From IMG/VR virus record IMGVR_UViG_3300034101_000486, positions 1 through 58,016 of that record: a stretch of 58,016 nucleotides of DNA; one strand, written 5' to 3'. Positions within the stretch are counted from its first letter, which is position 1. Each line of letters begins with the position of its first letter. Positions 1-58,016 of the stretch are shown piece after piece. This stretch comes from a virus (lineage: Duplodnaviria > Caudoviricetes). A program made the position numbers and the translations under genes. Below the pieces are notes generated by a model. That model searched no databases, was not told the origin of the DNA, and worked only from the letters and a program-made list of their open reading frames with translations.

Positions 1-517
1 ACTGAGCTTCCCGCTGTTGCCCTATTTCCATATTGCCGTCTCCCATGGTCAGTCGCGACTTAGATGAACGCGCTTGCTGCTCGAGGAAATCCGCCGTATC
101 GGTGAGTTTCTCTTCTTCACGCAGGGGTGCATCGTGATGCGCCTCCTTCATGTATTTCTCATAAAGAGAAATAGGCAGCTTAAAAGCCAACATCTCATTC
201 ACCCCAATGAACCCCACCCAGTCACCCGTCTTAAGGGTTGCGTACTCCCAGCCAGGAACATCTTCTGGCTTCAAAGGCTCGTAGCCTAAGCGGATCCGCA
301 TCTGGATCGAATCACGAGGGTTAGTCGTGGTCAGCCAGCAACAATGCCAGCCGGAGAGTTTCGGTAAGTCCGGTAAAGAGGACTGAAAAAACTGCTGACG
401 GAACATTTCAACCCGCTCATCTTCGGTCACCTCTCGGTTTTGTGTAACTGCGCGATCTAACATCGCACGATTTTCACGACCTTCTCCTGCGGATTTCTTC
501 AAGCGTTCGTCTGTCAT
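1..517 (-). CDS. Conserved head-module hypothetical protein (3'-partial, runs off window start)
   Basis: Not in ORF track; manual translation from ATG at 517 (SD AAAGGAG) gives MTDERLKKSAGEGRENRAMLDRAVTQ...WLTTTNPRDSIQMRIRLGYEPLKPEDVPGW...IGVNEMLAFKLP..., open to position 1; follows scaffold gene. Confidence 0.85.
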   Translation of the reverse strand, partial: MTDERLKKSAGEGRENRAMLDRAVTQNREVTEDERVEMFRQQFFQSSLPDLPKLSGWHCCWLTTTNPRDSIQMRIRLGYEPLKPEDVPGWEYATLKTGDWVGFIGVNEMLAFKLPISLYEKYMKEAHHDAPLREEEKLTDTADFLEQQARSSKSRLTMGDGNMEIGQQREAQ

Positions 518-522
518 AATAC

Positions 523-538
523 TCGCTCCTTTCAGCGA
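523..538 (-). promoter_or_regulatory. RBS-sequestering hairpin TCGCT-GAAAGG-AGCGA
   Basis: Perfect 5-bp stem enclosing the SD of the 1..517 gene; same loop as the hairpin at 1575-1592. Confidence 0.55.
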
Positions 539-547
539 TTGAAACCA

Positions 548-576
548 ATTATAGGGTTTGAAAAATAAAAAGGCAA
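548..576 (-). promoter_or_regulatory. Sigma70-type promoter TTGCCT-N17-TATAAT
   Basis: Read directly on minus strand in the AT-rich gap upstream of the 1..517 gene. Confidence 0.75.
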
Positions 577-590
577 CTCATTCAAGCGTT

Positions 591-1571
591 TCACGCTTTA
601 TTAGTGCGGTCATACTCGGCGTAGCGCTTGACGTATTTCATGCGCAACACGGGATCATCCCAAACGCCCGCTTCAATCAATGCTTGCTTACGCTCGGGAC
701 TGACGTAAATTTCTTTACGCGTTGTAGCTGGCGCGTGCTCACGTCCGGAACCTACTGCGGGACCACCTCTAGGGGTGCGCTCCTCGCGGTATTCACGGTC
801 GTCACGGGTTTGCTTGCGCTCGGCTTTGAACTTTTCAGGCAGGCGGCGAGCTGCGCGTCGGCGCAATTCATCCCAGTATTCCTGCGTCTGTGGATTGTAA
901 CCGTCCTTGGCCAATGATTGGTCAATAGCGATTACGATAGCGGAGTCTTCGTCGCGACCTTGCGAGTCGTACCACTTGTTTTCATCCATGAACTCCTTAG
1001 CGTAGTGCATGGTCATGTCGTCAAGTTGCTGCGCTGTGGGGCGTTGCTGGGCGGCTTGTTGCTTGGCGAATTGGAGTTGCTGCATCTTCTGCATCGCCTG
1101 ATCGCGATACTTCAACGCCTGCGCCACGTCAGCGCCGTTGCCTGCCTCTACCGCCTTAGCGATGACGCGGTCCGCCATCTCGGCATCATGCGACGCCTGA
1201 GCAATCTGCGCATCAAAGCTGCTGAGGTCTACCTGATGGGCTCGCTGCTCTTGAGCAGATACGCGGCGCTCAAGGTCATCATTGCGTTTACGCAGGAAGT
1301 CCAGCTCGAGTTTGTCGCGCTTGATGGCTTGATCGCGGCGCTCCTTGCGCTCAAGTTTTTCAAGTCTGCGTCGCTCGCGGATTGCGTCTCGCTCGTCGTC
1401 ATTACCGTCACCTTCATCCTCCTCGGCGGAAGACTTAGTGCGGTCATCCTCAGCGTCTTCTTGATCATCGTCCTGATCATCTAATTTATCTTGAGTCAGT
1501 TTTGACTCGTCCTCGACGATGATGATTTCTTCACCGCCCTTTTCGTCGTCTTCTTTCATCACATTAGCCAT
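591..1571 (-). CDS. Putative capsid scaffolding protein
   Basis: Acidic N-terminus, long coiled-coil, position between portal/GroES and capsid genes. Confidence 0.65.
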   Translation of the reverse strand: MANVMKEDDEKGGEEIIIVEDESKLTQDKLDDQDDDQEDAEDDRTKSSAEEDEGDGNDDERDAIRERRRLEKLERKERRDQAIKRDKLELDFLRKRNDDLERRVSAQEQRAHQVDLSSFDAQIAQASHDAEMADRVIAKAVEAGNGADVAQALKYRDQAMQKMQQLQFAKQQAAQQRPTAQQLDDMTMHYAKEFMDENKWYDSQGRDEDSAIVIAIDQSLAKDGYNPQTQEYWDELRRRAARRLPEKFKAERKQTRDDREYREERTPRGGPAVGSGREHAPATTRKEIYVSPERKQALIEAGVWDDPVLRMKYVKRYAEYDRTNKA

Positions 1572-1574
1572 AAA

Positions 1575-1592
1575 TCATCTCCTTTCAGATGA
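1575..1592 (-). promoter_or_regulatory. RBS-sequestering hairpin TCATCT-GAAAGG-AGATGA
   Basis: Perfect 6-bp stem enclosing SD of scaffold gene, overlapping the GroES stop codon. Confidence 0.55.
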
Positions 1593-1998
1593 ATGCTCGG
1601 ATTGCCAACGGGTCACCAGTTACCTGCCCGATGATGTCCAAGTCGTTAAAAATCACAAACATTGCAGATTCATCTTTGCCAGGGATCTTTACTTCCCAGC
1701 GGTCGCCGCCGTACTTAGCCACGCGAACGTATTCACCGGCTTTGCACCACTCACCCTCTGGCCACGTCTTCATGTCATTACGGTTCTTGAAAGCCAGCGG
1801 ACCCATGGCAACCACTTTGCCAATCTGAGTGTTCCACTTCTCGGTTTCATTAGAGCCGTGAATATCGATGATGATACCACCAGCGGATTTCTTTTTGGGC
1901 GTTCGAATCTGAATCAGAACACGGCTTCCGAAAGGCTGAATTCCAGCATCTACTGCTGGGAAAGCCTCCGCCATTGCGTCCTCATAAGTCATTGTCAA
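1585..1998 (-). CDS. groES: GroES/Cpn10-like co-chaperonin
   Basis: IQPFGSRVLI...SAGGIII...GKVVAMGP...KAGEYV..AKYGG...FNDLDIIG matches the Cpn10 pattern. Confidence 0.9.
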   Translation of the reverse strand: MTMTYEDAMAEAFPAVDAGIQPFGSRVLIQIRTPKKKSAGGIIIDIHGSNETEKWNTQIGKVVAMGPLAFKNRNDMKTWPEGEWCKAGEYVRVAKYGGDRWEVKIPGKDESAMFVIFNDLDIIGQVTGDPLAIRAFI

Positions 1999-2179
1999 GG
2001 TTTTTCTCCTGGTCTAGAAGGTTTAAAAGTACGTTGATTGCCGCCTCATAACCGGCAACCATTCCCACGCGATACCCGTACTCAAAAGTGTCGCGAGTCT
2101 GAGGGCGCTTCAAGGCGTCAACAGCAAATGACTGCTGTTCTGCCTTGAGGCGATTCAGGAGTTGAGACTCAAGGTTCAT
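1982..2179 (-). CDS. Hypothetical protein (65 aa)
   Basis: ORF packed between neighbours with overlapping start/stop. Confidence 0.7.
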   Translation of the reverse strand: MNLESQLLNRLKAEQQSFAVDALKRPQTRDTFEYGYRVGMVAGYEAAINVLLNLLDQEKNLDNDL

Positions 2180-2313
2180 GCAGGAGTCTTAGGCGTGGCG
2201 GGGGCGGCAGGCAGCTTTTGACCGTCTACTTTTTCGCCCGCAGCCATGCGGTGGTGTTGCTTCACAAACGCGCCAGTCATAGGCACGGGGGTGTTGTTAG
2301 GTTTGTCGCTCAT
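2176..2313 (-). CDS. Small hypothetical protein (45 aa, MSDKPNNTPVPMTGAFVKQHHRMAAGEK...)
   Basis: Below ORF-track cutoff; SD GAGGAG, ATGA overlap with next gene, fills gap after portal. Confidence 0.7.
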   Translation of the reverse strand: MSDKPNNTPVPMTGAFVKQHHRMAAGEKVDGQKLPAAPATPKTPA

Positions 2314-2323
2314 AGCGTTCTCC

Positions 2324-4828
2324 TCAAGGGTTAGGGTTGATACCAGTTCCAGTGCTCACAGCGACCTTCTCGCCCGTCGCCATCTCGGCAGCGGCTAGCA
2401 GTTTCGCGGTGTCGTTGTCAGCCGTGTTCATACGCTCGCGGGTCTCAAGGTCTGCGGCGAGGCGTTGATTCTCGGCTTGTTGTCTCATCTGCTCAGACTG
2501 CAAGCGCTCAGTGTTGTTTTGCTGATCGATTGCCATCTTCGCCTGCGTGGTCTGTGCGTCCTGAGCCAACTTGGCTTGGTTGTACTTGGCGGTCTCGGCG
2601 AGTTTCGCCTGCTCCAGCTGAGCACGCTGCTGTGCGAGTTGACCTTGTACCTGAGCGTTGAGCTGTGCAACTTGCAAGCTGTTGTCGGGCGGCATAGGTG
2701 GCTGAGGCTTGAACTGCTGAGCGGCTTGATCCACCTGCGCCAGCTCTTGACCGAAGTTGCCGAGCTGTGCCTCGATGAACTTCTGCACTTCCAAGATGAC
2801 TTTCACCTGCTCGTCGGCTTCCTCGCTGATCAACTCCTCGCGCTGCGCCTTGTCAACCGCGTTGTGTGCTTCGACTAGGTAGTAATTGAGCAGGTGATCA
2901 CGCAAGTGCGTCGCAATCGGGTACAAAAACGTCTTCGCAATCGCAGGATTTGAGCCGAACAGCGGCGACTTGAGGAACGGGATGTGCGTCATCAAGTGCG
3001 CCATGTGATCTTGCGACGGAAGCACGTAAATTGGGCGTCCCATAGCGGCGGCGACGTTCTCGCTCACCGGATCCATGTCCTCGCTACCTGGTTTCGGCTG
3101 CAAAACCTCGCCTTCAGGCACTTTCATGTTGCGGAGGAACATTTCCTCCACTTTTCGTGCGTCATACAGCTGTGGCATAGCCTGCGCACGCTGCATAATT
3201 GCCTGAGTTTGCGCAAAACGCTGGGTTTCGCTGAAAATTGCGGGGTCGCTGACAGGAATGACGTCCATCGGACCGTCAAAATCAGACGGATCGATCTCGA
3301 GACCGGCGGCTTGTGCCTCAACATCCTCAGTCGTCAGGTAAGCGCTGTTGATGCGGTGCAAAATCTTGAAGCATCGCGCCATCGAGCCATGCAAACGGCT
3401 GTGAATTGACGAGAACACCACCATGCCCTGCTCAATGAGCGCCATGGTTGTGCCTACAGGCTGGTTAGGGTTCTGGTCAGAGAGCTTCTCAAAGGACGTT
3501 TGCACCACGCCCTTGCCTGCGTCTACGAGGAAACCCAAGAGCGAGAACAGCGTTGGGCTTGGACCGTTGAACGGCAGTGGCATTGCCAGCTTGCGCACGT
3601 CATCGATGAGCGCCCCACCCTCCATCTCAACCACTTCGGTCGGCTGGACGTTGAGGGTTTGACCTCCTGGACCGCCTTTCAGCTTCAACAGCGTGGGGAC
3701 GTTCTGAATGTGAGCGGAATCGAGCAAAGCGCGGAGTGCGCCGGTGGCTGCGCCGCTCAAGCCGCCAATCATATGCGTCAGACCGATGGGGTACGCGCCA
3801 CGCCAAGGCACAAACGGGAACTCTACGATCCAATCGAGTTCAAGTTGACGGGCGTCATCAGGCTCCCAGTTACGGTACAAGCCCAGACCGAGGTTCGTAG
3901 ACTTGTCAATGCTCAGAATGTAAGGCTCGGGACCATCACCGAAGTCAAGGTACGTATAAACTTCAAAGATCGTACGCAAGCCGTCTTCGTTGTAGCTCAG
4001 GTCTTTGCGTCCCTCAATCTTGTCGTTAGCCTGAGTGGACTTGCTGAACTCGGGATCATCCGGCGTGCCGAGGTCAACGTCGCGGTACATGCCGGACTTG
4101 ACGCGGCGTTGGTACTCAAACTTCGTGATGTACTGCACGTGCGTCTTACGCTCGGCGGTGTAGAAGTTGGTCGCCGCAAACGGCAGGTAGATATCATCAA
4201 TCGCGATGAACTCACTGGCAGGGCGGCGGTGCAACGGGTTCCACATGAACTTCATGTATTGACCGCCGCCGAGCGGGAGCTGCGTGCTCAACTGCTCAAG
4301 CTCGCCACGGAACTCCACCATCTGCTCGGTCGTCTGCCAGTTCATGAACTCGGCTTTACGCTCTGCCTTCTGAATCTTGGACTTGTCCCGCTCGCCTAGA
4401 ATCTTGCTCTTCACCGGACCATTGGGCGGGAAGACCTCCTTCATGAAGCGGGCAGAAAAGTCCACGCACGCCTCGACGAGCATCGGATGAACGACCTTAT
4501 TTGCACCGGTGAACTGAGCACCCCCAGGAGCATCATCACCTAAGCCCGTACGACGCAAGCCCTCCTCGTACTGCTTGTCGCGCTTCTCACGCGCCTCCTT
4601 GTCATTGCCGATCTTCTCAATCAAGTCGCTGATAGCGGTCTTGAGCAGGTCTTGATCGACCTCCTCAACAATGTTGGCAAAGTGGGCGAGTTTGTCGGCG
4701 TGGTCTTCAGCATTCTTCTCACGAATGATTGCCCCGCCGTCTTCGGTGTCCTCTACCTCGTTGTCGACATCCTCAAGTTGAACTACTTCACCTTCAGGCA
4801 TGTCATCTTCTAGTCGTTCAGTTGCCAT
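2324..4828 (-). CDS. Portal protein
   Basis: 834 aa after terminase region; VVHPMLVEACVDFSAR, GTTMALIEQG motifs and Q/A-rich C-terminal barrel typical of podovirus portals. Confidence 0.85.
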   Translation of the reverse strand: MATERLEDDMPEGEVVQLEDVDNEVEDTEDGGAIIREKNAEDHADKLAHFANIVEEVDQDLLKTAISDLIEKIGNDKEAREKRDKQYEEGLRRTGLGDDAPGGAQFTGANKVVHPMLVEACVDFSARFMKEVFPPNGPVKSKILGERDKSKIQKAERKAEFMNWQTTEQMVEFRGELEQLSTQLPLGGGQYMKFMWNPLHRRPASEFIAIDDIYLPFAATNFYTAERKTHVQYITKFEYQRRVKSGMYRDVDLGTPDDPEFSKSTQANDKIEGRKDLSYNEDGLRTIFEVYTYLDFGDGPEPYILSIDKSTNLGLGLYRNWEPDDARQLELDWIVEFPFVPWRGAYPIGLTHMIGGLSGAATGALRALLDSAHIQNVPTLLKLKGGPGGQTLNVQPTEVVEMEGGALIDDVRKLAMPLPFNGPSPTLFSLLGFLVDAGKGVVQTSFEKLSDQNPNQPVGTTMALIEQGMVVFSSIHSRLHGSMARCFKILHRINSAYLTTEDVEAQAAGLEIDPSDFDGPMDVIPVSDPAIFSETQRFAQTQAIMQRAQAMPQLYDARKVEEMFLRNMKVPEGEVLQPKPGSEDMDPVSENVAAAMGRPIYVLPSQDHMAHLMTHIPFLKSPLFGSNPAIAKTFLYPIATHLRDHLLNYYLVEAHNAVDKAQREELISEEADEQVKVILEVQKFIEAQLGNFGQELAQVDQAAQQFKPQPPMPPDNSLQVAQLNAQVQGQLAQQRAQLEQAKLAETAKYNQAKLAQDAQTTQAKMAIDQQNNTERLQSEQMRQQAENQRLAADLETRERMNTADNDTAKLLAAAEMATGEKVAVSTGTGINPNP

Positions 4829-4836
4829 TACTCACC

Positions 4837-7776
4837 TCACATAAACTGGTTAACGATTGCATCCACGCGGCTCGGGTCGTATGCCGACACGCTACCGCCC
4901 TGTGCGTAGTTCTGCGGCGCGTTGATGCTACCCATAATCTGATCGACCTGAAACGGGTCGTACGTTGTGGGCGGTGTGCCCACCATTCCGCCCTCGGCGT
5001 AACGCGTAGACTTGACCTCGTCAGGCTGCAACGATGCGCGACCCTTCTGAGTCTTAGGCGTGCCCCGCTCGGCTTCACGCTGAACGGACTCAATCAGGTC
5101 TCGCAGCGAGCGGTTGTCAGTGCCCAGCTGAATGCCGAGCGCGTTGTTGTGGGTGTCGGTCGGATAGTCAGAGCGAGGCTCGCTCAAACCCATCCAGTAT
5201 CCGGCAGTGCGGAAGGGCGCTTCCTTCAACTCGTACGCCTTACCCAACAAGTCCGCAATAGTCGGATTGGTCTTCTGCGCAGCGATCGCCGAGGCGAGCA
5301 TATGCCGCGCTGCATCGCGCTTGGCGTTGTCGCGGGGGCTGGGGAACATCTCCTGCGCCACGGTCTCTGAGTAAAGTCTCAAGTTGCCCAGCGTCGGGTC
5401 GGGTAAGCCCTCACCCGCACGCACGCGACCGCCCTCGGCGTAGCCGTCGGTCTTGGGAACGTAGTCGTTGATCAGGTCACCGAACTCTTCAGCTTTGATG
5501 AACCGCTCACCATTGTAATTCTTCATGAATTCTTTTTGTATGGAGTTCGGATCAACCATACCGAAGTCCCCGCCGTAATTATCACGGATGAACTTCTTAA
5601 CCGCTGAAGGGTTATTAGCGTCAATGATGTCGTAATGGTGTAGGTCTTTGATATCACCCCACGAGCCGCTCTTCAAGAACTCCAACACCGAGTCAGTGAT
5701 TTTGTTTTTGTAATCTGGGTCACGCCTTGTGTATTCACGCGCACGCTCACTGCTGAAACTATTCTCAACCGGCTTCAGCTCAAGAATATCTTGCGGTACT
5801 GTTTCGGGCTGGCGACCGGTTTCTTTTGCCCAAGCAAGGTAGCGCTGATCCAGACTACCGGTGACTTCGGGTTGACCTTCCCAGTTCAAAAACTCAGTAA
5901 CCTCTGGGGTGTCTTTATTCTTTTGGAACCATGCGTCGAAAGAACTCTGGTTAGGTTTCTGAACCATCGCTTGCGCATGAGGGCGACCCTCAGCATCGAG
6001 CAAGGTGGTGAGGCGTCTGTCCCCAGACCCGTAAGACTTAGCAAGCCCCTCGCCCTGCGTACACCAACCAGCTTGTTTGCCGATCGTCGTACAGAGCTTC
6101 ATAGCTGACGCATCAGTCGTTGCAGGGATATCAACCCACTTCATTCCTGGTTCTTTGACAAATGACAGCTGCGTGTTAGGGATCTCAAGTCGCGGAGTGG
6201 CGGTGAGGTTGCTCATCATGTCACCCCGCTCTGCCTTAATTGCCTCCTCGGAACGCCACTTGTTGACTGCGTCAACCTTCTCCACCATCTGCTTCATCGA
6301 CACCTTATCAAGCTGCTCAGGTGTCAAGCGCAGGTTAGCAGGTAAACCTGACTCGGGGTCAAGCATGTTCAGAATCTCATCTGACATATGACCGAACCCA
6401 AGGTTCTCACCGAGCGATACGGGGTCTTGGATCTTATAAAGCGGCGTGTTGCGGTCGAGCTTTTCGATCCAAGGGTTTTCCGCCATCATGCGGAGAGTCG
6501 CTTTGTCTTCACCAACTATGCTGGGGAAGTTTTTAGCAACGTGGAATTTTTCTTTATAATCTCCCGCAGGCTTGGAGGTGATCTCCATGTCTGAGATGTT
6601 CTCCCACAGCTCGGCTTTGCGGGCGTTAGCTTCATTTGCCTCAGGGTAACCCGCCTCGGCGTGTCTCTTTACGGCGAACCCTTCCTCGGGGTAACCGGCT
6701 TCGCGGCGCATCTTGACGACGTCATCAGGCAACCATGCGCCGAGTTCTTCTGCGGCGTCTCCTGGTATGTGCGAGTAACCCTGCTCGTGCGCCAGACGGA
6801 TCGGGTCGTCCGGTGTACCCATCTCGTTACGGATGTACTTTTCGAGCTTAGTGTCAAGCCACTTGTTGAGCGCTAATCTGTCTTCGCCGTAGAGCTTATT
6901 TAAGACGTCGGGTCTGTTCTCTTTCAGCCATGGGACAGGAGAGTGGTAAACGCTAGGACCCAGATCCACCATCTTAGACCAAAGGTCTTCACCGGCGGCT
7001 GCGTTGATCAAGTCGCCGCTCATGACTTCAGGGTTACGCTTGAGAGGCTGCACTGACATCGTAACGCTGTCTCTTCTAGCGAGCGGTGGTTGCCAGTTAC
7101 CGCCCTTCGGCTTGACGGCATACGACCGCAGGGGTGAGGTCGCGCTCTCAACGATGTCACGCGCAACGGCTGGCGCGGTCTGCACGAGGTTGGTACCCAC
7201 GCGCTTAGCAATGCTCGTTAACGGCGGTCCGACCAACATCGCCGCCTCAGCCGTGTCATCGGGCAGCATGGGGACGTTAGCCTTGTTGATGTTCGTGATC
7301 GGCTGTCCGTAGCTCAAGCGCTCAGCAGTACGAGCTAGCGCCGGTACGCCGAGGAACTCCATCGTACCCTGCATCTGTTGCGTGCGCTGCGGCGAGTAAG
7401 TCTGCTTCAGGAAGTCGGCAATGCGACCGAGCGCGGCGTTCTGCGGTTGGGCTTGAACGGAGTCACCCTTAGCGTAGTGCGTCCTGACCGAACCGCCGTC
7501 CGCCCACTTGACCTTGTCAGCCCAATACGCGGCGCTGGCTGGTCCCTTGGCGATGTTAGCCGCGTGACGCGACTTGAACGAGGCACGCTTAGCCTTCATG
7601 CGGTCAGACTCGCCCGCCTTGGGCTTACCCGCCGTGCTAGCGCCTTGCTCGCCGAAGCGAATGATCTTCTCCTTACCGTTCACCTTGGTCTTCACGATGT
7701 GGGACTTAGTGGGGTGGCTCGGCGTGCGCCGTGGTTGATTCAACGGCAAGCTGTCCTTGTCGACGCGCTCGGTCAT
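4837..7776 (-). CDS. Large multidomain (polyvalent-type) protein, probably virion-packaged
   Basis: Basic N-terminal module (IRFGEQG...RASFKSRH...AAYWADKVKW, DUF6321-like), central PcfJ-like segment (GKQAGWCT...LLDAEGRPHA), C-terminal DAARH...THNNALG module; modules separated by xAxGG motifs. Confidence 0.6.
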   Translation of the reverse strand: MTERVDKDSLPLNQPRRTPSHPTKSHIVKTKVNGKEKIIRFGEQGASTAGKPKAGESDRMKAKRASFKSRHAANIAKGPASAAYWADKVKWADGGSVRTHYAKGDSVQAQPQNAALGRIADFLKQTYSPQRTQQMQGTMEFLGVPALARTAERLSYGQPITNINKANVPMLPDDTAEAAMLVGPPLTSIAKRVGTNLVQTAPAVARDIVESATSPLRSYAVKPKGGNWQPPLARRDSVTMSVQPLKRNPEVMSGDLINAAAGEDLWSKMVDLGPSVYHSPVPWLKENRPDVLNKLYGEDRLALNKWLDTKLEKYIRNEMGTPDDPIRLAHEQGYSHIPGDAAEELGAWLPDDVVKMRREAGYPEEGFAVKRHAEAGYPEANEANARKAELWENISDMEITSKPAGDYKEKFHVAKNFPSIVGEDKATLRMMAENPWIEKLDRNTPLYKIQDPVSLGENLGFGHMSDEILNMLDPESGLPANLRLTPEQLDKVSMKQMVEKVDAVNKWRSEEAIKAERGDMMSNLTATPRLEIPNTQLSFVKEPGMKWVDIPATTDASAMKLCTTIGKQAGWCTQGEGLAKSYGSGDRRLTTLLDAEGRPHAQAMVQKPNQSSFDAWFQKNKDTPEVTEFLNWEGQPEVTGSLDQRYLAWAKETGRQPETVPQDILELKPVENSFSSERAREYTRRDPDYKNKITDSVLEFLKSGSWGDIKDLHHYDIIDANNPSAVKKFIRDNYGGDFGMVDPNSIQKEFMKNYNGERFIKAEEFGDLINDYVPKTDGYAEGGRVRAGEGLPDPTLGNLRLYSETVAQEMFPSPRDNAKRDAARHMLASAIAAQKTNPTIADLLGKAYELKEAPFRTAGYWMGLSEPRSDYPTDTHNNALGIQLGTDNRSLRDLIESVQREAERGTPKTQKGRASLQPDEVKSTRYAEGGMVGTPPTTYDPFQVDQIMGSINAPQNYAQGGSVSAYDPSRVDAIVNQFM

Positions 7777-7937
7777 TTCTTCCTCGCCGCTCTCATATTG
7801 TCGACGAGGTTGGGGTAAGGGCGTCCGGCGCTCTTTGCTGCCGCCTTGGCGGAGGACTTAGCCGCTGGTGACAGCGTCTTGCTCTCGCCGAGACCCTTTG
7901 GTCGTGCTTTGTCCCAGATTGGCTTCTTAGGCTGCAT
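7773..7937 (-). CDS. Small basic phage protein (54 aa, MQPKKPIWDKARPK...AGRPYPNLVDNMRAARKK)
   Basis: Manual translation; overlaps TerL stop and ends in ATGA overlap with the 979-aa gene. Confidence 0.75.
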   Translation of the reverse strand: MQPKKPIWDKARPKGLGESKTLSPAAKSSAKAAAKSAGRPYPNLVDNMRAARKK

Positions 7938-9498
7938 ACGGATTTATCCTCGGTTTGTTTGAGTGGCGTGGCTCGTCAATGTCCCGTGCTCGCGGCAACT
8001 CAAACCACCCGTCATTCTTGAGGTAGATGATCGCTTGCGTAAAGGTGTCAACATAGTCATCATGCTCCGCCACTGGGAACTTGCCCAATTGTTTGAGGAA
8101 AGCCGCAGCCCAGCTCACTGGTTGACCGAGGTTCTTTCCTGATTCTGGTACCCACAATAATCCCAGCTCCAAGGTGGGGGCGGCTTGGTGCGCCCGTGAT
8201 ACCTTATCAGCCTGACCTGGATTATAGCCCACGGCGGGCACTTTCGCCAAGCGCAAGTCTTGCAACAGTGATTGCCCACTCGCCTTCGCTTCCACCAAGA
8301 TACGGTCAGGGCGCTTCGCCCGTGAGTATGGCGAGTCCTTCGTCATCCCGCCGTATTCCGTCGTCCAGTCTTTCACGGCTCGTGCCCGCAGGTCTGGATA
8401 GCTCAGGTGTTCGTCCCACGCATCAATCAGCATCGCGTTGCGTTCGCCCTTGTGCGTGAAGATCGCCCAGACCGTGCAGGCGGTCGGGTCGCCCGTGGTC
8501 TTCTCGGTGAACGCGCAGTCGTACGATTGCAGTATGTACTCAAACGGAGGCAAACCTGATGACGCTGGCCACAGGTTGAAGTGCTTGGTCTTGAGGATAC
8601 CGCCCTCGCTCGGCGTGGGGTCTTGCTGCAACTGTCCTGCGGTTCCGTATGTACCCAACAGCTGCTTCAGCGTCGTGATCTCTTTCTCGCCGAACCGCTC
8701 GGGGCAGATCAGCTCGCCCTTCTTTTTGCGGGGGTCGTACGGTCCGAGCACGGTCTTGCGTGACTTGCCGTCCCACTCCGCCGGAATGCAGATATGCTCC
8801 CAGCCCTTGATGTCCTCAAGGATGTGACCGCTGATGTCGCGCTCGTGCAGTCGCTGCATGACGGTCACCATCGCATCGGTCTTCGGGTTGTTCAGTCGCG
8901 TTGACCATACCATGTCAAACCACTCAAGGTCTGACTCCCGCATGACCTCCGACTGCGCGGCTTGAGCGCCGTGCGGGTCGTCAAGTATCAACCGCGAGCC
9001 GCCCTCACCGGTCGCCGTTCCGCCGACTGAGGTCGCGAGCCGGTAGCCGGTCTTGTCGTTCTCAAACCGCTGCTTGGCGTTCTGGTCTCCGGCGAACGAG
9101 AACATGTGCCCCCAGCGCTCTTGATACCACGGTGACTGCAACAGTCGCCGCGTCTTCAAGTTGTCGCGTGTGCTCAGGTTGCCGGAGTACGAGGCGCACA
9201 GGAACTTCTGAGCAGGGTCGGTAATCCACTCCCACGCTGGCCACATTACGCTGACGATTGTTGACTTTGAGTGGCGCGGCGGGATGTTGATGAGCAGGCG
9301 GTGAATGTCGCCCGAGCTAACTGCCTCAAGGTGCTCGCAGATGATCTCAATGTGCCAGCTCGCAATGAACGGGATTCCTGGCTCCACCACGTGCCACGAC
9401 TGCTTGACGAACTCGTACAGCGAGGCAGACGCGTTGCGGCGGTCTTGCTCCCGCTTGACCATCTCAAGCATCACAGCGGGGGACATTGGTGCGTTCAT
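7927..9498 (-). CDS. terL: Terminase large subunit
   Basis: Walker A INIPPRHSKST, Walker B LILDD, nuclease motifs QSYDCAF and HDDYVDT. Confidence 0.95.
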   Translation of the reverse strand: MNAPMSPAVMLEMVKREQDRRNASASLYEFVKQSWHVVEPGIPFIASWHIEIICEHLEAVSSGDIHRLLINIPPRHSKSTIVSVMWPAWEWITDPAQKFLCASYSGNLSTRDNLKTRRLLQSPWYQERWGHMFSFAGDQNAKQRFENDKTGYRLATSVGGTATGEGGSRLILDDPHGAQAAQSEVMRESDLEWFDMVWSTRLNNPKTDAMVTVMQRLHERDISGHILEDIKGWEHICIPAEWDGKSRKTVLGPYDPRKKKGELICPERFGEKEITTLKQLLGTYGTAGQLQQDPTPSEGGILKTKHFNLWPASSGLPPFEYILQSYDCAFTEKTTGDPTACTVWAIFTHKGERNAMLIDAWDEHLSYPDLRARAVKDWTTEYGGMTKDSPYSRAKRPDRILVEAKASGQSLLQDLRLAKVPAVGYNPGQADKVSRAHQAAPTLELGLLWVPESGKNLGQPVSWAAAFLKQLGKFPVAEHDDYVDTFTQAIIYLKNDGWFELPRARDIDEPRHSNKPRINPYAA

Positions 9499-9830
9499 GC
9501 GCCCTCTTTGACGAACGTCCCGTCAGGCATGAGCGTACCCTTGCGGTCTTTGATCTCAGCATACGCCTCAATCAGACACTCCACAAGGTCCAAGTCGCGC
9601 AGGGCGCAGTAGTTGATCAAGCAGACAACAGTATCGCCCACGCCGTCCTTGATCTTAGCGATGTCCTTCTTGCCCTCAGCGTCGCACAGCTCACCCAACT
9701 CGCTCACCGCCTTCAGCAGCTGAGCAGCAGGGGTGGAGTTGGGGATAATCTTGCGGGCTTCTGCCCATCTGATGATTTCAACTTCAACCTCACGGTATGA
9801 GTACACCCTCAAATCATTCATGGCGCTCAT
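9495..9830 (-). CDS. mazG: MazG-like nucleotide pyrophosphohydrolase
   Basis: QLLKAVSELGEL...IKDGVGD...AYAEIKDRKG...GTFVKE all-alpha NTP-PPase pattern. Confidence 0.85.
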   Translation of the reverse strand: MSAMNDLRVYSYREVEVEIIRWAEARKIIPNSTPAAQLLKAVSELGELCDAEGKKDIAKIKDGVGDTVVCLINYCALRDLDLVECLIEAYAEIKDRKGTLMPDGTFVKEGA

Positions 9831-10399
9831 TTTGTACCTCCGGCTTTAGCGAGCAAACGACTCATGTTCTCAAGCTCCTCATCACTGAGGTTCTTCAGGT
9901 CAACCGCCGCGAGCGCGATCGGTCCTCCGTTTGAACCGGTATGCTCTTGTGTGATCTTGTCGCCGTAGACCTTCGGCAGCATCTTGCTGAGCATCCACTT
10001 GCGAGTGTCAATCTGAACCCGCTTGTGTGCGATGACGTCGCTGTTGAGCGGCATGAGCATCTTCTTGAGACGCGGTTCACCCTTCTCATCGTACATCGGG
10101 TCGCCGTTCGGGTCCAGCGCGTGCACCGTCACCCACTCGTGCGTCTTGTCGCTGAGGGCGACGATCTCATCAGCGAGCAGCGCGTAGCCGATCTCGCGCG
10201 CATGCGCGTAGTCTGCGGCTATGCCCTTCGGGTCATCCTTCTCGATCCATTCAAGAAACGCCCCCACAGAGGGCATCCCCGCTCCGCGGCAGATAGAATC
10301 GAGAGAGCGCCCGAGCTTCAGCTCCTCGCAGACCTGCGCTGCAACAAACAGCCGGTCGTACTTGCGGGCGGTGGGACGGGGGATTGGAGTTTTAGACAT
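9827..10399 (-). CDS. terms: Terminase small subunit
   Basis: HTH-like GRSLDSIC...GMPS, YAHARE, RVQIDTRKWMLSKMLPKVYGDK; start moved to ATG 10399 because the ORF-track TTG at 10435 is the promoter -35 box. Confidence 0.85.
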   Translation of the reverse strand: MSKTPIPRPTARKYDRLFVAAQVCEELKLGRSLDSICRGAGMPSVGAFLEWIEKDDPKGIAADYAHAREIGYALLADEIVALSDKTHEWVTVHALDPNGDPMYDEKGEPRLKKMLMPLNSDVIAHKRVQIDTRKWMLSKMLPKVYGDKITQEHTGSNGGPIALAAVDLKNLSDEELENMSRLLAKAGGTK

Positions 10400-10406
10400 G
10401 ATTGAG

Positions 10407-10435
10407 ATTATACCTTCCTGTTTCAAAAAAGACAA
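10407..10435 (-). promoter_or_regulatory. Promoter TTGTCT-N17-TATAAT, 7 nt before TerS ATG
   Basis: Read directly; geometry fits a leaderless transcript. Confidence 0.7.
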
Positions 10436-10440
10436 GCCGC

Positions 10441-10757
10441 AAAGTGATCGGTCGTTCGTCTATATAGAGAGGGACCGAACGAACGATTACTTTCGCCTAC
10501 AAAATGACAAAGTCTGAAAATCACCGAACGATTACTCCGAACGATTACCCGAACGATCACCTGTGTGAACCACTGAAGTCCTCACTCCGTTAGGCTGCGC
10601 TACCGTTCGGTGAACCTTCTGATCGGCTCCGGAGAGAGGACGACAGTCCCTCTCCTCCGGCGTTCCGAACGTATCCAGACAAGGCAAAAACCTAATCGTT
10701 CGTTCGGCGTGATCGTTCGAACGATTACCCGAACGATTAAACCGAACGATTACTTTT
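10441..10757. repeat. Cluster of about 10 direct and inverted (C)CGAACGAT(T/C)A(C) repeats
   Basis: Tandem copies near 10524, 10537, 10549 and 10718, 10729, 10742; inverted copies near 10445, 10693, 10709; inverted repeat 10441-10493. Confidence 0.85.
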
Positions 10758-10925
10758 GTCATCATCGTAAATCCAAGTTTGGGGACGGTAAGCAGAGCCG
10801 CTCACAAGCAGCGCAAGCAGGAACCACCATCCGCTCTGGTCAAGCGCAAACACAGCGTAACCTGTGCCGCCCCACACCAGCCCCTCAAACAGGACGATGT
10901 AGATGAGGTAAGTCAGATACCTCAT
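10737..10925 (-). CDS. Small membrane protein (two hydrophobic segments)
   Basis: Hydrophobic 62-aa ORF, ATGA-coupled to glutaredoxin. Confidence 0.65.
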   Translation of the reverse strand: MRYLTYLIYIVLFEGLVWGGTGYAVFALDQSGWWFLLALLVSGSAYRPQTWIYDDDKSNRSV

Positions 10926-11161
10926 AGCGCTTTACCGACCTGTTTGAGCGCGGCTTGCAGCCCCGCCAAGCCCCCGACCCTCTGACCTTCTATGAAGATC
11001 TGAGGCATCTGTCTGACGTCAGGGTATTGACGCGTAAACACGTCGCGCCACTCCGGAGAGTCAACGCTCCGTTCAATAAAACTGAGCTGTTGAGCGTCAA
11101 GGATGAGCTTGGCGCTCGTGCAGTTGGGGCAGTGAGCCTTGGTGTACATGATGATGTTCAT
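10922..11161 (-). CDS. Glutaredoxin
   Basis: YTKAHCPNC, RQMPQIFI, VGG motifs. Confidence 0.9.
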   Translation of the reverse strand: MNIIMYTKAHCPNCTSAKLILDAQQLSFIERSVDSPEWRDVFTRQYPDVRQMPQIFIEGQRVGGLAGLQAALKQVGKAL

Positions 11162-11412
11162 TTGTTTTCTATCTGTGGTTGTGGTAATTTATCAATAAAC
11201 GCAGTCCCGAAGCGCACGCTGTCGCAGTCCTCAATAATCTCGTCGTTTAGAAACGCCTCCTCCATGTCGCCGTGGCAGTACACACGGAAGCGCTTGGCTC
11301 CGTGTGCAATGTCGTACATTGACTCAACGCGCTCAACAGGTTTGTTGCATATTGCACAAATGGGGAACTCATGTAACCCTTTGTCAAATTTGCTAACGGT
11401 GCTGATGTTCAT
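11158..11412 (-). CDS. Hypothetical protein with CxxC...CH motif
   Basis: ATGA-coupled ORF; CAIC and YCHG. Confidence 0.65.
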   Translation of the reverse strand: MNISTVSKFDKGLHEFPICAICNKPVERVESMYDIAHGAKRFRVYCHGDMEEAFLNDEIIEDCDSVRFGTAFIDKLPQPQIENK

Positions 11413-12038
11413 GTTCTCTCCTTGATGTCGTAGAACCAGTCATCACCGGCAGACCACTTACGTGTGCCGTCCACGGTCCAGAGCCGTTGCGCCGCTTGAA
11501 AGTCGGGGAACTTCGTCTCAGCGGGTATCAAGCTCTGGTCGTACCACAGGCAGCGGTTGTTCGGCTGGCAGGCGAACTGCCCGTTGTCAAGGGCGATCCA
11601 GTTGAAGGACTTGTGCTCCTCGGCTTGCTCAGTGAAGGTCGTGTCCAGCTCCATTCCGTCGGCGCAGAAGTCCACGGTAAACAGGTAGCGCCCAAAGTGC
11701 CACTCCTTGTCCTTACCGAGGAACTTGACACCGAGGTTGCGCAGGGCGATCTTCTCAATGATTGTGAACCGGTAGCTCATGCAGTCCCACAGCTGAAGCG
11801 TATCAACCGGCAGGTTGCCCGCGTCAGCGTGCCATACGTAAGCATGTATAGGTAGCTTATCGTACAACGCGCCGTAGTTGGGTAGCAACGACTCAATGCG
11901 GAACACCTGCCCGCGCAGAGCCTTGAGGCTCACCCAGACTGCCGGTTCAAGCTCGTTGTGACCTTTGTGGTCGTTGTACAGGAACTCTCGCTTGACGTAG
12001 CACTTGAGCGGCGGTAATGAGGCAACGATGTAGCTCAT
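11409..12038 (-). CDS. Conserved phage hypothetical protein (209 aa)
   Basis: SD AGGAG; LPPLKCYVKREFLY, LQLWDC, NGQFACQPNNR motifs; function unknown. Confidence 0.75.
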   Translation of the reverse strand: MSYIVASLPPLKCYVKREFLYNDHKGHNELEPAVWVSLKALRGQVFRIESLLPNYGALYDKLPIHAYVWHADAGNLPVDTLQLWDCMSYRFTIIEKIALRNLGVKFLGKDKEWHFGRYLFTVDFCADGMELDTTFTEQAEEHKSFNWIALDNGQFACQPNNRCLWYDQSLIPAETKFPDFQAAQRLWTVDGTRKWSAGDDWFYDIKERT

Positions 12039-12238
12039 GTGTTCTTCTCCTTCGGTTTAACGGGCAGCGGAGCCCAGTGCGTCCACCACGGGTCTTTGCC
12101 GTGGTATTGACCGTACACGGCGACCCCACCTGCGCCGAGCAGTTGAACCTTGACGCCACGGGGGCAGGTGTCCATCGGCTGCCAGTAATACTCGCGGTCA
12201 ACCGCTACGGTGTTTGAGCTGTTGATCTCCACGGTCAT
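12035..12238 (-). CDS. Small DUF551-like protein
   Basis: WQPMDTCP...THWAPLP pattern. Confidence 0.65.
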   Translation of the reverse strand: MTVEINSSNTVAVDREYYWQPMDTCPRGVKVQLLGAGGVAVYGQYHGKDPWWTHWAPLPVKPKEKNT

Positions 12239-12435
12239 GTGTTACCCCTTGCTCGGATGCGATCCGCTAGGTCTAAGCCATCAGGCTCAGGCGAGGCTTC
12301 ACACAACTGTGCACAAGCCTCACGCTCGTGACGAGCCACCAGCCGAGCAAAGGTCGCTACTACGTCGTACTCCGCGCCTTTTATCTTCACGCCGTTAGCC
12401 GCGTGCCACATGTCAATGATTTCGTCTTGTGTCAT
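12235..12435 (-). CDS. Hypothetical protein (EREACA...IRARG family)
   Basis: Start at ATG 12435 from ATGA overlap; common small phage ORF motif. Confidence 0.65.
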   Translation of the reverse strand: MTQDEIIDMWHAANGVKIKGAEYDVVATFARLVARHEREACAQLCEASPEPDGLDLADRIRARGNT

Positions 12436-12623
12436 GACTTCATCTCCCTGACGTAGCACGCAAAGCTGGCAGCGGTATCGCCGAACGGCATGCGGTCGAA
12501 CTGTTGAGCGACCTCCTCAAGCACCTGATTGCGGTGCGCTGAGTTGTAGCACTTTGCCGGTGTGGGGCACTCGGCGTGGTAACACCCTGGACACACGAAG
12601 TCCAGCTTCAGTTGATCGTTCAT
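12432..12623 (-). CDS. Cys-rich hypothetical protein (63 aa)
   Basis: ATGA-coupled; CPGC..C...C. Confidence 0.6.
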   Translation of the reverse strand: MNDQLKLDFVCPGCYHAECPTPAKCYNSAHRNQVLEEVAQQFDRMPFGDTAASFACYVREMKS

Positions 12624-12793
12624 GCCGCAGCCCTCTGTGGTTTGCGCTCTTGAAGTTGTTCAGGCGGGATGGGGGTCATCTTCTCGCTCGGAGGGGTCCA
12701 GCCGTATTTGCGCCAGAGCGCCTGCACGTCCGCACCGGTGGTCCATTTGAAATCAGGGTGTCCCACAGGTATCCAAGGTGTTGTCTTTTTCAT
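12620..12793 (-). CDS. Small hypothetical protein (57 aa, MKKTTPWIPVGHPDFKWTTGADVQALWRKYGW...)
   Basis: Manual translation; fills gap after primase and ends in ATGA overlap. Confidence 0.7.
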   Translation of the reverse strand: MKKTTPWIPVGHPDFKWTTGADVQALWRKYGWTPPSEKMTPIPPEQLQERKPQRAAA

Positions 12794-12810
12794 CTCTAAG
12801 TTATCCTCTA

Positions 12811-14946
12811 TTAAATGCCGAACTTACCGCGTTCGATTGCGTCAACCACTTCTTCATTCACACGCAGGTAGTGGTTGGCTCGTCCCTGCGGCTTCTCTAG
12901 CTCAATGCGCTCGAGCGATCCGTCATTCAGCAGGCTGGTGACGGCGCGTTCTTTGCGCTCTTGAGATGCTTTGACGCCGCCCTGTGCCACGGGCAGACGT
13001 TCGTAGTAGGAGCGTGACTTGCCTGGATCTTTGCGTACCAAGTCCAAAATGTCGTCACAAATCTTTGACCATTGCTCCTGCTCTTTTTGTTCCTTGCGGT
13101 CTTCCTTCATTTGGGTGCGCTCGCCCTGCTTGAGCGGACGGGCGACTGAGTGGCTGAACCAGATCTCCTTGTCGTAACCCAACACGTCCTTGTGGCGCTC
13201 TTTGTTTGACACGAGGTCAAAGGTGAGTTCGGGGTAGGCGGTGGGGAACCTGACTTTGACTGCCTTGAGCACGCGGGGGGCGTCCTCGTGTTCGCCGTCT
13301 TTGAATACGGTATACACCCCCTGCGCATCACCCGTCCACGCTGACGCACCACGGGGTGACAGGAAGTCCGACTCCGTCATGCCGGCAATCTTTGACGTGT
13401 GACTGACGATGACGATTGGGAACTGTGAGAAGGCTTGTTTTATGTACGCCATCGCCCGTCCCACCTCAGCGTTGTCGTTTTCGTTCTCAAGGTCAAACAC
13501 GGCGTTGGCGGTGTCAAAGATGACGAGGGGAAGCGCCGCGTGCATTGTGCCGTCGGCTTTCTCGTTGTCAACTGTCCATTCTTTGTATTCGTCGGCGACC
13601 TGTGAGACAATCTTCGGGTCGAGACGTTGCGCGGAGATGACGCGTACCCGCTCGTCAAAGTCAGAGACCTTCATGCCGGTATACCCCCACGAGTACAGCG
13701 AGTAAATGACGCGTTGAACCTGAACGACCGACTCGGTAATGATGATGACGTTGCGCCTGACCGCAGGCTTGAGCGTGTAGTCGTGCGGGCAGAGGTGCGC
13801 GGTGGCGAGCGCCATAGGCACGATGAGCGTGGTCTTGCCGACACCTGGAGCACCCGCAACGACGTTAACGCCGGTTGACATGAAGTCATCGTACAGGTAT
13901 TCAAAGACGTTGACCTGCCCAGCGCCGCTGTCGGTTGCACGCTTCAGGCTCAGCGGGTGCACGTCGGGTGTTCCGTCAGGGGCGGCGGTGTTTTGATGCA
14001 CATCATGATTGTTACCCGCCCAGCCGTTATCAATCGCCATGCGGAAGATTGAGCGGTAGGTGATTGAGTGCGGGGTGCTGATGTCCCGCTCCCACTTGCG
14101 CCGTTGCGCTGAGGCATCAAACTTGTCGCTGGTTGACGCCCACTCGGTCCAGATCTTGTAGCCGTTCTCGCCGTAAGGCTTGAGCACCATACCGACGTTG
14201 ACCCACGTTGTGTAGTCATCCGCGTCAACGTGTTTCAATGCTGAACGTAAGTCATCAAAGGTCTGAGCCGTCGCCACCGGAACGCCGCCGCGCTCAGTCA
14301 GGCTATAGTTCACTGGAGGTCGTGCCTTACTCGCTATCAGCTGAGGCAAGGGTGAGGGCTTTGCCGGACGGGTTTGACTGAGCGGCGAGCGCCCAGCTTC
14401 CCACTTGTAATCGCCGGAGGGTCCGAGCGTGGGCGCGACGCAGATATAGCCATGGTGCTTCAGGTCAAGCCCTTTGCCCAGAGTGCCAGGATACGTCATC
14501 TCATCGTCAGCTGTGAACAGCCGATGCTCCCCGCCACCTTGAGTCACCGCCGTACAGTCAGAATGCATGACGCCATGCTCGGCTTCAAGTTGTGCTAATG
14601 ACTCAACGCCGCCGTTCTGCGGGTCGATGTCCAGCGCTAGCAAGCCTGAGTCGGCGAGGGAAATACCGATGCCCGCATCAGGGTCGGTCGCCCACCAGTC
14701 GCGGATGACTTGTTCATCAACAGTCGCATCTTGGTGCCCATGCGGAACTAACTCAGACTGAGGGTGCTTGCCCGCCTTGTGACCCTTCTCAGTGTTAGGG
14801 CGACCGCAACGGCATTGACCGTGATCATCCACCGACCACACGGGCAACACGTACCAACCGAGCTTTGCGTAAGCCAGCGCGTAGTCTAACGTCGTTGGCG
14901 CTTGTGTATCTACTGCCCAGACATGCTTGGGCGTCTTACTGGTCAT
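12811..14946 (-). CDS. Primase-polymerase / PriCT-2 / RepA-like (AAA_25) helicase fusion
   Basis: N-terminal Prim-Pol (CRCG..GKHP, LALDID), PriCT-2 (DADDYTTWVNVGM), Walker A GAPGVGKTT, LVIFDT, SPRGASA. Confidence 0.9.
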   Translation of the reverse strand: MTSKTPKHVWAVDTQAPTTLDYALAYAKLGWYVLPVWSVDDHGQCRCGRPNTEKGHKAGKHPQSELVPHGHQDATVDEQVIRDWWATDPDAGIGISLADSGLLALDIDPQNGGVESLAQLEAEHGVMHSDCTAVTQGGGEHRLFTADDEMTYPGTLGKGLDLKHHGYICVAPTLGPSGDYKWEAGRSPLSQTRPAKPSPLPQLIASKARPPVNYSLTERGGVPVATAQTFDDLRSALKHVDADDYTTWVNVGMVLKPYGENGYKIWTEWASTSDKFDASAQRRKWERDISTPHSITYRSIFRMAIDNGWAGNNHDVHQNTAAPDGTPDVHPLSLKRATDSGAGQVNVFEYLYDDFMSTGVNVVAGAPGVGKTTLIVPMALATAHLCPHDYTLKPAVRRNVIIITESVVQVQRVIYSLYSWGYTGMKVSDFDERVRVISAQRLDPKIVSQVADEYKEWTVDNEKADGTMHAALPLVIFDTANAVFDLENENDNAEVGRAMAYIKQAFSQFPIVIVSHTSKIAGMTESDFLSPRGASAWTGDAQGVYTVFKDGEHEDAPRVLKAVKVRFPTAYPELTFDLVSNKERHKDVLGYDKEIWFSHSVARPLKQGERTQMKEDRKEQKEQEQWSKICDDILDLVRKDPGKSRSYYERLPVAQGGVKASQERKERAVTSLLNDGSLERIELEKPQGRANHYLRVNEEVVDAIERGKFGI

Positions 14947-16496
14947 TGTTCTGTTTCTCCGTAAAAGAATTCCTCAAGCACGTTCCAGTATTGACCAGAG
15001 CGGCGTACAAGCACTGAGTCAGGTACGCGAGCGCCTTTCATTTGCCATGTCAGGGTGTCTGCGGGGGAAGGTAAGTTTACCGCAAGCTGCCGCGAACCGA
15101 AAAACTGGAGCGTCTTGCGGTCGGGGACTTCGGTGTTGATGAAATTGGTTCCGCGAATCTTGATGCCTTCCTCGCTCACGCAGTTGTAGTTGACGAGGAG
15201 GATGGGCACGGCGGGGTTGCGCTTTGTGCGGATGGCGACTGTGTTAGTTGATTCAACCCACATCTTGAGAACCGCGCCGTCCCGTGCGGACTGACCAGTC
15301 ATGGGGTCAATCGGCAACAGCTTATGAGCGCCGACCACCTTTGCCCGTTCACGCAGGGCGCGTTCTTTTGCGGGTATGGCTTCAACGGCTTCCTTCGAGT
15401 CTTCCTTGAAGAAGTTCTCATACATGTCAACACCGCCGAGCCGCTGCAGGTTGCCCACGAAGTCAAGCACGAGGCAGTTCTTTTTGCCGTCAGCTAGGCG
15501 CGTGCCCCGACCCTGAATCTGAACCCACAGAGAGGAGGAGAGAGTTGGTCTCAGGCACACTATGCAATCCAGCGGCGGGAAGTCAAAGCCGGTGGTAATC
15601 ATATCAACCGAGCAGAGCACGCGAGTCTCGCCTGACTTGAACCGGCGTAAGGAGTCGCTGCGCTCGTCGCGGGTGATTGACCCCGCCATGACGTCGGTCG
15701 TCCATCCGGTCTCAACGGCGATGACCTCGGCGGCTCGCTCGGCGGCTTCAATAGTCGGGCAGTAAACCGCAAGGTGCTTACGGGCGGCGGTTAGCTCGGG
15801 CAGGGAACGCGCCACTGCACGTAGCCATACTACGTCCTCACGGCTGTCAATGTCAGTCATCACGAAGTCGCCGTTAGTCTTGCGTGCGCCTTCAAGGTCA
15901 AGCTGTACGGTCGTCTCAACGCCGACTAACGGGCAGAGGTAGCCGTCGCCTACGGCTTGAGGTACGGTATAGCTATAGGCGAGTTGATCGAACCAGAACT
16001 GATCGCCCTCCCCGTGGATGACCCCGTTGTCCATGCGCCACGGCGTAGCGGTCATAGCGACGCGCCCAGCGTCACGGTAGCGGTGCAGTATTGACTCATA
16101 GAGCGAACGCTCGCCCTTGTTGTGCGGGACGCGGTGTGCTTCGTCTATGATGATGAGGTCAGGCGGTTGCATCTCAGCCTGAACGCCGAGTATGCTTTGA
16201 ATGGTGGCAAAGGTGACCGGCTCAAACCGGTCTTTGCGCTTGAGTCCGGCGCACACGATTCCTGGGGTGACTCCACTATAGCGCTCATAGGTAGCGGCGT
16301 TTTGCTCGACCAGCTGTTGAACGTGGGTGAGTGCCCAGACGCGGCGGTCAGTTTTGCTATAGTGATCCGCTAGGGCGGCAATGATGAGCGACTTGCCCGT
16401 GCCGGTAGCCAGCTGAAGCACAGGGTGGTGCTCACCCTCGAGCGACGCTATAGCGGCGTCGTAGGCTTCTTGCTGGTAAAATCTAAGTTGCATCAA
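14943..16496 (-). CDS. SF2 DEAD/DEAH-box helicase (RadD/YejH-like)
   Basis: LRFYQ, ATGTGKS, DEAH, TATP, TGFD, QIQGRGTR. Confidence 0.92.
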   Translation of the reverse strand: MMQLRFYQQEAYDAAIASLEGEHHPVLQLATGTGKSLIIAALADHYSKTDRRVWALTHVQQLVEQNAATYERYSGVTPGIVCAGLKRKDRFEPVTFATIQSILGVQAEMQPPDLIIIDEAHRVPHNKGERSLYESILHRYRDAGRVAMTATPWRMDNGVIHGEGDQFWFDQLAYSYTVPQAVGDGYLCPLVGVETTVQLDLEGARKTNGDFVMTDIDSREDVVWLRAVARSLPELTAARKHLAVYCPTIEAAERAAEVIAVETGWTTDVMAGSITRDERSDSLRRFKSGETRVLCSVDMITTGFDFPPLDCIVCLRPTLSSSLWVQIQGRGTRLADGKKNCLVLDFVGNLQRLGGVDMYENFFKEDSKEAVEAIPAKERALRERAKVVGAHKLLPIDPMTGQSARDGAVLKMWVESTNTVAIRTKRNPAVPILLVNYNCVSEEGIKIRGTNFINTEVPDRKTLQFFGSRQLAVNLPSPADTLTWQMKGARVPDSVLVRRSGQYWNVLEEFFYGETEQ

Positions 16497-16524
16497 GTGC
16501 TCCAGTTATACGTTATCACTGCGA

Positions 16525-16553
16525 ATTATGCCTGAGATTTTTTGAAAAGGCAA
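16525..16553 (-). promoter_or_regulatory. Promoter TTGCCT-N17-CATAAT (leftward, helicase/primase)
   Basis: Shares TTGCCTTTTCAAAAAA with the divergent rightward promoter. Confidence 0.7.
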
Positions 16554-16666
16554 ACTCTTTGAAAAATTTATTTGGCGTGACATTGAATCACCCACTCCGG
16601 AAGCCTAATGATCATAGGGGAAATAGCCAATAACCAACTGCGGTGAAGGGTCATTAAAAATATCGC

Positions 16667-16696
16667 TTGCCTTTTCAAAAAAGTCAAGCCTATAAT
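16667..16696 (+). promoter_or_regulatory. Promoter TTGCCT-N18-TATAAT (rightward, early genes)
   Basis: Read directly upstream of ORF 16729. Confidence 0.75.
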
Positions 16697-16728
16697 TCAA
16701 TCCATACCTTGATAACTGGAGAACTCGA

Positions 16729-16980
16729 ATGACACACGACCGCCGCTACGACAAATTAATCGCTGATTGCCGCAACATTGAAAGCCGCAGCAATCGCCTC
16801 GCCGTTGACGAAATCATTGACAGCGCTCGCATTAACGCTAACGACACCGTCCGCGACGAGAAGCTCGACTTGAGCGAGTGGGATCGCATGTTCACCGCGA
16901 CCCTCGCTGGCATTTTGAGCGAAGGCGGTCGTAATCATCACGTCGTCGCTTTTTTCACTAAACGTGGTATCACTTTTTAA
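16729..16980 (+). CDS. Early hypothetical protein (83 aa)
   Basis: SD GGAG, first gene after promoter. Confidence 0.75.
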   Translation: MTHDRRYDKLIADCRNIESRSNRLAVDEIIDSARINANDTVRDEKLDLSEWDRMFTATLAGILSEGGRNHHVVAFFTKRGITF

Positions 16981-17007
16981 TAACTTTATAACTCGGAGAA
17001 CTCAATC

Positions 17008-17307
17008 ATGAACATCAACAAAACAATCATCGCTCGCATCGAAGAGTACCGCGCTACTAACAAGAACCCTTGCAAGAGCTACGCCACTGAAGCCGCCGCT
17101 GAGAAGGCTACCGCTCAAATGGCGCAGGACGTCGCTAACTACTTCCACAAAGAGCGCGGTGTTGAGGCTCGCCCTGCTCAGTACATCGTCATCTATAACG
17201 AAGCATGGGGTCGCTGGGTCGGCGCTATCAACATGACCGAGCTGATTCAGCGCTCATCAAGCACTGGCGGCTACATCGGATACTGCACAGGCTTCTTCGT
17301 TTTCTAA
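17008..17307 (+). CDS. Early hypothetical protein (99 aa)
   Basis: SD GGAG, biased codon usage. Confidence 0.75.
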   Translation: MNINKTIIARIEEYRATNKNPCKSYATEAAAEKATAQMAQDVANYFHKERGVEARPAQYIVIYNEAWGRWVGAINMTELIQRSSSTGGYIGYCTGFFVF

Positions 17308-17335
17308 TTTCAACTCAATAACTCAATAACTCACC

Positions 17336-18166
17336 ATGACTTCAATCGACAACATGACTAACGATCTGAGCGCTGCTCCGGTCTATCGGGACACCTGCGC
17401 TAAGTGCGGCGGCGATGGTCGCTGGAAGGGCTTCGGCGACTGCACCGGTGACATGCGCTGCACCATGTGCAACGGCGTGGGCTACAAGGAGTTCAAGACC
17501 TCCTCTGACGAACGCGCCAAGGCTCGCGAAGCCGCCGCTCGCGCTAAGGCTAAGAAGGAAGCCGAGCAGCGTGCTCGCGCTGAGCAGTGGTTCGCCGCTC
17601 ACCCCGCAGAAGCCGCATGGATGCGCGAGTCTGCTGAGGGCTTTGAGTTCGCTCAGTCTATGATAGACGCTGTGTACGCGTATGGTCACTTGACCGAGCG
17701 TCAGATGGAAACTGTGCAGCGCCTCACTCAGAAGGCTTTAGAGCGTAAACAGCAGTGGGCTAAGGAACGTGCTGAGCGCGAAGCCGCAGCGCCAGAGGTT
17801 ACCTCTGAGCGTCTTGAGCAGTCATTCCGCAACGCCAAGGCTAAAGGTCTCAAGTGGCCACGCATCACCATGGGCGAAATGGTCATCAAACCTGCTGGTG
17901 AGAACAGCAAGAATCCTGGTGCGCTCTACGTGACTGAGTATGGCGCATACCTCGGCAAAGTGATGAATGGTAGATTCCTGAAGGTGCGCGAATGCGGCAC
18001 TGAGCAAGAGCAGAAGGTCGTTGGCTTGATCAACGATCCCGTGGGCGCAGCGGAAGCATACGGTCACCTGACCGGTCACTGCTGCATTTGCAACCGAGAG
18101 CTGACCAATGCTGAAAGCGTGTCTCGCGGTATCGGTCCAATCTGCGCCGATAAATTCGGCTGGTAA
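17336..18166 (+). CDS. Zn-finger protein with C-terminal DUF6011-like domain
   Basis: N-terminal CxxCxGxG repeats; C-terminal GHCCICNRELT..ES..RGIGPICA. Confidence 0.75.
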   Translation: MTSIDNMTNDLSAAPVYRDTCAKCGGDGRWKGFGDCTGDMRCTMCNGVGYKEFKTSSDERAKAREAAARAKAKKEAEQRARAEQWFAAHPAEAAWMRESAEGFEFAQSMIDAVYAYGHLTERQMETVQRLTQKALERKQQWAKERAEREAAAPEVTSERLEQSFRNAKAKGLKWPRITMGEMVIKPAGENSKNPGALYVTEYGAYLGKVMNGRFLKVRECGTEQEQKVVGLINDPVGAAEAYGHLTGHCCICNRELTNAESVSRGIGPICADKFGW

Positions 18167-18191
18167 TAACTTAATAACTAGGAGAACTGTA

Positions 18192-18368
18192 ATGGTATCG
18201 CGTATCACATTCCTGCTCATCCTGATCGCGCTCGGCGCGGTTGGGACGTTTGATTACGAGAACGCACTTGACGAAGAAGCCGCCTACTGCGACCGCCTGC
18301 GCAACGAAGTGCACACTGACTACAACCGCATCAAGAGCACCTGCGTGGCTCGTTACTGGGGCAAGTAA
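18192..18368 (+). CDS. Small protein with N-terminal membrane anchor (58 aa)
   Basis: ATG 18192 after AGGAG; MVSRITFLLILIALGAVG... Confidence 0.7.
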   Translation: MVSRITFLLILIALGAVGTFDYENALDEEAAYCDRLRNEVHTDYNRIKSTCVARYWGK

Positions 18369-18369
18369 C

Positions 18370-18486
18370 ATGAACACCCCTAACTGGCCATTCCCGCCCA
18401 TCACTGGTCCTGTGCCTTGGACTGCTAAGCAGATCCGCGAGTATGCGCGTAAGCAGATCGAGCAGACCGAAAAAGCCCCCTTTTAA
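18370..18486 (+). CDS. Small hypothetical protein (38 aa, MNTPNWPFPPITGPVPWT...)
   Basis: Starts right after previous stop. Confidence 0.55.
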   Translation: MNTPNWPFPPITGPVPWTAKQIREYARKQIEQTEKAPF

Positions 18487-18511
18487 TCTAGATTTTCCTT
18501 GGAGATTTGAA

Positions 18512-18940
18512 ATGAATACAGTAAACTTTTCCAGCATGACGACTCCTCAGTTGGTGTCGTTCTACAACCGCCATAGCACAACACCGGTCAAGCGCTTTAG
18601 TGACCGTAAAACCGCCGAGCGGCGTTGTGCTGAGGTCTTTGAGAGCTTGCTCTCCCCTGTACCTACTAGCAAAGTGATTAAACAAGTGGTTGATACCTCT
18701 ACCCGCCCCGTCATGAAGGACTCGCTCAAGCTCGACCGCACCATCATCTGCGTGAACACCGGCGACACGTGGAAGAACGCCTATCAGATGTGGCGCGACA
18801 ATCCTGACTGGATGACCAGCGCTCAGCAAGACCGCCTGACCGCACAGCTCTACGCCGCCGCTAAGGTCGGTGAGCAGAAGATTATTGAAATCAACGCCCG
18901 CAGCTTCATGCTCGTCAACATTAAAGGCGCAAAGAAATGA
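18512..18940 (+). CDS. Hypothetical protein (142 aa)
   Basis: ATG 18512 after GGAG; LVSFYN...VKRFSDRKTAERR N-terminal motif. Confidence 0.7.
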   Translation: MNTVNFSSMTTPQLVSFYNRHSTTPVKRFSDRKTAERRCAEVFESLLSPVPTSKVIKQVVDTSTRPVMKDSLKLDRTIICVNTGDTWKNAYQMWRDNPDWMTSAQQDRLTAQLYAAAKVGEQKIIEINARSFMLVNIKGAKK

Positions 18941-19161
18941 GCGACAACCAGCCGAAATTAGAAGGTGTCAAATGGTTCACGAGCAGTAAGGGTCTCGTGG
19001 GCATCGTGGCTGTCAGAATTGAGACCGGCGACATCAAGTTCTACATTGGTCCCGCTGATGGTTTTAATGAAGTGATCGACTCTAATCTGATCATGTCACA
19101 CGGAGCGCCCTTCCCTGAGGACGCAGGCTACGCATTGTTTATAAGAGAGGAATTGAAATGA
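18937..19161 (+). CDS. Hypothetical protein (74 aa)
   Basis: ATGA-coupled on both sides. Confidence 0.65.
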   Translation: MSDNQPKLEGVKWFTSSKGLVGIVAVRIETGDIKFYIGPADGFNEVIDSNLIMSHGAPFPEDAGYALFIREELK

Positions 19162-20114
19162 GTACGGTATTTCCTAACCTATCGCTCGACCGCAGCGTGG
19201 TCAAGTGGGAGCAACACCTCGGCACGCAGACGCCGTGGGAGAACCGCAAGGGGTTGTGGTTCAAACGCGAGGATTACTTCGCCCCGCTCGGCTATAGCGG
19301 TCCTAATGGCTCAAAGATGCGCCAGCTGATTTGGTACGTCAATCGCTTCCGCGAGGGCAAGACCCACATTGTCACCGGCGCGAGCATTCAGTCCCCGCAG
19401 CTGAGCATGAGCGCTATCGTCGGTGCGCATTACGGCTTACGCGCTCGGCAGATCGTCTATAGCAAGCCTGAGACTGTGTTGCGTCATGAGAACCCGCGCA
19501 TCGCTTACGGCTTTGATGCTGAGTTTGAGTTCGCCTCTGGTCCGTACAATCCTATCCTGCAGCGCAAGGTGGTTGACCTCACGCAGCCGACGTCTCTGGT
19601 CGTTGAGTACGGCATCACTGTGCCGCATGACCGCTACCCTGAGGAAGATGTGCGTAAGTTTCACGAGGTCGGCGCTCATCAGACAACTAACATTCCGCCT
19701 GAAGTCAAGCGCCTCATCGCTCCTGCTGGGTCTTGTAACTCGCTGACCAGCATCATGCTCGGTCTGAGCCGCGACTCGCACAACATTGATGAACTGTTCA
19801 CCATTGGTATCGGTCCAGACAAGCGCGGCTGGATGCGTCAGCGCCTTGCGTATATCGGCGTGGACATTGACAAGCTGCCGTTCAAGTGGAAACACTTTAG
19901 CCTGCATGACAGCGGCTACAGCAAGTATAGCGATCACTTCACCGGTGAGACTTTTGACGGCATCAGGTTCCACCCGACCTACGAGGCAAAGATGTGGCGT
20001 TGGTTGACACACCATAACCAGTTAGATTATGATGACCACACGGCGTTCTGGATCGTCGGCAGCGCCCCAGATACGAAGATTGTTGAACCTTTTTATACTA
20101 GGAAGCCCTCATGA
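19158..20114 (+). CDS. PLP-dependent enzyme (fold type II), putative decarboxylase acting on amino-acid-modified thymidine in DNA
   Basis: WFKREDY, NGSKMRQ (PLP lysine), PAGSCNS, HPTYEAK; context as in ViI/M6-type hypermodification clusters. Confidence 0.8.
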   Translation: MSTVFPNLSLDRSVVKWEQHLGTQTPWENRKGLWFKREDYFAPLGYSGPNGSKMRQLIWYVNRFREGKTHIVTGASIQSPQLSMSAIVGAHYGLRARQIVYSKPETVLRHENPRIAYGFDAEFEFASGPYNPILQRKVVDLTQPTSLVVEYGITVPHDRYPEEDVRKFHEVGAHQTTNIPPEVKRLIAPAGSCNSLTSIMLGLSRDSHNIDELFTIGIGPDKRGWMRQRLAYIGVDIDKLPFKWKHFSLHDSGYSKYSDHFTGETFDGIRFHPTYEAKMWRWLTHHNQLDYDDHTAFWIVGSAPDTKIVEPFYTRKPS

Positions 20115-21106
20115 AAGATTACCGCCTGCCGGAGAACCGCGCAGAGTACTTTACTGCGCTTTACAAGATGAACCTTGAGCACGGGGTCATGCCAGGACTC
20201 GTCTACTTGTACATGCCTGAAATCGCTCGCCGTTACGGGTGGAACGCTGAGCAGAAGCTCTGGTTCGCCTTCCTGAACGGCATGACGCAGAACCCAATCA
20301 CCTCGCTGCGGTTGTTTGATCAGCTACCCGTCACCCCTCCCGCTGGTGCCCAGCTGACACGCTTCACTGAATGGTTCAACGCCGAGTGGGATACGCTTCA
20401 GTTTGACACCGACCGCCGCTATCAGAAGCGCGACACCATTGAGGCTATCAAGACCTACGCTAAGTTGGTTGAGGAGTTCGGCTCTCAAGAGGCGATGCTG
20501 ACCGGTAAGACCTACGAGGAGTTGTGGGACCTCGTGCGTAACCGCTACTACAGCTTCGGTCGCCTGTCATCGTTCAGCTACCTCGAGTATGTCTACCTGA
20601 ACGGCTACGGCGCTGACTGTGATGACCTGCTGTTCAGTGACAAGTCGGGCAGCAAGTCACACCGCAACGGAATGCTGTTCCTGATTGGCAAAGACGAGTT
20701 GGTGTGGGACAAGCGCCTGCCTAACGGACAAGACGGCAACTACCCTAAATTCAATCTGATGTGCGGCTTCCTCGCTGCGGAGGCTGACAAGTTTGTTGAC
20801 ACCTTCAGAGCCGCGAACCCTGACGTGCCTAACACCGGTCGGTTCACTATGGAGTCAAACCTCTGCACGTTCAAGAATCATTTCTTCGGTCGTCGGTATC
20901 CAGGAGTCTACGCTGACATGGCGCAAGACCGTATTGAGTGGGCGGATGCGCGTGATCAGAGCGCCTATACCGAGGTGTTTAAAGATATGCGCTCTCAGCT
21001 GCTGCCGGAATGGTTGCGCCGCGAGTGTTCTGAGACGTCATTCAAGTTGGCGGGGGCGGTGTTCCCTGCGACCGGTTCACCCTACAGAGCGGAGCACTTT
21101 TTATGA
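20111..21106 (+). CDS. Amino acid:DNA transferase (aGPT-Pplase2/ADDT family)
   Basis: DYRLPENR start, KLWFAFLNG, HhH-like FGRLSSFSYLE, ESNLCTFK, RYPGVY. Confidence 0.75.
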   Translation: MKDYRLPENRAEYFTALYKMNLEHGVMPGLVYLYMPEIARRYGWNAEQKLWFAFLNGMTQNPITSLRLFDQLPVTPPAGAQLTRFTEWFNAEWDTLQFDTDRRYQKRDTIEAIKTYAKLVEEFGSQEAMLTGKTYEELWDLVRNRYYSFGRLSSFSYLEYVYLNGYGADCDDLLFSDKSGSKSHRNGMLFLIGKDELVWDKRLPNGQDGNYPKFNLMCGFLAAEADKFVDTFRAANPDVPNTGRFTMESNLCTFKNHFFGRRYPGVYADMAQDRIEWADARDQSAYTEVFKDMRSQLLPEWLRRECSETSFKLAGAVFPATGSPYRAEHFL

Positions 21107-21678
21107 ACGTCATACTACGTATTGCCGGCACGTTCGGCTCGGGCAAGACCACCGCCATGCGCGACTTCTTCAACTACCCGCACACAGTTTTGATGAGCGG
21201 TAAAAAGATCGCTGGCTACAAAGTTGACGCCAGCGCTGCCGGAATCACGCAGCCGATCTTTGTGGTTGGTAAGTATGACAACACTTGCGGCGGCACAGAC
21301 GCTATCAAGACACAGGCTGAGATTGCCGAGAAGATCCTGAAAGCACACCCCCATGGCCATGTGTTATACGAAGGCGCTTTGGTGTCTGCGAGCGGACTCG
21401 CCGGTCAGGTGACGCAAGCCATTCACCCCACCGGCTGCGACGTGTACGCATTCCTAGACACGCCGCAAGACCTCTGCGTTGAGCGCGTTAAGGGTCGTCG
21501 CCTCGCCGCTGGCAACGACAAAGAGTTCGACCCGAAGAACCTGATTGACAAGTTTGAGTCGGTCGTGAACTGTTATAAAAACCTGCGCAATGAAGGTTCG
21601 TATGACGTCCGTCGTATTGATCACACTGACCCGCACCCTCAGCTAGTAGAAATCATAAAGGAATATGAAAATGCGTGA
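21103..21678 (+). CDS. P-loop kinase, putative 5-hmdU DNA kinase
   Basis: IAGTFGSGKTT, VGKY..TCGGTD, LYEG, FLDTP..LC.ERV..RR; embedded in modification operon. Confidence 0.8.
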   Translation: MNVILRIAGTFGSGKTTAMRDFFNYPHTVLMSGKKIAGYKVDASAAGITQPIFVVGKYDNTCGGTDAIKTQAEIAEKILKAHPHGHVLYEGALVSASGLAGQVTQAIHPTGCDVYAFLDTPQDLCVERVKGRRLAAGNDKEFDPKNLIDKFESVVNCYKNLRNEGSYDVRRIDHTDPHPQLVEIIKEYENA

Positions 21679-22591
21679 TGAATGCCCGTACCCGATGCCG
21701 ACCGCCGAGACTGTGTGCTCGATGGAAGGTCTACTTTACTTCATCTGGGAGCGTGAGGCAATCCGTATCGCTCGCGAAAACGGTCACAGCGCTCCGTGGA
21801 CTAAAGACCCCGTGCTCGCTAAGTACAAGTTTACCAACATCCACCGCAGCGACGACCGCGTCTCGCAGTGGGTCATTGATAAGTTTATAGAACCCGCAGC
21901 GGCTAACGGAGATGAAGACCTGTGGTTCACGCTCTTGATCGCTCGCCTGATCAACTGGCCACCCACGCTACAGGCGCTCATCAACAAGGGTGTCATCCCC
22001 TGCAAACCTGAGAGCTTTGACGCTGACATGTTTGAGCACACGCTTGAGCGCCTGAAGAACGACGGCAAGAAGGTCTACTCCGGCGCGTACATGCTCTACC
22101 CGACTAAGATGGAGCCAGGAGGCAACAAGTCCAAGGCGGTGGCAAAGTACATCATCGGCAGCGCTATTGAGAACGCTGACAATATTCGCGCCGCGCTGTG
22201 GGTGAACGAGAACGGCATGTCTATTGAGAAGTTTGTCGCTGAGTTGAGCAAGTGCTTCGGCATCAGCACCTTCATAGCCGGTCAGGTGGCTGCTGATTTG
22301 ACCTACACCGGCATGGACGTTGAGGACTTGTTCACGTACGCGCCTATCGGTCCTGGCAGTTCACGCGGTCTGAATTACCTGCTGGGTAAAGCGCCGTTCG
22401 CCACGTGGAAGCAGAAAGAGTTCAACGCCGAACTGAGTAACATCTTCAGTCAGATCATTGAGCAGCTAGAGATTGTTGACATGACGCTGCACGATGTGCA
22501 GAACTGTATGTGTGAGTTCAGCAAATACTGCCGCGCCGTCCTCGGCGAAGGTAAACCTAAAACAACTTATCAACCAGAAACGGAGTTCTAA
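21665..22591 (+). CDS. aGPT-Pplase1 family protein (alpha-glutamyl/putrescinyl thymine pyrophosphorylase clade 1)
   Basis: ERE.IR...PWT.DPVL..YKFTN..R.DDRVS, GAY, GQV.ADL, GPGS.RGL, DVQNCMCEFSKY. Confidence 0.85.
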   Translation: MKMRDECPYPMPTAETVCSMEGLLYFIWEREAIRIARENGHSAPWTKDPVLAKYKFTNIHRSDDRVSQWVIDKFIEPAAANGDEDLWFTLLIARLINWPPTLQALINKGVIPCKPESFDADMFEHTLERLKNDGKKVYSGAYMLYPTKMEPGGNKSKAVAKYIIGSAIENADNIRAALWVNENGMSIEKFVAELSKCFGISTFIAGQVAADLTYTGMDVEDLFTYAPIGPGSSRGLNYLLGKAPFATWKQKEFNAELSNIFSQIIEQLEIVDMTLHDVQNCMCEFSKYCRAVLGEGKPKTTYQPETEF

Positions 22592-22592
22592 A

Positions 22593-23630
22593 ATGGAGTT
22601 AGTCGTACGCAACGTCAATCAGGCTTTCAGCGAGATATTCTGGAAGCTCAAAGTGCTCAACCTACAACCTGAGCAGACCCGAAATGGTCCCGCTATCGTG
22701 TACCCTGAGATGGTGACCACGGTCTATAAGTGCCCGTCAGAGCGCGTGCTGTTCCACAAAGGGCGCGACGCTAACCCGATCTTTCACCTGATGGAGTCGA
22801 TCTGGATGCTCGCCGGACGTAACGATGTTGCGTTCCTGCAACAGTTCAACCGGCGCATGGTGGAGTTCAGCGACGACGGCAAGACATTCAACGCCGCCTA
22901 CGGCTACCGCTGGCGTAAGCACTTCGGTCATGACCAGCTTGACGAAGTCATCAAGACCCTGCGCCGCGACCCTGCCAGCCGTCAAGCCGTGGTGCAGATC
23001 TGGGACGACGCTGATTTGAACAAGAAGACCAAGGACAAGGCGTGCAACATGCAGGTCATCTTTGATACACGCGGCGGTCGCCTGAACATGACCGTAATCA
23101 ACCGGTCTAACGATATCTGGTGGGGTGCGTACGGCGCGAACGCTGTGCACTTTAGTTTCCTGCAGGAGTTCGTTGCCGCTGCGATAGCGTACAGAATCGG
23201 CGTGTACCGTCAGGTGAGTAATAATTTCCACTTATACACAGAACTTTATAACGCGAAAGATTACTTAGTCATGCCGCCCGATGCGAGCAACTACGACCAT
23301 TACTCCAACGGCGCAGTGCGCCCACTGCCTATCATGTTGAACGGCGAGTACAAACTGTTCCTAGCTGAATGTGAGATGTTCTGTCACGACCCGTACAACG
23401 AGCGGATTCACTATGCTAACCCGTTCTTTGAGCACGTGGCTCGCCCTATGGCTATGATCAGTCGTGTGCGCAAGATTCACGCGGGTGACGGACGTAGCTA
23501 CGCCGCTAAGATCCGCGCCGAGGACTGGCGTCGCGCCGCGTTTGAGTGGATTGACCGCCGTGACCACGCACGCAAGATCAAAGAGGAAGATGACGAGATA
23601 AATGAGTTTAGAAAGGCTGAGAAAAAATAA
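22593..23630 (+). CDS. Thymidylate synthase homolog, putative dUMP hydroxymethylase
   Basis: TRNG, ANPIFHL.ES.W.L.GRND, AYG.RW, SRQAV, KDKACN (catalytic Cys), RSNDIWWGAYGAN with Asn suggesting dUMP rather than dCMP; start at ATG 22593. Confidence 0.85.
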   Translation: MELVVRNVNQAFSEIFWKLKVLNLQPEQTRNGPAIVYPEMVTTVYKCPSERVLFHKGRDANPIFHLMESIWMLAGRNDVAFLQQFNRRMVEFSDDGKTFNAAYGYRWRKHFGHDQLDEVIKTLRRDPASRQAVVQIWDDADLNKKTKDKACNMQVIFDTRGGRLNMTVINRSNDIWWGAYGANAVHFSFLQEFVAAAIAYRIGVYRQVSNNFHLYTELYNAKDYLVMPPDASNYDHYSNGAVRPLPIMLNGEYKLFLAECEMFCHDPYNERIHYANPFFEHVARPMAMISRVRKIHAGDGRSYAAKIRAEDWRRAAFEWIDRRDHARKIKEEDDEINEFRKAEKK

Positions 23631-23631
23631 C

Positions 23632-23670
23632 TTGCCTTGTGCGAGAAATGTGAGCTATAATTGCTCACAT
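23632..23670 (+). promoter_or_regulatory. Promoter TTGCCT-N18-TATAAT with -10 inside an 8-bp inverted repeat
   Basis: ATGTGAGC-TATAATT-GCTCACAT at 23648-23670. Confidence 0.7.
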
Positions 23671-23695
23671 AACTGCTAACTGGAGAACTTTTACT

Positions 23696-24184
23696 GTGAA
23701 ACATACTCTTGATTTTATTCTGGCTGGAAGCGAAGTAAAGCGCTATCACACCGTAACGACGCTGGTGTCCGAGACTGTCGGTCATCACTCGCACGGCGTG
23801 GCTATGCTGTGCTTGCTCTTTGACCCTATGGCGAGCCGTCAACTGCTGATGGCTGCGATGTTTCACGACCTCGCGGAACACCAAACCGGTGACATACCCT
23901 CGCCGGCAAAACGCGAGTTCGGCATCGGTGGCAAGGTTGATGAGTTAGAACAGCGCCTCATGTACGCTGCCGGAATCGTCATGCCCCAACTCTCCGCTGA
24001 AGACAAGCGCACCCTCAAGCTCGCCGACGTGGCTCAAGGGGCGCTGTTCTGTGCGCGGGAAATCTCACTCGGTAACAAACGCATGCGCCGCGTCTTTGAC
24101 CGCTACATCAGCTACGCGGAAGAGCTGATTCTGGTCGGTCGCGAGCGCGAAATCTTCAACATGATTAAGGACTACGCAGCATGA
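23696..24184 (+). CDS. HD-domain deoxynucleotide phosphohydrolase (YfbR-like)
   Basis: VKRY, ETVGHHS, FHDLAE..TGDIPSP.K, LKLAD. Confidence 0.85.
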   Translation: MKHTLDFILAGSEVKRYHTVTTLVSETVGHHSHGVAMLCLLFDPMASRQLLMAAMFHDLAEHQTGDIPSPAKREFGIGGKVDELEQRLMYAAGIVMPQLSAEDKRTLKLADVAQGALFCAREISLGNKRMRRVFDRYISYAEELILVGREREIFNMIKDYAA

Positions 24185-24450
24185 GCGCGAATGATAAACA
24201 GATTGGCGGTAGCCATTACAAGCACGGCGGCGAGGAACACTGGGACCGCGTCAATCGCTTAGGCTTGAACTACTTTCAAGGCGCGGCTACAAAGTACGTT
24301 GAGCGTTGCTACCTGAAAGGTAACACTGTTCAAGACTTGCAGAAAGCCGTTCACTTCCTTGAGAAGTTGATCGAGATCGAGCAGCGTAAGGCTGATGCGT
24401 CTTGCGGTGACGGCAGTGAGCCGACCCGTGGTTATGTCAATCAAGACTGA
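24181..24450 (+). CDS. DUF3310 (SaV-like / T7 gp1.7-related) protein, possible nucleotide kinase
   Basis: QIGGSHYK...G..TKYVER...KG..QDLQKA.HFLE. Confidence 0.8.
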   Translation: MSANDKQIGGSHYKHGGEEHWDRVNRLGLNYFQGAATKYVERCYLKGNTVQDLQKAVHFLEKLIEIEQRKADASCGDGSEPTRGYVNQD

Positions 24451-26293
24451 AATGGGCACTTGGGTGTTTGATACTGAAACTCTGCCCAACCGGACTTTGT
24501 TCTGCGCAAAGAACATTGAGACGGGCGAGTGGTTTGACCTGTGGCGTCATGATGACGACGCACCGGCTCGGCTCACGCGCTTTGTGCAGCAGTCGGACAG
24601 TACCTTCATCGGGTTCAACAGCAAGTCATTTGACAACGCGGTGGTGGCGGCGTTCTGCCTCGGCAGGACTGAGATTGAGATCAAGCGTATTGCCGATGAC
24701 ATCATCACGAACCGCCTGTCGCCGTGGAATGCTATGCGCAAGCACAATTTGCGTGACATCATTCTTGACGACATTGACTTGATTGAGGTCGCCCCGTCGT
24801 TCGTAGGTCTGAAAGCCTACGGCGCTCGCATGCATATGCCCAAGCTGCAAGACATGCCGATCGTTCACGACGAGATGATCACCCCTGATCAAGAGCCGAT
24901 GCTGCTCGAGTACTGCCACAACGACGTTGACACCACCGCCGAGCTGTTGAATCAGCTTGAGGGTGAGTTGTTGCTGCGTGTTGAGATGAGCCGCCGTTAC
25001 GGAGCTGACATGCGTAGCAAGTCGGACTCTCAAATGGCTGAGCAGGCGTACATCACCAGCATGGGTCTCAAGCGTCAAGACAATGAGATCCCGAAGACTG
25101 TCAGATATACGCCTCCGGCATTCCTGAAGTTTATGGATGCCGAGCTACAGGCTCTGCTTGATCGCGTCTCTGAGCACGTGTTCAATATGAATCAGGTGAC
25201 TGGGCACGTTCAACTGCCGGACTTCCTCGGCTTGAAAACAATCAAGTTTGGTTCAGGTGAGTACCAGCTCGGCGTGGGCGGCATTCATAGCGTGCATGAC
25301 AAGCAGGTGTGTCACCTCGCCGGTGATGATCACATGTGCGACATTGACGCGGCTTCGTTCTACCCGAGTATTATTCTTGAGTGCGGGTTTGTACCCGCCG
25401 CGCTCGGTAAGCGCTTCGTCGAGGAGTACCGCAAGATTTACGAGCGCCGCCTTGAGGCTAAGCGCACGGGCGATAAGATCACCGACGCCACGCTGAAGAT
25501 CTCACTGAACGGCACGTTCGGCAAGCTCGCCAGTCGTTACTCAGTGTTGTACTCGCCAGACTTGATGTTGGCGGTGACGCTGACCGGACAGTTCACCCTG
25601 CTCATGTTGATTGAGTGGCTTGAGCGAGCAGGGGCGGTCACCCTGTCAGCTAACACTGACGGTATTGCGATTCGTTACACTAAGGAGCAGAAAGAGCTAG
25701 TTGAAAAGGTGGTCAACAAATTTAGCGAGATTTCAGGCTTTGTGTTTGAGTACACGCCGTACCGCGTCCTCGCTATGAAAGACGTCAACAATTACATCGC
25801 GATCAAACCCGATCGCAAACTCAAAGTGAAAGGCATCTATGCGCCGCTCTCTCTTAAGAAAAACCCAACGGCTCAGGTATCGTCAGATGCTGTGGGGGCG
25901 TGGTTGGCAGGCGGTACTCCGTTTGAAGAGACGATTAAGTCTGCTCCGTTCACGCACTTTATCAGTGCCCGAAATGTTACCGGCGGCGGTCAGCAGAACG
26001 GCGTTTACCTTGGCAAAGTCGTACGGTGGTATCAATCAACGGACGCTAGCAATGAACCTATCAAGTACGCTACGAACGGTAACAAGGTTCCAAAGACCGA
26101 AGGCGCTAAGGCGTGCATGACGATGCTTGACAAAATAACTCATCCGGTTGATCTTGACTATGACTGGTATAACAAAGAGGCGATAAAAATCGCCATCGCG
26201 GTTGGCTGCGCACAGTATCTCACTCCGGAGCAACTTGCTCTTGTGGCACCGCCACCTAAAAAATCTAGGAAAGTTAAAAATGCAACACGGTAA
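24434..26293 (+). CDS. Family B DNA polymerase with 3'-5' exonuclease
   Basis: Exo FDTET, GFNS..FD, YC.ND; Pol DAASFYPS, K.SLNGTFGK, NTDG; start at ATG 24434 or 24452. Confidence 0.9.
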   Translation: MSIKTEMGTWVFDTETLPNRTLFCAKNIETGEWFDLWRHDDDAPARLTRFVQQSDSTFIGFNSKSFDNAVVAAFCLGRTEIEIKRIADDIITNRLSPWNAMRKHNLRDIILDDIDLIEVAPSFVGLKAYGARMHMPKLQDMPIVHDEMITPDQEPMLLEYCHNDVDTTAELLNQLEGELLLRVEMSRRYGADMRSKSDSQMAEQAYITSMGLKRQDNEIPKTVRYTPPAFLKFMDAELQALLDRVSEHVFNMNQVTGHVQLPDFLGLKTIKFGSGEYQLGVGGIHSVHDKQVCHLAGDDHMCDIDAASFYPSIILECGFVPAALGKRFVEEYRKIYERRLEAKRTGDKITDATLKISLNGTFGKLASRYSVLYSPDLMLAVTLTGQFTLLMLIEWLERAGAVTLSANTDGIAIRYTKEQKELVEKVVNKFSEISGFVFEYTPYRVLAMKDVNNYIAIKPDRKLKVKGIYAPLSLKKNPTAQVSSDAVGAWLAGGTPFEETIKSAPFTHFISARNVTGGGQQNGVYLGKVVRWYQSTDASNEPIKYATNGNKVPKTEGAKACMTMLDKITHPVDLDYDWYNKEAIKIAIAVGCAQYLTPEQLALVAPPPKKSRKVKNATR

Positions 26294-26639
26294 TCAACGC
26301 ACAGTCTACGTAGTACAAGTGGACAACAAGAAAGACCTATCCGACGCGAAGCAATATGGCTCGCTGCGGGCGGTGTTCGGCAACCCACGCAAGCCTTACG
26401 ATACCGTAGGCATGCTGGCTAAGGCGCGTCGCGTCTTGAAAGATTGGGAATCAGGTGACTACCTGCTGATGATTGGCGACCCCACGCTCTGCGCGGTGTG
26501 TATGTCAGTCGCTAGCGAAAACAACGACATCATCAACATCTTGAGCTGGGATCGGGACTCGTTCTCGTACATGCCTCAGCGATGGGACTTCGGTCAGATG
26601 GGTCTGGATTATGACGATTTTGAAACAGCGGAAGACTAA
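26280..26639 (+). CDS. Conserved hypothetical protein (119 aa)
   Basis: ATG 26280; VYVVQ...DYLLMIGDP...LSWDR. Confidence 0.7.
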   Translation: MQHGNQRTVYVVQVDNKKDLSDAKQYGSLRAVFGNPRKPYDTVGMLAKARRVLKDWESGDYLLMIGDPTLCAVCMSVASENNDIINILSWDRDSFSYMPQRWDFGQMGLDYDDFETAED

Positions 26640-26667
26640 CCGCTCAAAACCACGAAAGGAGAACAAA

Positions 26668-27408
26668 ATGTCAAACTGGCAAGATGCCTTGAGAAAAGGT
26701 AAACAAGATGTACCGCCCCGTATTTGTATCTACGGGGGTCACGGTATTGGTAAGTCCACCTTGGCTAGCAAGTTCCCAGCGCCGATTTTTATCAGCACTG
26801 AGGACGGGCTAGACTCGTTGGATGTAACGAGCTTCCCGCGTGCAACCAAGGTTGAGGACGTGGTCGACAACATCAAGACCCTCATCAAAGAGGAGCATGA
26901 GTTCAAGACTGTCGTCATCGACTCGGTTGATTGGCTCATTGAGCCGCTCATCGTGAGCAACGTGGAGTCCTCGCATGATGCTAAAGACCTTGCCTATGGC
27001 AAAGGTCAGATGCTCGTCGCTGAGGAGTTCCGCGAGATCCTGCAGGGGTTGGACGTGCTGCGCGTAAAGCGTCGTATGAACATCGTGCTGATCGCTCACG
27101 CTGCCGTGGTGAAGTTTGAAGACCCCCGCACCGAGCCTTATGACCGCTACCAGCCGAAGCTGCCTAACCGCTGCAACGCGCTGCTGCAGGAGTGGGCTGA
27201 CGTGCTTGCGTTTGCCGCGTTCAAGGTGATCATTCGCAAGTCTGACTCCGGTTTCAATAACCAGAAGACCCGTGGTGTAACGACAGGTGAGCGCTTGCTT
27301 CACTTTGTTGAGAACCCCGCGTTTGCTGCAAAGAACCGCTACACCTGTCCCGAAGAGGTCGAGATGACAATCGAAAACCTCGAGAAACTTATCCCCATCG
27401 CTAAATAA
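26668..27408 (+). CDS. Sak4-like ssDNA-annealing ATPase (AAA_24)
   Basis: IYGGHGIGKST, TEDG, VIDSVDW, IAH, AKNR; followed by SSB. Confidence 0.85.
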   Translation: MSNWQDALRKGKQDVPPRICIYGGHGIGKSTLASKFPAPIFISTEDGLDSLDVTSFPRATKVEDVVDNIKTLIKEEHEFKTVVIDSVDWLIEPLIVSNVESSHDAKDLAYGKGQMLVAEEFREILQGLDVLRVKRRMNIVLIAHAAVVKFEDPRTEPYDRYQPKLPNRCNALLQEWADVLAFAAFKVIIRKSDSGFNNQKTRGVTTGERLLHFVENPAFAAKNRYTCPEEVEMTIENLEKLIPIAK

Positions 27409-27424
27409 CTGAAGGAGCATTAAC

Positions 27425-27928
27425 ATGGCTAAATTTGGATTCGACGTCTCTGACGTCACCCCTGACACCGGCGCTACTGGCGGCGGCTCTTACGACCCTA
27501 TCCCTGAGGGTGAGTACGTACTGAAAGCACTGGACGCTGAAGAAAAAACAACCAGCGCCGGTACGGGTTCGTACATCAAAGTGAAGTTTGAAGTCGTCAA
27601 GGGTGAGTATACCGGTCGCCTGATCTGGCAGAACTTCAACATCAACAACCCGAGCGAGAAGGCTCAACGCATCGGTCGTCAGCAGATGGTAGCATGGGCA
27701 ACCGCCTGCGGTAAGCCTGACGCAGACGACACCGACAAGCTGCTTGAGAAGCCGTTCACGGCAGCGGTGAGTATTGAGAAGGGCACGGGCGGTTACTCTG
27801 ACAGCAACCGCGTCAAGGCGTTCCTGTTCAATCAGGAAGCCGCGCCAGCTAAGGCAGCGCCTAAGCCAGCGGCTAAGCCCGCCCCTGCCGCCGCTCCCGC
27901 TAGCAAGTCCGCTAACCCTTGGGACTGA
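27425..27928 (+). CDS. ssDNA-binding protein (DUF669-like)
   Basis: YDPIPEGEY, GEYTGR.IWQN, Ala/Pro-rich tail ending in PWD. Confidence 0.8.
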   Translation: MAKFGFDVSDVTPDTGATGGGSYDPIPEGEYVLKALDAEEKTTSAGTGSYIKVKFEVVKGEYTGRLIWQNFNINNPSEKAQRIGRQQMVAWATACGKPDADDTDKLLEKPFTAAVSIEKGTGGYSDSNRVKAFLFNQEAAPAKAAPKPAAKPAPAAAPASKSANPWD

Positions 27929-27932
27929 GACA

Positions 27933-28769
27933 ATGGTAGCCATTCCGCCGAGACCAGAGCAGCAGATCATTAACAGGGTCTACGCTGCTATTGAGAAAGA
28001 GAAGTCGTCAACCGACCTCTACCTCGGTCGGCTTGGCTCGTCTTTCATAGGCGAGGAATGCATACGACAAATCTGGCTTGACTGGCGCGGGTTCGCCCGT
28101 GAAGGTTTTGACGGACGTATGCTTCGCCTGTTTGAGACGGGACACTTGCAGGAGGAGCGGATCGTAGCTGATCTGCGCCGCGCAGGGTTTGCCGTCTGGG
28201 ATAAGCAAGAAGACGGTCGCCAGTTTGAGTTCATAGATGAAACCGGTCACTTTATAACTAAGGTGGACGGGGTCATCAAAGATGTTCCCGACTGCGACAC
28301 ACCACACGTGCTCGAGGTCAAGACACACAACAAGAACAGTTTCAGCGGTGTCGTAAAGAAAGGCATTCAAGAGTCAAAGCCGTTGCACTATGCTCAGGTT
28401 CAAATCAGCATGGCGCTCGGCGGCTTTACTCGCGCCCTTTACGTCGCGATCTGCAAAGACGATGAACAGTTCTACGTTGAGCGTGTCAAGGAAGACAAAG
28501 AGACACAGAAGAAACTGAAGCAGAAAATCATCAAACTGACCGAGGCGCGTCTGCGTCCTGCCGGAATCAGCGATGATGGTAGCAGCTTCGGATGTAAGTT
28601 TTGTAGCATGAAGGCGGTCTGCGTGCGTGAGGCTGAACCCTTACGTCACTGCCGCACATGCGCTATGGCCACGCCGACCCCAGCAGGGACTTGGACGTGT
28701 GAACTCAACAAGCAGACTCTCAGCATGGACGCCCAACGTGCAGGCTGTGAACATTACGAGGCTTTATGA
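27933..28769 (+). CDS. PD-(D/E)XK Cas4-like exonuclease
   Basis: C.RQIW, G...EE, VDG, LEVKT, Y.QVQ, CKFC...C; start ATG 27933. Confidence 0.85.
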   Translation: MVAIPPRPEQQIINRVYAAIEKEKSSTDLYLGRLGSSFIGEECIRQIWLDWRGFAREGFDGRMLRLFETGHLQEERIVADLRRAGFAVWDKQEDGRQFEFIDETGHFITKVDGVIKDVPDCDTPHVLEVKTHNKNSFSGVVKKGIQESKPLHYAQVQISMALGGFTRALYVAICKDDEQFYVERVKEDKETQKKLKQKIIKLTEARLRPAGISDDGSSFGCKFCSMKAVCVREAEPLRHCRTCAMATPTPAGTWTCELNKQTLSMDAQRAGCEHYEAL

Positions 28770-29242
28770 TTACAATCGGTATTGATCCAGGACTCAGTGG
28801 CGCTATTGGCGTTCTCCGTGATGGCGTGTACGTAGCCGTGGAGGATATGCCGGTTGTAGCTAAAGGCTCGGGAGCTGTGAAGAACGAAGTCGACCCCGCT
28901 GGGTTAATCACCCTGCTCAGGAAGCACGTCCCCGCTGAGGAGGCGGTATGCGTCGCGCTTGAGCGGGTGAACGCCATGCCTGGACAGGGGTCGTCTTCTA
29001 TCTTCAGTCTAGGGGACAGCTTCGGCTCTGCCCGAGCTTCTATTGCGGGGTGTCGGTATGAGACAGTTTACATGACCCCCGTGCAATGGAAGAAACACTT
29101 CAAGCTAACTAGTGACAAAGAGATGAGCAGGGCGCTCGCGATCCGTATGTTTCCTGAAGCGCCGCTCAATTTGAAAAAGCACTCCGACCGCGCCGAGTCA
29201 TTGCTCATGGCTCGCTGGTTGTATGAGACGAGGTACAAATGA
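28766..29242 (+). CDS. RuvC-like Holliday junction resolvase
   Basis: IGIDPG, LERV..MPGQG, P..WKK, DRAE. Confidence 0.9.
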   Translation: MITIGIDPGLSGAIGVLRDGVYVAVEDMPVVAKGSGAVKNEVDPAGLITLLRKHVPAEEAVCVALERVNAMPGQGSSSIFSLGDSFGSARASIAGCRYETVYMTPVQWKKHFKLTSDKEMSRALAIRMFPEAPLNLKKHSDRAESLLMARWLYETRYK

Positions 29243-29478
29243 TTGAGACACACGTCAGGGGAATCCCGTGTCAAGCCGAGATGACGGCTGGGTATTACCA
29301 GAAGCCCGACCACGGCACGTGGGCTAGCGACTGGGATTACTACGGCGGTTGGTTTGATGTGGAGTTTGAGATCTACGACCGCAAAGGCTATCGAGCCGCA
29401 TGGCTTGAGAAGAAGATGACCGCTGAAGACGAGAAGCGAATCATCAAAGAATTAACTGAAAACGCAGGAGAACATTAA
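29239..29478 (+). CDS. Hypothetical protein (79 aa)
   Basis: GIPC...SDWDYYG...DRKGYRAAWLEKK; ATGA-coupled. Confidence 0.7.
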   Translation: MIETHVRGIPCQAEMTAGYYQKPDHGTWASDWDYYGGWFDVEFEIYDRKGYRAAWLEKKMTAEDEKRIIKELTENAGEH

Positions 29479-29660
29479 TGGAAACTTTTGAACCCGCATG
29501 CCCATGGCATATTCAAGTCGGTGACTTGTTCATCGCTCCTGGTCGTGTACCCAACTCGGGCACGGTCTGGATTGGTGAAGTAAACGGCGGCGAGGGTGGT
29601 GAATTCAAAACCGAAGAACTCGCTCAAGTGCTCCGTAAGTTTTATAACGAGAACTTCTGA
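29478..29660 (+). CDS. Hypothetical protein (60 aa)
   Basis: SD AGGAG, TAATG overlap. Confidence 0.65.
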   Translation: METFEPACPWHIQVGDLFIAPGRVPNSGTVWIGEVNGGEGGEFKTEELAQVLRKFYNENF

Positions 29661-30067
29661 TGGCGAAGATAACCCCTACTCGGGTTAAAAAGCAAGTGGG
29701 TATGAACCCGATTGCTCAACTTGTGGCACGTGAAAACATGCGCAAGGCTATTATTGACCAGAAAATCCAACTCTACATGCGTGACGAAGGCGCTGAATGC
29801 GTCGACTTCTGCGTACCGATGTGGATGACCTTCCGCGCCTTAGTGGGTGCGGCTGGCGCTGACCCGAAGGTAGGAGTAGACACCTACGAGGTCAAAATCA
29901 TTCGCGGGGCAATCTCCGCGCTTGAGCAGATGATAACTAATAACACCTACCGCCGCGTAAACATTATTTCACTTGAGACGGCGCTTGACTGCGCCTACGC
30001 ATTAGTTAACAAGGTTAACTCAGTGCTGTTCAATCAAGAGTGGAATAGGCTCGCGAGCGGTGCGTGA
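29660..30067 (+). CDS. Hypothetical protein (135 aa)
   Basis: TGATG overlap. Confidence 0.7.
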   Translation: MAKITPTRVKKQVGMNPIAQLVARENMRKAIIDQKIQLYMRDEGAECVDFCVPMWMTFRALVGAAGADPKVGVDTYEVKIIRGAISALEQMITNNTYRRVNIISLETALDCAYALVNKVNSVLFNQEWNRLASGA

Positions 30068-30267
30068 TGCCTTGGGCGTATATTCGCTCACTGCTTGGAC
30101 CAGGACTTCACTGGGATAGGACGCAACAGGAACTGTTAGCGGCTATAGCTCGAGCAGACAAGGAGGGTCAGCACGACGCCGCTGACCACATTCGCATCAT
30201 ACTCCGCCTTCGTAACCGCGTGCTCATGGACGTTGAGCAAAAAGAAACCCCGCCGGAGCGGGGTTAA
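30064..30267 (+). CDS. Hypothetical protein (67 aa)
   Basis: Overlap with previous stop; last plus-strand gene. Confidence 0.55.
   Translation: MMPWAYIRSLLGPGLHWDRTQQELLAAIARADKEGQHDAADHIRIILRLRNRVLMDVEQKETPPERG
30239..30265 (-). terminator. Intrinsic terminator at convergence point
   Basis: Stem AACCCCGC-N4-GCGGGGTT followed by TCTTTTT on minus strand. Confidence 0.75.
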
Positions 30268-30306
30268 GGTTGGCAACTGCTCTTTGAGGAGACAGTGAGC
30301 AGAAGT

Positions 30307-32343
30307 TTACTTCATTTTCTTCAGGTCGGCTTCGATGTCCGCATCAATGTCGGGACCGATTAGGCGACCACCAGGAATGTTGGGCATGTCAGCAGCCTCA
30401 ATGTCCTCTGGCTTGGCGTTAGGATCAATCGGTGAAGGTGGGAACGCTGTCGTAGTGCCCATGATTGTGGCGGTTTCGCCTTTGCTCAGGCGCTTAGCCC
30501 CTGCTGCCGCTTTGACGTTGTACTGCTCGATGAGTTTGACCGCCGCAGCAACTTCATGCGGGTCGCTTGACATGAGGAGCTTGCCGACCTTCTCAGCAAT
30601 GTCATCGGTCATGGTAGCGCTACGCGCCACACGTGCCGCCATGTTACTCAGAGACCCCCAGAATCCTCCCGAGACGGCATCCGCAACCGCTGCACCCACA
30701 CCTGAGCCTTCCTCAAAGCGTTCACGCGCCTGAGTACGTCTTCCGGTAGCCGCACCACCCAGTATGCGGTTGGATTGTTGGAACAACTGAGCCTCGCGCT
30801 CAAGCGCAGACTTGAACATCTCAAACTTGGCAGGGCTGTCAAACAGCGGCTGCAACTTAGCTTGCATCTCAGGAGCACCGATGATGCGCTGGGCGGCGTT
30901 GATGTTGCTTGACGGATCCATGATCTTGCTGTACAAGTCACGCACCACGCCTGTGCGGAACGCGTCCTTCTCAGCCGCACCCATTTTGCTGATCATGTCA
31001 ATGACCTGCTCGTGGTCGAGCTTGTTGAAGTCGTTCATACCTGCGCGCATCGCATCAAGCACTTCCATGTCACCGGAGTAGGCTTGACGAGCCTTGAGGT
31101 ACGGCGAGTTTGCGCCGCCGGTGGCTTCGTCAATCGCATTCACGTAGACGTTGCGCAACTGTTTGAGGGCATTAGCCTCGGCGCTGCTCATACCCTTAGC
31201 GCTCTTGAAACCGGCTTCAATCGTAGCGTCAATACCACGCTTGATATAATCAAGAGTGCGCACGTCAGGTAGCTTAGTCAGCTCCAAAATCTCGTTACCA
31301 TTAGCGTCAAATTTACCGCTGGGTTTGTAGATTTCGGGCAGGGCGAACTTGCTGGGGTCTTCTCCGCGCAACTTAGCCGCTTGAGCCTCGGTGTCAGCGA
31401 TGCTACGTGCCCTGCCCCAGAACTCTTGAAAACGGGGGTTCTTCAACGCATCAATAATGCGAGGGTCATCTACGTCACCGTAAGCGTACGCATCTTTGTA
31501 CATGGTATCAGCTTGCTTACGCAGATCCGCCACCATCTTCTGTTCATCAGCGTAGAAGTCACCAGACTTGATACCTTTACGGGTTTGTGCGTAAGTGCGC
31601 TCACGAGCACCGGCGGTCTGCTCACCGAGTTTCTTCTCAACTAAGCGACCGCTGGGACCACTACGCTGGGCAACAGTCTCAGCGAGGTCAACTAACGCGG
31701 GGTCTGCGTTGGCGATAGTTGAGGGGATATTACGAGCACGATCCTGAAGGACTTTCTGCTCAATCTGCTGCGGAGTCATACCTGACTCGTTGATAGCGCG
31801 GGAGACTTTACCCACTGCCGTCTTAGTCGTGCTAGCTTCGGTCGGTGCGAGGCGATCGCGCAGCCACTTAGCCGCCGCGCCGCTACCGCGAATTACCGCT
31901 GGGGCGGCAGTGCCGACTGTCGTACCGACGACCGTACCAGTAACTGCGCCGGAGCCTCGCTCTCCTGGTTGGGCAGAACCCGCGCCGGAGACAGCACCGG
32001 TTACGCCGCCGGTCACTGCGCCGCGCACGTAAGGATTTGCTGCTAGGCGAGCCAACGCGCTAGTCGCGACTGGGGCGGTAGCACCTCCTGTAGCGGGGGC
32101 GGTCAGCATAGCCGCCAGAGCGGGAGCAGCCCCGCCGCCGAACTCAAGAGCCGGAGCTACGAAAGGATTCTCTTTAGAATATTGAGCGTACTCTTGATTG
32201 ATCCTAGCGAGTTCAGCCTCGTAGCCTTTGCTACCGGCGAGCTTAGAGCGAAGCCATGCCTCGGCTTCATCACCCCAACCCATACCGAGACCCTGACCGA
32301 TAGCAGCGCGAGCGCCGCCTAAGTACGGATTAGCTGTAGCCAT
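30307..32343 (-). CDS. Putative ejection/internal virion protein
   Basis: 678 aa, Ala/Gly-rich hydrophobic N-half, helical; last gene of tail operon. Confidence 0.6.
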   Translation of the reverse strand: MATANPYLGGARAAIGQGLGMGWGDEAEAWLRSKLAGSKGYEAELARINQEYAQYSKENPFVAPALEFGGGAAPALAAMLTAPATGGATAPVATSALARLAANPYVRGAVTGGVTGAVSGAGSAQPGERGSGAVTGTVVGTTVGTAAPAVIRGSGAAAKWLRDRLAPTEASTTKTAVGKVSRAINESGMTPQQIEQKVLQDRARNIPSTIANADPALVDLAETVAQRSGPSGRLVEKKLGEQTAGARERTYAQTRKGIKSGDFYADEQKMVADLRKQADTMYKDAYAYGDVDDPRIIDALKNPRFQEFWGRARSIADTEAQAAKLRGEDPSKFALPEIYKPSGKFDANGNEILELTKLPDVRTLDYIKRGIDATIEAGFKSAKGMSSAEANALKQLRNVYVNAIDEATGGANSPYLKARQAYSGDMEVLDAMRAGMNDFNKLDHEQVIDMISKMGAAEKDAFRTGVVRDLYSKIMDPSSNINAAQRIIGAPEMQAKLQPLFDSPAKFEMFKSALEREAQLFQQSNRILGGAATGRRTQARERFEEGSGVGAAVADAVSGGFWGSLSNMAARVARSATMTDDIAEKVGKLLMSSDPHEVAAAVKLIEQYNVKAAAGAKRLSKGETATIMGTTTAFPPSPIDPNAKPEDIEAADMPNIPGGRLIGPDIDADIEADLKKMK

Positions 32344-35018
32344 TATTCATTTCCTTCCTCAAGCGGGGTAGTCATGCGGTAAGCGCCCGAAGTGATTTGA
32401 TCAAGGCGTGCTTGTTCGCGAGCGGTACGGTCTTGCAACACTTTGTACGCACGCTTGATGACCGCAGCACGCTCTTCTTTAGTCTTAGAGCCGATACCTT
32501 CAAGCTCCATCAAAATTGCGCGTTCGCCCTCGGTCGGTGAACCGCCGAAGGTTGCTTTCAGTTTAGCTAGACCTTGAGAACCGAGCAGGTTGTTAAGGAT
32601 ACGCGTATTGACGATCACAGGATCTTTAGAACCCGCCGCTTCCGCTAAGAACTGTTGACCTTTATCCAACCAGCCACCGGCTAGAGAGTTCGGGTTCAGC
32701 GCGTAAGCCTGTTTCAGATCAGCGAGAGACTGCTTGCTAGAAGCGATAAGGTCTTCAGCCTCGCTCTTCATCCTAACTTCGCTCGGACTGAGTTTAGCCT
32801 GCTGCTGTTTCTGGTTCTGGAACTTCTCCTGAGCCAGCAGTAAGTTGGCTTGCGCGGTAGAAACCCCAGCTAATGACGCATTAATTTGCGCCAGCTTAGC
32901 CTCAACATTCATATTACCGAGAGCTTCCACACGCTTCTGGTACTCGGGTGTTCCTGGCTTGAGACCTTCGTCAACGGCTTGCTTACCCGCCGTAGACTGG
33001 GGGTCACCGGACTTGATGAAGTCCTTGATCAGTTCGGTCGCGATAGCACGCTTGTCTTTCATTTCCTCGCCGGCAAGCGCTTGCAAGCTGCGGAGGTCCT
33101 CCTTAGCCGCGCCCATCTTCATCTCCTGACCCTTCAAAGCTAGAGCCAGTTTTTGCTGGGTAGCCTGCTGAGCAGAAGCGCGTTTTTCTTTAGAGTACTC
33201 AGCCAGCTCCTTACCGACCATGCCGAGGTTTTCAGCAAAGCGACCGGTCTTAGTGGGAGCGCCGAACGCAGCCGCAAGGCGGAAATACATCTCAGCCTTA
33301 GAACTCTTCTCGTCCTTGGGCGTCTTCATTGAGTCAGCCAGCATTTTAGCGAACACGTCGCTCTCAGCCTTAGCAGCAGCGCGAGCGGCTTTGAGGTCTT
33401 CACCGTAAGCGGTATCCTTCGGACCATACGCGGCGAGCAGCGCTTGAATACCACCCATGCGCTCATCACCGAAAGGCGCTTTAGGCGCGACAGCCGGAGG
33501 TTTAACTTGAGCTGGTACAGCTACGACCGCTGGAGCAACGGGCATATCAGCGCTGGCAATCTTAGCAAGCACAGATTGCGGTTGAGGTTTAGGCTCAGTA
33601 ATGACCGCGTTTGAAGGGGTCGGCTCCGTGACGGGGTAAGTCTCTACCTGAGCGTCATAACCCTCGGGCAACTGGACGCTACCGGCGGTTTGGTAATGCG
33701 TCTTGACGCGACCTCCGCTGGCGTATCGCTGATAATAATCACCGGTGTAGCCGTGATCTTTCATCCAATCAATATCAGATTGCGTACCGCCACCCGCCAT
33801 AATCATGTCAGGTGTAAATTGATTTTCGTTGTACCAGCTTATTTTGTCGTATGGGTTGTAAGTGTCCCAACCTTCAGGTAATCTGAACCTGTCATAATTG
33901 TTCACAAGGTCTGATGTACCCGTTCCTCCGGTAGTTCCCGTAGTTCCCGTAGTTCCGGTAGTTCCGGTAGTTCCTGTGGTGTTCGTGGTTCCGCCAGTAC
34001 CCGTAGTTCCCGTAGTTCCTGTGGTTCCAGTCGTGGTTCCGGTAGTGGTGGTCACCGGCGCGGGCACAGATCCTGGGTAAGCTAAGTTACGCAGGTAGTT
34101 CCAATCCGTATCGGTTTGCGTGCCGAAAGTGCTGTCCGCCGCTCTACGCAAGTCAGCGTCAGTGTAACCTAAGCCGATCTGGCTACGATAGTAATCGGCT
34201 TTCTGCTGAGGGGTGCGGTTACCCAGAGACAACGGGGTTGAGCCGTAGGTTGGGTTTGAAGCCTGATTACCCCAGTAGCTACCCGTAGCATTGTAGAGGT
34301 CTTTATTGCTCACACCCCAGCGGTTTGCTTCATCTTGAATCTGTGAAGTAGACGCGTAAGGGTTGTCAGTGATGTACTTGTTGATGTTCTCGTTGTACTT
34401 GTCCATACCAATACCACCAGGACCAGTAGCGTAACGCACACCTGCCGAGCCGTAACCGCTAGGACCAGAGCCGCCGTAAGTAAAACCAGAGCCCATGGCG
34501 TTACGGATGTCAGCGTCGCTGACTTTCCATTCGTCCTTAGCCGCCGCGATGTCAGCAGCAGACGCGTTAGGGTTTTTAGCAAACCAGTCTCTGATGTTGC
34601 GATTGGCTTGATCAACACCAATACCTCCTGGTCTGTCCGCAAAGGCTCTCATCTCAGAACCCGTTGGCGTGGTGGAAGACGTCGTGCCGTAACCGGTGTC
34701 AAACTGTTTCTGCAGATACATCGGCGTGTTCTGCAGGCGGTTTTGATAGTCAGATTTGTAAGCGTTATAAGCGCCTTGATCTAACTGATACTTACGCATG
34801 GTTTCGTTAAACGCCGAGGGGTCTGTTTTGTAGGTGTTAAAGTCAGCTAACTGTTTGTCGTAAGCAGCCTGACCAGCTAAAGCGGCAACATCAGTACCCG
34901 TAGGACGGCTGCCGGTGGGCGCAGTCGGAACCGTAGGGGCGCTCGCACCTGAGTAAGTCACCACACCAGGAGTACTAACTCCGTACTGCCGCATAATGCG
35001 GTTGAGTTCAAATCCCAT
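32343..35018 (-). CDS. Putative ejection/internal virion protein with Thr-Gly tract
   Basis: 891 aa, low-complexity linker, YASGGRV motif, coiled-coil C-half. Confidence 0.6.
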   Translation of the reverse strand: MGFELNRIMRQYGVSTPGVVTYSGASAPTVPTAPTGSRPTGTDVAALAGQAAYDKQLADFNTYKTDPSAFNETMRKYQLDQGAYNAYKSDYQNRLQNTPMYLQKQFDTGYGTTSSTTPTGSEMRAFADRPGGIGVDQANRNIRDWFAKNPNASAADIAAAKDEWKVSDADIRNAMGSGFTYGGSGPSGYGSAGVRYATGPGGIGMDKYNENINKYITDNPYASTSQIQDEANRWGVSNKDLYNATGSYWGNQASNPTYGSTPLSLGNRTPQQKADYYRSQIGLGYTDADLRRAADSTFGTQTDTDWNYLRNLAYPGSVPAPVTTTTGTTTGTTGTTGTTGTGGTTNTTGTTGTTGTTGTTGTTGGTGTSDLVNNYDRFRLPEGWDTYNPYDKISWYNENQFTPDMIMAGGGTQSDIDWMKDHGYTGDYYQRYASGGRVKTHYQTAGSVQLPEGYDAQVETYPVTEPTPSNAVITEPKPQPQSVLAKIASADMPVAPAVVAVPAQVKPPAVAPKAPFGDERMGGIQALLAAYGPKDTAYGEDLKAARAAAKAESDVFAKMLADSMKTPKDEKSSKAEMYFRLAAAFGAPTKTGRFAENLGMVGKELAEYSKEKRASAQQATQQKLALALKGQEMKMGAAKEDLRSLQALAGEEMKDKRAIATELIKDFIKSGDPQSTAGKQAVDEGLKPGTPEYQKRVEALGNMNVEAKLAQINASLAGVSTAQANLLLAQEKFQNQKQQQAKLSPSEVRMKSEAEDLIASSKQSLADLKQAYALNPNSLAGGWLDKGQQFLAEAAGSKDPVIVNTRILNNLLGSQGLAKLKATFGGSPTEGERAILMELEGIGSKTKEERAAVIKRAYKVLQDRTAREQARLDQITSGAYRMTTPLEEGNE
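33922..34052 (-). repeat. Degenerate 9-bp tandem repeat encoding (TTG)n
   Basis: GTAGTTCCS units on plus strand; TTGTTGTTG in protein. Confidence 0.8.
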
Positions 35019-35027
35019 ACCTGCTCC

Positions 35028-36467
35028 TTAGATGTTCTGCAGACCTTTGTACGTATAAAGACCGGTCGCCACTTGAGACAGCGGTGAAGGTGAATACGTA
35101 GCGCCGGTAGTAGTGCCTTGATTAGTCGTAGTTTGCGGTGTGATTGGAGCCATGCCGCGAATCTGCGTGCTGAGCCAATCCATCTGCTGCTTAGGATACA
35201 GTTGTTGCGCGTCAAACTGAGCCTTAGCTGCGTTGAGCTGTTGCTGCATTTGATTCTGCTGAGCAGAACCTGCGCCCTCAAGTGAGGCAACATCGGCTGC
35301 ACGCATCGCCTGTTCTTGCTGTTGCATGTTAGCAAAATTCTGCAACGCAGACATCTGACGCTGATAGTCTTGAGCCTGAGCCGCTTGTGTAGCCTGAGCA
35401 GCGGTGAGACCGAACTGCTGTTGAGCTTGACCGGCGGTGGTCTGTGCTTGACCGAGGTTAGCCAGCTGAGACATCTGCTGAGCCGTGAGTTGACCTTGTG
35501 TCTGACCGAGGTTAGTCAGGTTTTGTTGCTGCTGGCTTGTCAGCTGACCAGCGGTCTGACCGAGGTTACCATACTGAGCACCGCCCTGAAGCACGCGAGA
35601 GAGGTCTGCGCCGGAAATGCTACCGACCGTACCAGCCAACTGCGCTTGACGTGCGAGGTCTGCCTGAGAAGCAGTGAGAGCCTGTCCGTAGCCTTGGTTG
35701 GCGAGTTGGGCTTGCTGATTCAAGACAGCTTCCTGAGTGTCGCGCAGGGCACGGCTACCGAATTCACCCATGCGGCTAGAACCGAACTGACCCGCCTTGA
35801 TAAACGCGTCAGAAACTCCTGGCAGCAGGTTCTCGCTGAGGTTACGACCACCCTGCTTAGCAATGACGTCCATGACACCCGTCTGATACGGCGACATGTA
35901 CTGACCGACGTTTTGAGCGGAAGACTGTGAGGCGGCTTGCAGGTAAGGGTTAGCCGCGTTCAGGGCGCGATCAGACAACGCCTGAGCGGTGGTCTGACCG
36001 GCTTGCGTCAGGTAAGGCTGCGCCGCACCCATGATGTCCTGCTGTCCGGCTTTACTCAGCGCAGGTTGACCCGCACCGACGATGTCCATCTGGCCAGCTC
36101 GGTTGAAGTAATTCTGCCCCGCGTTCAGGTTCTGATCGACTAAACCTTGACGCAAGTACTGACCTTGAGCTTGCTGCAAGGCGTCCGCCGTGCCTTTATT
36201 GCTGAAGCCGTACATACCGGACTGAGCTTTGTCTAGGTCGCCTTGATAGAAACCTTGATTAGATTGAACTTGCCGGTACGCTTGCTGCTGGAGCGGCGAC
36301 AATTCAGCCACAGTGGGCATGTCGTACGCTTGATAAGGCGCGTTAGCGATGTTCTGGGCGACTTGAATTTGATTGTAAATCGCATCCTGCATCCACTTAG
36401 GAGTCTCAGTGGATGACGTGGTGTAAGACGTAGCGGTCTGAGGCGACCCTTGGAATAAGCTGCCCAT
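35028..36467 (-). CDS. Gln/Ala/Gly-rich ejection (DNA transfer) protein
   Basis: Composition and position typical of podovirus pilot proteins; GQFGSSR motif. Confidence 0.65.
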   Translation of the reverse strand: MGSLFQGSPQTATSYTTSSTETPKWMQDAIYNQIQVAQNIANAPYQAYDMPTVAELSPLQQQAYRQVQSNQGFYQGDLDKAQSGMYGFSNKGTADALQQAQGQYLRQGLVDQNLNAGQNYFNRAGQMDIVGAGQPALSKAGQQDIMGAAQPYLTQAGQTTAQALSDRALNAANPYLQAASQSSAQNVGQYMSPYQTGVMDVIAKQGGRNLSENLLPGVSDAFIKAGQFGSSRMGEFGSRALRDTQEAVLNQQAQLANQGYGQALTASQADLARQAQLAGTVGSISGADLSRVLQGGAQYGNLGQTAGQLTSQQQQNLTNLGQTQGQLTAQQMSQLANLGQAQTTAGQAQQQFGLTAAQATQAAQAQDYQRQMSALQNFANMQQQEQAMRAADVASLEGAGSAQQNQMQQQLNAAKAQFDAQQLYPKQQMDWLSTQIRGMAPITPQTTTNQGTTTGATYSPSPLSQVATGLYTYKGLQNI

Positions 36468-38272
36468 TATGCAACCCCTTTCAAATAGCTGAGTGGTGAC
36501 TTAGCGTTGGGGCTGAATTTACCCTTAGCCAGTACTTTACCTTTGTGTGAACGGATGTTACTACGCATAGCGTCAAGGCGCTTAGCGCCCTCTTTGTTGG
36601 AGCCGTCGCCGAGCATTGCAACTGTTTCTGCGTCAATCACGTATTCACCATCTGAGAGTTTAGCATCAATGGTGTCTGCTCGACCAGAACCCGCTCCCTG
36701 AGCGAATCGGGCAACAGCTGACAGAGCGCCACCTTGTGCCATTCTGGGCGGAGGGGTGGTCGCTGGTTGCATATTATAAGCGCCAGAAGTGATTTTTGGC
36801 CAACTCCGCGCCATGTATTCAGTCAGGCTCAAGTTGTTTGAATTAGCATCACTTTGTAACTTGTTCCAGTCCCATGCGATTGACGGGCGGTTAAAGTATT
36901 CTTGCTGCTCGGGAGACATCTGTTTGATCGCCTGCTGTACCTGCGGAGGGGCGTTACCGAGGCTACCCAAAAGCGTAGCACCGGCTAAGACGTTTCTAGC
37001 CGAGAAAGGACTCTCAGAACCCGTAGGAGCGCCTGCGGTTTTGAATTGACCCAGCGGTGATTGGGCGGTCGCGGTCATACCGCCACCCATATCTTGACTA
37101 CCGTAACCTTGAGGGGCGACAGGCGCTCTGGGGTTCGTCAAAGAGTAATCAACGTCTAGGCTCTCAGGACCTTTGTAACCCATCTGTCCTGTCATGAAGT
37201 TGGTTGTGCCGTAACCCGCCTCAGGCACGCCGCTATAAGAGTAATCACCACCCTTAGGCATTTTCAAACCTTCTAGCACTGCGTCTGATGGCTTCATGCC
37301 GAGGTTGCTAGATTGAGCAGGACGAGCCATACCCGCTGCCAGACCCGCCAAGCCCCCGCCGATGATCGCAGACTTGGGATCATAACCGGCGGCAATCATG
37401 TTACCGAACTGTTTACCGCCTGCGCCGAATGCCGCGCTACCGGTGATGTCGCCGAGTTGCTGTCCTGCGTAAGTACCTAGAGCACCCGTAGCTGCGCCTT
37501 TCAAGAAGCCTTGACCCGACGCCACGCCCATTCCGCCGCCGATCAGCGCATTACCTAAGACTTTCTGTCCCGCTGCGCCTAAGTCTAAACCTAAACCACT
37601 GTTAGCCGCGCCGCCCACGTATTCACCTAGACCACCGCCCAGACCGCCCAACACCGCGCCTTTGAGCGGATCGCCGCCGGTCAGAGCAGCCGTCGTGCCG
37701 CCGATAACGGCGCTACCCGCCATAGTTGCAGCTGTGCCGGTTAAACCCATAGAAGCGCCAATTGCTGAGCCAGCTCCAGGCACAATGAAATCCAACGCAA
37801 TCGGCAATGCTATCGCTAAGAACTTCTTCAAACTGAAATATTCAGGGTAGCCTGTGCGGGGGTTAATCGTTCCTGAACCACCCATGCGCTTGAGCATCTC
37901 GGCTTCACGCGGATTGATGTGCGCCAGCATCGTATCACCGTGCCGACCCATAGAAGCCAGACCGCCCTTAGCAAAACCTTTCTGCTTAGTACGCTCTTGC
38001 ATTCCGTACAACAATACGAGCAGGGAGATGATAACGATCGGGTCAAACTGCTCAGGCAAGTCACCCTGTTCAACCATGTCATCTTGGATCGCCGAAGCTA
38101 AGATCTCTGGGTATTTATCAGGGTTATTGAGCGCAAACTCAAGCATCTGCACGAGTTCATCTAAGCCCTCGCTCGTAATCGGCATGTCACCGATCTGATT
38201 CTCAAGGACTAAAACGGCTTTAGAAAACCGAGGGTCGCTTTTCGCAATTTCTAAAATTTCTTGTTTATTCAT
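36467..38272 (-). CDS. Putative ejection protein with glycine-zipper membrane segments
   Basis: GDTMLAHINP.EA..L...GGSGTINP.TG.PEY, Gly-rich hydrophobic region, C-terminal G..DTI.AKLSDGEYV. Confidence 0.6.
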   Translation of the reverse strand: MNKQEILEIAKSDPRFSKAVLVLENQIGDMPITSEGLDELVQMLEFALNNPDKYPEILASAIQDDMVEQGDLPEQFDPIVIISLLVLLYGMQERTKQKGFAKGGLASMGRHGDTMLAHINPREAEMLKRMGGSGTINPRTGYPEYFSLKKFLAIALPIALDFIVPGAGSAIGASMGLTGTAATMAGSAVIGGTTAALTGGDPLKGAVLGGLGGGLGEYVGGAANSGLGLDLGAAGQKVLGNALIGGGMGVASGQGFLKGAATGALGTYAGQQLGDITGSAAFGAGGKQFGNMIAAGYDPKSAIIGGGLAGLAAGMARPAQSSNLGMKPSDAVLEGLKMPKGGDYSYSGVPEAGYGTTNFMTGQMGYKGPESLDVDYSLTNPRAPVAPQGYGSQDMGGGMTATAQSPLGQFKTAGAPTGSESPFSARNVLAGATLLGSLGNAPPQVQQAIKQMSPEQQEYFNRPSIAWDWNKLQSDANSNNLSLTEYMARSWPKITSGAYNMQPATTPPPRMAQGGALSAVARFAQGAGSGRADTIDAKLSDGEYVIDAETVAMLGDGSNKEGAKRLDAMRSNIRSHKGKVLAKGKFSPNAKSPLSYLKGVA

Positions 38273-38290
38273 TCGTAACTCCAGATCTCA

Positions 38291-38524
38291 TTACTCAGCC
38301 GCCTGACAGAACCGCTCCGCCCATTCTCGCCAGTCAGTAAAACCGTATGGGATGGGGAAGTTTTCTCTCAACGTCAAGTTGTTCAAAAACTGCATTGCCC
38401 AATTTTGCCAATTCTCTTCATCATCCAACCGCCCGAACGCGCCGTAAGGGTCAAGGTCGAGCGTGATCTGGTCAGCCCAGTCACGTAGCTCCATACCTTT
38501 GGGGAGGGTGATACGTACGCTCAT
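38291..38524 (-). CDS. Trp-rich hypothetical virion protein (77 aa)
   Basis: ATGA-coupled to tail hub gene. Confidence 0.65.
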   Translation of the reverse strand: MSVRITLPKGMELRDWADQITLDLDPYGAFGRLDDEENWQNWAMQFLNNLTLRENFPIPYGFTDWREWAERFCQAAE

Positions 38525-40368
38525 CCCAGCACCGTCTTATCGCCGCTACTAATGTGACCGAGGATCTGACCCATTTGGTAATCACCGTAAACCTGATTAG
38601 ATTCAAAGCGCACGCGGAGTTCGCGGCGCTGCTCTTTGAGCATGACGATCTCTTGAAACGGCTCGGTAATGTTGTCAGGGTCGACGAATGTGAAGTTAGA
38701 GCTATAGACCTCAGGGGCGCGAGCGTTAGCACGACCCGTAACCTGTACCGTCATGTCGCCGTTCTGAACGAAGTCAGGTTCAATGCGAGTAATACGTAAG
38801 TACTCATTTTTACCCTGCACAGCTGAAGACAAATCGGCGGTTTCAAAGTAAGAACGGATGGGGTTGATGTTAGCGCCGTCAATCTCGTCAACGCCCTGCT
38901 CTTGAACCCAGACGCGGTAGTCGCTACCTTCGCCCACCGCACCTGCTAGAATAGGCGCAGCGAATGAGTTGTTGAACGAACCGGCAGAGCGCCCGTTAGC
39001 GGGTAGCTCAGTATCATACCATGTGTTCTCACGCACGTTATAGATGACCGCGTGTGTGCATTCAGTAGCGTCGCCGCGAGGGTAGCACCACCAGATCTCA
39101 CCATAGCGAGGTACTTTGAACGCAAACACTTTATTGCGCTCGCGCTTGTTGAGACCGTCAAAGAAGTAATTCAGGTTCAATGAGTTTGGCACTTCGCGCA
39201 CCACGCCGTTGAACATCAGAAACCGGTCAACGCCTGCCCAGAAAAACACGCCGTCATAGTCAATAACGGCGTTCTCAGAGATGATGGAGGTGTCAGTGGC
39301 AACTACGTCGAACTGAAACACAGTTGAGCCGCCCGTGAAGGTGGCTCGAATGACCGCGTCAAATGCCCAGAAGATTCCGGCAGGGGCTGTGCCTGAACCG
39401 GCGCGTAAGGGTAAACCCTTGATGATCTTTTGACCCCAAACCCGAGCCACACCCGCGCCCGAACCGGTATCGGTCAGGTTTGTCGGCTCTCCTGGCACAG
39501 ACCAACCGATGATTCCGTCCGTTCCATAGTAGAACAAATATGGGTGTAGAGAGACGATACCGCCGGTGCAGTTTGTGTTAGCGGGCAGGTTTATAGATTG
39601 CAGGATACCGGTGCCGAGCACTTCTCCAAAGAAGATCTGTCCGCCGTCGCTGTTTGAAATACTACGCAGGTTAGGTGAAACATGCGCCAGTAGGTAGTTT
39701 TGATTGGTTGAAGAATCATACTGGTAATCAAACATCCAAGCATTCTCATCGCTAGCGACTAACGCATCAGAGCCGCCGGTCATGTCGGTGGTTGAAGTCG
39801 TGATCGTAGTAGCCGTAGCCACCACCGCAAAGCCGTTAGGCGCTGAACCCGCCGTAGACGCGCTGATAGTGATTGTAGTTCCCACCGCAATCGCAGAATA
39901 GTTAGGGCTTGACGTGTAGGCGTTGATGTTAGAAGCGATCGCCGTAGCCGTACCTGCTAAGCTCGTCGTGTAGGAAACTGAGCCGGACATGATGTTGACG
40001 CCGTCAACAGTTATACTGTTAACCGAACCAGAAGCACCGCCCGTCAGGATGACCGTACCGGTAGAAGCGACTGCCGCCGGTGTGCGGTTAGTAACGACTG
40101 AGCTGTTTCCTGTCGAATCTAAAGTGAAGCGCTCAAGCAGATTCGCGCTACCTGAATGGCAGTAGATGTAATCTTGCTGTGTGAAGTTTGAAAACCCGCG
40201 ACTGATCTCAGTCAAATACTTCTGTGTTGACCTGTAGCCGCCGATTTTACGGGGCAAACCGCGTTGCCAACGAACCCATTGTCCGTCGGTGTAGAAATTA
40301 CCGTCGAATTTAGTACCGTCCCGCTTGATGCCAGGTTCGGACTTCAGGATGACAGTAGTTTCAGGCAT
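38521..40368 (-). CDS. Tail hub/nozzle (tubular protein B, P22 gp10-like)
   Basis: PGIKRDGT..DGQWVRW.RG.PRKIGG start, beta-rich, EIWW.YP, YN..EN.WY, IEPDF. Confidence 0.7.
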   Translation of the reverse strand: MPETTVILKSEPGIKRDGTKFDGNFYTDGQWVRWQRGLPRKIGGYRSTQKYLTEISRGFSNFTQQDYIYCHSGSANLLERFTLDSTGNSSVVTNRTPAAVASTGTVILTGGASGSVNSITVDGVNIMSGSVSYTTSLAGTATAIASNINAYTSSPNYSAIAVGTTITISASTAGSAPNGFAVVATATTITTSTTDMTGGSDALVASDENAWMFDYQYDSSTNQNYLLAHVSPNLRSISNSDGGQIFFGEVLGTGILQSINLPANTNCTGGIVSLHPYLFYYGTDGIIGWSVPGEPTNLTDTGSGAGVARVWGQKIIKGLPLRAGSGTAPAGIFWAFDAVIRATFTGGSTVFQFDVVATDTSIISENAVIDYDGVFFWAGVDRFLMFNGVVREVPNSLNLNYFFDGLNKRERNKVFAFKVPRYGEIWWCYPRGDATECTHAVIYNVRENTWYDTELPANGRSAGSFNNSFAAPILAGAVGEGSDYRVWVQEQGVDEIDGANINPIRSYFETADLSSAVQGKNEYLRITRIEPDFVQNGDMTVQVTGRANARAPEVYSSNFTFVDPDNITEPFQEIVMLKEQRRELRVRFESNQVYGDYQMGQILGHISSGDKTVLG

Positions 40369-41567
40369 CAGAACGTCCCGCCGTTAATGTTACCCGCCTG
40401 AGCAACGCCCAGCACACCCCACGCGGCAGCTTGATCAACCGCCGTAAACAGACTTGTACCCACAGAAGTGCCGCCCAAGTTGATCAACGCAGATCCGGCG
40501 CTCGTAGCACCCGTACCACCCTGATTCACCGCGATAGGGTAAGAAACACCAGCCGTGTCAGCACGTAAGACGTCAGTGCCGTCGCTGTACAAAATAGCAC
40601 GTTCGCCGCTAGCGAGGATAACTCCTAAGCCCGCCGGTGTTTTTACGGTGAAGGTGTAAGCGCCGCTGGTCTGGTTGTCAACCCAGTACTGCTGTACTGT
40701 GGCGGGCACAATGATGTTACGATTACCGGTCAGCGTGCCCGTAAAGCGATACGCCACGCGGTTGAGTTCAGTACCGGTCAGCGTGTAGTTACCTGTACCG
40801 CCGACGGCAATCACGGTATAGTCAAATGCGAACGTCGCAGATTGACCGAAACCGATCGTGTAAAAGTTGGTACCGTCGGAGGCGATGATTGAAGACTCTC
40901 CTGGCTGAAAGCTCAAGAAAGATGTACCGTCAATCAGCGTAGATCCAGGAGCATCAGCTGAAATCGCACCGCTACCCGAGTTACGCAAGTAGAGGAACCA
41001 GTTATTGCCGACGACTGTGGGGTCGGGCAGCGTCAATGTGCCACCCGCGCCGGTCCAGTTGAACATCTTAGCGCGGTCGGACTGGGTACTCGTGTAGTTG
41101 CTGTTGAACGATGTAATCGGCACTGACTGAGAAAGCAACGCGCCCACGGCTACGATACCTGTACCGGCTAACGCGGAGGCGTTGGCTTCAGAGACCGTAG
41201 CGCCGAACTGCAACGATTCCCAAGTACCCGCCACGGTCGAGTTGTTAGTCAGGTAGACCTGCCAGACCGTTCCTGAGGCAATCGAGACGATCTGAACTCC
41301 GGTGGCGTCCTTGACTACAAAAGTCTGAGCGCCTTGGTTATTGAACAGAACCGTATTACCTGTGCCAGTCTTAGAGGCATCAGGCATCGTGATTGACAAA
41401 CCAGCAGAGGACGCCGTGACGTCCATGATGCGGGTGGCGAGGTTGTTGCTAGCGGAGGTTTCTTCTGGCCAGCTCAGAACAATGTTTGTTGAGAGCGCAA
41501 CTGAACTGTAGCTGATCTCGCTGGGGTAGATATTAGCGCCACCAAAGACGTCGGTATAAATAGGCAT
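40368..41567 (-). CDS. Tail structural protein
   Basis: Beta-strand-rich Ser/Thr/Gly composition, TLTLP repeats, ends GGTF. Confidence 0.65.
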   Translation of the reverse strand: MPIYTDVFGGANIYPSEISYSSVALSTNIVLSWPEETSASNNLATRIMDVTASSAGLSITMPDASKTGTGNTVLFNNQGAQTFVVKDATGVQIVSIASGTVWQVYLTNNSTVAGTWESLQFGATVSEANASALAGTGIVAVGALLSQSVPITSFNSNYTSTQSDRAKMFNWTGAGGTLTLPDPTVVGNNWFLYLRNSGSGAISADAPGSTLIDGTSFLSFQPGESSIIASDGTNFYTIGFGQSATFAFDYTVIAVGGTGNYTLTGTELNRVAYRFTGTLTGNRNIIVPATVQQYWVDNQTSGAYTFTVKTPAGLGVILASGERAILYSDGTDVLRADTAGVSYPIAVNQGGTGATSAGSALINLGGTSVGTSLFTAVDQAAAWGVLGVAQAGNINGGTF

Positions 41568-42199
41568 TACGCTTCACTCCTGTTTGCAGTACGATCCATG
41601 ATACGCTTCAGGTCTTCCCCGTTGAGCGCCTGAGCAGCGCGGTCGTACATCATTTGCCACGTCTGAATACGCTCATCACTTTTGAGGAACGGGGTGGCTT
41701 CGAGCAGCGTTGCGTAAAGCAGCACATCCGGTGCGTATTCAGTGAGCCAGTTGGTTTGAAATTCTTCACCCAGAAAACGCGGCTGCTCGTAGTAAAGTAC
41801 TTCAAGCGTCTGTGCGGTGGCTGGGGTCGGGGTGATAATCCAGTGCTGATAGTCATAGTCAGCATAGTAAGCAGGGCTGCCGGTTTGGGCTTCGTTTGGC
41901 CAGTAGTTGCGAATATATTCGTAAGAACGGGCAAAGATCGGTGTCCCGTTGACAGTCATACTGACGGTATCGCGCCAGCGGTCAGGCTTCAGGTAGACGG
42001 CAACCCCCGCCGAGAGCGGCGTGGTGACGGCACGGATAAAGCCCTCAACCTTGAGTTCACGGGCGATACGGCGCTCACCTAATGTAATTAGGCGAGGTAG
42101 CTGGTCGTAAACGATCTGGTCGCTCTCTTGCGTGAAACCACGTTCAAGGTAGCGACGCACGTCCACCAGCAAACTGTCGTACGTCATGCTATAGCTCAT
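41567..42199 (-). CDS. Head-tail adaptor / tail tubular protein A
   Basis: MTYDSL..D...YLER, G.P.YYA, PTP, PDVLLYATLLEA. Confidence 0.7.
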   Translation of the reverse strand: MSYSMTYDSLLVDVRRYLERGFTQESDQIVYDQLPRLITLGERRIARELKVEGFIRAVTTPLSAGVAVYLKPDRWRDTVSMTVNGTPIFARSYEYIRNYWPNEAQTGSPAYYADYDYQHWIITPTPATAQTLEVLYYEQPRFLGEEFQTNWLTEYAPDVLLYATLLEATPFLKSDERIQTWQMMYDRAAQALNGEDLKRIMDRTANRSEA

Positions 42200-42249
42200 A
42201 AATACTCCATGGGTATTAGCAGCTGATTCAGCATGCGCCGTTTTGATGA

Positions 42250-42279
42250 ATTATAGCCTTGAAACAAGTTTCAAGGCAA
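42250..42279 (-). promoter_or_regulatory. Promoter TTGCCT-N18-TATAAT overlapping palindrome GCCTTGAAAC-NN-GTTTCAAGGC
   Basis: Perfect 10-bp inverted repeat at 42256-42277. Confidence 0.7.
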
Positions 42280-42295
42280 ATTGTTCTAGTCTGCT

Positions 42296-42772
42296 TCACG
42301 AGAGAAACACAGCTCTCTCGTCAATGCGGCGCTTCTGAAGCCCCTTCAGGACTTTACCCCCCGCCATGCAATACTTCAAGAGTTCCTCAGCAGCACCCGC
42401 TTTATCGCCGCGTAGCAGCTTTTGACGCAACGTCGAACGCTGGAGTGTTCCCAGACCGACGTTAAAAGCAAAAGACACAAGAGCATCAAACTGCCCTTGT
42501 GTAAGAGGTACAGGACAGAAGCGTCCCACTCCACGCTCAAACCGGTTAAGATCGTTTCTGAGAATCCCATCTACTTCTTCTTTTGTAAACTGTCTGTTAT
42601 CTTCCGCACGAAGCGCATAACCGCCTCTTTGATCGATTGGTAGCTTGCCTTGATCTGGATAAAGTACATGACCGACTCCTATAGTCCACAGCTTTGCTGG
42701 GCATTGATAAGGTTTGAACCGAACACCCTCATGGTGTTTGATCATCTCGATTGCTTTAGGCGAGACGTTCAT
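42296..42772 (-). CDS. Endolysin, GH24 lysozyme
   Basis: HHEG....Y.CPA..WTIGVGH (E-x8-C-x5-T), QFDALVSF.FN.G, GL.KRR..E. Confidence 0.92.
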   Translation of the reverse strand: MNVSPKAIEMIKHHEGVRFKPYQCPAKLWTIGVGHVLYPDQGKLPIDQRGGYALRAEDNRQFTKEEVDGILRNDLNRFERGVGRFCPVPLTQGQFDALVSFAFNVGLGTLQRSTLRQKLLRGDKAGAAEELLKYCMAGGKVLKGLQKRRIDERAVFLS

Positions 42773-43284
42773 TTACCGAACGCCCGACCACCGAAGTGAA
42801 ACGCGATGATGCTAGCAAACAACGCCTGCGTTTCGCTGTCCCATAACATGTTGAGCAGGTCATCAAACGGAACGCTCATGTAGTAGCCGTACCAGAAACC
42901 CGCGATGTCCACAAAAACCAGCAGGAAAAAGAAGCCGTAAGTAATGACAGGGCGAACGCTGGCGCGGAGGTTTTTCATCCACTGACTGGTTCCCTCATTC
43001 AAGCTCGCGTCATGGGCGTAGATTGCTTGCATCTCTGCCTGCTGAGCGCCGATGAGGGCTTGGCTTGTCTGAGCGGCGCTTTCCGTTGCTAGCTGCTCTG
43101 AGCGGATATGTTCTACGCGCTCTTGAGCTTCAAAACCGAGCTTACGCATCTCCAGCTCGCGCTGGATCTGGAGCTGGGCGAGCGCCAACTCATGTGCTTT
43201 GTCTTGCCGACCTTGAAAGAACTCTAAGAGCTTGGGCAGTCCGCCCATCAAGAATGAGATCAGGGTTGAGAGTAATGTCAGCAT
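42769..43284 (-). CDS. Holin-like membrane protein (3TM family)
   Basis: W..NLRASVRPVITY, hydrophobic helices, FHFGGR end; adjacent to lysozyme. Confidence 0.7.
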   Translation of the reverse strand: MLTLLSTLISFLMGGLPKLLEFFQGRQDKAHELALAQLQIQRELEMRKLGFEAQERVEHIRSEQLATESAAQTSQALIGAQQAEMQAIYAHDASLNEGTSQWMKNLRASVRPVITYGFFFLLVFVDIAGFWYGYYMSVPFDDLLNMLWDSETQALFASIIAFHFGGRAFGK

Positions 43285-43556
43285 TTGCCGTCCTTTTTAG
43301 TGTCTTCATTTTGCATGAGTTTGATACCGGAGAGGAATCCAATCATGCCACCGATTAGCGTAGAAAACGCGGGTGAAATCATTTTGAATATTTCAGCGTT
43401 ATCTACTTCTTTAGCCCATAACCCGAGCATAAAGGCGGTGACCATTGCCAACACGGAAATGCACAGCGTTGTACTGACCATTAGCGTGACGTACAACGTC
43501 AGTTTTTCCTTGGTGTCTGGCACCGGCTTCCTTGGTTGTCGTATTGGTTTTTGCAT
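43278..43556 (-). CDS. Two-TM membrane protein
   Basis: Two hydrophobic helices in lysis region. Confidence 0.65.
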   Translation of the reverse strand: MQKPIRQPRKPVPDTKEKLTLYVTLMVSTTLCISVLAMVTAFMLGLWAKEVDNAEIFKMISPAFSTLIGGMIGFLSGIKLMQNEDTKKDGKC

Positions 43557-43562
43557 ACGTCC

Positions 43563-43805
43563 TCACACCAACTTGTCAATCTCAGTATTCTGATTCACGA
43601 TCTGAATGTTGATAATCAACTGCTTCATCCGCATCTCGTAAATCTCCCATTCGTACTGATGAAATTTCTTCAATCTCTCAGTGACCTGCGCCTGCAACGC
43701 CCGTTCAGCGTCCAGCCGCTCTACGCGCTTAGCAAACAGGTCAGTCTGCGTCGGGTAAATGCTAGGCTGAACCACGGGGAAATACTTATCAAAACTGACC
43801 TTCAT
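43563..43805 (-). CDS. Hypothetical protein (80 aa)
   Basis: ATGA-coupled ORF. Confidence 0.6.
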   Translation of the reverse strand: MKVSFDKYFPVVQPSIYPTQTDLFAKRVERLDAERALQAQVTERLKKFHQYEWEIYEMRMKQLIINIQIVNQNTEIDKLV

Positions 43806-44089
43806 TTCTTTTCCCTCTCAACTGCTCGGGCGTAGTAATAAAGTACTTTGCTCCGTAATTCTGCGCTATCGGCAACCCCCGCCCATTCGCTCAAATTGTT
43901 CCAAATCACCACCAATTGCCCCGAGTTGCAGCTGTCCCCATTTACGGTAATCCACTGCGAAAGTCTTTGATGCCTTTCGCTCGGGTTGTGCAGCGTCCAC
44001 GCCAGCCCGTAAAAGTCTGAGATCAAACACGTTTCTTTCGCGGTCGCCCCTGCTAGCAGCAGCACTAGTGGTATGAGAGACCAGCGCAT
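43802..44089 (-). CDS. Small protein with predicted signal peptide
   Basis: MRWSLIPLVLLLAGATA; two Cys. Confidence 0.6.
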   Translation of the reverse strand: MRWSLIPLVLLLAGATAKETCLISDFYGLAWTLHNPSERHQRLSQWITVNGDSCNSGQLVVIWNNLSEWAGVADSAELRSKVLYYYARAVEREKK

Positions 44090-44319
44090 TATTCATTTTG
44101 ACCAATAATGACTAAAGTAACCGAACACTGAGGAAATAGCAGACACGAACCCATACCCATCCAAAGACCGCCGCGCCCCTGATTGGCGAGCGCGACGAGC
44201 TTCTCAAGCTGGAGTTCCATCTTGTCTATCTTCTTCTCCATTTCGTCAAACCGGCGCTCGTAGTCCTGAACTTTCTGCCACAACACGCCGTACTTGACCG
44301 GATCAATATCTACTGCCAT
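44089..44319 (-). CDS. Coiled-coil plus membrane-anchor protein, possibly frameshifted near 44151
   Basis: IDPVKYG.L...LVALANQGRGGLW; alternative frame restores a TM tail. Confidence 0.6.
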   Translation of the reverse strand: MAVDIDPVKYGVLWQKVQDYERRFDEMEKKIDKMELQLEKLVALANQGRGGLWMGMGSCLLFPQCSVTLVIIGQNE

Positions 44320-44322
44320 AAT

Positions 44323-47300
44323 TTATCCGTTAGGGAATGCTGCCGTGGGCGGTGTGAAAGTCGTTGTGTATCTGGCGTAGCCTTTAGTGACTCGCAGGTC
44401 ATCTATGTAGCCGTTTAAGCCATTACTTCCTGGCGCGTTTCCATCACCTCCGATAGTCGGTCTACTAGCAGCACCTAAATACGTGTTTGAATCCGTATAG
44501 GTGGAACCTGATTGCGTTCCGTTTATAAACAGTTTGGTACTGGTCCCTGAACGACAAAGAGCGACATGATGCCAACTTCCTGAAGCAGTTGCTACTGTCC
44601 CAGTAATTCTGATTGCGCCATTTAAATAAAAGTTAATATACCCCGCTGATGAATCAAAATAAATTGTTGGGTAGAACCCGTTTACACCACTAGGTCTAGT
44701 ATCATAAATTAAATACGTTGTAGCTGTGCTATTAAAGTAAATCCAAAATTCAATCGTATAAGCACCAGTGCCAAAAGCGTATAAATCAGAAGTTCCAGCA
44801 TTAGGAACAAGATAATCTCCTGACCCATCAAAGTACATCGATGCCGCGCCAAACTTCTTAACGCTTGTAGAAATCTGTGCATTGCCCACAGTTTCTAAGT
44901 CGTTCATCATGGCGTTGTCAAAGATGGCGGCGTTGGTTGCGTTCAACAATAGCGATGTGCCTGTGACTGCTGTTAATGGTGCTGTTGGTGGTGTAAATGC
45001 GCCCGAGTACACAACAGTGTTGGTAATTCGTACATCAGCAAGATAGCCGTTCACCAAGTTAACTGTGGGAGTTCTGCCGCCAACATACAAAGTTCCTGAA
45101 ATGCTGACAGATGGCGCGGTTGCCGCAGTTGCTAACTGTGCGCCATTTAAATAAATTGTCCAATTACTTCCGCTTTTTACAAAAGCCAAATGATGCCATG
45201 CCTTAATTGGAAATGTAGAGCTTGTTGTGTTACCACTAACATTTTGTCCACTTCCGTCAACATACCATTTGATTGGCTGATTTGCTTGACCGCCTGCTAA
45301 TTGGCAAAACCATTGGCTAGAACCACTTGAATAATATGAAACAGGGTCTTGGTCGCTTGAATATGCGTTTAAATAAACCCAAAACTCCACAGTTGCATTT
45401 GTTTGGTTGAACAAATTAAAAGAAGTGTTGGTAGGCGCACTCAAATAATCACCACTACCATCAAAGTACGCAGAGCCGCCATTCACAGCAGGGTTGTACA
45501 CAACCAATGGTACAAATGGACTGAAGCTTTGGACGCTTGGTGTGCCTGCAACGGTAATAGCGGCGGCATTTGAGCTGTTGTCCAAAAAACGATTTGACTG
45601 ACAAACAAGAACTTGAGTGCCTGAAACTGCTGTAATTGGGGTTATGCTTGGTGTAAACGCAGTAGTATATAAAGCCGTTCCAATTACAAGTCGGCAGTTA
45701 CTAATGTAACCTGAAAAATACCCAGAATCAGATGCGTTAATCCGACCAACGCTCATCACGCCAGTTGAATTATTGAACGCGCCACTTACTGTTGATGATG
45801 TTGCGTCTAATGCGCCATTAACAAAGTACCGAACAGTTGTGCCCGATCTAGTAACAGCAATATGGTTCCAAGTGTTAAGCGTACAAGACAACGATGTTCC
45901 AACAACAGCGGCGTTAGTAGCGCCAATACCATAGACAAGCCCAACTTTTCCAGTGCTATTTACATAGAACTGAAATGACTGATTTGACGCAGTGCCACCG
46001 GGCCATTGAGCCAAAACAATGTTTCCGTTTGTTCCAGCAAAAGATGTTGGGTAGATCCAAGCCTCAACAGTAAAATCCCCGCTAATTACATAGTTAGCGT
46101 TGTCAGGCATGGTCAAATAGTCGCTTGAACCATTGAAGTAGTTTGACCAATCCGCCCCATAAGGCGTGAATGTGCCTTGAGTTGTATTGCCAGCACGAGT
46201 GATGACGAAGTTGTTCTGACTGCTGTCTTTGAAGCCGTTGTTGTTGCCGCCACCGTTGTATTGAGTGGTAAGCAGGGATGTGCCGCTGACTGCGGTTAGA
46301 GGAGCTGTAGGTGGCGTGAATGCAGATGTGTAGACTGCTGTGCCTTTGACCATCCTAGCGTCTGCAACATATCCTGTAATCACGGCTGAAGCGTTGTTGT
46401 AGCCAGACACTTTTACAGTTGCCCCTGATGGGTTATTTACAGTAACACCAGTAACTGATGCAGTCGTTCCCCCCGCTACTCCGTTTACATAGATAGTAAG
46501 CGTATTCCCATTACGAACACCTGCAACATGATTCCAAGCATTTGCAATTAAAGAAGTTGAGGATGCGGTATATTGAGTTGTGCTTTGAAAAACTGAAACT
46601 TGAATACTAGTTGCGCTATTTTGATAAATTTCCCAAGCAAAATTGGCGTTTGTGCTTTGACCATTTGAATAATTAAAAACTGAGCCGCTAGTGCCACTTA
46701 GATACACCCATGCTTCAACAGTAAAATTACCAGAGCCGACATCAAACGCAGAATTGTTTGCGACTGTTAATTGATCCCCACTACCATCAAGATACCCAGA
46801 GCCGTATGTCGCCACACTGCTTGGCAGGGTGAATGGTTGGGCGGGGGATACTGCTGTATCACCATTCTTTGTGATGGTGAAAGCGTTTGTGCTGTTATCA
46901 ATGAAGCGGTTGGACTGGCAAGTCAAAAGGCTTGTACCCGAGATTGCCGTCAGGGGTGTAGTGCTTGGAGTGAAAGAGCCTGTATAAACTGCTGTACCTT
47001 TTACTGCACGCAAATTTGATATAAAGCCTTGAAATGGATTACTTGAATTGTCAAAACCATCTATACCAGATGAAGGTCTATTTGCACCACAAGTGTAGTT
47101 AGAGCCTGTATCTGTGTAAGTTGTATTTACTTGTGTGCCGTTCAAATAAATTTTTATTTCAGAACTTTGACGAACAACCGCAACATGATTCCATGTGTTT
47201 AATGTTACTGAACCGCCAGTTGTTACTGAAGTACTGTATTTATAAAAAGAAATTGCGTTGCTTGCATTTATGTAAATACGAATAGCGTCTGTACTTGCAC

Positions 47301-47784
47301 CAGACAATGCCAAAGTGTCAAATATCGTTGCTAGTGTTGAGTTTGTCTTATAAACCCAACATTCAACAGTCCAATCACCAGTGCCCATTGCATTAGCGGT
47401 ATTTGCGCTAACAGCATTTATGTAATCACCAGAGCCATCAAAGTAATTGCTGTAATACCCAGCCTGATACGGATTAAAGTTATTAGACCGCGCATCACCG
47501 TTGATGGTGACGTTGAAGTTGTTGGTTGATGCGTCAGCGTTGAACGGGGTCACAACAGCAGAAGCTCCCGCACCCACGCCGGTGGTCGGCAATGGCTGCG
47601 CAGAGCCGTCTCCGTGCAGCAGCATCGTGACGTAGTTGAACTGCGGGTCACGGGGGAATGGCCACGTGTTTGTGTTCTGCGCAGCGGCTTGCTGGCTCAG
47701 TGTCCAGACCCCAGGAGCGCTTATGCTGTTAGGAACAACCGGAGTTTTGGAGATCACCCCTCCAGGATACTGGTTAGACATCAA
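44323..47784 (-). CDS. Receptor-binding tail fibre with five LamG/ConA-like domains
   Basis: Five repeats of Y[FL][DN]GS[GS]D...TVE.W.Y...W.H.A.VR...GYI...R. Confidence 0.85.
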   Translation of the reverse strand: MMSNQYPGGVISKTPVVPNSISAPGVWTLSQQAAAQNTNTWPFPRDPQFNYVTMLLHGDGSAQPLPTTGVGAGASAVVTPFNADASTNNFNVTINGDARSNNFNPYQAGYYSNYFDGSGDYINAVSANTANAMGTGDWTVECWVYKTNSTLATIFDTLALSGASTDAIRIYINASNAISFYKYSTSVTTGGSVTLNTWNHVAVVRQSSEIKIYLNGTQVNTTYTDTGSNYTCGANRPSSGIDGFDNSSNPFQGFISNLRAVKGTAVYTGSFTPSTTPLTAISGTSLLTCQSNRFIDNSTNAFTITKNGDTAVSPAQPFTLPSSVATYGSGYLDGSGDQLTVANNSAFDVGSGNFTVEAWVYLSGTSGSVFNYSNGQSTNANFAWEIYQNSATSIQVSVFQSTTQYTASSTSLIANAWNHVAGVRNGNTLTIYVNGVAGGTTASVTGVTVNNPSGATVKVSGYNNASAVITGYVADARMVKGTAVYTSAFTPPTAPLTAVSGTSLLTTQYNGGGNNNGFKDSSQNNFVITRAGNTTQGTFTPYGADWSNYFNGSSDYLTMPDNANYVISGDFTVEAWIYPTSFAGTNGNIVLAQWPGGTASNQSFQFYVNSTGKVGLVYGIGATNAAVVGTSLSCTLNTWNHIAVTRSGTTVRYFVNGALDATSSTVSGAFNNSTGVMSVGRINASDSGYFSGYISNCRLVIGTALYTTAFTPSITPITAVSGTQVLVCQSNRFLDNSSNAAAITVAGTPSVQSFSPFVPLVVYNPAVNGGSAYFDGSGDYLSAPTNTSFNLFNQTNATVEFWVYLNAYSSDQDPVSYYSSGSSQWFCQLAGGQANQPIKWYVDGSGQNVSGNTTSSTFPIKAWHHLAFVKSGSNWTIYLNGAQLATAATAPSVSISGTLYVGGRTPTVNLVNGYLADVRITNTVVYSGAFTPPTAPLTAVTGTSLLLNATNAAIFDNAMMNDLETVGNAQISTSVKKFGAASMYFDGSGDYLVPNAGTSDLYAFGTGAYTIEFWIYFNSTATTYLIYDTRPSGVNGFYPTIYFDSSAGYINFYLNGAIRITGTVATASGSWHHVALCRSGTSTKLFINGTQSGSTYTDSNTYLGAASRPTIGGDGNAPGSNGLNGYIDDLRVTKGYARYTTTFTPPTAAFPNG

Positions 47785-48182
47785 ACACCTCCAGGCAGCG
47801 AGTCCGCGCCGTTAGAACCGAAATCAATAATTACATCAGTGGCGGTTGCTGAAACGCTGTCAGCGCCGTTAGACGACATCATTCCGGATGAAATCTGCAG
47901 GGTGTCGTCCTCAGGCGCAACCCACAAGCAGGTCGCCTCATCCAGCGTCCAAGCTGGGCTGGGTCTCGGAGGAATGAACGCGTCTCTCTGAGCGTCATAC
48001 GTAAAGCCGATACCAGCGTAGTTTTTACGCAAGGGTGTGCCGCCGTTTGCGTGCACACCGCCTCGGGTGTTGTAAGAAGTCTGAACCCAACCCGTGCCGA
48101 ACATTCCTGAATTAATCACGTCCTGCTCGGCAACGATGACCTGAGTTACGATTCCGTTTTCTACTTTTGCAAAATGTGCCAT
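47781..48182 (-). CDS. Conserved fibre-associated protein
   Basis: MAHFAK...WVQTSYN...RKNYAGIG.TYD..RDAFIPP; start ATG 48182 after GAGG. Confidence 0.7.
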   Translation of the reverse strand: MAHFAKVENGIVTQVIVAEQDVINSGMFGTGWVQTSYNTRGGVHANGGTPLRKNYAGIGFTYDAQRDAFIPPRPSPAWTLDEATCLWVAPEDDTLQISSGMMSSNGADSVSATATDVIIDFGSNGADSLPGGV

Positions 48183-48190
48183 GTTTAACC

Positions 48191-49126
48191 TCAGAATATG
48201 ATTGTTCCAGACGACGTCCACTTATAAATGCGATAACCGCCTGAAACAGTGATTGTGGGTGATCCGGTCGTTGCTCGGGCAGCATCGTAGCTATCCGCGT
48301 AACGAATGACGACTACGCCAGAACCTCCGGTCGCGGCTACCGCGCCGTTTTGGTTATTACCGCCTCCGCCGCCTCCGCCGCCGAGATTAGTGCCACCAGC
48401 GGTCGGTTGAATAGTAGCGCCGTCTTCACCCGCTGTACCGCCAGTACCGCCGCCGCCCGAGCCTCCTGAGCCACCAACCTTGTTACCGCCGTTGTTAAGG
48501 TAGTTACCGCCACCACCACCGCCAGCATAAGTTACGGATGAGCCAGTGATGCTTGAGGCTGTACCGTTACCGCCGTTACCTGCTGGGTTATTACCGGCAG
48601 AACTAGTAGTACCGACAGCAGAAGCTCCGCCACCGCCACCACCTGAATACGGCTCACCGCCGGTCTGCGAGTTACCCCCTGCGGAACCTTGACCAGCCGT
48701 CCCAGAGCCAGCACTACCGCCAGAGCCGCCATTTAAAATAGCACCGCCACCACCAGAACCGCCAGATGCTCCGTTATTCTGACCTGATGTAAAACCTGTA
48801 CCACCGCCGCCACCACCGGTAGAAGTGATTGAACCAAAAACAGAATCACCACCTGAACCACCGCGTATTGAATTGGTTTGGCTACCCGCTGTACCACCAG
48901 CGCCGACAGTTACTGTGATGGGAGAGCCTGCGGTCACGGAGAATCCAGAAGCCGTCCTGAAGCCACCCCCGCCACCGCCACCTCCACGACCCATACCGCC
49001 GCCACCGCCACCGGCGACCACTAAGTATTCAACTGTCGGCGGGGCATTAACTGAGACAGGCCAATTGCTCGCCCCTTTAGCTTGCATCTGTTGTCTTGAT
49101 GTCCACATTCCTGAGTATTGAGCCAT
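48191..49126 (-). CDS. Glycine-rich tail appendage protein
   Basis: VEYLVVAGGGGG...YAGGGGG...GGSGVVVIRY. Confidence 0.75.
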   Translation of the reverse strand: MAQYSGMWTSRQQMQAKGASNWPVSVNAPPTVEYLVVAGGGGGGMGRGGGGGGGGFRTASGFSVTAGSPITVTVGAGGTAGSQTNSIRGGSGGDSVFGSITSTGGGGGGTGFTSGQNNGASGGSGGGGAILNGGSGGSAGSGTAGQGSAGGNSQTGGEPYSGGGGGGASAVGTTSSAGNNPAGNGGNGTASSITGSSVTYAGGGGGGNYLNNGGNKVGGSGGSGGGGTGGTAGEDGATIQPTAGGTNLGGGGGGGGNNQNGAVAATGGSGVVVIRYADSYDAARATTGSPTITVSGGYRIYKWTSSGTIIF

Positions 49127-49133
49127 TTTTTCC

Positions 49134-49982
49134 TCAGAAGGTTATAGAGCCAGAAGATGTAAAAGTGTAAACGTAGTAAGCGCCAGTTAAAGAAACTGTT
49201 GGTGATCCTGTTGTTGCCGTAGCCGCAGGTACGCTGCGAATAATGACAACTCCCGAGCCACCTGCACCACCGGCATTAGATGGAGCATTGAAGTTACCGC
49301 CACCACCGCCGCCCGTGTTAGCTGTTCCAGCGTTTGCTGCTCCGCTTGCGACACCTGCACCACCACCGCCGTTACCACCAGCGCCTTGCGTTCCACCACT
49401 AGGGGCACAACCACCACCGCCGCCAGCGTAGAAAACAGAAGCTCCTGTGATGGAAGAAGCTAAACCTACACCGCCGCCACCTGCGATAGAAACGGTAGCA
49501 CCATTCCCACCAGCAGCACCAGCTCCACCACCGCCACCCCCAGGAGACCCAGAGCCGCCGTTGTCAAAACCGATACCGCCATTGTTACCTTGACCTAAAG
49601 TACCTGCTCCTGCTGAACCCGCTCCCGCACTTGAGCGAACGCCACCGCCACCCCCAGAGCCGCCAGTTAAACCATTTTTCAGTGCCGCAGTTGCTGAATA
49701 CCCGCCCGCTCCTCCGCCGCCGATGGCGATTATAGCGTTAAATGAAGAATTGGTACCACCAGATGATTGACCATCACTAGTAGCTCCCGCGCCACCAGCG
49801 CCGACAACCACCGCGTAGGTTGTACCGGTGGTGAGGTTTAAATCATTCGCGCTTAGAAAACCGCCAGCGCCACCTCCGCCAGTAGAACCCCCACCACCCC
49901 CAGCTACGATCAAATAATCAACAGCCAGCGCTAAAGGGTTAAACTTAGTAGTGATAAACCCGCCGGAATAACGCATCGACAT
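49134..49982 (-). CDS. Glycine-rich tail appendage protein (paralog)
   Basis: VDYLIVAGGGGG...YAGGGGG...GGSGVVIIR. Confidence 0.75.
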   Translation of the reverse strand: MSMRYSGGFITTKFNPLALAVDYLIVAGGGGGSTGGGGAGGFLSANDLNLTTGTTYAVVVGAGGAGATSDGQSSGGTNSSFNAIIAIGGGGAGGYSATAALKNGLTGGSGGGGGVRSSAGAGSAGAGTLGQGNNGGIGFDNGGSGSPGGGGGGAGAAGGNGATVSIAGGGGVGLASSITGASVFYAGGGGGCAPSGGTQGAGGNGGGGAGVASGAANAGTANTGGGGGGNFNAPSNAGGAGGSGVVIIRSVPAATATTGSPTVSLTGAYYVYTFTSSGSITF

Positions 49983-49993
49983 AGCGTTACTCC

Positions 49994-50395
49994 TTAGGTG
50001 ATAGCTTCAAACGTCGCAGTGTAGGTCAATGCGCTTCCGGTGCCAGAGATGACACCAACGGACTGGTTCTCGGTGACGTAAAAACTAGTCGTCTTATCAG
50101 TTACGATCAGTGACGCGTTAGCGGGCACACTGATCTGATAAGCGATGTAGTAAGGTGTACCGCTCGCGTAAGTCGCATTGTTTGAAACGCCGACTGTGCA
50201 AACTGCAGCAGATGAAGTCGTGTTAGACACCACGATGCTCGTCACGCGGTTCACAGTACCCGCTGAGGGTGTGAGACCGGTCAACGAAGTTGAACCATTA
50301 TAAGTCCACGCAACTGAAACACTTGTATTACTAGGGATGACATAGGCGACATTCCCGTAAATACTAGTGACGTTGACGATATTGGGATTTGCCAT
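49994..50395 (-). CDS. Conserved virion protein (MANPNIVNVTSIYG family)
   Basis: SD AAGGAG; beta-rich; tail module. Confidence 0.7.
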   Translation of the reverse strand: MANPNIVNVTSIYGNVAYVIPSNTSVSVAWTYNGSTSLTGLTPSAGTVNRVTSIVVSNTTSSAAVCTVGVSNNATYASGTPYYIAYQISVPANASLIVTDKTTSFYVTENQSVGVISGTGSALTYTATFEAIT

Positions 50396-50407
50396 GTTTA
50401 TCGCTCC

Positions 50408-50719
50408 TTAGAAACCGAAGATCATCGCCATTGCGATGGCTTTACCTGTTGAAATGCCAGCTGTGCCGAATGAAAGATTACCCGCGCCGTCGGTGACGAC
50501 AGCTTGTCCGCTGGTTCCGTCAGCGGTGGGGTACTTCAGACCTGCTGGGTTGTTCATGATACGCTTCACTGTACCGGTGTTGTTCTTAGCGTACAACGCC
50601 ATATCAGCGTCAGCAATGTTGAAACCCAGTTCACCGGCGCTCAAGTTACCGGACGTAGGGGCTGCGCCCGCAGTGGTCGTGCGGTAAAGTTGAATTGGGG
50701 TATAGCCTGTTTGTGCCAT
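50408..50719 (-). CDS. Short tail-fibre-like protein
   Basis: PIQLY.TT...P....L..GEL..N..D; PTADGT.GQ...TDG.GNLSF; GKAIAMAMIFG. Confidence 0.65.
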   Translation of the reverse strand: MAQTGYTPIQLYRTTTAGAAPTSGNLSAGELGFNIADADMALYAKNNTGTVKRIMNNPAGLKYPTADGTSGQAVVTDGAGNLSFGTAGISTGKAIAMAMIFGF

Positions 50720-50724
50720 GTTTG

Positions 50725-51069
50725 TTACCTCAGGTTTTCAAGTTTGTAAAGGGTTTTCATATGCATACCTGTGAGATCATCAACGATGTTCTCAAGAGCT
50801 GGAACACCCTTAGCAACCTTGCTACGGTTTTCATTCAGCCAAATTATATCATCATGAATCATTTTTGCAACGCTTTTTTCCTGCTCGCCGACTTCACCAA
50901 TGATTCCGAATGTACCTTGATACGCCTCGATCAAGTCATCAAGCTGCTCAATCACGTCCTCGTAGTAATGCCCGAGGGCTTTGTGCTCAGCATAAGACTT
51001 CGTTTTCCAGTGCGCGATGTGAGCCGCGTTTCTAGCGTGGAATAGCCGCTCGATTAGTGTTTCAATCAT
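50725..51069 (-). CDS. Ferritin/Dps-like protein (DUF5856-like)
   Basis: H..HW.TKSYAEHKAL..YY......D.LIE.YQG...TLYKL..L. Confidence 0.7.
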   Translation of the reverse strand: MIETLIERLFHARNAAHIAHWKTKSYAEHKALGHYYEDVIEQLDDLIEAYQGTFGIIGEVGEQEKSVAKMIHDDIIWLNENRSKVAKGVPALENIVDDLTGMHMKTLYKLENLR

Positions 51070-53549
51070 CAGAATGTGCCCCCGTCAACACCGCCCCAGT
51101 TCGGAGCACTTGAACCCGCAGACCTCAAAACCTGTCCGGCAGTGCCGTTAGCGAGGAAAGCCGTAGCGCCTGAACCGGTCTGGTAAGGGATCTGGCTCGC
51201 TGCGCCACCCGCGAGGTTAGTTGCGGTGGTTGCGCTAGTGGCGGTTGTAGCCGTGGTGGCTGAACCGACAGAGAGCGTGCTCTGAGCCACGTACTGCGGT
51301 GCGCTAGCCCCTGCGGTCAAGACATAATTAGTCGTGCCGAGAGCGAGCGTTGTCGTCGTAGCCGCGCCGCTCTGATAAACGATGGATCCAGCAGCGCCGC
51401 CGGTTACGTTGGTAGCTGTGACAGCGGCGGTAGCGTTACCCACAGTAACCGAAGCGGGATCTGTCCATCCAGGAGCAGACCCGTTAGAGGTCAACATGTA
51501 GGTGTTAGAGCCGATACCTAACTTGCTCAGCGCTGTACCTGAGGTGTAGTAAGGTAAGTCACCCGCCGTAAAGCTGGTCAAACCTGTACCGCCGTTAGCT
51601 ACAACCACAGGCGCGGTCAGACTGAATTGAGTACCGGTCAGCGTCAAGCCTGTGCCGGCAGAATAGACCTGCGAAGAGCTAATCTGCGCAAATGTGATAG
51701 CCGTTGTGCCGAAGGTGATGACCCCTGAAGTCGTACAGACGTAAGTCTCACCCGCGCCCGTGTTACCGTTAGTAACAAAGAACGCATCGTTATAACCCAA
51801 GGCGTCCGGATCACGCAAGCCGTAAGTGTCTGCGTCCGTAGCACGGGTCAGCACCCAGTTAGTAGAGCCGTCACCGACTGTGGTCAGCGTGTAAACGCCG
51901 TTTTCAAACTGATTTGTTTGGTTGTATATCAGAACGCGACTGTTGAGCGGTATGGCGATACCGTCAGCGGTGAACGCCGCTTGAGTTCCAGCGTTGGTCA
52001 GCGTAGCGCCGACACCCGCCGTTCCGTTGTTGTAAGTCGCGTTCAGGTTACCTGTTGTGCTGGGGACTTCAACATAGACGGGTGAATGATATGAAATACC
52101 TTGCGTGACTAACCCGTCCACATACTGCTTGGTAGCAACTTGGAAATTGCTAACAGGGTCTTGCGTCACTGCGACCGAAGTCAATCCGCCCAGCGTCAAA
52201 GACGTAGCGCCCAAAGACACGGACGTGGTTCCCAGCGTCACCGCGCTGTTTGTCAGAGCGCCGTTAGGAATACCGCTGAAGTTTGTACCTGTCAGGGTCG
52301 GAGTTGTACTGTAACTGGGGGCTGAACCGCCGACCAGAACACCCGTGCCGGCGGCTAAGAATGTCGTAACCCCTGAACTGGTCTGGTACGGAACCGAACC
52401 AGTCGCGCCACCGGCAAGGCTACCCGCCGTTCCTGTGGTGTTCTGGTTCAACGTGGGAACGTCCGCCGCAACCATGGCGCGGAAACTCGGAGTTCCGGTT
52501 GAGCCGTTAGGAGAAGCTAAAAATTTATTCGCTGTCTGCGATGCCCAGCTACCCGCCAGCACACCAGCTGAAGTCACGGGAGAGCCGGTAACTGTGAAAT
52601 CAGAAGGTAGGGTTAACCCTACGGAGGTAACAGTTCCTGCACCGGCGATCGTACCCCATTCAAACCCTGTGCCGTTCCATTTGAGCAGGGTGTTTGAAAA
52701 GGTTGGCGCGTCAATGAATGCGGTTACATCGGTAGCCGACTGATAAGCGATCTTGTTAGCAGCGCCGCCGTTGATATTGTTAGCCTGACCTACGTTGAGA
52801 CCGCTTTGATTAGACCAAGTGTATTGGCTAGTTCCGCCTGAAAGCAGAACCTGTCCGGCAACACCAGCAGGACCAACGTACAAGCCGTCAGCGCCTGACC
52901 AGATAACTGCTCCTGGTTGCATGACGAGGCTACGAGCCGTGCCGCCGTTGTTCAAGCCGAGAATATTGTCTACTTGGTCATCAGCGGAAAGGTCAACGGC
53001 GGGGTGTTTGTGATCGCCGCGAGACAGCGTGGTTGCTACGCCTGCTGAGCCGGTTTGAAAACCCGCCTGCGGCGACGCGGAGCTGAAATCAGCAGTGAGG
53101 GTGACATTGCCACTCAGTGCCCCACCACCTGTCAAACCATTACCAGCAATCACTTGAGTGCTTGTAGGAACATAGCCCGAGATTGTTGCAGGGATTGTGG
53201 TAGCCGCAGTTACTCGACCTGTGCTGTCAACAGTAAAAACTGGGATGTTAGTCGCATCACCATAAACACCAGAAGCCACACCGGTATCAGACAGCAGTGT
53301 GCCGTTAACGCCTTTTGGCGCTACACTGAGCGTGATATTGCTTGTTAACTGCCCACCACCAGTCATGCCTGTGCCTGCAATAACTTGGCGGCTCGTGGGC
53401 ACGCCAGCAACGCTTAGCAGGTCACCGACGCGGATTTGGTAGTTGTTGCCCTGATAGACGATCATCATCAGGCTGTTTTCATCAGCCACAGGAGCAACGG
53501 GTAACTGCGTAATTCGCGTCGGTATTAGATTACTTGGTACGTCAGACAT
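51069..53549 (-). CDS. Long tail fibre protein
   Basis: 826 aa Thr/Gly/Ala-rich, AGTGLTGGG repeats, ATKQYVD, QT...ENGVY, LTRATD. Confidence 0.8.
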   Translation of the reverse strand: MSDVPSNLIPTRITQLPVAPVADENSLMMIVYQGNNYQIRVGDLLSVAGVPTSRQVIAGTGMTGGGQLTSNITLSVAPKGVNGTLLSDTGVASGVYGDATNIPVFTVDSTGRVTAATTIPATISGYVPTSTQVIAGNGLTGGGALSGNVTLTADFSSASPQAGFQTGSAGVATTLSRGDHKHPAVDLSADDQVDNILGLNNGGTARSLVMQPGAVIWSGADGLYVGPAGVAGQVLLSGGTSQYTWSNQSGLNVGQANNINGGAANKIAYQSATDVTAFIDAPTFSNTLLKWNGTGFEWGTIAGAGTVTSVGLTLPSDFTVTGSPVTSAGVLAGSWASQTANKFLASPNGSTGTPSFRAMVAADVPTLNQNTTGTAGSLAGGATGSVPYQTSSGVTTFLAAGTGVLVGGSAPSYSTTPTLTGTNFSGIPNGALTNSAVTLGTTSVSLGATSLTLGGLTSVAVTQDPVSNFQVATKQYVDGLVTQGISYHSPVYVEVPSTTGNLNATYNNGTAGVGATLTNAGTQAAFTADGIAIPLNSRVLIYNQTNQFENGVYTLTTVGDGSTNWVLTRATDADTYGLRDPDALGYNDAFFVTNGNTGAGETYVCTTSGVITFGTTAITFAQISSSQVYSAGTGLTLTGTQFSLTAPVVVANGGTGLTSFTAGDLPYYTSGTALSKLGIGSNTYMLTSNGSAPGWTDPASVTVGNATAAVTATNVTGGAAGSIVYQSGAATTTTLALGTTNYVLTAGASAPQYVAQSTLSVGSATTATTATSATTATNLAGGAASQIPYQTGSGATAFLANGTAGQVLRSAGSSAPNWGGVDGGTF

Positions 53550-53852
53550 TTAAAACTCCAAATAGCCATCACCATCTTCGGTAATGAAAAACTCATCACC
53601 GGCTTCTTGAATAACGCCAGCAGGATGAGTGTTGATCGGGGTGTCCGGACGATTGAACGGAAGTACGATTTGGTCAGGACGACGCGGCGCAAGGCGGTAC
53701 GGGTCGTACTCATCGCGGTCTTCCTCGCAGACCATCAGACCAGGATAGTTCGGGTCAGGAGACAACTCAGAAAGCAACATCTTACGCGAGCAACGACCGC
53801 ATATGGCGATACCATACGTCGGTTGTCCGCTCGGGTCAAGAAAGACGCTCAT
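53550..53852 (-). CDS. Zn-binding hypothetical protein
   Basis: AICGRCS...GLMVC..D.D..DP. Confidence 0.7.
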   Translation of the reverse strand: MSVFLDPSGQPTYGIAICGRCSRKMLLSELSPDPNYPGLMVCEEDRDEYDPYRLAPRRPDQIVLPFNRPDTPINTHPAGVIQEAGDEFFITEDGDGYLEF

Positions 53853-54829
53853 TTGGTGTAAACCCCGATGCCAGGATTAATCTGAATAGGCGAACCGTCA
53901 TTGTCCCCGTCCCAAGCACGCTGCAAGCTCATAGCCGCTTTCTGCTCAAGTACAGGTATGAGTTGCGGATCGACCTGCGGAGTCTCGGCAGCCACCTCAG
54001 CTGACAAGCCGTCAATAATCGCGTTCAGCCATCGCTGGGGCACTTCCACGTCTTGCTGAAGGTTCGCAGTGTCCATGATCTGACGATGCCGCCAGAGGAT
54101 CAACTGAGCCTGCTCAGCGGCGATAAACGGCGCTGGCCAGAGGTAAACCACCGGCTCAGGCAAGTCACGCTGGAAATAGTAATTGCTAGGGCGACCAGGA
54201 AACACTTTATTGCTCTGGTTGACGTAGCTGTCGCGGTTCAGCTGTCCGAGGGGGATCTCTTGAGGCAGATTGCCTAAGCTGATTACCGCATAGTTGAACG
54301 TGCTCGTAGAGGTAATCCTGAAGTACTGGTAGGGTAGCGCCCCAGAGATGTCAGTCCACGTGATCTCGCCCGCGCTCGCGGTGTCTGTGTAGGTTCCTAC
54401 GGTAACCCAAACTGTTCCGTTCGCGCTCACCTGAAAGGTCAGGGGCGTTGACGCACCGGACCACTCAATACCTACCGTATCGACGACAGTTTGCGTGGTG
54501 AAGTTTACGGTATACGAAGTAGAAGTTGCTACGTACGCGCCGGTGACCGGTTGAATCGTACGATAGTTCAGATTCAGAACTTCAACAGTGCCGCTGGGCA
54601 GCGTGACAATCGGTTGATTCTCGTACATCGGCAGAATCAGCTTCTCAATACACCAGCTAGGTGTTTTGATGCTCGCCAACTCAGAGAGGAACAAATACAG
54701 AGACTCTAAGGCATAGGTCTGCATTTCGGCTGTGATAGCCTGTGCGGGCAGACGACAACGCCTGAAGGCGTGATCTACCACCTTCAGTGCGTTAAATGTC
54801 GTTGCGCTCACTGTGCCGGAATATGCCAT
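53849..54829 (-). CDS. Putative head-completion/adaptor protein
   Basis: MAYSGT...AFRRC, LNRDSY...NK..PGRP, YLWPAP, VPQRW. Confidence 0.6.
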   Translation of the reverse strand: MAYSGTVSATTFNALKVVDHAFRRCRLPAQAITAEMQTYALESLYLFLSELASIKTPSWCIEKLILPMYENQPIVTLPSGTVEVLNLNYRTIQPVTGAYVATSTSYTVNFTTQTVVDTVGIEWSGASTPLTFQVSANGTVWVTVGTYTDTASAGEITWTDISGALPYQYFRITSTSTFNYAVISLGNLPQEIPLGQLNRDSYVNQSNKVFPGRPSNYYFQRDLPEPVVYLWPAPFIAAEQAQLILWRHRQIMDTANLQQDVEVPQRWLNAIIDGLSAEVAAETPQVDPQLIPVLEQKAAMSLQRAWDGDNDGSPIQINPGIGVYTK

Positions 54830-54886
54830 ACTAACCCCATTTTGTAGTCAGATGGCTGCTGTCCTAGCACGCCCGATATTGACAAA

Positions 54887-54915
54887 ATTATAATTCAATA
54901 TTGCTGAAAGAACAA
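54887..54915 (-). promoter_or_regulatory. Promoter TTGTTC-N17-TATAAT
   Basis: AT-rich gap; -10 flanked by ATATTGA/TCAATAT inverted repeat. Confidence 0.55.
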
Positions 54916-54916
54916 A

Positions 54917-55435
54917 TTATTTGGCTTTCTTGTCAGCGCGGCGAGCTTCGGACAGGGCGATTGCGACGGCTTGCTTGGTGCCGGTGACCTTGGGACCCAT
55001 CTTGCTGCCGGAGTGCAACTCACCAGCTTTGAACTCGCCCATGACCTTGTCGATCTTCTTGTAACCCGCTTTAGGAATTACTGGTCCGCCCTTTTTCAGC
55101 ATCATCTTGCCAGGCAAGTTGGGCGCTGTGTGCATCGCGGTTTCGCCAGGATTCTTGTTAGCCAAAACGCCCAAAGCACCTCGGCTTTTAATCATCCCTT
55201 GAGGCGCAGCAGGGGCTTTTACGGTCTCACGCTGGATTACCTCTTTACGCTGCATGCGGGGGGTCTCCATGGATTCGTGCTTCTCCATCGCCTTACGGCT
55301 AGGATAGCTCTCACCCGTGGCTTTCTCCATAACCTTACCGCCTTTGGCGTAGCAGTTTGCGCTACCGCCCATGGCGTAGCCTTTAGCCATACCGCCTGAT
55401 GAGAAATTAAAATCTTTAACTTTTCCGACTGTCAT
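54917..55435 (-). CDS. Basic protein with repeated xxxGG motifs and DUF6496-like C-terminus
   Basis: Start ATG 55435 (AAGGGG SD); FSSGG, YAMGG, YAKGG, LKKGG; KVMGEFKAGELHSG...KQAVAIALSEAR. Confidence 0.7.
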   Translation of the reverse strand: MTVGKVKDFNFSSGGMAKGYAMGGSANCYAKGGKVMEKATGESYPSRKAMEKHESMETPRMQRKEVIQRETVKAPAAPQGMIKSRGALGVLANKNPGETAMHTAPNLPGKMMLKKGGPVIPKAGYKKIDKVMGEFKAGELHSGSKMGPKVTGTKQAVAIALSEARRADKKAK

Positions 55436-55445
55436 GTTGAACCCC

Positions 55446-55859
55446 TTAGTTGCTAGTGGCGTAAGTCTTGAGACACTCAAGGACGATACTATACATGTCG
55501 CCCGCAGAGGCGTCTCTCGTGGTGAACAACACGTCACCGGTTTTACCTGCACCGGCATTGTTTGGAATACCACCAAAAGACGAAAAGTCCATCAGGTAGT
55601 TTGAGTTTTGCGGAATCTGCCAAACGAATACATCGGTCGTGGCGTCCCAAAGAATTTGGACTTCCATACCGTGTGTAGTTCCGTAAATCTTGTTCAGCTT
55701 GACGCCGTTACAAGCCAGACCGAACGAGTTAGGGTTCAGCGTTGAGACGTCAATTTTGATGACACCGGTTTCACCAGTGCCGTCTGAAAAATTTGTAAAT
55801 TTGGCGATGAACAGGCGCTCACCGTCAAGAATTGTTTGCGAAGCTACTGCGTCAGCCAT
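55446..55859 (-). CDS. Conserved virion protein (MADAVASQTI.DG family)
   Basis: SD AAGGAG; SDGTGE, FGGIPNNAG.GKTGD. Confidence 0.7.
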   Translation of the reverse strand: MADAVASQTILDGERLFIAKFTNFSDGTGETGVIKIDVSTLNPNSFGLACNGVKLNKIYGTTHGMEVQILWDATTDVFVWQIPQNSNYLMDFSSFGGIPNNAGAGKTGDVLFTTRDASAGDMYSIVLECLKTYATSN

Positions 55860-55871
55860 GTTTATCTCCTT

Positions 55872-55895
55872 AAAATGAGGGGGCGAACCCCCTCA
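55872..55895 (-). terminator. Intrinsic terminator
   Basis: TGAGGGGG-TTCG-CCCCCTCA then TTTT. Confidence 0.75.
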
Positions 55896-55897
55896 AT

Positions 55898-56386
55898 TTA
55901 GCTAGCTTGTGTGAAAGTGATACCAGCGGCGGCGGCGCACATGCCGTAAGCGAACCAGCTAGTACCGTCGCTGATCACCGTGACTGTGTCACCGGCAACG
56001 GCTTGACCGTCAACAAAAGAGATAGTGTCATCAGCAGTACCTGTGTCGCCAGCAACACCGGCAGCGTTAACAGCTTGACCTTTGATGATGTTAGCGCTAG
56101 AGGCGGTAACAACAGTGTAGCTCGCTCCAGAAGGTGCAGCACCCACGATGAATCTGTAAGTCAAACCGGCAGCGGGTGCGGGCAGGGTTGTTGCGAATTC
56201 AGTAGCTGCGCTCAAGAAGAACGTAGTACCGGATTGAGCGGCTGTCAAGGTAGAAGCAGCGGCTAAGGTCGTAACGGCGACAGCGCCAGTCACATTACCG
56301 GTTACGTTGCCGGTCACATTGCCGGTCAAGTTACCGATAAAACCATTGGTGGACGTTACTGGTCCGGAGAAGGTAGTAGAAGCCAT
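55898..56386 (-). CDS. Putative capsid fibre/decoration protein
   Basis: MASTTFSGPV start, (GNVT)n repeat, TLPA..AGL; directly after capsid gene. Confidence 0.65.
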   Translation of the reverse strand: MASTTFSGPVTSTNGFIGNLTGNVTGNVTGNVTGAVAVTTLAAASTLTAAQSGTTFFLSAATEFATTLPAPAAGLTYRFIVGAAPSGASYTVVTASSANIIKGQAVNAAGVAGDTGTADDTISFVDGQAVAGDTVTVISDGTSWFAYGMCAAAAGITFTQAS

Positions 56387-56394
56387 TTTAAAAT

Positions 56395-56475
56395 TCCTCT
56401 CATGCGAGTAAAAGTGAAGTGTCTGTCTGCATGACGTCAGCTGGGACTGTCAGACACTCCGGAAAAACCCAGAAA
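56395..56475 (-). ncRNA. Candidate structured cis-regulatory RNA with possible pseudoknots
   Basis: 10-bp stem plus two extra complementary pairs, one adjacent to the SD (see findings). Confidence 0.45.
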
Positions 56476-56476
56476 T

Positions 56477-56509
56477 ATAAAGAGGGGGACTTGAGTCCCC
56501 CGCCTTTAT
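56477..56509 (-). terminator. Terminator-like hairpin after major capsid gene
   Basis: GGGGGAC-TCAA-GTCCCCC extended by ATAAAG/CTTTAT, followed by U-rich tract. Confidence 0.7.
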
Positions 56510-57423
56510 TAAACGCCAGCAGTACCGTACACGCCACGTGGGTCAGTCCAACCCACTGTGTAACGCTCAGTAGCTTTGTAGCGCATAGAGTCAGTCTCGA
56601 AGTCGCCTTCCATAGACTTCTCCAAGCCGCGACGCATCAACAACTTCAAGCCTTCAGGCGCATCGGTCTGCACCCACCATGCGGTAGATGAAGTGATACG
56701 AGACAAGTTGGCTTGACCTTCAGCCAGCAAGCCCATGGACTTAACTGGGTTGATGTCGTTGTCAGCTGTACCGGCGCGGAGGGCGCTCTTCAACAGAACT
56801 TCGGCTTGGAACACGTTAGAAGGACCGGAAACGATCTTCTTAGGTGTCAAACGGATACGCTTACCGTTGTTGTCAACAGCGTTGCGGATCTGAATGAGCA
56901 TCTGCTCAAGCGAGGTTTGTGACAAGTTAGCGGGCGTGGTCAGCTGATTGCTGAACGTGCCGTTAACGATGGGGTGGGCACTGTTAGTCAACGACACGCC
57001 GTCACCGCCAACATACGCGCCGTTGAAAGCGCGATTCAAGATGTTAGCAGAGAGGGTTTCCTTAGTCTCAATCAAAGACTGCGCCAAGTGCTTGGCGTAG
57101 GTCTGACCGATACGGATGTGGTCGCCGTCCTCAACCAAGACCTTGGTCAAGCTGAATGCCAGACCGTAGACTTTGTAGAGGTAACGCTGCAAGAACAACA
57201 CGCCACCAGACTGGTAAGAAACAGCCATACCGTCGGGCAACTCAGGCGCTGCGCCAAAACCATAAAGAACGGGTTCTTCATGGTAGTTGCGAGGAATGCC
57301 TTTTTGCTCGCGGAAGACCATCTTCCACTCGTCAGCGCGTTGGTCATAAACGCCATCGAACACTTCGTTGAGGATAGGCTCAACTACGGATCTAAAGTCC
57401 GTACTACGCATTGGGGTAGCCAT
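56509..57423 (-). CDS. Major capsid protein
   Basis: 304 aa, strong SD and terminator; FG.AP...DG..V.Y, GGDGV.L...AHP, MEGDFET..MRYKATERY..GW.DPRG. Confidence 0.88.
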   Translation of the reverse strand: MATPMRSTDFRSVVEPILNEVFDGVYDQRADEWKMVFREQKGIPRNYHEEPVLYGFGAAPELPDGMAVSYQSGGVLFLQRYLYKVYGLAFSLTKVLVEDGDHIRIGQTYAKHLAQSLIETKETLSANILNRAFNGAYVGGDGVSLTNSAHPIVNGTFSNQLTTPANLSQTSLEQMLIQIRNAVDNNGKRIRLTPKKIVSGPSNVFQAEVLLKSALRAGTADNDINPVKSMGLLAEGQANLSRITSSTAWWVQTDAPEGLKLLMRRGLEKSMEGDFETDSMRYKATERYTVGWTDPRGVYGTAGV

Positions 57424-57436
57424 AATTTAGCCCTCC

Positions 57437-58016
57437 TTAAACAGAATTCACAGCAGCTTTGTAGTGGTGTTCGTTGATACGAACAGACACAACTACATAC
57501 GCGTCAGTGAGGGAGTCAGTGATTTCATATCCAAAGCCAGTGATCTGGAATTGACCAGAAGTAGCTTGAATGGCGGTCAGGTAAGTGTTTGACAAACCTG
57601 TTTGTGTTGAGCCGCCTGGAGAGGCGACTGTCCAATCACATTCTTCGCCGACAGCTGTTTGCACAGTTGTACCAGCGGAAGGATTGTTGTATTGAACATC
57701 AAACAGCGTTTCAGGGTCATCATACACCCAAGCCGTAATCTCCGTACCAGTCGTGCCAGAAGGCCAGAAAGGAGAGATTGAAGGCTTGCCGGTGGCGTCC
57801 AAATACTGCACACCTGCGAAGATGCCCAGCAAAGAAACTCCATCGGTTGTGCCTGAACGAGTACCGTCAGACGTGCCGAGTTGAATAACGCCGTTATCAG
57901 TCAACTTAACGGGGTCACCGCTGAAGATGTTGGCTGCGTAGGTGCTAGCGATTACATAGGCTTTCGGGCGCATCTGACCACTGTTGTGGTAAGACGCACG
58001 GAAGCCAAAGGGTGCG
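57437..58016 (-). CDS. Capsid cement/decoration-type protein (5'-partial)
   Basis: Frame stays open past the ORF-track Met to the window end (APFGFRASYHNSGQMRPKAY...IFSGDPV...V.DDP..LF.VQ); immediately upstream of MCP. Confidence 0.7.
   Translation of the reverse strand, partial: APFGFRASYHNSGQMRPKAYVIASTYAANIFSGDPVKLTDNGVIQLGTSDGTRSGTTDGVSLLGIFAGVQYLDATGKPSISPFWPSGTTGTEITAWVYDDPETLFDVQYNNPSAGTTVQTAVGEECDWTVASPGGSTQTGLSNTYLTAIQATSGQFQITGFGYEITDSLTDAYVVVSVRINEHHYKAAVNSV

Follow-up and report, generated by a model that had tools for sequence, protein, structure and literature searches.

A GGCC-purged phage genome that retains TGGCCA and encodes a predicted thymidine hypermodification module

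Phages M6, ViI, PhiW-14, SP10, PaMx11 and SH-Ab 15599 hypermodify thymidine by way of 5-hydroxymethyl-deoxyuridine (5-hmdU), using a set of genes that comprises a thymidylate synthase homologue, PF18748/PF18723, PF18724, a PLP-type enzyme and an HD dNTPase. According to Flodman 2019 (PMC6449724), DNA of M6 and ViI is cut by HaeIII and blocked for MscI (TGGCCA), with a TG annotation; a TG/TC modification motif is reported there, the M6 kinase is stated to act on TG, and it is speculated that flanking TG (e.g. tGCCGGC) could render GC-only sites resistant. For alpha-dapT, the context given in a 2026 NAR paper (PMC13458397) is TG >> TC > TT/TA. The modification of ViI and M6 DNA at TG/TC steps, on which the first-pass annotation of the genome described here had relied, thus has a real basis in the literature. 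Published work is biochemical, and no report of a footprint of thymidine hypermodification in genome composition was found in the literature.

The window analysed here, a complete IMG/VR phage record of 58,016 bp with a GC content of 53.9%, encodes a predicted 5-hmdU thymidine hypermodification module sharing the components listed above (Table 1). PF18724 identifies the putative phosphate-displacing transferase (amino acid:DNA transferase / aGPT-Pplase), and PF18723 together with the adjoining P-loop ORF, whose match to PF18748 lies slightly below cut-off (25.8 bits, cut-off 27), the presumed 5-hmdU DNA kinase. This kinase is split over two ORFs, unlike in M6/ViI-type systems, and its helical domain is about 30-32% identical to YuA/M6-like and Bordetella LK3 proteins. 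The fold of the thymidylate synthase homologue fits methylase and hydroxymethylase alike, and the latter activity is presumed from context. In NCBIfam the candidate PLP enzyme weakly resembles enzymes of PLP fold-type II (E 7e-8, far under curated cut-offs), and a Pfam scan gave no match for it. A radical-SAM partner was not found. Among the relatives discussed below, the DNA polymerase is present only in kinase-positive genomes.

Table 1. Hypermodification genes, all GGCC sites and one flanked GCGCGC site of the window.
Feature	Position	Strand	Remarks
Putative PLP-dependent enzyme of hypermodification cluster	19158..20114	+	phrog_3650
Predicted amino acid:DNA transferase (ADDT)	20111..21106	+	PF18724, 67.1 bits, cut-off 26.2
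P-loop kinase ORF (predicted 5-hmdU DNA kinase N-terminal part)	21103..21678	+	phrog_761, thymidylate-kinase-like
Predicted 5-hmdU DNA kinase helical domain	21665..22591	+	PF18723, 151.8 bits, cut-off 25
Thymidylate synthase homologue, presumed dUMP hydroxymethyltransferase	22494..23630	+	PF00303, 80.6 bits; phrog_5131, E 6e-105
HD-domain 5'-deoxynucleotidase/dNTPase	23696..24184	+	PF12917, PF13023
DNA polymerase of module travelling with hypermodification genes	24395..26293	+	phrog_1252, E 8e-160
TGGCCA, unforced (TTG GCC AAG), gene 591-1571 (-)	908..913		unconserved in relatives
TGGCCA, Trp-Pro (TGG CCA), Cpn10-like gene 1585-1998 (-)	1759..1764		orthologues TGGCCA in G008/G011/G018, CGGCCA in G036, GGGCCA in G043
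TGGCCA, Trp-Pro (TGG CCA), large terminase gene	8566..8571		
TGGCCA, Trp-Pro (TGG CCA), large terminase gene	9238..9243		orthologues AGGCCA/CGGCCA/GGGCCA in module-lacking relatives
TGGCCA, Trp-Pro (TGG CCA), gene 17336-18166 (+)	17855..17860		
TGGCCA, intergenic, unforced	18385..18390		
TGGCCA, unforced (CAT GGC CAT), P-loop kinase gene	21354..21359		
TGGCCA, Trp-Pro (TGG CCA), predicted 5-hmdU kinase helical-domain gene	21956..21961		
TGGCCA, unforced (ATG GCC ACG), Cas4-like exonuclease gene	28666..28671		
TGGCCA, unforced (GCT GGC CAG), gene 35028-36467 (-)	36091..36096		
TGGCCA, Trp-Pro (TGG CCA)	36797..36802		
TGGCCA, Trp-Pro (TGG CCA)	41466..41471		orthologues CGGCCA in G036, GGGCCA in G043
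TGGCCA, Trp-Pro (TGG CCA)	41897..41902		
TGGCCA, Trp-Pro (TGG CCA), laminin-G repeat tail gene	47659..47664		
TGGCCA, Trp-Pro (TGG CCA)	54134..54139		
Non-exempt GGCC, Trp-Pro (TGG CCC)	46000..46005	-	overlaps sole CCSGG site of genome
Non-exempt GGCC, Trp-Pro (TGG CCT)	49058..49063	-	
Non-exempt GGCC, Trp-Pro (TGG CCT)	57761..57766	-	G011 has TGGCCA
TGCGCGCA	31042..31049		GCGCGC occurs only twice (genic expectation 33.7)

GGCC occurs exactly 18 times in the window, against 305.5 copies expected from base composition, 233.3 from a first-order and 212.2 from a maximal-order Markov model (observed/expected 0.06-0.08 across the three models), so that the earlier estimate by eye of some 18 sites where a few hundred were expected was accurate, as were the positions listed. 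Synonymous-codon shuffling (300 replicates, 64 called genes) gave 216.9 +/- 11.2 genic sites where 16 are found. GGCC is therefore subject to restriction-site avoidance in the sense of an observed/expected ratio far below 1 after correction for composition and codon use. The flank classes are far from random: 15 of the 18 sites, precisely the number estimated previously, are TGGCCA, which shows no depletion (16.2, 15.3 and 15.0 expected under the same three models; 13 versus 20.3 +/- 4.2 within genes by codon shuffle), while genic sites with T on one side number 3 versus 90.7 and those without a T flank 0 versus 105.9 (about 106-129 over the different estimates). The probability of at least 15 TGGCCA among 18 sites, given a share of 9.4%, is 2e-13. 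The remaining three, GGGCCA (46001) and AGGCCA (49059 and 57762), read TGGCCC or TGGCCT on the minus strand and so retain a 5' T there, as had been noted. Sites containing T had been called common, which is true of GATC, near expectation with 203 versus 226, but not of CCWGG (48 versus 128) and GGWCC (43 versus 87), which are depleted 2-2.6-fold. Among 6-mer palindromes of the window, ratios below 0.2 are found for 7 of 8 without T, 7 of 40 with T outside a TG step, and none of 16 containing TG.

Most GGCC sites had been described as forced by Trp-Pro and mostly completed by CCA, and this is borne out by the counts. Trp-Pro underlies 13 of the 18 sites (12 in the gene set, plus 1760 in the Cpn10-like gene), with CCA as the Pro codon in 10 of these 13; CCA follows Trp in 9 of 12 cases in the gene set, compared with a share of 15.9% (136 of 854) among the other Pro codons of the window (P = 9e-6). 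The dipeptide itself is not depleted (12 versus 13.3 expected). All five unforced sites are TGGCCA, i.e. the four coding ones named in the first-pass annotation (909, 21355, 28667 and 36092) and an intergenic one (18386). The lack of conservation of sites 909, 21355 and 36092 among relatives suggests that these are tolerated and not kept for a function.

These patterns are probably best explained as a whole by shielding through modification. Phage DNA would be made with 5-hmdU, a subset of which, chiefly T before G, would be converted to a bulky hypermodified thymidine by the 5-hmdU DNA kinase, the amino acid:DNA transferase and the PLP enzyme. Recognition sites free of T would be unable to carry this shield, and would therefore be purged through synonymous change under type II restriction by the host, with a GGCC enzyme resembling HaeIII/BsuRI among those responsible. 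In TGGCCA, GGCC is preceded on either strand by the T of a TG step; a symmetric enzyme would thus meet major-groove modification at both of its half-sites and fail to cut, a single flanking T being insufficient for protection. Where Trp-Pro forces TGGCC, selection would then fix CCA as the Pro codon and so complete the shield. Site counts, codon choice, gene content and co-variation with the module among relatives were observed; real modification of T, its TG context (suggested by composition and by other phages) and selection by a GGCC endonuclease we infer.

Core sites other than GGCC were counted in four module-bearing genomes (pooled, observed/expected). GCGCGC and GCCGGC likewise appear to be rescued by TG-step flanks: TGCGCGCA stands at 10/8.9, with 3/47.7 for one T and 0/64.4 for none, and TGCCGGCA at 5/4.6, with 9/24.9 and 1/33.7, respectively. 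This exemption at further cores, together with the presence of the module, agrees with the two-flank shielding proposed at the outset. Flanks forming TC steps gave no rescue (TCCSGGA 0/11.1, TCGCGCGA 0/5.9), so that composition argues for TG steps alone; of the TG/TC context assumed previously, the TG half was retained and the TC half was not. The TG-only footprint matches the published preference for TG. The earlier proposition that a T-free site survives only with a TG-step T flanking it on both strands is largely supported, but rescue is not universal, as TGAGCTCA (0/4.2) and TGGCGCCA (1/4.6) were not rescued, which counts against the explanation. A two-sided T flank appears to be required at GGCC and GCGCGC, and rescue appears to vary by enzyme. 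The CCWGG survivors of the window favour TCCTGG, with a TC-step flank; this bias would not be expected under a rule of TG alone, and it too counts against the explanation.

Six relatives at least 98% complete have the structural genes in common with the window, and PF18723 is present in three. For GGCC flanked by T on both sides (TGGCCA), on one side and on neither, observed/expected values in these three are 16/15.3, 22/80 and 3/105 (G008); 18/15.5, 1/86 and 0/119; and 11/8.8, 0/37 and 0/39. That G008 has the module yet retains 22 one-T and 3 no-T sites counts against the explanation. The three module-lacking relatives have unrelated replication modules and no T-modification genes. One of them, G029, has purged GGCC and TGGCCA as well (4/13.8); the other two show no comparable purge (G036, 165/232; G043, 415/374). 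In G036, no-T sites are about threefold low (43 versus 121.5, codon shuffle) with the one-T and two-T classes at expectation, and T flanks 24 of the 27 CCWGG sites that survive; this milder T-flank effect in a genome lacking the module counts against the explanation. Codon choice co-varies with the module: at orthologous Trp-Pro positions, CCA is found in module-bearing and CCG, CCC or CCT in module-lacking genomes, and CCA follows Trp in 5/8, 10/10 and 9/9 cases in the former relatives versus 2/10, 2/20 and 0/11 in the latter. The window, G008 and G011 are closely related and have many sites in common, so that independent lineages number about four, not dozens.

A wider sample held 47 kinase-positive loci, of which the 21 GGCC-depleted ones, pooled, gave 62/55.2 for TGGCCA, 11/308.9 for one T and 1/434.1 for none. 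They include the distant lineage L146, in which the kinase is 47% identical and the TGGCCA exemption is present. At non-depleted loci, the dinucleotide model underestimates T-flanked GGCC about 1.3-1.5-fold, which counts against the explanation. A cultured pair of phages from the same host species, Bacillus subtilis, strains of which are a source of the GGCC enzyme BsuRI, shows the same division: SBSphiC, which is PF18723-positive, stands at 12/12.0, 17/64.4 and 1/86.2 for the three classes, and SPO1, with 5-hmdU only and no PF18723, at 1/18.1, 1/77.5 and 0/81.8. SBSphiC strongly avoids two palindromes that contain TG (GTGCAC 0/17, CACGTG 2/19), and Nodularia phage kac65v162, whose PF18723 match is strong and which has genes for ThyX and methyltransferases as well, stands at only 2/8.0 for TGGCCA in a 41-kb sample; both count against the explanation. 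GGCC-purgers lacking the module (G029 and SPO1) do not tolerate TGGCCA, and the module-bearing genomes that purge GGCC all do; the comparison with relatives lacking the modification genes, proposed in the first-pass annotation as a possible refutation, thus turned out favourably for shielding. The exemption, seen at 54% and at 42% GC, appears to follow the predicted module of the phage and not GC content or presumed host.

An enzyme or enzymes with an intrinsic flank requirement, effectively VGGCC, for which TGGCCA would be no target and modification irrelevant, seem an unlikely cause. Formally, the window looks just as it would if the asymmetric word VGGCC/GGCCB were avoided, and the mild no-T depletion and T-flanked CCWGG survivors of module-lacking G036 fit such a reading; against it, the exemption accompanies the module across both GC levels, distant L146 and a Bacillus phage, TGGCCA is lost from module-lacking purgers, including one on the host species of SBSphiC, and the exemptions at GCGCGC and GCCGGC would require three unrelated enzymes with one quirk. 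We know of no enzyme specific for VGGCC. Very improbable is protection from a GGCC endonuclease by a TGGCCA-specific DNA methyltransferase (M.MscI/BalI-like), encoded by the phage or acquired in the host: overlapping methylation is a known block to HaeIII-type cleavage and many ORFs of the window are without assigned function, but searches of 69 ORFs (Pfam) and 50 proteins (PHROGs) yielded no DNA methyltransferase domain, and such an enzyme would account neither for TGCGCGCA and TGCCGGCA nor for the way in which the exemption varies with the 5-hmdU module over four lineages. Least probable of all is that TGGCCA is kept as a functional motif (binding or packaging signal) or that codon or mutational bias gave rise to the pattern, for although conserved Trp-Pro positions hold 10 of its 15 sites, module-lacking relatives conserve these positions too with other Pro codons, TGGCCA is at expectation without enrichment, the three unforced sites discussed above are unconserved, and codon bias as cause is rejected by the synonymous-codon shuffles.

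Under the shielding explanation, plain sequence appears to record the positions at which a phage modifies its DNA, and comparison of relatives suggests shielding by a flanking bulky T. Flodman 2019 contains the same physical idea, in which the enzyme is hindered by modified T adjoining a site that itself lacks T, applied to a few resistant digests and admittedly not to all sites; here it takes the form of an evolutionary signature with quantitative rules. With classical avoidance, such as that of GGCC in Bacillus subtilis phages, the window shares strong under-representation of a 4-bp and several 6-bp palindromes, reached through synonymous codon choice. Classical avoidance is without a flank exception, as SPO1 illustrates (GGCC 2/177 and CGCG 0/25 in 100 kb, with TGGCCA lost as well), whereas the window makes a sharp exception for TGGCCA; and SPO1 has no Trp-Pro dipeptides at all in 116 ORFs, whereas the window keeps them and fixes the Pro codon.

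The window, which is complete by CheckV (100%; 58,016 bp, GC 53.9%), contains exactly 18 GGCC sites, matching in number and position those of the first-pass annotation. Expectations are far higher: 305.5 by base composition, and 233.3 and 212.2 under Markov models of first and of maximal order. Fifteen of the 18 sites are TGGCCA, a word at expectation under the same three models (16.2, 15.3 and 15.0, respectively); the remaining three are GGGCCA or AGGCCA when read on the plus strand, and the NGGCCN matrix accordingly holds 15 T-A, two A-A and one G-A entries with all other cells empty. Similar figures were obtained when synonymous codons were shuffled 300 times within each of the 64 called genes (see the table of GGCC flank classes). 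What is avoided is thus every GGCC other than TGGCCA, and not GGCC as such, and the purge with survival of TGGCCA that had been noticed by eye is confirmed to lie far beyond chance.

Trp-Pro dipeptides account for 13 of the sites (12 in the gene set, plus site 1760 in the Cpn10-like gene). As had been supposed, the Pro codon is mostly CCA at these positions (10/13), a codon making up 136 of 854 Pro codons (15.9%) elsewhere in the window (9/12 gene-set sites against this background, P = 9e-6), and the only Trp-Pro sites with another Pro codon (CCC, CCT, CCT) are the three that are not TGGCCA. The dipeptide itself is not depleted (12 vs 13.3 expected), and Pro is nowhere preceded by a GGG, AGG or CGG codon. 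The unforced sites are TGGCCA without exception (5/5): the coding sites 909, 21355, 28667 and 36092, for which this had already been claimed, and an intergenic site at 18386. Relatives do not share sites 909, 21355 and 36092, which fits tolerance and not function.

Thymidine hypermodification blocks many restriction enzymes, and profile searches identified six gene products of a 5-hmdU hypermodification module in the window. Such modification would be unable to cover sites that lack T, which would then be purged; a T-free site could be tolerated if a modified T in a TG step abutted it on both strands.

Features of the window discussed in the text, with coordinates and supporting matches
Feature	Coordinates	Evidence or remark
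Cpn10/GroES-like co-chaperonin gene	1585-1998 (-)	PF00166, E 8e-9; adjoins portal gene
Replication, recombination and hypermodification block	12811-30267	primase, helicase, hypermodification genes, polymerase, recombination genes; only in the three kinase-positive relatives
Hypermodification module region	19158-24184	six gene products
PLP-type enzyme	within 19158-24184	weak NCBIfam matches only
Amino-acid:DNA transferase	within 19158-24184	PF18724, 67.1 bits
P-loop kinase ORF	within 19158-24184	PF18748, 25.8 bits, just below cut-off
5-hmdU DNA kinase helical domain	within 19158-24184	PF18723, 151.8 bits
Thymidylate-synthase homologue	within 19158-24184	
HD dNTPase	within 19158-24184	
Kinase	21103-22591	two overlapping ORFs: P-loop part, then helical domain
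Laminin-G-repeat tail gene	44323-47784	1153 aa; codon-position GC 0.44/0.53/0.38, unlike rest of genome
Sole CCSGG of the window with overlapping GGGCCA	45998-46005	in the tail gene; the GGGCCA, at 46001, is non-exempt

No DNA methyltransferase domain was detected by Pfam among 69 window ORFs, and PDB sequence searches with two transferase-region proteins gave zero matches. Among named phages carrying the kinase domain, Bordetella LK3 and the YuA/M6 group come closest (about 30-32% identity). With 8 kb of the window as query, megablast gave zero matches in INPHARED, and polymerase relatives there were all below 40% identity, so that no named close relative is usable for comparison. In LK3 and Bacillus phage SBSphiC the helical domain lies in an open frame of 515 and 652 aa, respectively; the three module-bearing relatives described below have a frame of about 310 aa at this domain and a separately matching P-loop ORF.

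Searching IMG/VR with the large terminase turned up 512 relatives, and 80 loci were retained. PF18723 was found in 4 of 43 searched records, and among six relatives at least 98% complete it is present in three (G008, G011, G018) and absent from three (G029, G036, G043). Structural genes are common to all six, at about 50-98% protein identity. In the module-lacking genomes the block listed above is replaced by unrelated modules (DnaE-type polymerase and GcrA in G036; glycosyltransferase, dUTPase and PhoH in G029; YqaJ and DUF3987 in G043), and the whole block is a swappable module; the relatives carrying these other modules have structural proteins 65-98% identical to those of the window. No thymidylate-synthase homologue, kinase, transferase or methyltransferase was found in 59 of the 61 replacement-module ORFs, two piece-boundary ORFs being excluded. 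The window and its mosaic relatives therefore constitute a natural experiment, with the same structural genes and the module present or absent.

GGCC flank classes (observed/expected) in the window and its relatives, under a dinucleotide model except where codon shuffling is indicated (60 shuffles each in the last column)
Genome	Module	All GGCC	TGGCCA	One T flank	No T flank	TGGCCA, codon shuffle
Window	yes	18/233.3	15/15.3	3/89	0/129	14/19.4
Window genes, 300 codon shuffles	yes	16/216.9 ± 11.2	13/20.3 ± 4.2	3/90.7	0/105.9	
G008	yes		16/15.3	22/80	3/105	15/19.9
G011	yes		18/15.5	1/86	0/119	17/19.5
G018 (42% GC)	yes		11/8.8	0/37	0/39	10/9.3
G029	no		4/13.8	20/44	2/35	4/12.7
G036	no		21/15	99/89	45/128	
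G043	no		42/21.5	191/136	182/216	

Codon-shuffle nulls for the relatives agree with the dinucleotide model, and G008 is purged of GGCC less thoroughly than the other module-bearing relatives. CCA follows Trp in 9/12, 5/8, 10/10 and 9/9 cases in the window, G008, G011 and G018, against 2/10 (G029), 2/20 and 0/11 in the module-lacking genomes; in G029, CCA makes up 55% of all Pro codons and yet only 2/10 after Trp. Orthologous Trp-Pro positions read TGGCCA in module-bearing genomes and CGGCCA, GGGCCA or AGGCCA in module-lacking ones. Equal tolerance of TGGCCA in relatives without the modification genes had been named in the first-pass annotation as a refutation of its proposed shielding by a modified T, and the comparison came out in favour of that shielding.

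Sparing of TG-containing 6-mer palindromes is partly discriminating at best as a module-only trait: strongly depleted words number 0/16, 0/16, 0/16 and 1/16 in module-bearing genomes and 7/16 in G029, but G036 (1/15) and G043 (2/15) are also low. G029 is without many such palindromes (CACGTG, CAGCTG, CCATGG and CTGCAG all 0). In G036 (L097-L099), GGCC with no T flank shows a threefold deficit (43 where codon shuffling gives 121.5). T-flanked sites make up 24 of its 27 surviving CCWGG, 12 of them as TCCWGGA; this mild T-flank effect could reflect an unrecognised modification or an enzyme with flank preference. Recent descent of the G036 structural module from a module-bearing lineage was rejected, GGCC classes being similar in both genome halves. 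In G043, CCWGG is removed entirely (1/144), with TCCTGG at 0/31.

Of 48 loci recovered in a wider search that used the kinase domain as query, 47 have at least 10 GGCC expected. GGCC is depleted in 21 of these 47 (pooled TGGCCA 62/55.2, one-T 11/308.9, none 1/434.1), and TGGCCA persists at one site or more in 20 of the 21. One of the 21, L146, belongs to a remote lineage (kinase identity 47%; PF18724 present) and follows the same pattern (4/3.1, 0/20.8, 0/34.6). The GGCC-depleted terminase loci (29/80) fall into two groups: 23 keep TGGCCA (116/72.1; one-T 53/412; none 0/589), and six, all of the 42%-GC G029 type, lose it (2/21.1; one-T 20/73.7; none 8/64.2). Among cultured phages, SBSphiC carries PF18723, and its DNA would, to go by this gene, be hypermodified; its GGCC (30/163) comprise TGGCCA 12/12.0, one-T 17/64.4 and none 1/86.2, and it avoids the TG-containing words GTGCAC and CACGTG. 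SPO1, of the same family and host species, has 5-hmdU in its DNA, and its record annotates a dUMP hydroxymethylase; PF18723 was not found in it by profile search. In its first 100 kb, GGCC stands at 2/177 and TGGCCA at 1/18.1, and the avoidance extends to the protein level, with zero Trp-Pro dipeptides in 116 ORFs of positions 1-100,000 (L157 and L158). CGCG is also missing from this region (0 vs 25 expected). As SBSphiC keeps TGGCCA and SPO1 does not, 5-hmdU alone appears insufficient, and it is the kinase pathway that would spare TGGCCA.

Two further cultured phages proved unsuitable as tests. A Nodularia phage with a strong kinase-domain match shows no clear exemption (TGGCCA 2/8.0 in 41 kb); it encodes ThyX, dTMP kinase and methyltransferases and thus may not hypermodify T, its T supply probably being ordinary via ThyX. 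In LK3 (L153, 40,954 bp), GGCC is not purged (388/384). Its avoidance profile is quite unlike that of the window despite common kinase and transferase families: TCCGGA (0/20.6), TCGCGA (0/20.4) and CGGCCG (0/44) are absent and TGCA stands at 11/118.

Avoidance in the window is not confined to GGCC. Among its 64 six-base palindromes, observed/expected ratios below 0.2 are found for 7/8 T-free words, 7/40 words with T and without TG, and 0/16 TG-containing words, which bears out the broader claim that T-free sites are those lost.

Words in window genes, observed against codon-shuffle expectation
Word	Observed	Expected	Remark
CCSGG	1	73.4	
GGCGCC	0	21.4	
GCGCGC	2	33.7	
CGCGCG	1	27.6	
CCGCGG	1	21.1	
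GAGCTC	0	14.9	
AAGCTT	1	14.6	
AACGTT	0	12.7	
TCGA	88	232	
CCWGG	48	128	
GGWCC	43	87	
GATC	203	226	near expectation
CCGG	205	235	near expectation
GCGC	462	409	near expectation
CGCG	336	374	near expectation

Sites containing T had been described as common in the window, which holds for GATC and is wrong for CCWGG and GGWCC, given their counts. CCWGG is depleted 2.6-fold (50 sites, e.g. 2008, 6146, 9377); 38 of the 50 survivors are TCCTGG (38 vs 23.3 expected; other 5' flanks 12 vs 78), and only four have no T flank on either strand. An excess of TCCTGG is also seen in G008 (31/21) and G018 (20/11). The T flank of TCCTGG/CCAGGA survivors forms a TC step, on the strand already holding the central T (central TG), and their survival is not expected from a rule of TG steps alone. 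The tail gene that houses the sole CCSGG looks recently acquired; no full-length homologue was found in the six relatives, best matches covering 5-8% (G011, G043). CCCGGN has zero occurrences in the window. ACCGGT is in excess, with 43 occurrences where composition predicts 12-16 and codon shuffling 28; ACC-GGT (Thr-Gly) codon pairs lie behind much of this, yet the 41 in-gene sites exceed the codon-shuffle maximum of 40.

T-flanked cores in the module-bearing genomes (observed/expected), pooled over four genomes except where indicated; pooled sites are probably in part orthologous between close relatives, and pooled P-values overstate independence
Word	Step at flank	Both T	One T	No T
TGCGCGCA (core GCGCGC)	TG	10/8.9	3/47.7	0/64.4
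TGCCGGCA (core GCCGGC)	TG	5/4.6	9/24.9	1/33.7
TCCSGGA (three genomes)	TC	0/11.1 (P = 1.6e-5)	1/71.3	4/115.2
TCGCGCGA	TC	0/5.9	4/39.2	1/65.2
TCCGCGGA	TC	1/3.1	3/20.4	0/34.1

Cores starting with G, at which a flanking T makes a TG step, are rescued, and cores starting with C, at which it makes a TC step, are not; composition thus points to TG as the shielded context. Of the TG/TC context cited in the first-pass annotation, the TG half stands at TGCGCGCA and TGCCGGCA, and the TC half fails at TCCSGGA and TCGCGCGA. Rescue is not seen at every word (TGAGCTCA 0/4.2, TGGCGCCA 1/4.6, pooled), and depends on the enzyme. The main rival explanation, an enzyme with intrinsic VGGCC-like specificity that spares TGGCCA of itself, is disfavoured by the fact that the exemption goes with the phage module in phages of differing GC content and host, and by its recurrence at two other cores.

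We therefore regard shielding by modified T, in refined form, as quite probable on the strength of these comparisons: T-free sites would be purged and spared where a modified TG-step T abuts them on both strands. The data suggest that protection reaches one base past the site and that the TG step is needed on both strands. A stronger statement, which we consider slightly more probable than not, is that in 5-hmdU-kinase phages such an outside T would be both necessary and sufficient against HaeIII-, BssHII- and NaeI-like enzymes, in which case avoided words and spared flanks would disclose, without chemistry, both the hypermodification of an uncultured phage and the dinucleotide context targeted by its kinase (TG, not TC). 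The pattern lends itself to direct tests and can be put to use on uncultured phages. If confirmed, it would offer an inexpensive way to recognise hypermodified DNA, and the context of the modification, in metagenomic phages by computation, predict which commercial enzymes fail at which sites on such DNA, and imply that synonymous codon choice can be altered by a DNA modification, as in the use of CCA for Pro after Trp.

The pattern can be classed as restriction avoidance shaped by DNA modification. To our knowledge, the sequence context of the modification has so far been deduced only from digests of a few cultured phages, and we know of no earlier treatment of how hypermodified phages handle T-free sites. 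Judged from listings, the literature holds no relevant report of a compositional footprint, of TGGCCA or of a flank exemption in site avoidance. Flodman et al. 2019 (PMC6449724) had already put forward the physical idea that flanks interfere with the enzyme. The same paper states that the M6 kinase acts on TG and that resistant sites are enriched in TG/TC, and its supplement lists M6 and ViI DNA as cut by HaeIII, with MscI blocked. For alpha-dapT, a further paper reports TG much above TC, and TC above TT or TA (PMC13458397). The published TG contexts (PMC6449724, PMC13458397) fit the compositional TG signal.

Follow-up and report, generated by a model that had tools for sequence, protein, structure and literature searches.

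Five open reading frames of an uncultivated 58-kb phage, all on the plus strand at 19158-23630 and translationally coupled, raise the question of whether the virus encodes a route to hypermodified thymidine and, if so, which base that route would yield. Positions refer to the window, the whole 58,016-nt stretch of DNA that was analyzed. The five genes and the small ORF that precedes them are as follows:

18937-19161, plus strand: ORF of unknown function, 74 aa, in ATGA overlap with the PLP gene
19158-20114, plus strand: PLP-dependent enzyme gene, 318 aa
20111-21106, plus strand: amino-acid:DNA transferase (ADDT) gene, 331 aa
21103-21678, plus strand: P-loop kinase gene, 191 aa
21665-22591, plus strand: aGPT-Pplase1 gene, 308 aa
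22593-23630, plus strand: thymidylate synthase (TS) homolog gene, 345 aa

An earlier note on this DNA had described a complete operon of five genes, and all five were found at the coordinates it gave. The three ATGA overlaps it listed are present (19158, 20111, and 21103), but only two lie within the five-gene set because the one at 19158 involves the upstream 74-aa ORF. This ORF had no match in Pfam or PHROG, and its homologs were detectable in closer relatives only. The overlap between the kinase and aGPT-Pplase1 genes is 14 nt, as described, if the latter begins at the ATG at 21665, but 8 nt if it begins at the ATG at 21671. The 1-nt gap before the TS homolog gene is also present: the TAA at 22589-22591 is followed by the ATG at 22593. 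An alternative ATG lies upstream, at 22494; in relatives, the gene starts directly after the preceding one. The coupled genes are thus real, but they are embedded in a longer plus-strand block, 16729-30267, and are not self-contained. In terms of function, the module is larger than the five genes: an HD nucleotidase-like gene at 23696-24184 belongs to it, as does, probably, a MazG-like gene that is distant from the cluster.

Gene order was compared across 73 informative IMG/VR loci, each reaching at least 3.2 kb beyond the ADDT gene. The series ADDT, kinase, aGPT-Pplase1, TS homolog, and HD protein occurred in the same order and on the same strand in 70 of them, so the arrangement is not due to chance. 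The PLP gene lay directly upstream in 55 of 69 informative loci. It was missing from 11 of the 69, including two genomes rated 100% complete, so the lineage can do without decarboxylation.

The family assignments of all five genes were borne out by HMM searches and by comparison with characterized proteins. Specifically, ADDT, HMUDK_hel, and Thymidylat_synt scored above their Pfam cut-offs, while the kinase fell below its threshold and the PLP protein had no Pfam match; the last two were assigned by direct comparison with characterized proteins. The predicted catalytic residues are kept in the PLP enzyme, ADDT, the kinase, and the TS homolog.

The TS homolog is predicted to be a dUMP 5-hydroxymethylase. 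It matched Pfam PF00303 with 80.8 bits (E 1.2e-22; cut-off 24.3) and PHROG 5131 with an E value of 4.8e-105. In blastp comparisons, it shared 45% identity with M6 gp58 (E 1e-96), 44% with PaMx11 gp51 (E 4e-88), 41% with the annotated SP10 dUMP hydroxymethylase (E 1e-44), and 30% with the Ab15599 hydroxymethyltransferase (E 4e-23). In sequence, it is closest to the phage dUMP hydroxymethylases. Its best solved relative was the CMP hydroxymethylase MilA (E 3.5e-23), as compared to 1.6e-11 for the best canonical TS. Cys151 would act as the nucleophile, with Asp174 and Asn183 specifying the base. The dUMP-type Asn of the earlier note is indeed present: Asn183 occupies the position of TS Asn177, which is Asp in MilA.

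By the sequence features tested, a true TS and a dUMP hydroxymethylase are not distinguishable. An ordinary thymidylate synthase, with normal T in the DNA and with a kinase and ADDT that are inactive or act on another target, would account for the retention of the catalytic Cys, Asp, Asn, and Trp80 equivalent. Every NCBIfam match was also a thymidylate synthase model, all of them far below the cut-offs. We nevertheless consider this very improbable. The M6, SP10, and MilA proteins all outscored the best canonical TS, M6 and SP10 being phages known to make bases derived from 5-hmdU, and if 5-hmdU were absent, neither the kinase nor ADDT would be left with a substrate. Moreover, the larger ORFs of the window, scanned with Pfam, gave no TET/JBP match, and the genes are all intact, with their order kept in relatives as described above.

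Beyond the five coupled genes, four further ones were assigned:

23696-24184, plus strand: HD-domain protein, 5'-deoxynucleotidase YfbR-like (Pfam PF12917 E 1.3e-10; HD_3 E 1.5e-7)
24181-24450, plus strand: DUF3310 small protein (Pfam PF11753 E 3.3e-5; PHROG 5839 E 3.5e-22)
24395-26293, plus strand: family-B-like DNA polymerase (PHROG 1252 E 8.3e-160)
9495-9830, minus strand: MazG-like nucleotide pyrophosphatase (PHROG 1992 E 4.7e-31; PHROG 715 E 1.3e-24)

The HD protein may remove dTMP or other nucleotides that would compete. It matched the NCBIfam 5'-deoxynucleotidase model at E 1e-7, below the model cut-off, and was 32% identical to PaMx11 gp52 (E 1e-15) and 36% to M6 gp59 (E 8e-14) by blastp. 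Its gene follows the TS homolog gene in M6, PaMx11, and 71 of the 73 informative loci. The DUF3310 gene, between the HD and polymerase genes, keeps its position in relatives. The MazG-like protein, which scored just 14.8 bits against Pfam MazG, is a candidate dTTPase/dUTPase that would exclude T from the phage DNA. It had no significant similarity to the characterized dTTPase/dUTPase Ab15599 gp18; in one relative (L068), the PLP and ADDT genes are separated by an ORF (3424-3726 of that locus) with 43% identity to it. The polymerase, which would need to accept hmdUTP, had been called PolB. This call agrees with PHROG 1252 and with the annotations of the matching phage polymerases (DNA polymerase B or II; 37-40% identity by tblastn), but the Pfam PolB models scored below their cut-offs.

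The P-loop kinase is a predicted 5-hmdU DNA kinase (5-HMUDK). Its Walker A motif, read from the translation, is G9-TFGS-G14-K15-T16. The match to Pfam PF18748 (HMUDK_HMUD1) reached 25.8 bits (E 8.8e-6), below the cut-off of 27. By blastp, the protein was 34% identical to PaMx11 gp49 over 171 columns (E 9.5e-19) and 30% identical to M6 gp54 (E 1.2e-8), for which kinase activity has been published (PMC8989533). PHROG 800 comprises the same kinase family but is mislabelled 'terminase small subunit', as are the M6 and PaMx11 records. The neighboring gene encodes an aGPT-Pplase1/HMUDK_hel protein, a conserved companion of the kinase. This protein scored 151.8 bits against Pfam PF18723 (E 3.4e-44; cut-off 25) and shared 30% identity with M6 gp55 (E 2e-38) and 26% with PaMx11 gp50 (E 8e-25) by blastp. 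In lysates, glycine transfer did not require M6 gp55 (PMC8989533). The two genes are separate here, whereas in SP10, aGPT-Pplase1 is fused with the kinase in gp186; the SP10 tblastn match falls within the 637-aa gp186 ORF.

The 20111-21106 product is a putative ADDT (formerly aGPT-Pplase2), predicted to exchange the 5-PmdU phosphate for an amino acid. It matched Pfam PF18724 with 67.1 bits (E 2.6e-18; cut-off 26.2) and was 27% identical over 351 columns to the serine:DNA transferase ViI gp247 (blastp E 3e-28). No significant blastp similarity was found to the ADDTs of M6, PaMx11, Ab15599, and PhiW-14. The segment E248-S249-N-L-C252 aligns with E243-T244-I-L-C247 of PaMx11 gp46, in which Cys247 is the proposed nucleophile (PMC11472151). 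We predict that Cys252 serves as the nucleophile and that Glu248-Ser249 forms the metal site; all three residues were invariant in 26 of 26 relatives. The nearest ADDTs from cultured phages, at 35-37% identity, are uncharacterized proteins of mycobacteriophages and a Glutamicibacter phage. Mycobacteriophages were absent among the organisms named in the tally of a search for gp226-like PLP proteins, and this ADDT lineage is therefore not always paired with decarboxylation. Fusions within the same ADDT subfamily join the transferase to P-loop kinases (P0127, P0132, and P0147), to TET/JBP (P0130 and P0154), and, in P0137, to an N-terminal gp226-like PLP domain. The domain order in P0137 is the gene order of the window, and its PLP domain is 38% identical to the window's PLP protein (E 2e-68).

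The PLP protein is a putative fold type II PLP-dependent enzyme related to ViI gp226, and we predict that it decarboxylates an amino-acid:thymine adduct on DNA. It matched PHROG 3650 (E 8.6e-74), was 32% identical to ViI gp226 over 382 columns (blastp E 3.8e-58), and aligned with the gp226 and M6 gp52 alignment with a probability of 100% (hhalign E 3.2e-50). In the Atlas, used as a lead only, its closest clusters consist of viral PLP enzymes, and 64-93% of their members carry PALP. Lys53, the predicted Schiff-base lysine, aligns with the SK motif containing K36 of M6 gp52 (hhalign) and is unchanged in all 25 aligned relatives. The GGNK lysine motif is also covered by a weak match to D-cysteine desulfhydrase 4d8t.

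Most fold type II enzymes, among them ACC deaminase, D-cysteine desulfhydrase, and threonine dehydratase, catalyze elimination, deamination, or replacement. If the PLP enzyme did so on the adduct, the product would not be an aminoalkyl chain. Among solved structures, sequence comparison detected no relatives other than D-cysteine desulfhydrases (E 0.003-0.018), the models matched in NCBIfam, far under their cut-offs, were XcbE and those of the ACC-deaminase family, and identity to the proven decarboxylase gp226 is just 32%. However, the desulfhydrase similarity is limited to some 65 residues around the lysine, whereas homology to gp226 and gp52 spans the full length, and both of these have been reported to decarboxylate DNA-borne adducts (PMC8989533). 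We therefore regard a reaction other than decarboxylation as improbable.

The best-supported reading of the module is hydroxymethylation, 5-hmdU incorporation, phosphorylation on DNA, amino-acid transfer, and PLP-dependent tailoring, because the families are confirmed, the catalytic residues are present, and the closest characterized relatives are the ViI, M6, and PaMx11 enzymes, whose activities are published (PMC8989533). In the proposed pathway, the TS homolog would convert dUMP to 5-hmdUMP, and host kinases would carry this to hmdUTP. Competing pools of dTMP and dTTP would shrink through the action of the HD nucleotidase-like protein and, probably, of the MazG-like pyrophosphatase, and the phage polymerase would incorporate 5-hmdU in place of T. 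On DNA, the P-loop kinase, assisted in some manner by aGPT-Pplase1/HMUDK_hel, would phosphorylate the hydroxymethyl group to yield 5-PmdU. Cys252 of ADDT would then attack C6, the phosphate would be expelled, and a free amino acid would be joined to the exocyclic methylene. Finally, Lys53 of the PLP enzyme would create a Schiff base linkage to the free alpha-amine of the adduct, leading to decarboxylation. A fraction of T positions would thus carry a primary-amine side chain that hinders restriction endonucleases, so that a bulkier, amine-bearing base in place of thymine would confer resistance to host nucleases. The presence of the genes, their homology, synteny, conservation, and fusions, and the conserved catalytic residues were observed directly; from these we infer each of the enzymatic steps, which donor is used, how far T is substituted, and the role against restriction. 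On this basis, we think it likely that the region supplies the pre- and post-replicative core for thymidine hypermodification in an uncultivated lytic phage and that the pathway works as outlined.

The identity of the base depends on the donor. Serine is favored, with 5-(2-aminoethoxy)methyl-dU (5-NeOmdU) or a close analog as the favored product, because both tailoring genes are closest to those of ViI among the characterized systems compared and no radical-SAM gene was found in the cluster (ORF list and Pfam). As reported in PMC8989533, the PLP decarboxylase requires a free primary amine, which O-linked serine has and which N-alpha-linked glycine gains only after the action of a radical-SAM isomerase. 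The joint closeness to the ViI pair and the PLP-ADDT fusion of the same two subfamilies are in keeping with a two-step reaction that is conserved and similar to the one in ViI. An identification of the final base as 5-NeOmdU itself is nevertheless tentative, its chance falling a little short of even.

The same architecture could instead use threonine, homoserine, cysteine, or a diamino acid linked via its side-chain amine. After decarboxylation, any of these would give an as yet undescribed thymidine hypermodification. The identity to ViI gp247 is only 27%, and the pocket residue following the catalytic Cys is Thr in the window's ADDT, Trp in ViI, Lys in glycine enzymes, and Gly in diamine enzymes. 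A 2026 study reports that two pocket residues suffice to switch donor specificity, and the donor is therefore not readable from homology; the ADDT similarity network in that study also holds many uncharacterized clusters (PMC13458397). The tailoring step itself varies among relatives. In addition to those lacking the PLP gene, there are ten loci (L055-L060 and L067-L069) in which an additional ORF of 248-256 aa stands between the PLP and ADDT genes; the nearest Atlas neighbors of one such ORF, as a lead only, are class-I SAM methyltransferases (scores 0.93-0.94). Weighed against the ViI likeness of both tailoring genes, a non-serine donor is a real possibility, if less likely than not.

The pathway is of a known kind; what is new is the gene combination and the virus lineage. 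In the siphoviruses M6 and PaMx11, the kinase, aGPT-Pplase1, TS, and HD genes are similar to and syntenic with those of the window, and the order from the kinase through aGPT-Pplase1, TS, HD, and small ORFs to the polymerase is identical. By contrast, the polymerase is unrelated to theirs, and the window differs from both in that no dCMP deaminase or trimeric dUTPase was found in it. The PLP and ADDT genes resemble those of the myovirus ViI. Judged by these similarities, the cluster is chimeric, with M6/PaMx11-like and ViI-like parts. Modular reshuffling of hypermodification genes in IMG/VR contigs and viromes has been described (PMC8989533).

The structural genes resemble those of Caulobacter phage RW and the HTVC023P/CRP-901 group, in agreement with the earlier description of the virus as podovirus-like, although its morphology is inferred only. 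The portal is 50% identical to that of RW and 30-38% to those of CRP-901/902 and HTVC023P/027P; for the capsid, identity is 85% to RW and 44% to CRP-902, and the adaptor matches as well. Profile searches matched a 'DNA ejection protein' and, weakly, an SU10-like adaptor, and no tape-measure, sheath, or tail-tube family. It is unlikely that the virus is not a podovirus and that its structural module builds a tail type unrecognized by available profiles. Consistent with that alternative, most structural ORFs had no Pfam or informative PHROG match, the available sources give no morphology for RW, the closest cultured relative, and those on CRP-901/902 make no mention of a podovirus. However, the HTVC023P-type phages are classed as Podoviridae (PMC9599517). 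These podoviral pelagiphages are also reported to carry TS and aGPT-Pplase1 (PMC9599517), which makes the occurrence of such genes in a podovirus less unusual than the earlier note had supposed.

The window, at 58,016 bp, spans the whole IMG/VR virus record, which CheckV rates as 100% complete. Neither end repeats nor tRNA genes were found within it. The GC content is approximately 54%, with a lower-GC stretch at 44-48 kb, and the genes are arranged in three blocks:

1-16.5 kb, − strand: portal, large virion protein, TerL, MazG-like ORF, TerS, small ORFs, primase and helicase
16.7-30.3 kb, + strand: genes of replication and nucleotide metabolism
30.3-58 kb, − strand: virion proteins, endolysin and capsid

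The second block contains the five-gene cluster, listed here with some neighbours:

18937-19161, + strand: 74-aa ORF
19158-20114, + strand: PLP enzyme
20111-21106, + strand: ADDT, an amino-acid:DNA transferase homolog (aGPT-Pplase2)
21103-21678, + strand: kinase
21665-22591, + strand: Pplase1 (aGPT-Pplase1/HMUDK_hel)
22593-23630, + strand: thymidylate synthase (TS) homolog
23696-24184, + strand: HD-domain gene
24395-26293, + strand: DNA polymerase

ORF calls and a reading of each junction reproduced the five-ORF cluster exactly as the earlier note had described it. Specifically, ATGA overlaps occur at 19158, where the partner is the upstream 74-aa ORF, and at 20111 and 21103. The kinase gene and the next gene share 14 nt, or 8 nt if the latter starts at its second ATG (21671), and the stop at 22589-22591 is one base apart from the ATG at 22593. 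Of the protein families that the note had proposed, ADDT, HMUDK_hel and Thymidylat_synt matched above their Pfam thresholds, whereas the kinase fell below its threshold and the PLP protein was unmatched. All five proteins belong to phage PHROGs families, and the functions given for window proteins are assignments by homology. Neither promoter-like sites (12 found versus 7.2 ± 2.4 expected) nor terminator-like sites (17 versus 14.2 ± 4.7) were enriched; statements on gene grouping refer to orientation and overlaps, not to transcription units. At the DNA level, no cultured phage is close to the cluster. A megablast search with the 4.5-kb region returned no match among 50,697 phage records, and sensitive blastn matched, in 89 records, approximately 500 bp within the TS gene and nothing else.

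The proteins were compared pairwise using the annotated regions of PaMx11, M6 and ViI. M6 (5-NedU) and PaMx11 (5-NmdU/acetylated) are Mesyanzhinovviridae siphoviruses whose kinase, Pplase1, TS and HD proteins are homologous to those of the window (E 1e-8 to 1e-96), and the order kinase-Pplase1-TS-HD is kept upstream of a DNA polymerase. The kinase was 34% identical to PaMx11 gp49 (E 9.5e-19) and 30% identical to M6 gp54 (E 1.2e-8) using blastp, and had no BLAST similarity to ViI gp243. Its score against PF18748 (HMUDK_HMUD1) was 25.8 bits (E 8.8e-6), below the cut-off of 27, and its matches to solved structures were all non-significant. The translation carries a Walker A motif, GTFGSGKT, at residues 9-16, and, relative to Pplase1 and TS, the gene is placed as it is in the M6 and PaMx11 genomes. 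The PHROG of the kinase is 800, labelled 'terminase small subunit'; the M6 and PaMx11 kinases are mislabelled alike in GenBank.

The Pplase1 protein matched PF18723 with 151.8 bits (cut-off 25). In blastp searches, it was 30% identical to M6 gp55 (E 2e-38) and matched PaMx11 gp50 (E 8e-25). Homologs from the myoviruses SH-Ab 15599 (E 2e-34) and PhiW-14 (E 5e-20) were also matched. Its gene overlaps the end of the kinase gene, and in M6 and PaMx11 the homologous gene likewise comes after that of the kinase. The homologous region of SP10 is part of the gp186 ORF, where it is fused to the kinase, and the present Pfam label of PF18723 is the helical domain of the kinase. Searches against solved structures, using phmmer and profiles, returned no match for Pplase1. 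PMC8989533 describes M6 gp55 as dispensable for glycine transfer in lysates.

The TS homolog scored 80.8 bits against PF00303 (cut-off 24.3). Its Cys151 aligns with the TS nucleophile, Asp174 with Asp169, and Asn183 with Asn177. The dUMP-type Asn that the note had assigned to this protein is indeed present, since Asn183 occupies the Asn177 position, where the cytosine-specific hydroxymethylase MilA has Asp. The protein was 45% identical to M6 gp58 (E about 1e-96 to 6e-96) and 44% identical to PaMx11 gp51, and it matched the annotated dUMP hydroxymethylase of SP10 (E 1e-44) and the 15599 protein (E 4e-23). Among solved structures, the hydroxymethylase MilA gave E 3.5e-23, and the best canonical TS E 1.6e-11. 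No single residue of the TS homolog was found that decides between hydroxymethylase and canonical TS. By these scores, the protein appears far better placed among the TS homologs of 5-hmdU-building phages than among canonical TS. Pfam scans of the larger ORFs of the window detected no TET/JBP oxygenase; the kinase and ADDT would therefore be without a substrate unless the TS homolog makes 5-hmdU.

The HD protein matched PaMx11 gp52 and M6 gp59 with E of about 1e-14 to 1e-15. A YfbR-like HD-domain gene directly follows TS in M6, in PaMx11 and in 71 of 73 relatives of the window, and a dTMP-removing nucleotidase is a plausible function for the product. A candidate for excluding dTTP from replication, by analogy with 15599 and PhiW-14, is the MazG-like ORF at 9495-9830 (− strand; 111 aa; PHROG 1992, E 4.7e-31), which lies between TerL and TerS. 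PMC13458397 describes a dTTPase/dUTPase in phage 15599 and refers to dTTPase activity reported for PhiW-14. The MazG-like ORF was also considered as a homolog of the 15599 enzyme, gp18, and this was rejected as the two had no significant similarity. One relative, L068, has a 43%-identical MazG-like ORF (3424-3726) between its PLP and ADDT genes. Neither a dCMP deaminase (PF00383) nor a trimeric dUTPase (PF00692) was found in the window, so that dUMP supply and nucleotide phosphorylation would depend on the host.

Among the characterised enzymes compared, the nearest to the PLP and ADDT proteins are from a different phage, the Ackermannviridae myovirus ViI (Vi01). No Pfam family, including the PALP profile PF00291, matched the PLP protein at E ≤ 0.01. 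A PF00291 match is precomputed for a homolog 75% identical to it (P0057), and a weak PALP match (E 4.5e-4) occurs in a fusion protein, P0137. Using blastp, the PLP protein was 32% identical to ViI gp226 over 382 columns (E 3.8e-58) and gave two short matches only to M6 gp52 (E 0.006 and 0.036). Using hhalign against gp226 and gp52, the alignment was full-length with a probability of 100% (E 3.2e-50). In this alignment, Lys53 corresponds to the Ser-Lys motif of gp226 and to that of gp52, which holds K36; the latter residue is the proposed internal aldimine lysine of M6 gp52 (PMC8989533 section 19). There is also a weak alignment of the stretch around Lys53 with D-cysteine desulfhydrase, at the GGNK lysine motif of the latter, and K53 was invariant in 25 of 25 relatives aligned. 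The PLP protein is accordingly predicted to be a fold-type II enzyme of the gp226/gp52 type with K53 as its Schiff-base lysine. At E ≤ 0.001, its homologs form 643 clusters (90% identity), and in the best 120 of these the identity to the window protein is 71% or higher.

The ADDT matched PF18724 over residues 43-256 with 67.1 bits (cut-off 26.2; E 2.6e-18), and a six-frame search of the whole record gave 65.2 bits for the same profile. The sole characterised enzyme with a significant BLAST score was ViI gp247 (27% identity over 351 columns, E 3e-28, blastp); the glycine transferases of M6 and PaMx11 had no significant BLAST similarity. In hhalign, the comparison with the M6 and PaMx11 enzymes gave a non-significant probability of 0.4% and aligned the catalytic motif alone, with E248-S249-N-L-C252 of the window opposite E243-T244-I-L-C247 of PaMx11 gp46, Ser replacing Thr. 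Residues E248, S249 and C252 were invariant in 26 of 26 relatives. Cys247 of PaMx11 gp46 is the proposed C6 nucleophile (PMC11472151), and the equivalent Glu-Thr of the 15599 enzyme is described as binding an essential metal (PMC13458397 section 37). The ADDT had no match among solved structures by phmmer or profile searches even though structures of PaMx11 gp46 exist (8Z2M/8Z2N; PMC11472151), because the subfamilies are too distant for sequence methods.

A profile search run exhaustively over 1.84 billion representative proteins returned 293 ADDT relatives at E ≤ 0.001, and ten of the longer ones were scanned against Pfam. These included fusions of ADDT to a P-loop kinase (P0127, P0132 and P0147, the latter with HMUD2) and to TET/JBP (P0130 and P0154). 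A further relative, P0137, carries at its N-terminus a PLP domain with 38% identity to the window PLP protein over the full length (E 2e-68), and its N-to-C domain order is the PLP/ADDT gene order of the window. By homology, this fusion provides independent support for the PLP and ADDT subfamilies working together. In one ADDT homolog, P0144, the sequence is split by an intein that contains an HNH endonuclease domain (Pfam Intein_splicing, E 2.6e-10; HNH_3, E 8.6e-10).

Judged by sequence similarity, the cluster is chimeric, with a core of M6/PaMx11 type (kinase, Pplase1, TS, HD) and a PLP-ADDT tailoring pair of ViI type. In M6 and PaMx11, the ADDTs are glycine transferases that have only the catalytic motif in common with the window enzyme, and tailoring is by radical SAM and PLP enzymes (M6) or by an FAD lyase and an acetyltransferase (PaMx11). 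Both of these phages encode a dCMP deaminase, unlike the window; the polymerases are unrelated and the virion genes differ. The ViI genes are dispersed across a 157-kb genome, whereas the PLP and ADDT genes of the window overlap by ATGA in one block with the kinase and TS. Moreover, gp226 has 424 aa versus 318 aa for the window PLP protein, the polymerase and virion modules differ, and identities are low, at 27% (ADDT) and 32% (PLP). Two further ORFs of the replication block, one of the YuA_Gp49 family (29239-29478, + strand, E 8e-15) and one of the Pam3_gp32 family (26202-26639, + strand, E 1.2e-19), are additional links to YuA/M6-type siphoviruses.

The large myoviruses SH-Ab 15599 (Acinetobacter; alpha-dapT) and PhiW-14 (Delftia; putrescinyl-T) offer a third comparison. 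According to PMC13458397 (sections 42-43), they likewise use a dUMP hydroxymethylase, 5-hmdU DNA kinase (5-HMUDK), Pplase1 and Pplase2 on 5-hmdU DNA, together with a dTTP-depleting activity. Unlike the predicted window pathway, their transferases take free diamines and a PLP step is not needed; their ADDTs are not significantly similar to that of the window.

According to PMC8989533 (sections 15, 16 and 19) and PMC13458397, the kinases of such systems add one phosphate to 5-hmdU in DNA. The clade-2 aGPT-Pplases then exchange this phosphate for glycine (N-alpha), serine (side-chain O) or diamines (PMC8989533; PMC13458397). The decarboxylases gp52 and gp226 are described as acting only on adducts with a free primary amine, which is why M6 needs a radical-SAM isomerase and ViI does not (PMC8989533). 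No radical-SAM gene was found in the window, and neither the window nor ViI has the isomerase. Based on this absence and on the ViI-like tailoring pair, the simplest prediction is the ViI chemistry, in which a free alpha-amine adduct is formed and then decarboxylated. Specifically, the ADDT would yield O-serinyl-T and the PLP enzyme would convert it to 5-NeOmdU. We propose 5-NeOmdU as the final product tentatively, at slightly less than an even chance. The prediction is held loosely because the ADDT is only 27% identical to gp247, because the position after the catalytic Cys is occupied by Thr in the window, by Trp in ViI, by Lys in the glycine transferases and by Gly in the diamine-using enzymes, and because two pocket substitutions are enough to switch the donor in this family, as described in PMC13458397.

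The relatives examined comprise 80 IMG/VR loci whose ADDTs are 55-87% identical to that of the window. Among the 73 loci reaching at least 3.2 kb past ADDT, 71 contain ADDT, kinase, Pplase1, TS and HD, with both gene order and strand conserved in 70. The exceptions are L048, without an HD match, L067, with a different downstream context, and one locus that is off-order. The PLP gene was evaluated in the 69 loci with at least 1.2 kb upstream of ADDT. It is directly upstream in 55 (48 by the strict count plus 7 in which it abuts or overlaps ADDT), inverted and farther off in 3, and absent in 11. The PLP-less relatives include L065, L044 and L023/L093. The whole records behind five PLP-less loci were searched for a PLP gene. 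None was present in the genomes of L065 and L044, which are each rated 100% complete; one fragment retains a 21-residue remnant of the PLP C-terminus at 76% identity, and one further fragment had no PLP match. The remnant points to gene loss, and PLP-less phages may stop at the undecarboxylated amino-acid adduct. The 101,830-bp record behind L047 and L079 contains two differing copies of the cluster, with PLP beside ADDT in one only; two related genomes that were concatenated or co-assembled seem a better description of it than a single genome.

Other genes of the cluster vary as well. In L055-L060 and L067-L069, an extra ORF of 248-256 aa lies between PLP and ADDT (L055:2916-3662). Pfam scans of four of these ORFs gave no match; the nearest Atlas entries of the L055 ORF, as a lead only, were class-I SAM methyltransferases (scores 0.93-0.94). 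This ORF could add a methylation step to the hypermodification. In two other loci (L053:6857-7795 and L034:7029-7850), the corresponding space is occupied by a DHH/DHHA1 phosphoesterase-like ORF identified using Pfam, which may be another nucleotide-pool enzyme. The kinase gene occurs in two divergent forms; in 26 of 76 loci, including L004, L010-L014, L077 and L078, the kinase is at most 50% identical to that of the window. In some of these loci, the flanking PLP, ADDT and TS proteins are 80-95% identical to those of the window, which suggests that the kinase gene alone was swapped by recombination in part of the clade.

A rather unlikely reading that takes in this variation is that the clade makes one or more thymidine hypermodifications as yet undescribed, differing between close relatives. 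Under it, phages of the window type, with ADDT and decarboxylase, would use a donor other than serine, PLP-less relatives would keep the intact adduct, and the methyltransferase-like subclade would N-methylate the amine. Pplase1, which is always conserved, might, in addition, convert leftover 5-hmdU or its phosphorylated form, 5-PmdU, to thymine; the route from residual 5-hmdU to T in such phages is stated as unknown in PMC5889632. If true, a single genomic scaffold in a podovirus lineage would carry a naturally occurring series of DNA chemotypes. For the window itself, 5-NeOmdU remains the favoured product.

The polymerase and virion genes place the cluster in a lineage apart from the phages discussed so far. 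The polymerase belongs to PHROG 1252; its nearest cultured relatives, 37-40% identical, are annotated as family B or DNA polymerase II, and its matches to the Pfam PolB models were all below cut-off. It is unrelated to the polymerases of M6 and PaMx11. The portal is 50% identical to that of Caulobacter phage RW and 30-38% identical to those of Roseobacter phages CRP-901/902 and pelagiphages HTVC023P/027P. Similarly, the capsid protein is 85% identical to that of RW and 44% identical to that of CRP-902, and matches to RW or CRP-902 were likewise obtained for TerL, the adaptor and several virion proteins. The window had no match to a tape-measure, tail-tube or sheath family, and many of its structural ORFs are unannotated. 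Phages of the HTVC023P type are described as Podoviridae (PMC9599517), and the window phage is likely, by homology, to have podovirus morphology. We considered RW as a cultured carrier of the cluster and rejected it, as it lacks an ADDT match and its replication module is of the PolA type. The window is read as a mosaic, in gene content, of an RW-like virion module and a DNA-metabolism module that is M6-like and ViI-like.

Among the matches listed for Pplase1, ADDT or PLP, we recognised no cultured podovirus, and the cultured HTVC023P/027P records had no match to the window ADDT. A precedent is found in uncultivated HTVC023P-type podoviral pelagiphage genomes of approximately 55-60 kb, related to the window in portal/capsid lineage (PMC9599517). 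Close to their polymerase gene, these encode aGPT-Pplase1 and a TS homolog, in some cases accompanied by a 5'-deoxynucleotidase, so that this study had already placed TS and aGPT-Pplase1 in podoviral genomes. In its available part, however, TS and Pplase1 are the sole partners described, the polymerase is PolA, and no kinase, ADDT or PLP gene is mentioned, whereas the window encodes all of these enzymes and its polymerase is PolB-like. A 2021 study, PMC8989533 (sections 21 and 23), reported 352 IMG/VR v2 contigs with 5-HMUDK homologs and a 'combinatorial permutation' of kinase, ADDT, PLP, radical-SAM and flavin genes; its Figure 2 or supplements may show the present clade. In the available parts of the literature on thymidine hypermodification, neither a full kinase-ADDT-PLP set in a podovirus-like genome nor an M6-type core paired with ViI-type tailoring was found. 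As those parts describe it, the biochemistry was worked out in myoviruses (ViI, PhiW-14, SP10 and SH-Ab 15599) and siphoviruses (M6, PaMx11 and YuA).

Thymidine hypermodification is a known phage counter-defence, and the current picture of how the pathway works is unchanged by the window. The window has the full set in one translationally coupled block, combined with another virion lineage and another polymerase than in those phages. The interest lies mainly in the abundance and variability of the clade, which is common in metagenomes, with 80 IMG/VR loci and 643 clusters of PLP homologs. Natural loss, gain and swapping of the tailoring and kinase genes make this a compact and tractable gene set for testing how ADDT donor specificity is encoded, what role Pplase1 has, and how modification chemistry diversifies. 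Standard library methods may under-recover or mis-sequence such DNA.

Some minor observations concern the − strand blocks. Between TerS and the primase lie a 209-aa ORF (11409-12038, − strand), which had no Pfam or NCBIfam match and belongs to PHROG 3704, labelled 'ferredoxin' (E 4.9e-73), and a thioredoxin-domain ORF (10922-11161, − strand; PHROG 22, E 2e-13). The lower-GC stretch (45-47% versus approximately 54% elsewhere) contains an ORF of 1153 aa (44323-47784, − strand) in which virion and 'baseplate wedge' PHROGs match repeated stretches, four or five in number. This ORF is probably a repeat-rich tail fibre or receptor-binding protein that was acquired separately.

Follow-up and report, generated by a model that had tools for sequence, protein, structure and literature searches.

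The window analysed here is the whole of a virus record, 58,016 nt long with a CheckV completeness of 100, in keeping with an earlier sequence-only reading that took the genome to be near-complete; no tRNA genes were found in it, and a megablast search of positions 17000-27000 against cultured phages returned no match. Its plus strand carries a tight series of genes pertinent to thymine modification, followed by a gene for a Family-B DNA polymerase (Table 1). ATGA start/stop overlaps occur at 19158, 20111 and 21103, and the clade-1 gene begins 14 nt before the kinase gene ends; these overlapping start and stop codons make the genes one operon. The hydroxymethylase ORF opens at 22494, and its start is likely the in-frame ATG located 2 nt past the clade-1 stop; the M6 and PaMx11 proteins align to this long frame from residue 38 onwards. 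Five genes, from the PLP enzyme through the hydroxymethylase, are thus arranged as a translationally coupled operon, with the HD hydrolase gene downstream. The gene set first proposed, in which a clade-2 and a clade-1 transferase-like gene flank a single kinase, is real: the four genes from the PLP enzyme to clade 1 lie on the plus strand where they had been placed.

Table 1. Modification genes of the window and the adjoining polymerase gene
Feature	Coordinates	Strand	Length	Basis
Fold-type-II PLP enzyme, ViI gp226 decarboxylase homologue	19158..20114	+	318 aa	blastp, PLP lysine
Clade-2 aGPT-Pplase, amino-acid:DNA transferase	20111..21106	+	331 aa	PF18724, E248/C252, fold
P-loop 5-hmdU DNA kinase	21103..21678	+	191 aa	blastp, Walker A
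Clade-1 aGPT-Pplase (Pfam HMUDK_hel), putative function	21665..22591	+	308 aa	PF18723
Thymidylate-synthase-like dUMP hydroxymethylase	22593..23630	+		PF00303 E 1.3e-22; phrog_5131 E 6e-105
HD-domain (YfbR-like) deoxynucleotide phosphohydrolase	23696..24184	+		PF12917 E 1.3e-10; PF13023
Family-B DNA polymerase	24395..26293	+		phrog_1252 E 8e-160

The kinase contains the Walker A motif GTFGSGKT and is matched by PaMx11 gp49 (E 1e-18) and M6 gp54 (2e-8) in blastp, its PF18748 score of 25.8 bits lying just below the 27-bit cut-off. The identity of the hydroxymethylase is 45% to M6 gp58 and 44% to PaMx11 gp51, and the HD protein, which probably shapes the nucleotide pool, is 36% identical to M6 gp59. 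The same gene order, up to the polymerase, is found in M6 and PaMx11. The polymerase itself, at most 40% identical to that of any cultured phage, would have to incorporate 5-hmdUTP.

The clade-2 transferase and its PLP partner

The clade-2 product matches PF18724 (ADDT, formerly aGPT-Pplase2) with E 2.6e-18 and 67.1 bits against a cut-off of 26.2 (65.2 bits in the genome-level search). Its E248 and C252, aligned to PaMx11 E243/C247, are invariant in 11 diverse rows and in 32 rows, and the Glu and Cys of this ExxxC motif are essential in M6 gp51, ViI gp247 and PaMx11 gp46 (PMC8989533). Its AF2 model (pLDDT 92.5) has a PUGT-like, HhH-containing fold; the best PDB matches are PaMx11 gp46/PUGT itself (8z2n and 8z2m, prob 1.00, TM 0.50-0.57), and those that follow have a probability of 0.12 or less. 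A phmmer search of PDB sequences with the clade-2 protein, and another with the clade-1 protein, yielded no match at E values up to 1.

To which of the characterised transferases is this protein closest? In blastp it matches ViI gp247 (E 4e-28, 27% identity), Montesquieu gp42 (37% identity) and Fortunato gp02, and neither M6 gp51 nor PaMx11 gp46. The deepest split of the transferase tree, with support of 100/99, sets phiW-14, M6 and PaMx11 apart from 29 rows comprising the window group, actinophage-type loci, Montesquieu and ViI gp247, so that the clade-2 protein falls on the ViI side, within which the long ViI branch (length 4.95) has an unsettled placement. The motifs FGRLS and SxSxRNG are common to the window protein and ViI gp247, where M6 and PaMx11 carry the glycine-binding FGPWxxFK in place of FGRLS (PMC11472151). 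The glycine-binding Trp146 and Lys150 of PaMx11 gp46 are replaced by Leu and Ser, within FGRLSSFS, and the residue following the catalytic Cys is T253 as opposed to the Lys of the M6/PaMx11-type glycine transferases; the roles of all three residues in glycine use are described in PMC11472151 and PMC13458397. T253 is invariant in 32 alignment rows, and ViI has W288 at the same position. This post-Cys residue is one of the two named donor-selecting positions (PMC13458397), and it is the one that our comparison covers, the equivalent of YuA Y257/15599 D238 not being reliably alignable.

The PLP enzyme, which drew no match in a Pfam scan, matches phrog_3650 (E 8.6e-74) and shares 32% identity with ViI gp226 across residues 3-317 (E 5e-58) and the same percentage with Montesquieu gp41, whereas its match to M6 gp52 is marginal (E 0.009); the enzyme is ViI-like. 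The Schiff-base lysine is kept (K53, aligned to ViI K92 and M6 K36), and D-cysteine desulfhydrase matches weakly around it. Matches were found in 348 phage records, every one below 60% identity, mostly from phages of Salmonella, Vibrio, Klebsiella, Escherichia and Dickeya; among the matches listed, record lengths are ~130-163 kb. Judged by sequence similarity, the operon is therefore a mosaic, its kinase, clade-1 protein and hydroxymethylase being nearest to M6/PaMx11 and its transferase and PLP enzyme being ViI-like.

Uncultured relatives and accessory genes

The cluster recurs in at least 79 uncultured relatives (scans gave 88 and then 185 related loci; the second, run with a diverse transferase alignment, returned mostly the same close relatives, and a search with PaMx11 gp50 returned PaMx11 itself only). 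In all groups of relatives the transferase keeps its motif residues essentially unchanged. The PLP gene is present in 56 of the 79 relatives carrying the transferase, and the ViI-side transferase clade is paired with a PLP gene in nine of 12 actinophage-type loci. Two complete relatives, in a no-PLP group of 12 rows, do without it and show that decarboxylation is optional. The kinase is swapped among relatives between two alleles ~48% identical, and the clade-1 protein reaches 91% identity; clade-1 identities correlate with those of the hydroxymethylase at a Spearman rho of 0.84, against 0.09 with those of the kinase.

The genome carries neither the radical-SAM isomerase of the M6 type nor the flavin lyase and acetyltransferase of the PaMx11 type (5-AcNmdU). 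None of 70 ORFs matched a radical-SAM, flavin or acetyltransferase family in Pfam, and the five CxxxCxxC motifs present lie outside gene-sized ORFs, in stop-to-stop frames of 67-114 aa that larger ORFs span on the opposite strand or in a different frame, as the sequence-only reading had maintained for all three gene types. Nor did tblastn find M6 gp53 (radical-SAM), PaMx11 gp47 or PaMx11 gp48 in 80 related loci, so that M6-type radical-SAM and PaMx11-type FAD/acetyltransferase genes were found in 0 of 80. The M6 decarboxylase gp52 acts on its N-alpha-linked adduct only after the radical-SAM enzyme has freed the amine, a step that the ViI route does not need (PMC8989533). The view that the M6 route, which leads from N-alpha-glycinyl-T to 5-NedU, is unlikely here is upheld both by the missing radical-SAM gene and by a transferase devoid of Trp146/Lys150 and of the post-Cys Lys.

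Proposed pathway and amino-acid donor

The best explanation of this operon type is post-replicative thymidine hypermodification of the 5-hmdU/5-PmdU kind. From the gene identities, catalytic residues, homology, synteny and conservation described above, we infer a donor, a product and an order of steps. The hydroxymethylase, aided by the HD hydrolase, would supply 5-hmdUTP, which the phage polymerase would insert in place of T, and the P-loop kinase would phosphorylate 5-hmdU in the DNA. Cys252 of the clade-2 transferase would then attack C6, the phosphate would be expelled and an amino acid added through its side chain, leaving the alpha-amine free. With serine, the most likely donor, O-serinyl-T would result, and its decarboxylation by the PLP enzyme would yield 5-(2-aminoethoxy)methyl-dU, i.e. 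the ViI base 5-NeOmdU; serine joined through its hydroxyl predicts products of 345 u and then 301 u. Most likely, then, the operon gives part of the thymines an aminoethoxymethyl group derived from serine, and we put the probability of this ViI-type route, from serine side-chain adduct to 5-NeOmdU, at about one half. It is suggested by the gp226 homology, the gp247 matches, the 100/99 split of the tree, the presence of E248/C252 and K53 and the shared motifs, and it gains further support from the frequency of the PLP gene among the relatives and from the lack of radical-SAM, FAD and acetyltransferase genes in their loci. The 0/70 count in the window, together with the need of M6 gp52 for a freed amine, argues for ViI-type rather than M6-type decarboxylation. 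What weakens the ViI-type reading is the low identity to gp247 and the long ViI branch, the T253/W288 difference and the existence of complete relatives without a PLP gene.

Could the same pathway logic serve a different amino acid? Threonine, homoserine, cysteine or a diamino acid (ornithine, lysine or diaminobutyrate), linked through its side chain and decarboxylated, would give a base not yet described. Taken together these donors are a good deal less probable than not, even though gp247, the sole characterised enzyme on the ViI side of the tree, is so distant and T253 replaces its Trp at a donor-selecting position. Two pocket substitutions switched the donor in this transferase family, donors differ between enzymes ~35% identical that fall into a single similarity cluster, and many such clusters are uncharacterised (PMC13458397). 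Against another donor stand the clear homology of the PLP partner to the O-serinyl-T decarboxylase, the several motifs in common with gp247 and the fact that serine alone has experimental precedent on that side of the tree. Of the initial guess at the product, then, the ViI-like part has become the leading option, and its alternative, an adduct of another amino acid, keeps a smaller place beside it.

What does the clade-1 protein do?

The clade-1 protein matches PF18723 (HMUDK_hel, formerly aGPT-Pplase1) with E 3.4e-44 and 151.8 bits, and is 30% identical to M6 gp55. The residues C283-E284-x-x-K287-Y288 are invariant in seven diverse and 26 close homologues. Its AF2 model (pLDDT 89.3) aligns with PUGT over 227 residues (VIA-align, Z 10.9) and with Ogg/Mag HhH DNA glycosylases at Z ~10, values that for helical proteins are merely suggestive. 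An hhalign comparison of the clade-1 and clade-2 alignments gave a probability of 0.1 and no usable alignment, the relation of their motifs being drawn by inspection and from one weak ADDT match inside the PhiJL001 clade-1 gene. In the pathway proposed here, the clade-1 protein would be a regular companion of the hydroxymethylase route that adds no second hypermodified base.

From phage to phage, clade 1 goes with the hydroxymethylase rather than with clade 2 or the kinase, which makes it a candidate for the missing thymine-forming enzyme that would turn leftover 5-hmdU into T. A thymidylate-synthase-like gene occurs in 12 of the 13 clade-1-bearing genomes checked (not an unbiased census), and none of five ParB/TET-type clade-2 records (Fortunato and G006-G009, of which Fortunato and G006 are complete) has clade 1 or a thymidylate-synthase-like gene. 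Five phages have clade 1 with no detectable clade 2, some of them carrying glycosyltransferases instead; a diverse clade-2 profile search, run without a positive control, likewise found none in these five (0/5), and absences based on PF18724 only are weak evidence since that search missed the Montesquieu clade-2 gene (blastp E 9e-53). Lee et al. 2018 (PMC5889632) state that the route from 5-hmdU to thymidine is not known, and our literature search found no later enzyme assignment for it. In such a role, clade 1 would work with the kinase on sites left un-hypermodified: the invariant Cys would attack C6, the phosphate would leave and a hydride would be delivered, converting 5-PmdU to T. This proposal is tentative; if it holds, the idea of two transferases and two products would be right in form, with thymine as the second product.

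An equally tentative possibility is that clade 1 has no chemistry of its own and serves as a DNA-binding or base-flipping aid to the kinase, stimulating it or directing it to its sites. Its HhH glycosylase-like fold, the overlap of its gene with that of the kinase, the fusion of the two in SP10 gp186 (as listed in Table 3 of PMC5889632) and the very Pfam name 'kinase helical domain' all point that way. However, the SP10 kinase domain and M6 gp54 are each active alone (PMC8989533), ParB/TET-type Fortunato and four of five IMG/VR records (G006-G009) lack clade 1, and the kinase was detected in just two of 12 actinophage-type loci (L099 and L101, each contig being covered in part for clade 1). 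The swapping of kinase alleles beneath a well-conserved clade 1, with the low rho between the two, also speaks against a kinase helper, and the invariant Cys-Glu suggests catalysis. A complex prediction for kinase and clade 1 scored 0.00 and carries weight neither way.

That clade 1 is a second group transferase, placing another hypermodified thymine in a different sequence context, is very improbable despite its invariant Cys-Glu pair and PUGT-like fold, the production of glutamyl-T by SP10, where clade 1 alone is detectable, and the GreenIvy, PhiJL001, YungSlug and Nodularia phages, which have clade 1 without detectable clade 2: genome searches find both clades in M6, PaMx11, ViI and phiW-14, for each of which the literature found describes one hypermodified base, the glycine adduct forms in vitro without M6 gp55 (PMC8989533), and a clade-1 homologue also occurs in an Acinetobacter dapT phage whose DNA contains dapT and the four canonical nucleosides only (PMC13458397). 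The step from two clades to two bases, offered as a possibility in the sequence-only reading, thus fails. Its association of clade 1 with putrescinyl- and glutamyl-T was imprecise: the putrescine transferase of phiW-14 is the clade-2 protein gp109 (PMC8989533, Table 1), and in SP10 clade 1, fused to the kinase, is the only clade detected.

Significance

In the literature found, as far as it was accessible, 5-NeOmdU is reported only for ViI-like phages (Ackermannviridae), and a search that included 10.64898/2026.05.19.726188 found, within the portions available, no measurement of it outside that family. With its ViI-type transferase and PLP pair set in an operon resembling that of M6, this cluster, whose uncultured lineage of ~58 kb is widespread, exemplifies the modular shuffling that Lee et al. 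2021 proposed. Contigs of this operon type may already appear in Figure 2 of PMC8989533, and the SSN and pocket figures of PMC13458397 may already place the window's transferase clade. Relatives with and without the PLP gene, together with the two kinase alleles, form a comparison set for decarboxylation and site choice, and the comparative pattern of clade 1 points to a candidate enzyme, open to testing, for the conversion of 5-hmdU to T.

Comparison with known systems

The Pseudomonas phages M6 and PaMx11 (Mesyanzhinovviridae) share with the window the order kinase, clade 1, hydroxymethylase, HD protein, small ORFs and polymerase, and they provide the best matches, at 30-45% identity, for the first four of these. 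By contrast, M6 adds a radical-SAM isomerase, and PaMx11 an acetyltransferase together with a flavin lyase; both phages have N-linking transferases specific for glycine, without a blastp match to the one found here, and the M6 PLP enzyme gp52 is just marginally similar.

Glutamicibacter phage Montesquieu and the IMG/VR locus L104 have all five functions, again without a radical-SAM enzyme, in an arrangement where the transferase (37% identical) adjoins the PLP gene and clade 1 adjoins the hydroxymethylase. Unlike the window, they are actinobacterial and of a different genome type, and neither provides a chemical anchor.

In Salmonella phage ViI (Ackermannviridae), the genes for 5-NeOmdU comprise the kinases gp67 and gp243, the serine:DNA transferase gp247, gp226 and the clade-1 protein gp160. 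ViI and the window have in common a hydroxymethylase, a kinase, a clade-2 transferase, a fold-II PLP enzyme and clade 1 without a radical-SAM gene, with homology at 32% identity for the PLP enzyme and 27% for the transferase. ViI is, however, a 157-kb myovirus with scattered genes and two kinases (PMC8989533, Table 1), whereas here a 58-kb genome holds a tight single operon with one kinase; ViI gp226 and gp247 are ~100 and ~80 residues longer than their counterparts, and the donor-selecting residue is W288 in ViI and T253 in the window.

Gene content of the modification operon

Six plus-strand genes with overlapping or abutting start and stop codons occupy positions 19158-24184 of the 58,016-bp window record (CheckV completeness 100), and are followed by genes for a DUF3310 protein, a family-B DNA polymerase and an AAA_24 ATPase. 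The sequence-only reading had listed among them clade-2 and clade-1 genes, a single kinase and a pyridoxal phosphate (PLP) enzyme, and had seen no radical-SAM, flavin or acetyltransferase gene. All of this was borne out: in a Pfam scan none of the 70 window ORFs matched a radical-SAM, flavin or acetyltransferase family, and the five CxxxCxxC motifs found by a six-frame search of the window all lie in frames of 67-114 aa spanned by larger ORFs that run on the opposite strand or in a different frame.

Genes of the predicted thymidine-modification operon, with the basis of each assignment
Feature	Position	Strand	Basis
Fold-type-II PLP enzyme (ORF without Pfam match)	19158-20114	+	homology to ViI gp226
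Clade-2 transferase	20111-21106	+	PF18724 ADDT (formerly aGPT-Pplase clade 2)
P-loop kinase	21103-21678	+	PF18748, 25.8 bits, slightly below cut-off
Clade-1 protein	21665-22591	+	PF18723 HMUDK_hel (formerly aGPT-Pplase clade 1)
Thymidylate-synthase homologue (hydroxymethylase)	ORF opens 22494; likely start ATG at 22593	+	
YfbR-like HD hydrolase	last of six genes in 19158-24184	+	

Elsewhere in the window, a Cpn10/GroES match (E 7.8e-9) falls in a 137-aa ORF (1585-1998, minus strand) that overlaps a 172-aa ORF on the opposite strand, and either may be the real gene. A 1153-aa protein with five Laminin_G_3 (concanavalin-like) domains (E 2e-92; 44323-47784, minus strand) is probably a receptor-binding fibre, and two adjacent Gly_rich_2 proteins together with two SU10-adaptor-like proteins (48191-49982, 41567-42199 and 53849-54829, all minus strand) hint at a podovirus-like tail.

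Both clades as the usual set, not a sign of two bases

Does the presence of both clades imply two co-existing bases, as had been proposed? The comparison with characterised phages does not support this. M6, PaMx11, ViI and phiW-14 all carry clade 2 as well as clade 1, and the published accounts available to us describe one hypermodified base for each. For the M6 adduct, kinase plus clade 2 were enough, and the clade-1 protein gp55 was not needed in vitro (PMC8989533). All the characterised phages of this type that were checked have clade 1, i.e. M6, PaMx11 (gp50), ViI, phiW-14, SP10 (as a kinase fusion) and the dapT phage SH-Ab 15599, and so does the uncharacterised Montesquieu. Clade 1 together with clade 2 is the canonical set.

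What, then, does clade 1 do? Its distribution follows that of the hydroxymethylase. A thymidylate-synthase homologue occurs in 12 of the 13 clade-1-bearing genomes checked (the window, M6, PaMx11, ViI, phiW-14, SP10, Montesquieu, the IMG/VR record of locus L104, GreenIvy, RHph_I72, PhiJL001 and YungSlug); the exception, Nodularia phage vB_NspS-kac65v162 (L168), has a clade-1 homologue, and no thymidylate-synthase homologue, kinase or clade-2 gene was detected in it. Conversely, Fortunato, the complete 81.9-kb record of locus L103 and three partial records, which appear to make 5-hmU by ParB or TET/JBP enzymes, have clade 2 and, in most of the loci from records G006-G009, a PLP gene, and lack both clade 1 and any thymidylate-synthase homologue. 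In Fortunato (L005/L096, bases 431-2826) a Tet_JBP-like frame (431-1756) overlaps the clade-2 transferase frame (about 1207-2823), and the deposited gp02 (1258-2826) has an Arg-rich start that looks like the wrong frame. Within the window lineage clade 1 is up to 91% identical while the kinase swaps alleles; for identity to the window, the Spearman coefficient is 0.84 between clade 1 and hydroxymethylase and 0.09 between clade 1 and kinase, figures that are descriptive rather than tests, the loci being related.

An invariant C-E-x-x-K-Y motif (C283/E284/K287/Y288), found in 7 distant and 26 close homologues, resembles the ExxxCxxK of clade 2. In the part of Lee et al. (2018; PMC5889632) available to us, 5-hmdU has two fates, the hypermodified base and thymidine, and the formation of the latter is left unexplained; we found no later enzyme assignment for this step in the literature, the 2026 dapT paper (PMC13458397) included. 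Because its distribution tracks the hydroxymethylase, the step is unassigned and the motif is conserved, clade 1 is put forward, tentatively, as a candidate thymine-forming enzyme. About equally likely is a role as kinase helper, to be weighed with the SP10 fusion on one side and the exchange of kinase alleles on the other. That it is a second adduct transferase seems highly improbable, gp55 being dispensable for the M6 adduct in vitro. The AF2 model of clade 1 (pLDDT 89.3) is nearest to PaMx11 gp46 (Z 10.9 over 227 residues) and to HhH glycosylases, such Z values being no more than suggestive for helical proteins.

Five phages have clade 1 without clade 2 detectable by a profile search of limited sensitivity, and two of them, GreenIvy and PhiJL001, encode glycosyltransferases. 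In PhiJL001 (L167) the clade-2 Pfam profile (positions 131-227) matches weakly (E 7.8e-4) within gp19, the clade-1 gene (record coordinates 12757-13086); no other direct sequence connection between the clades turned up in this analysis.

Uncultured relatives and members lacking the PLP gene

One IMG/VR scan yielded 88 related loci, 80 of them retained, and a second yielded 185; transferase identity across related loci is 55-87%, and many contigs are 53-62 kb long. The order PLP enzyme, clade 2, kinase, clade 1, hydroxymethylase, HD protein, DUF3310, polymerase recurs in the 80 loci, among which ORF-level blastp recovered the transferase in 79, the kinase in 75, clade 1 in 74 and the hydroxymethylase in 72, several loci being short contigs of 5-8 kb. 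None of the 80 matched M6 gp53, PaMx11 gp47 or PaMx11 gp48. The lineage is uncultured, widespread and without a cultured relative. Megablast of window 17000-27000 against cultured phages gave no match, and no cultured phage has a polymerase more than 40% identical to that of the window.

The PLP gene is present in 56 of the 79 transferase loci and absent from 12 in which 1.5 kb or more of upstream sequence is available; 11 loci are cut by a contig end. Whole-record searches of the complete genomes behind loci L057 and L078 (about 57-61 kb) found it nowhere, and these records keep transferase, kinase, clade-1 protein and hydroxymethylase; in a third genome it has been displaced by about 7 kb. 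With or without the PLP gene, the transferase has essentially unvarying active-site motifs, and we infer that phages lacking this gene stop at the undecarboxylated amino-acid adduct. On one 101,830-bp IMG/VR contig (L060 and L092) there are two cluster copies, one with and one without the PLP gene, which suggests that the assembly merged two related genomes.

Where both genes occur they are adjacent in 39 of 56 loci and separated by extra ORFs in 17, nine of which (L068-L073 and L080-L082) have a 248-256-aa protein without Pfam match in between. In two others of the 17 a DHH/DHHA1 phosphoesterase-like protein is encoded there (L047, 4029-4850; L066, 6054-6992). These additions could be further tailoring or nucleotide-pool enzymes. 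Of 12 actinophage-type loci, 9 have a PLP gene after a transferase of this same clade. The kinase gene downstream of the transferase in the relatives (L016-L095) has two alleles that share about 48% identity (at least 60% identity to the window kinase in 49 loci, below 52% in 26), which are exchanged among genomes otherwise 80-95% identical and might set different site specificity.

Proposed route and comparison with known systems

Over almost its full length the PLP enzyme shares 32% identity with the ViI decarboxylase gp226 (E 5e-58; blastp against characterised phages), and it matches M6 gp52 at E 0.009 only. One of its lysines aligns with ViI K92 and M6 K36, the Schiff-base residues (PMC8989533), and D-cysteine desulfhydrase matches weakly around this lysine. 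The transferase retains the catalytic Glu and Cys (E248, C252), and its AF2 model (pLDDT 92.5) has PaMx11 gp46 as its sole clear PDB match. By blastp it matches Montesquieu gp42 (37%), Mycobacterium phage Fortunato gp02 (36%) and ViI gp247 (27%, E 4e-28), and neither M6 gp51 nor PaMx11 gp46. In a maximum-likelihood tree of 32 transferases a single deep and well supported split (100/99) sets the amine-linking enzymes of phiW-14, M6 and PaMx11 apart from those of the window group, actinophage-type loci and Montesquieu together with ViI gp247; gp247 is a long branch whose position within its side the tree does not settle. Judged by these comparisons, neither enzyme is M6-like.

M6 gp52 is inactive on the N-alpha-linked glycine adduct until a radical-SAM enzyme exposes a primary amine, and ViI gp226 works directly on O-serinyl-T because its alpha-amine is free (PMC8989533). 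A transferase and PLP pair without an isomerase therefore implies an amino acid attached via its side chain. Together with the homology to ViI, the lack of radical-SAM ORFs supports a ViI-like over an M6-like route. For this side of the tree, serine alone has been demonstrated experimentally as a donor, which makes O-serinyl-T the most likely adduct; the PLP enzyme would then decarboxylate it to 5-NeOmdU. We give this exact base a probability of about 0.5, because the transferase has low identity to gp247, the catalytic Cys is followed by T253 in the window and by W288 in ViI, and a 2026 study (PMC13458397) showed that this position is one of two setting donor choice and that enzymes at about 35% identity within one similarity cluster use different donors.

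The operon is a mosaic that resembles different known phages in different parts. Its backbone is nearest to M6 and PaMx11, with the kinase matching PaMx11 gp49 best (E 1e-18, blastp) and clade 1, hydroxymethylase and HD protein being 30%, 45% and 36% identical to M6 gp55, gp58 and gp59, and all three phages have their genes in the order kinase, clade 1, hydroxymethylase, HD, ..., polymerase. In the transferase, by contrast, the glycine-binding residues of PaMx11 gp46, Trp146 and Lys150 (PMC11472151), are replaced, and ViI has the same local FGRLS motif and SxSxRNG insert.
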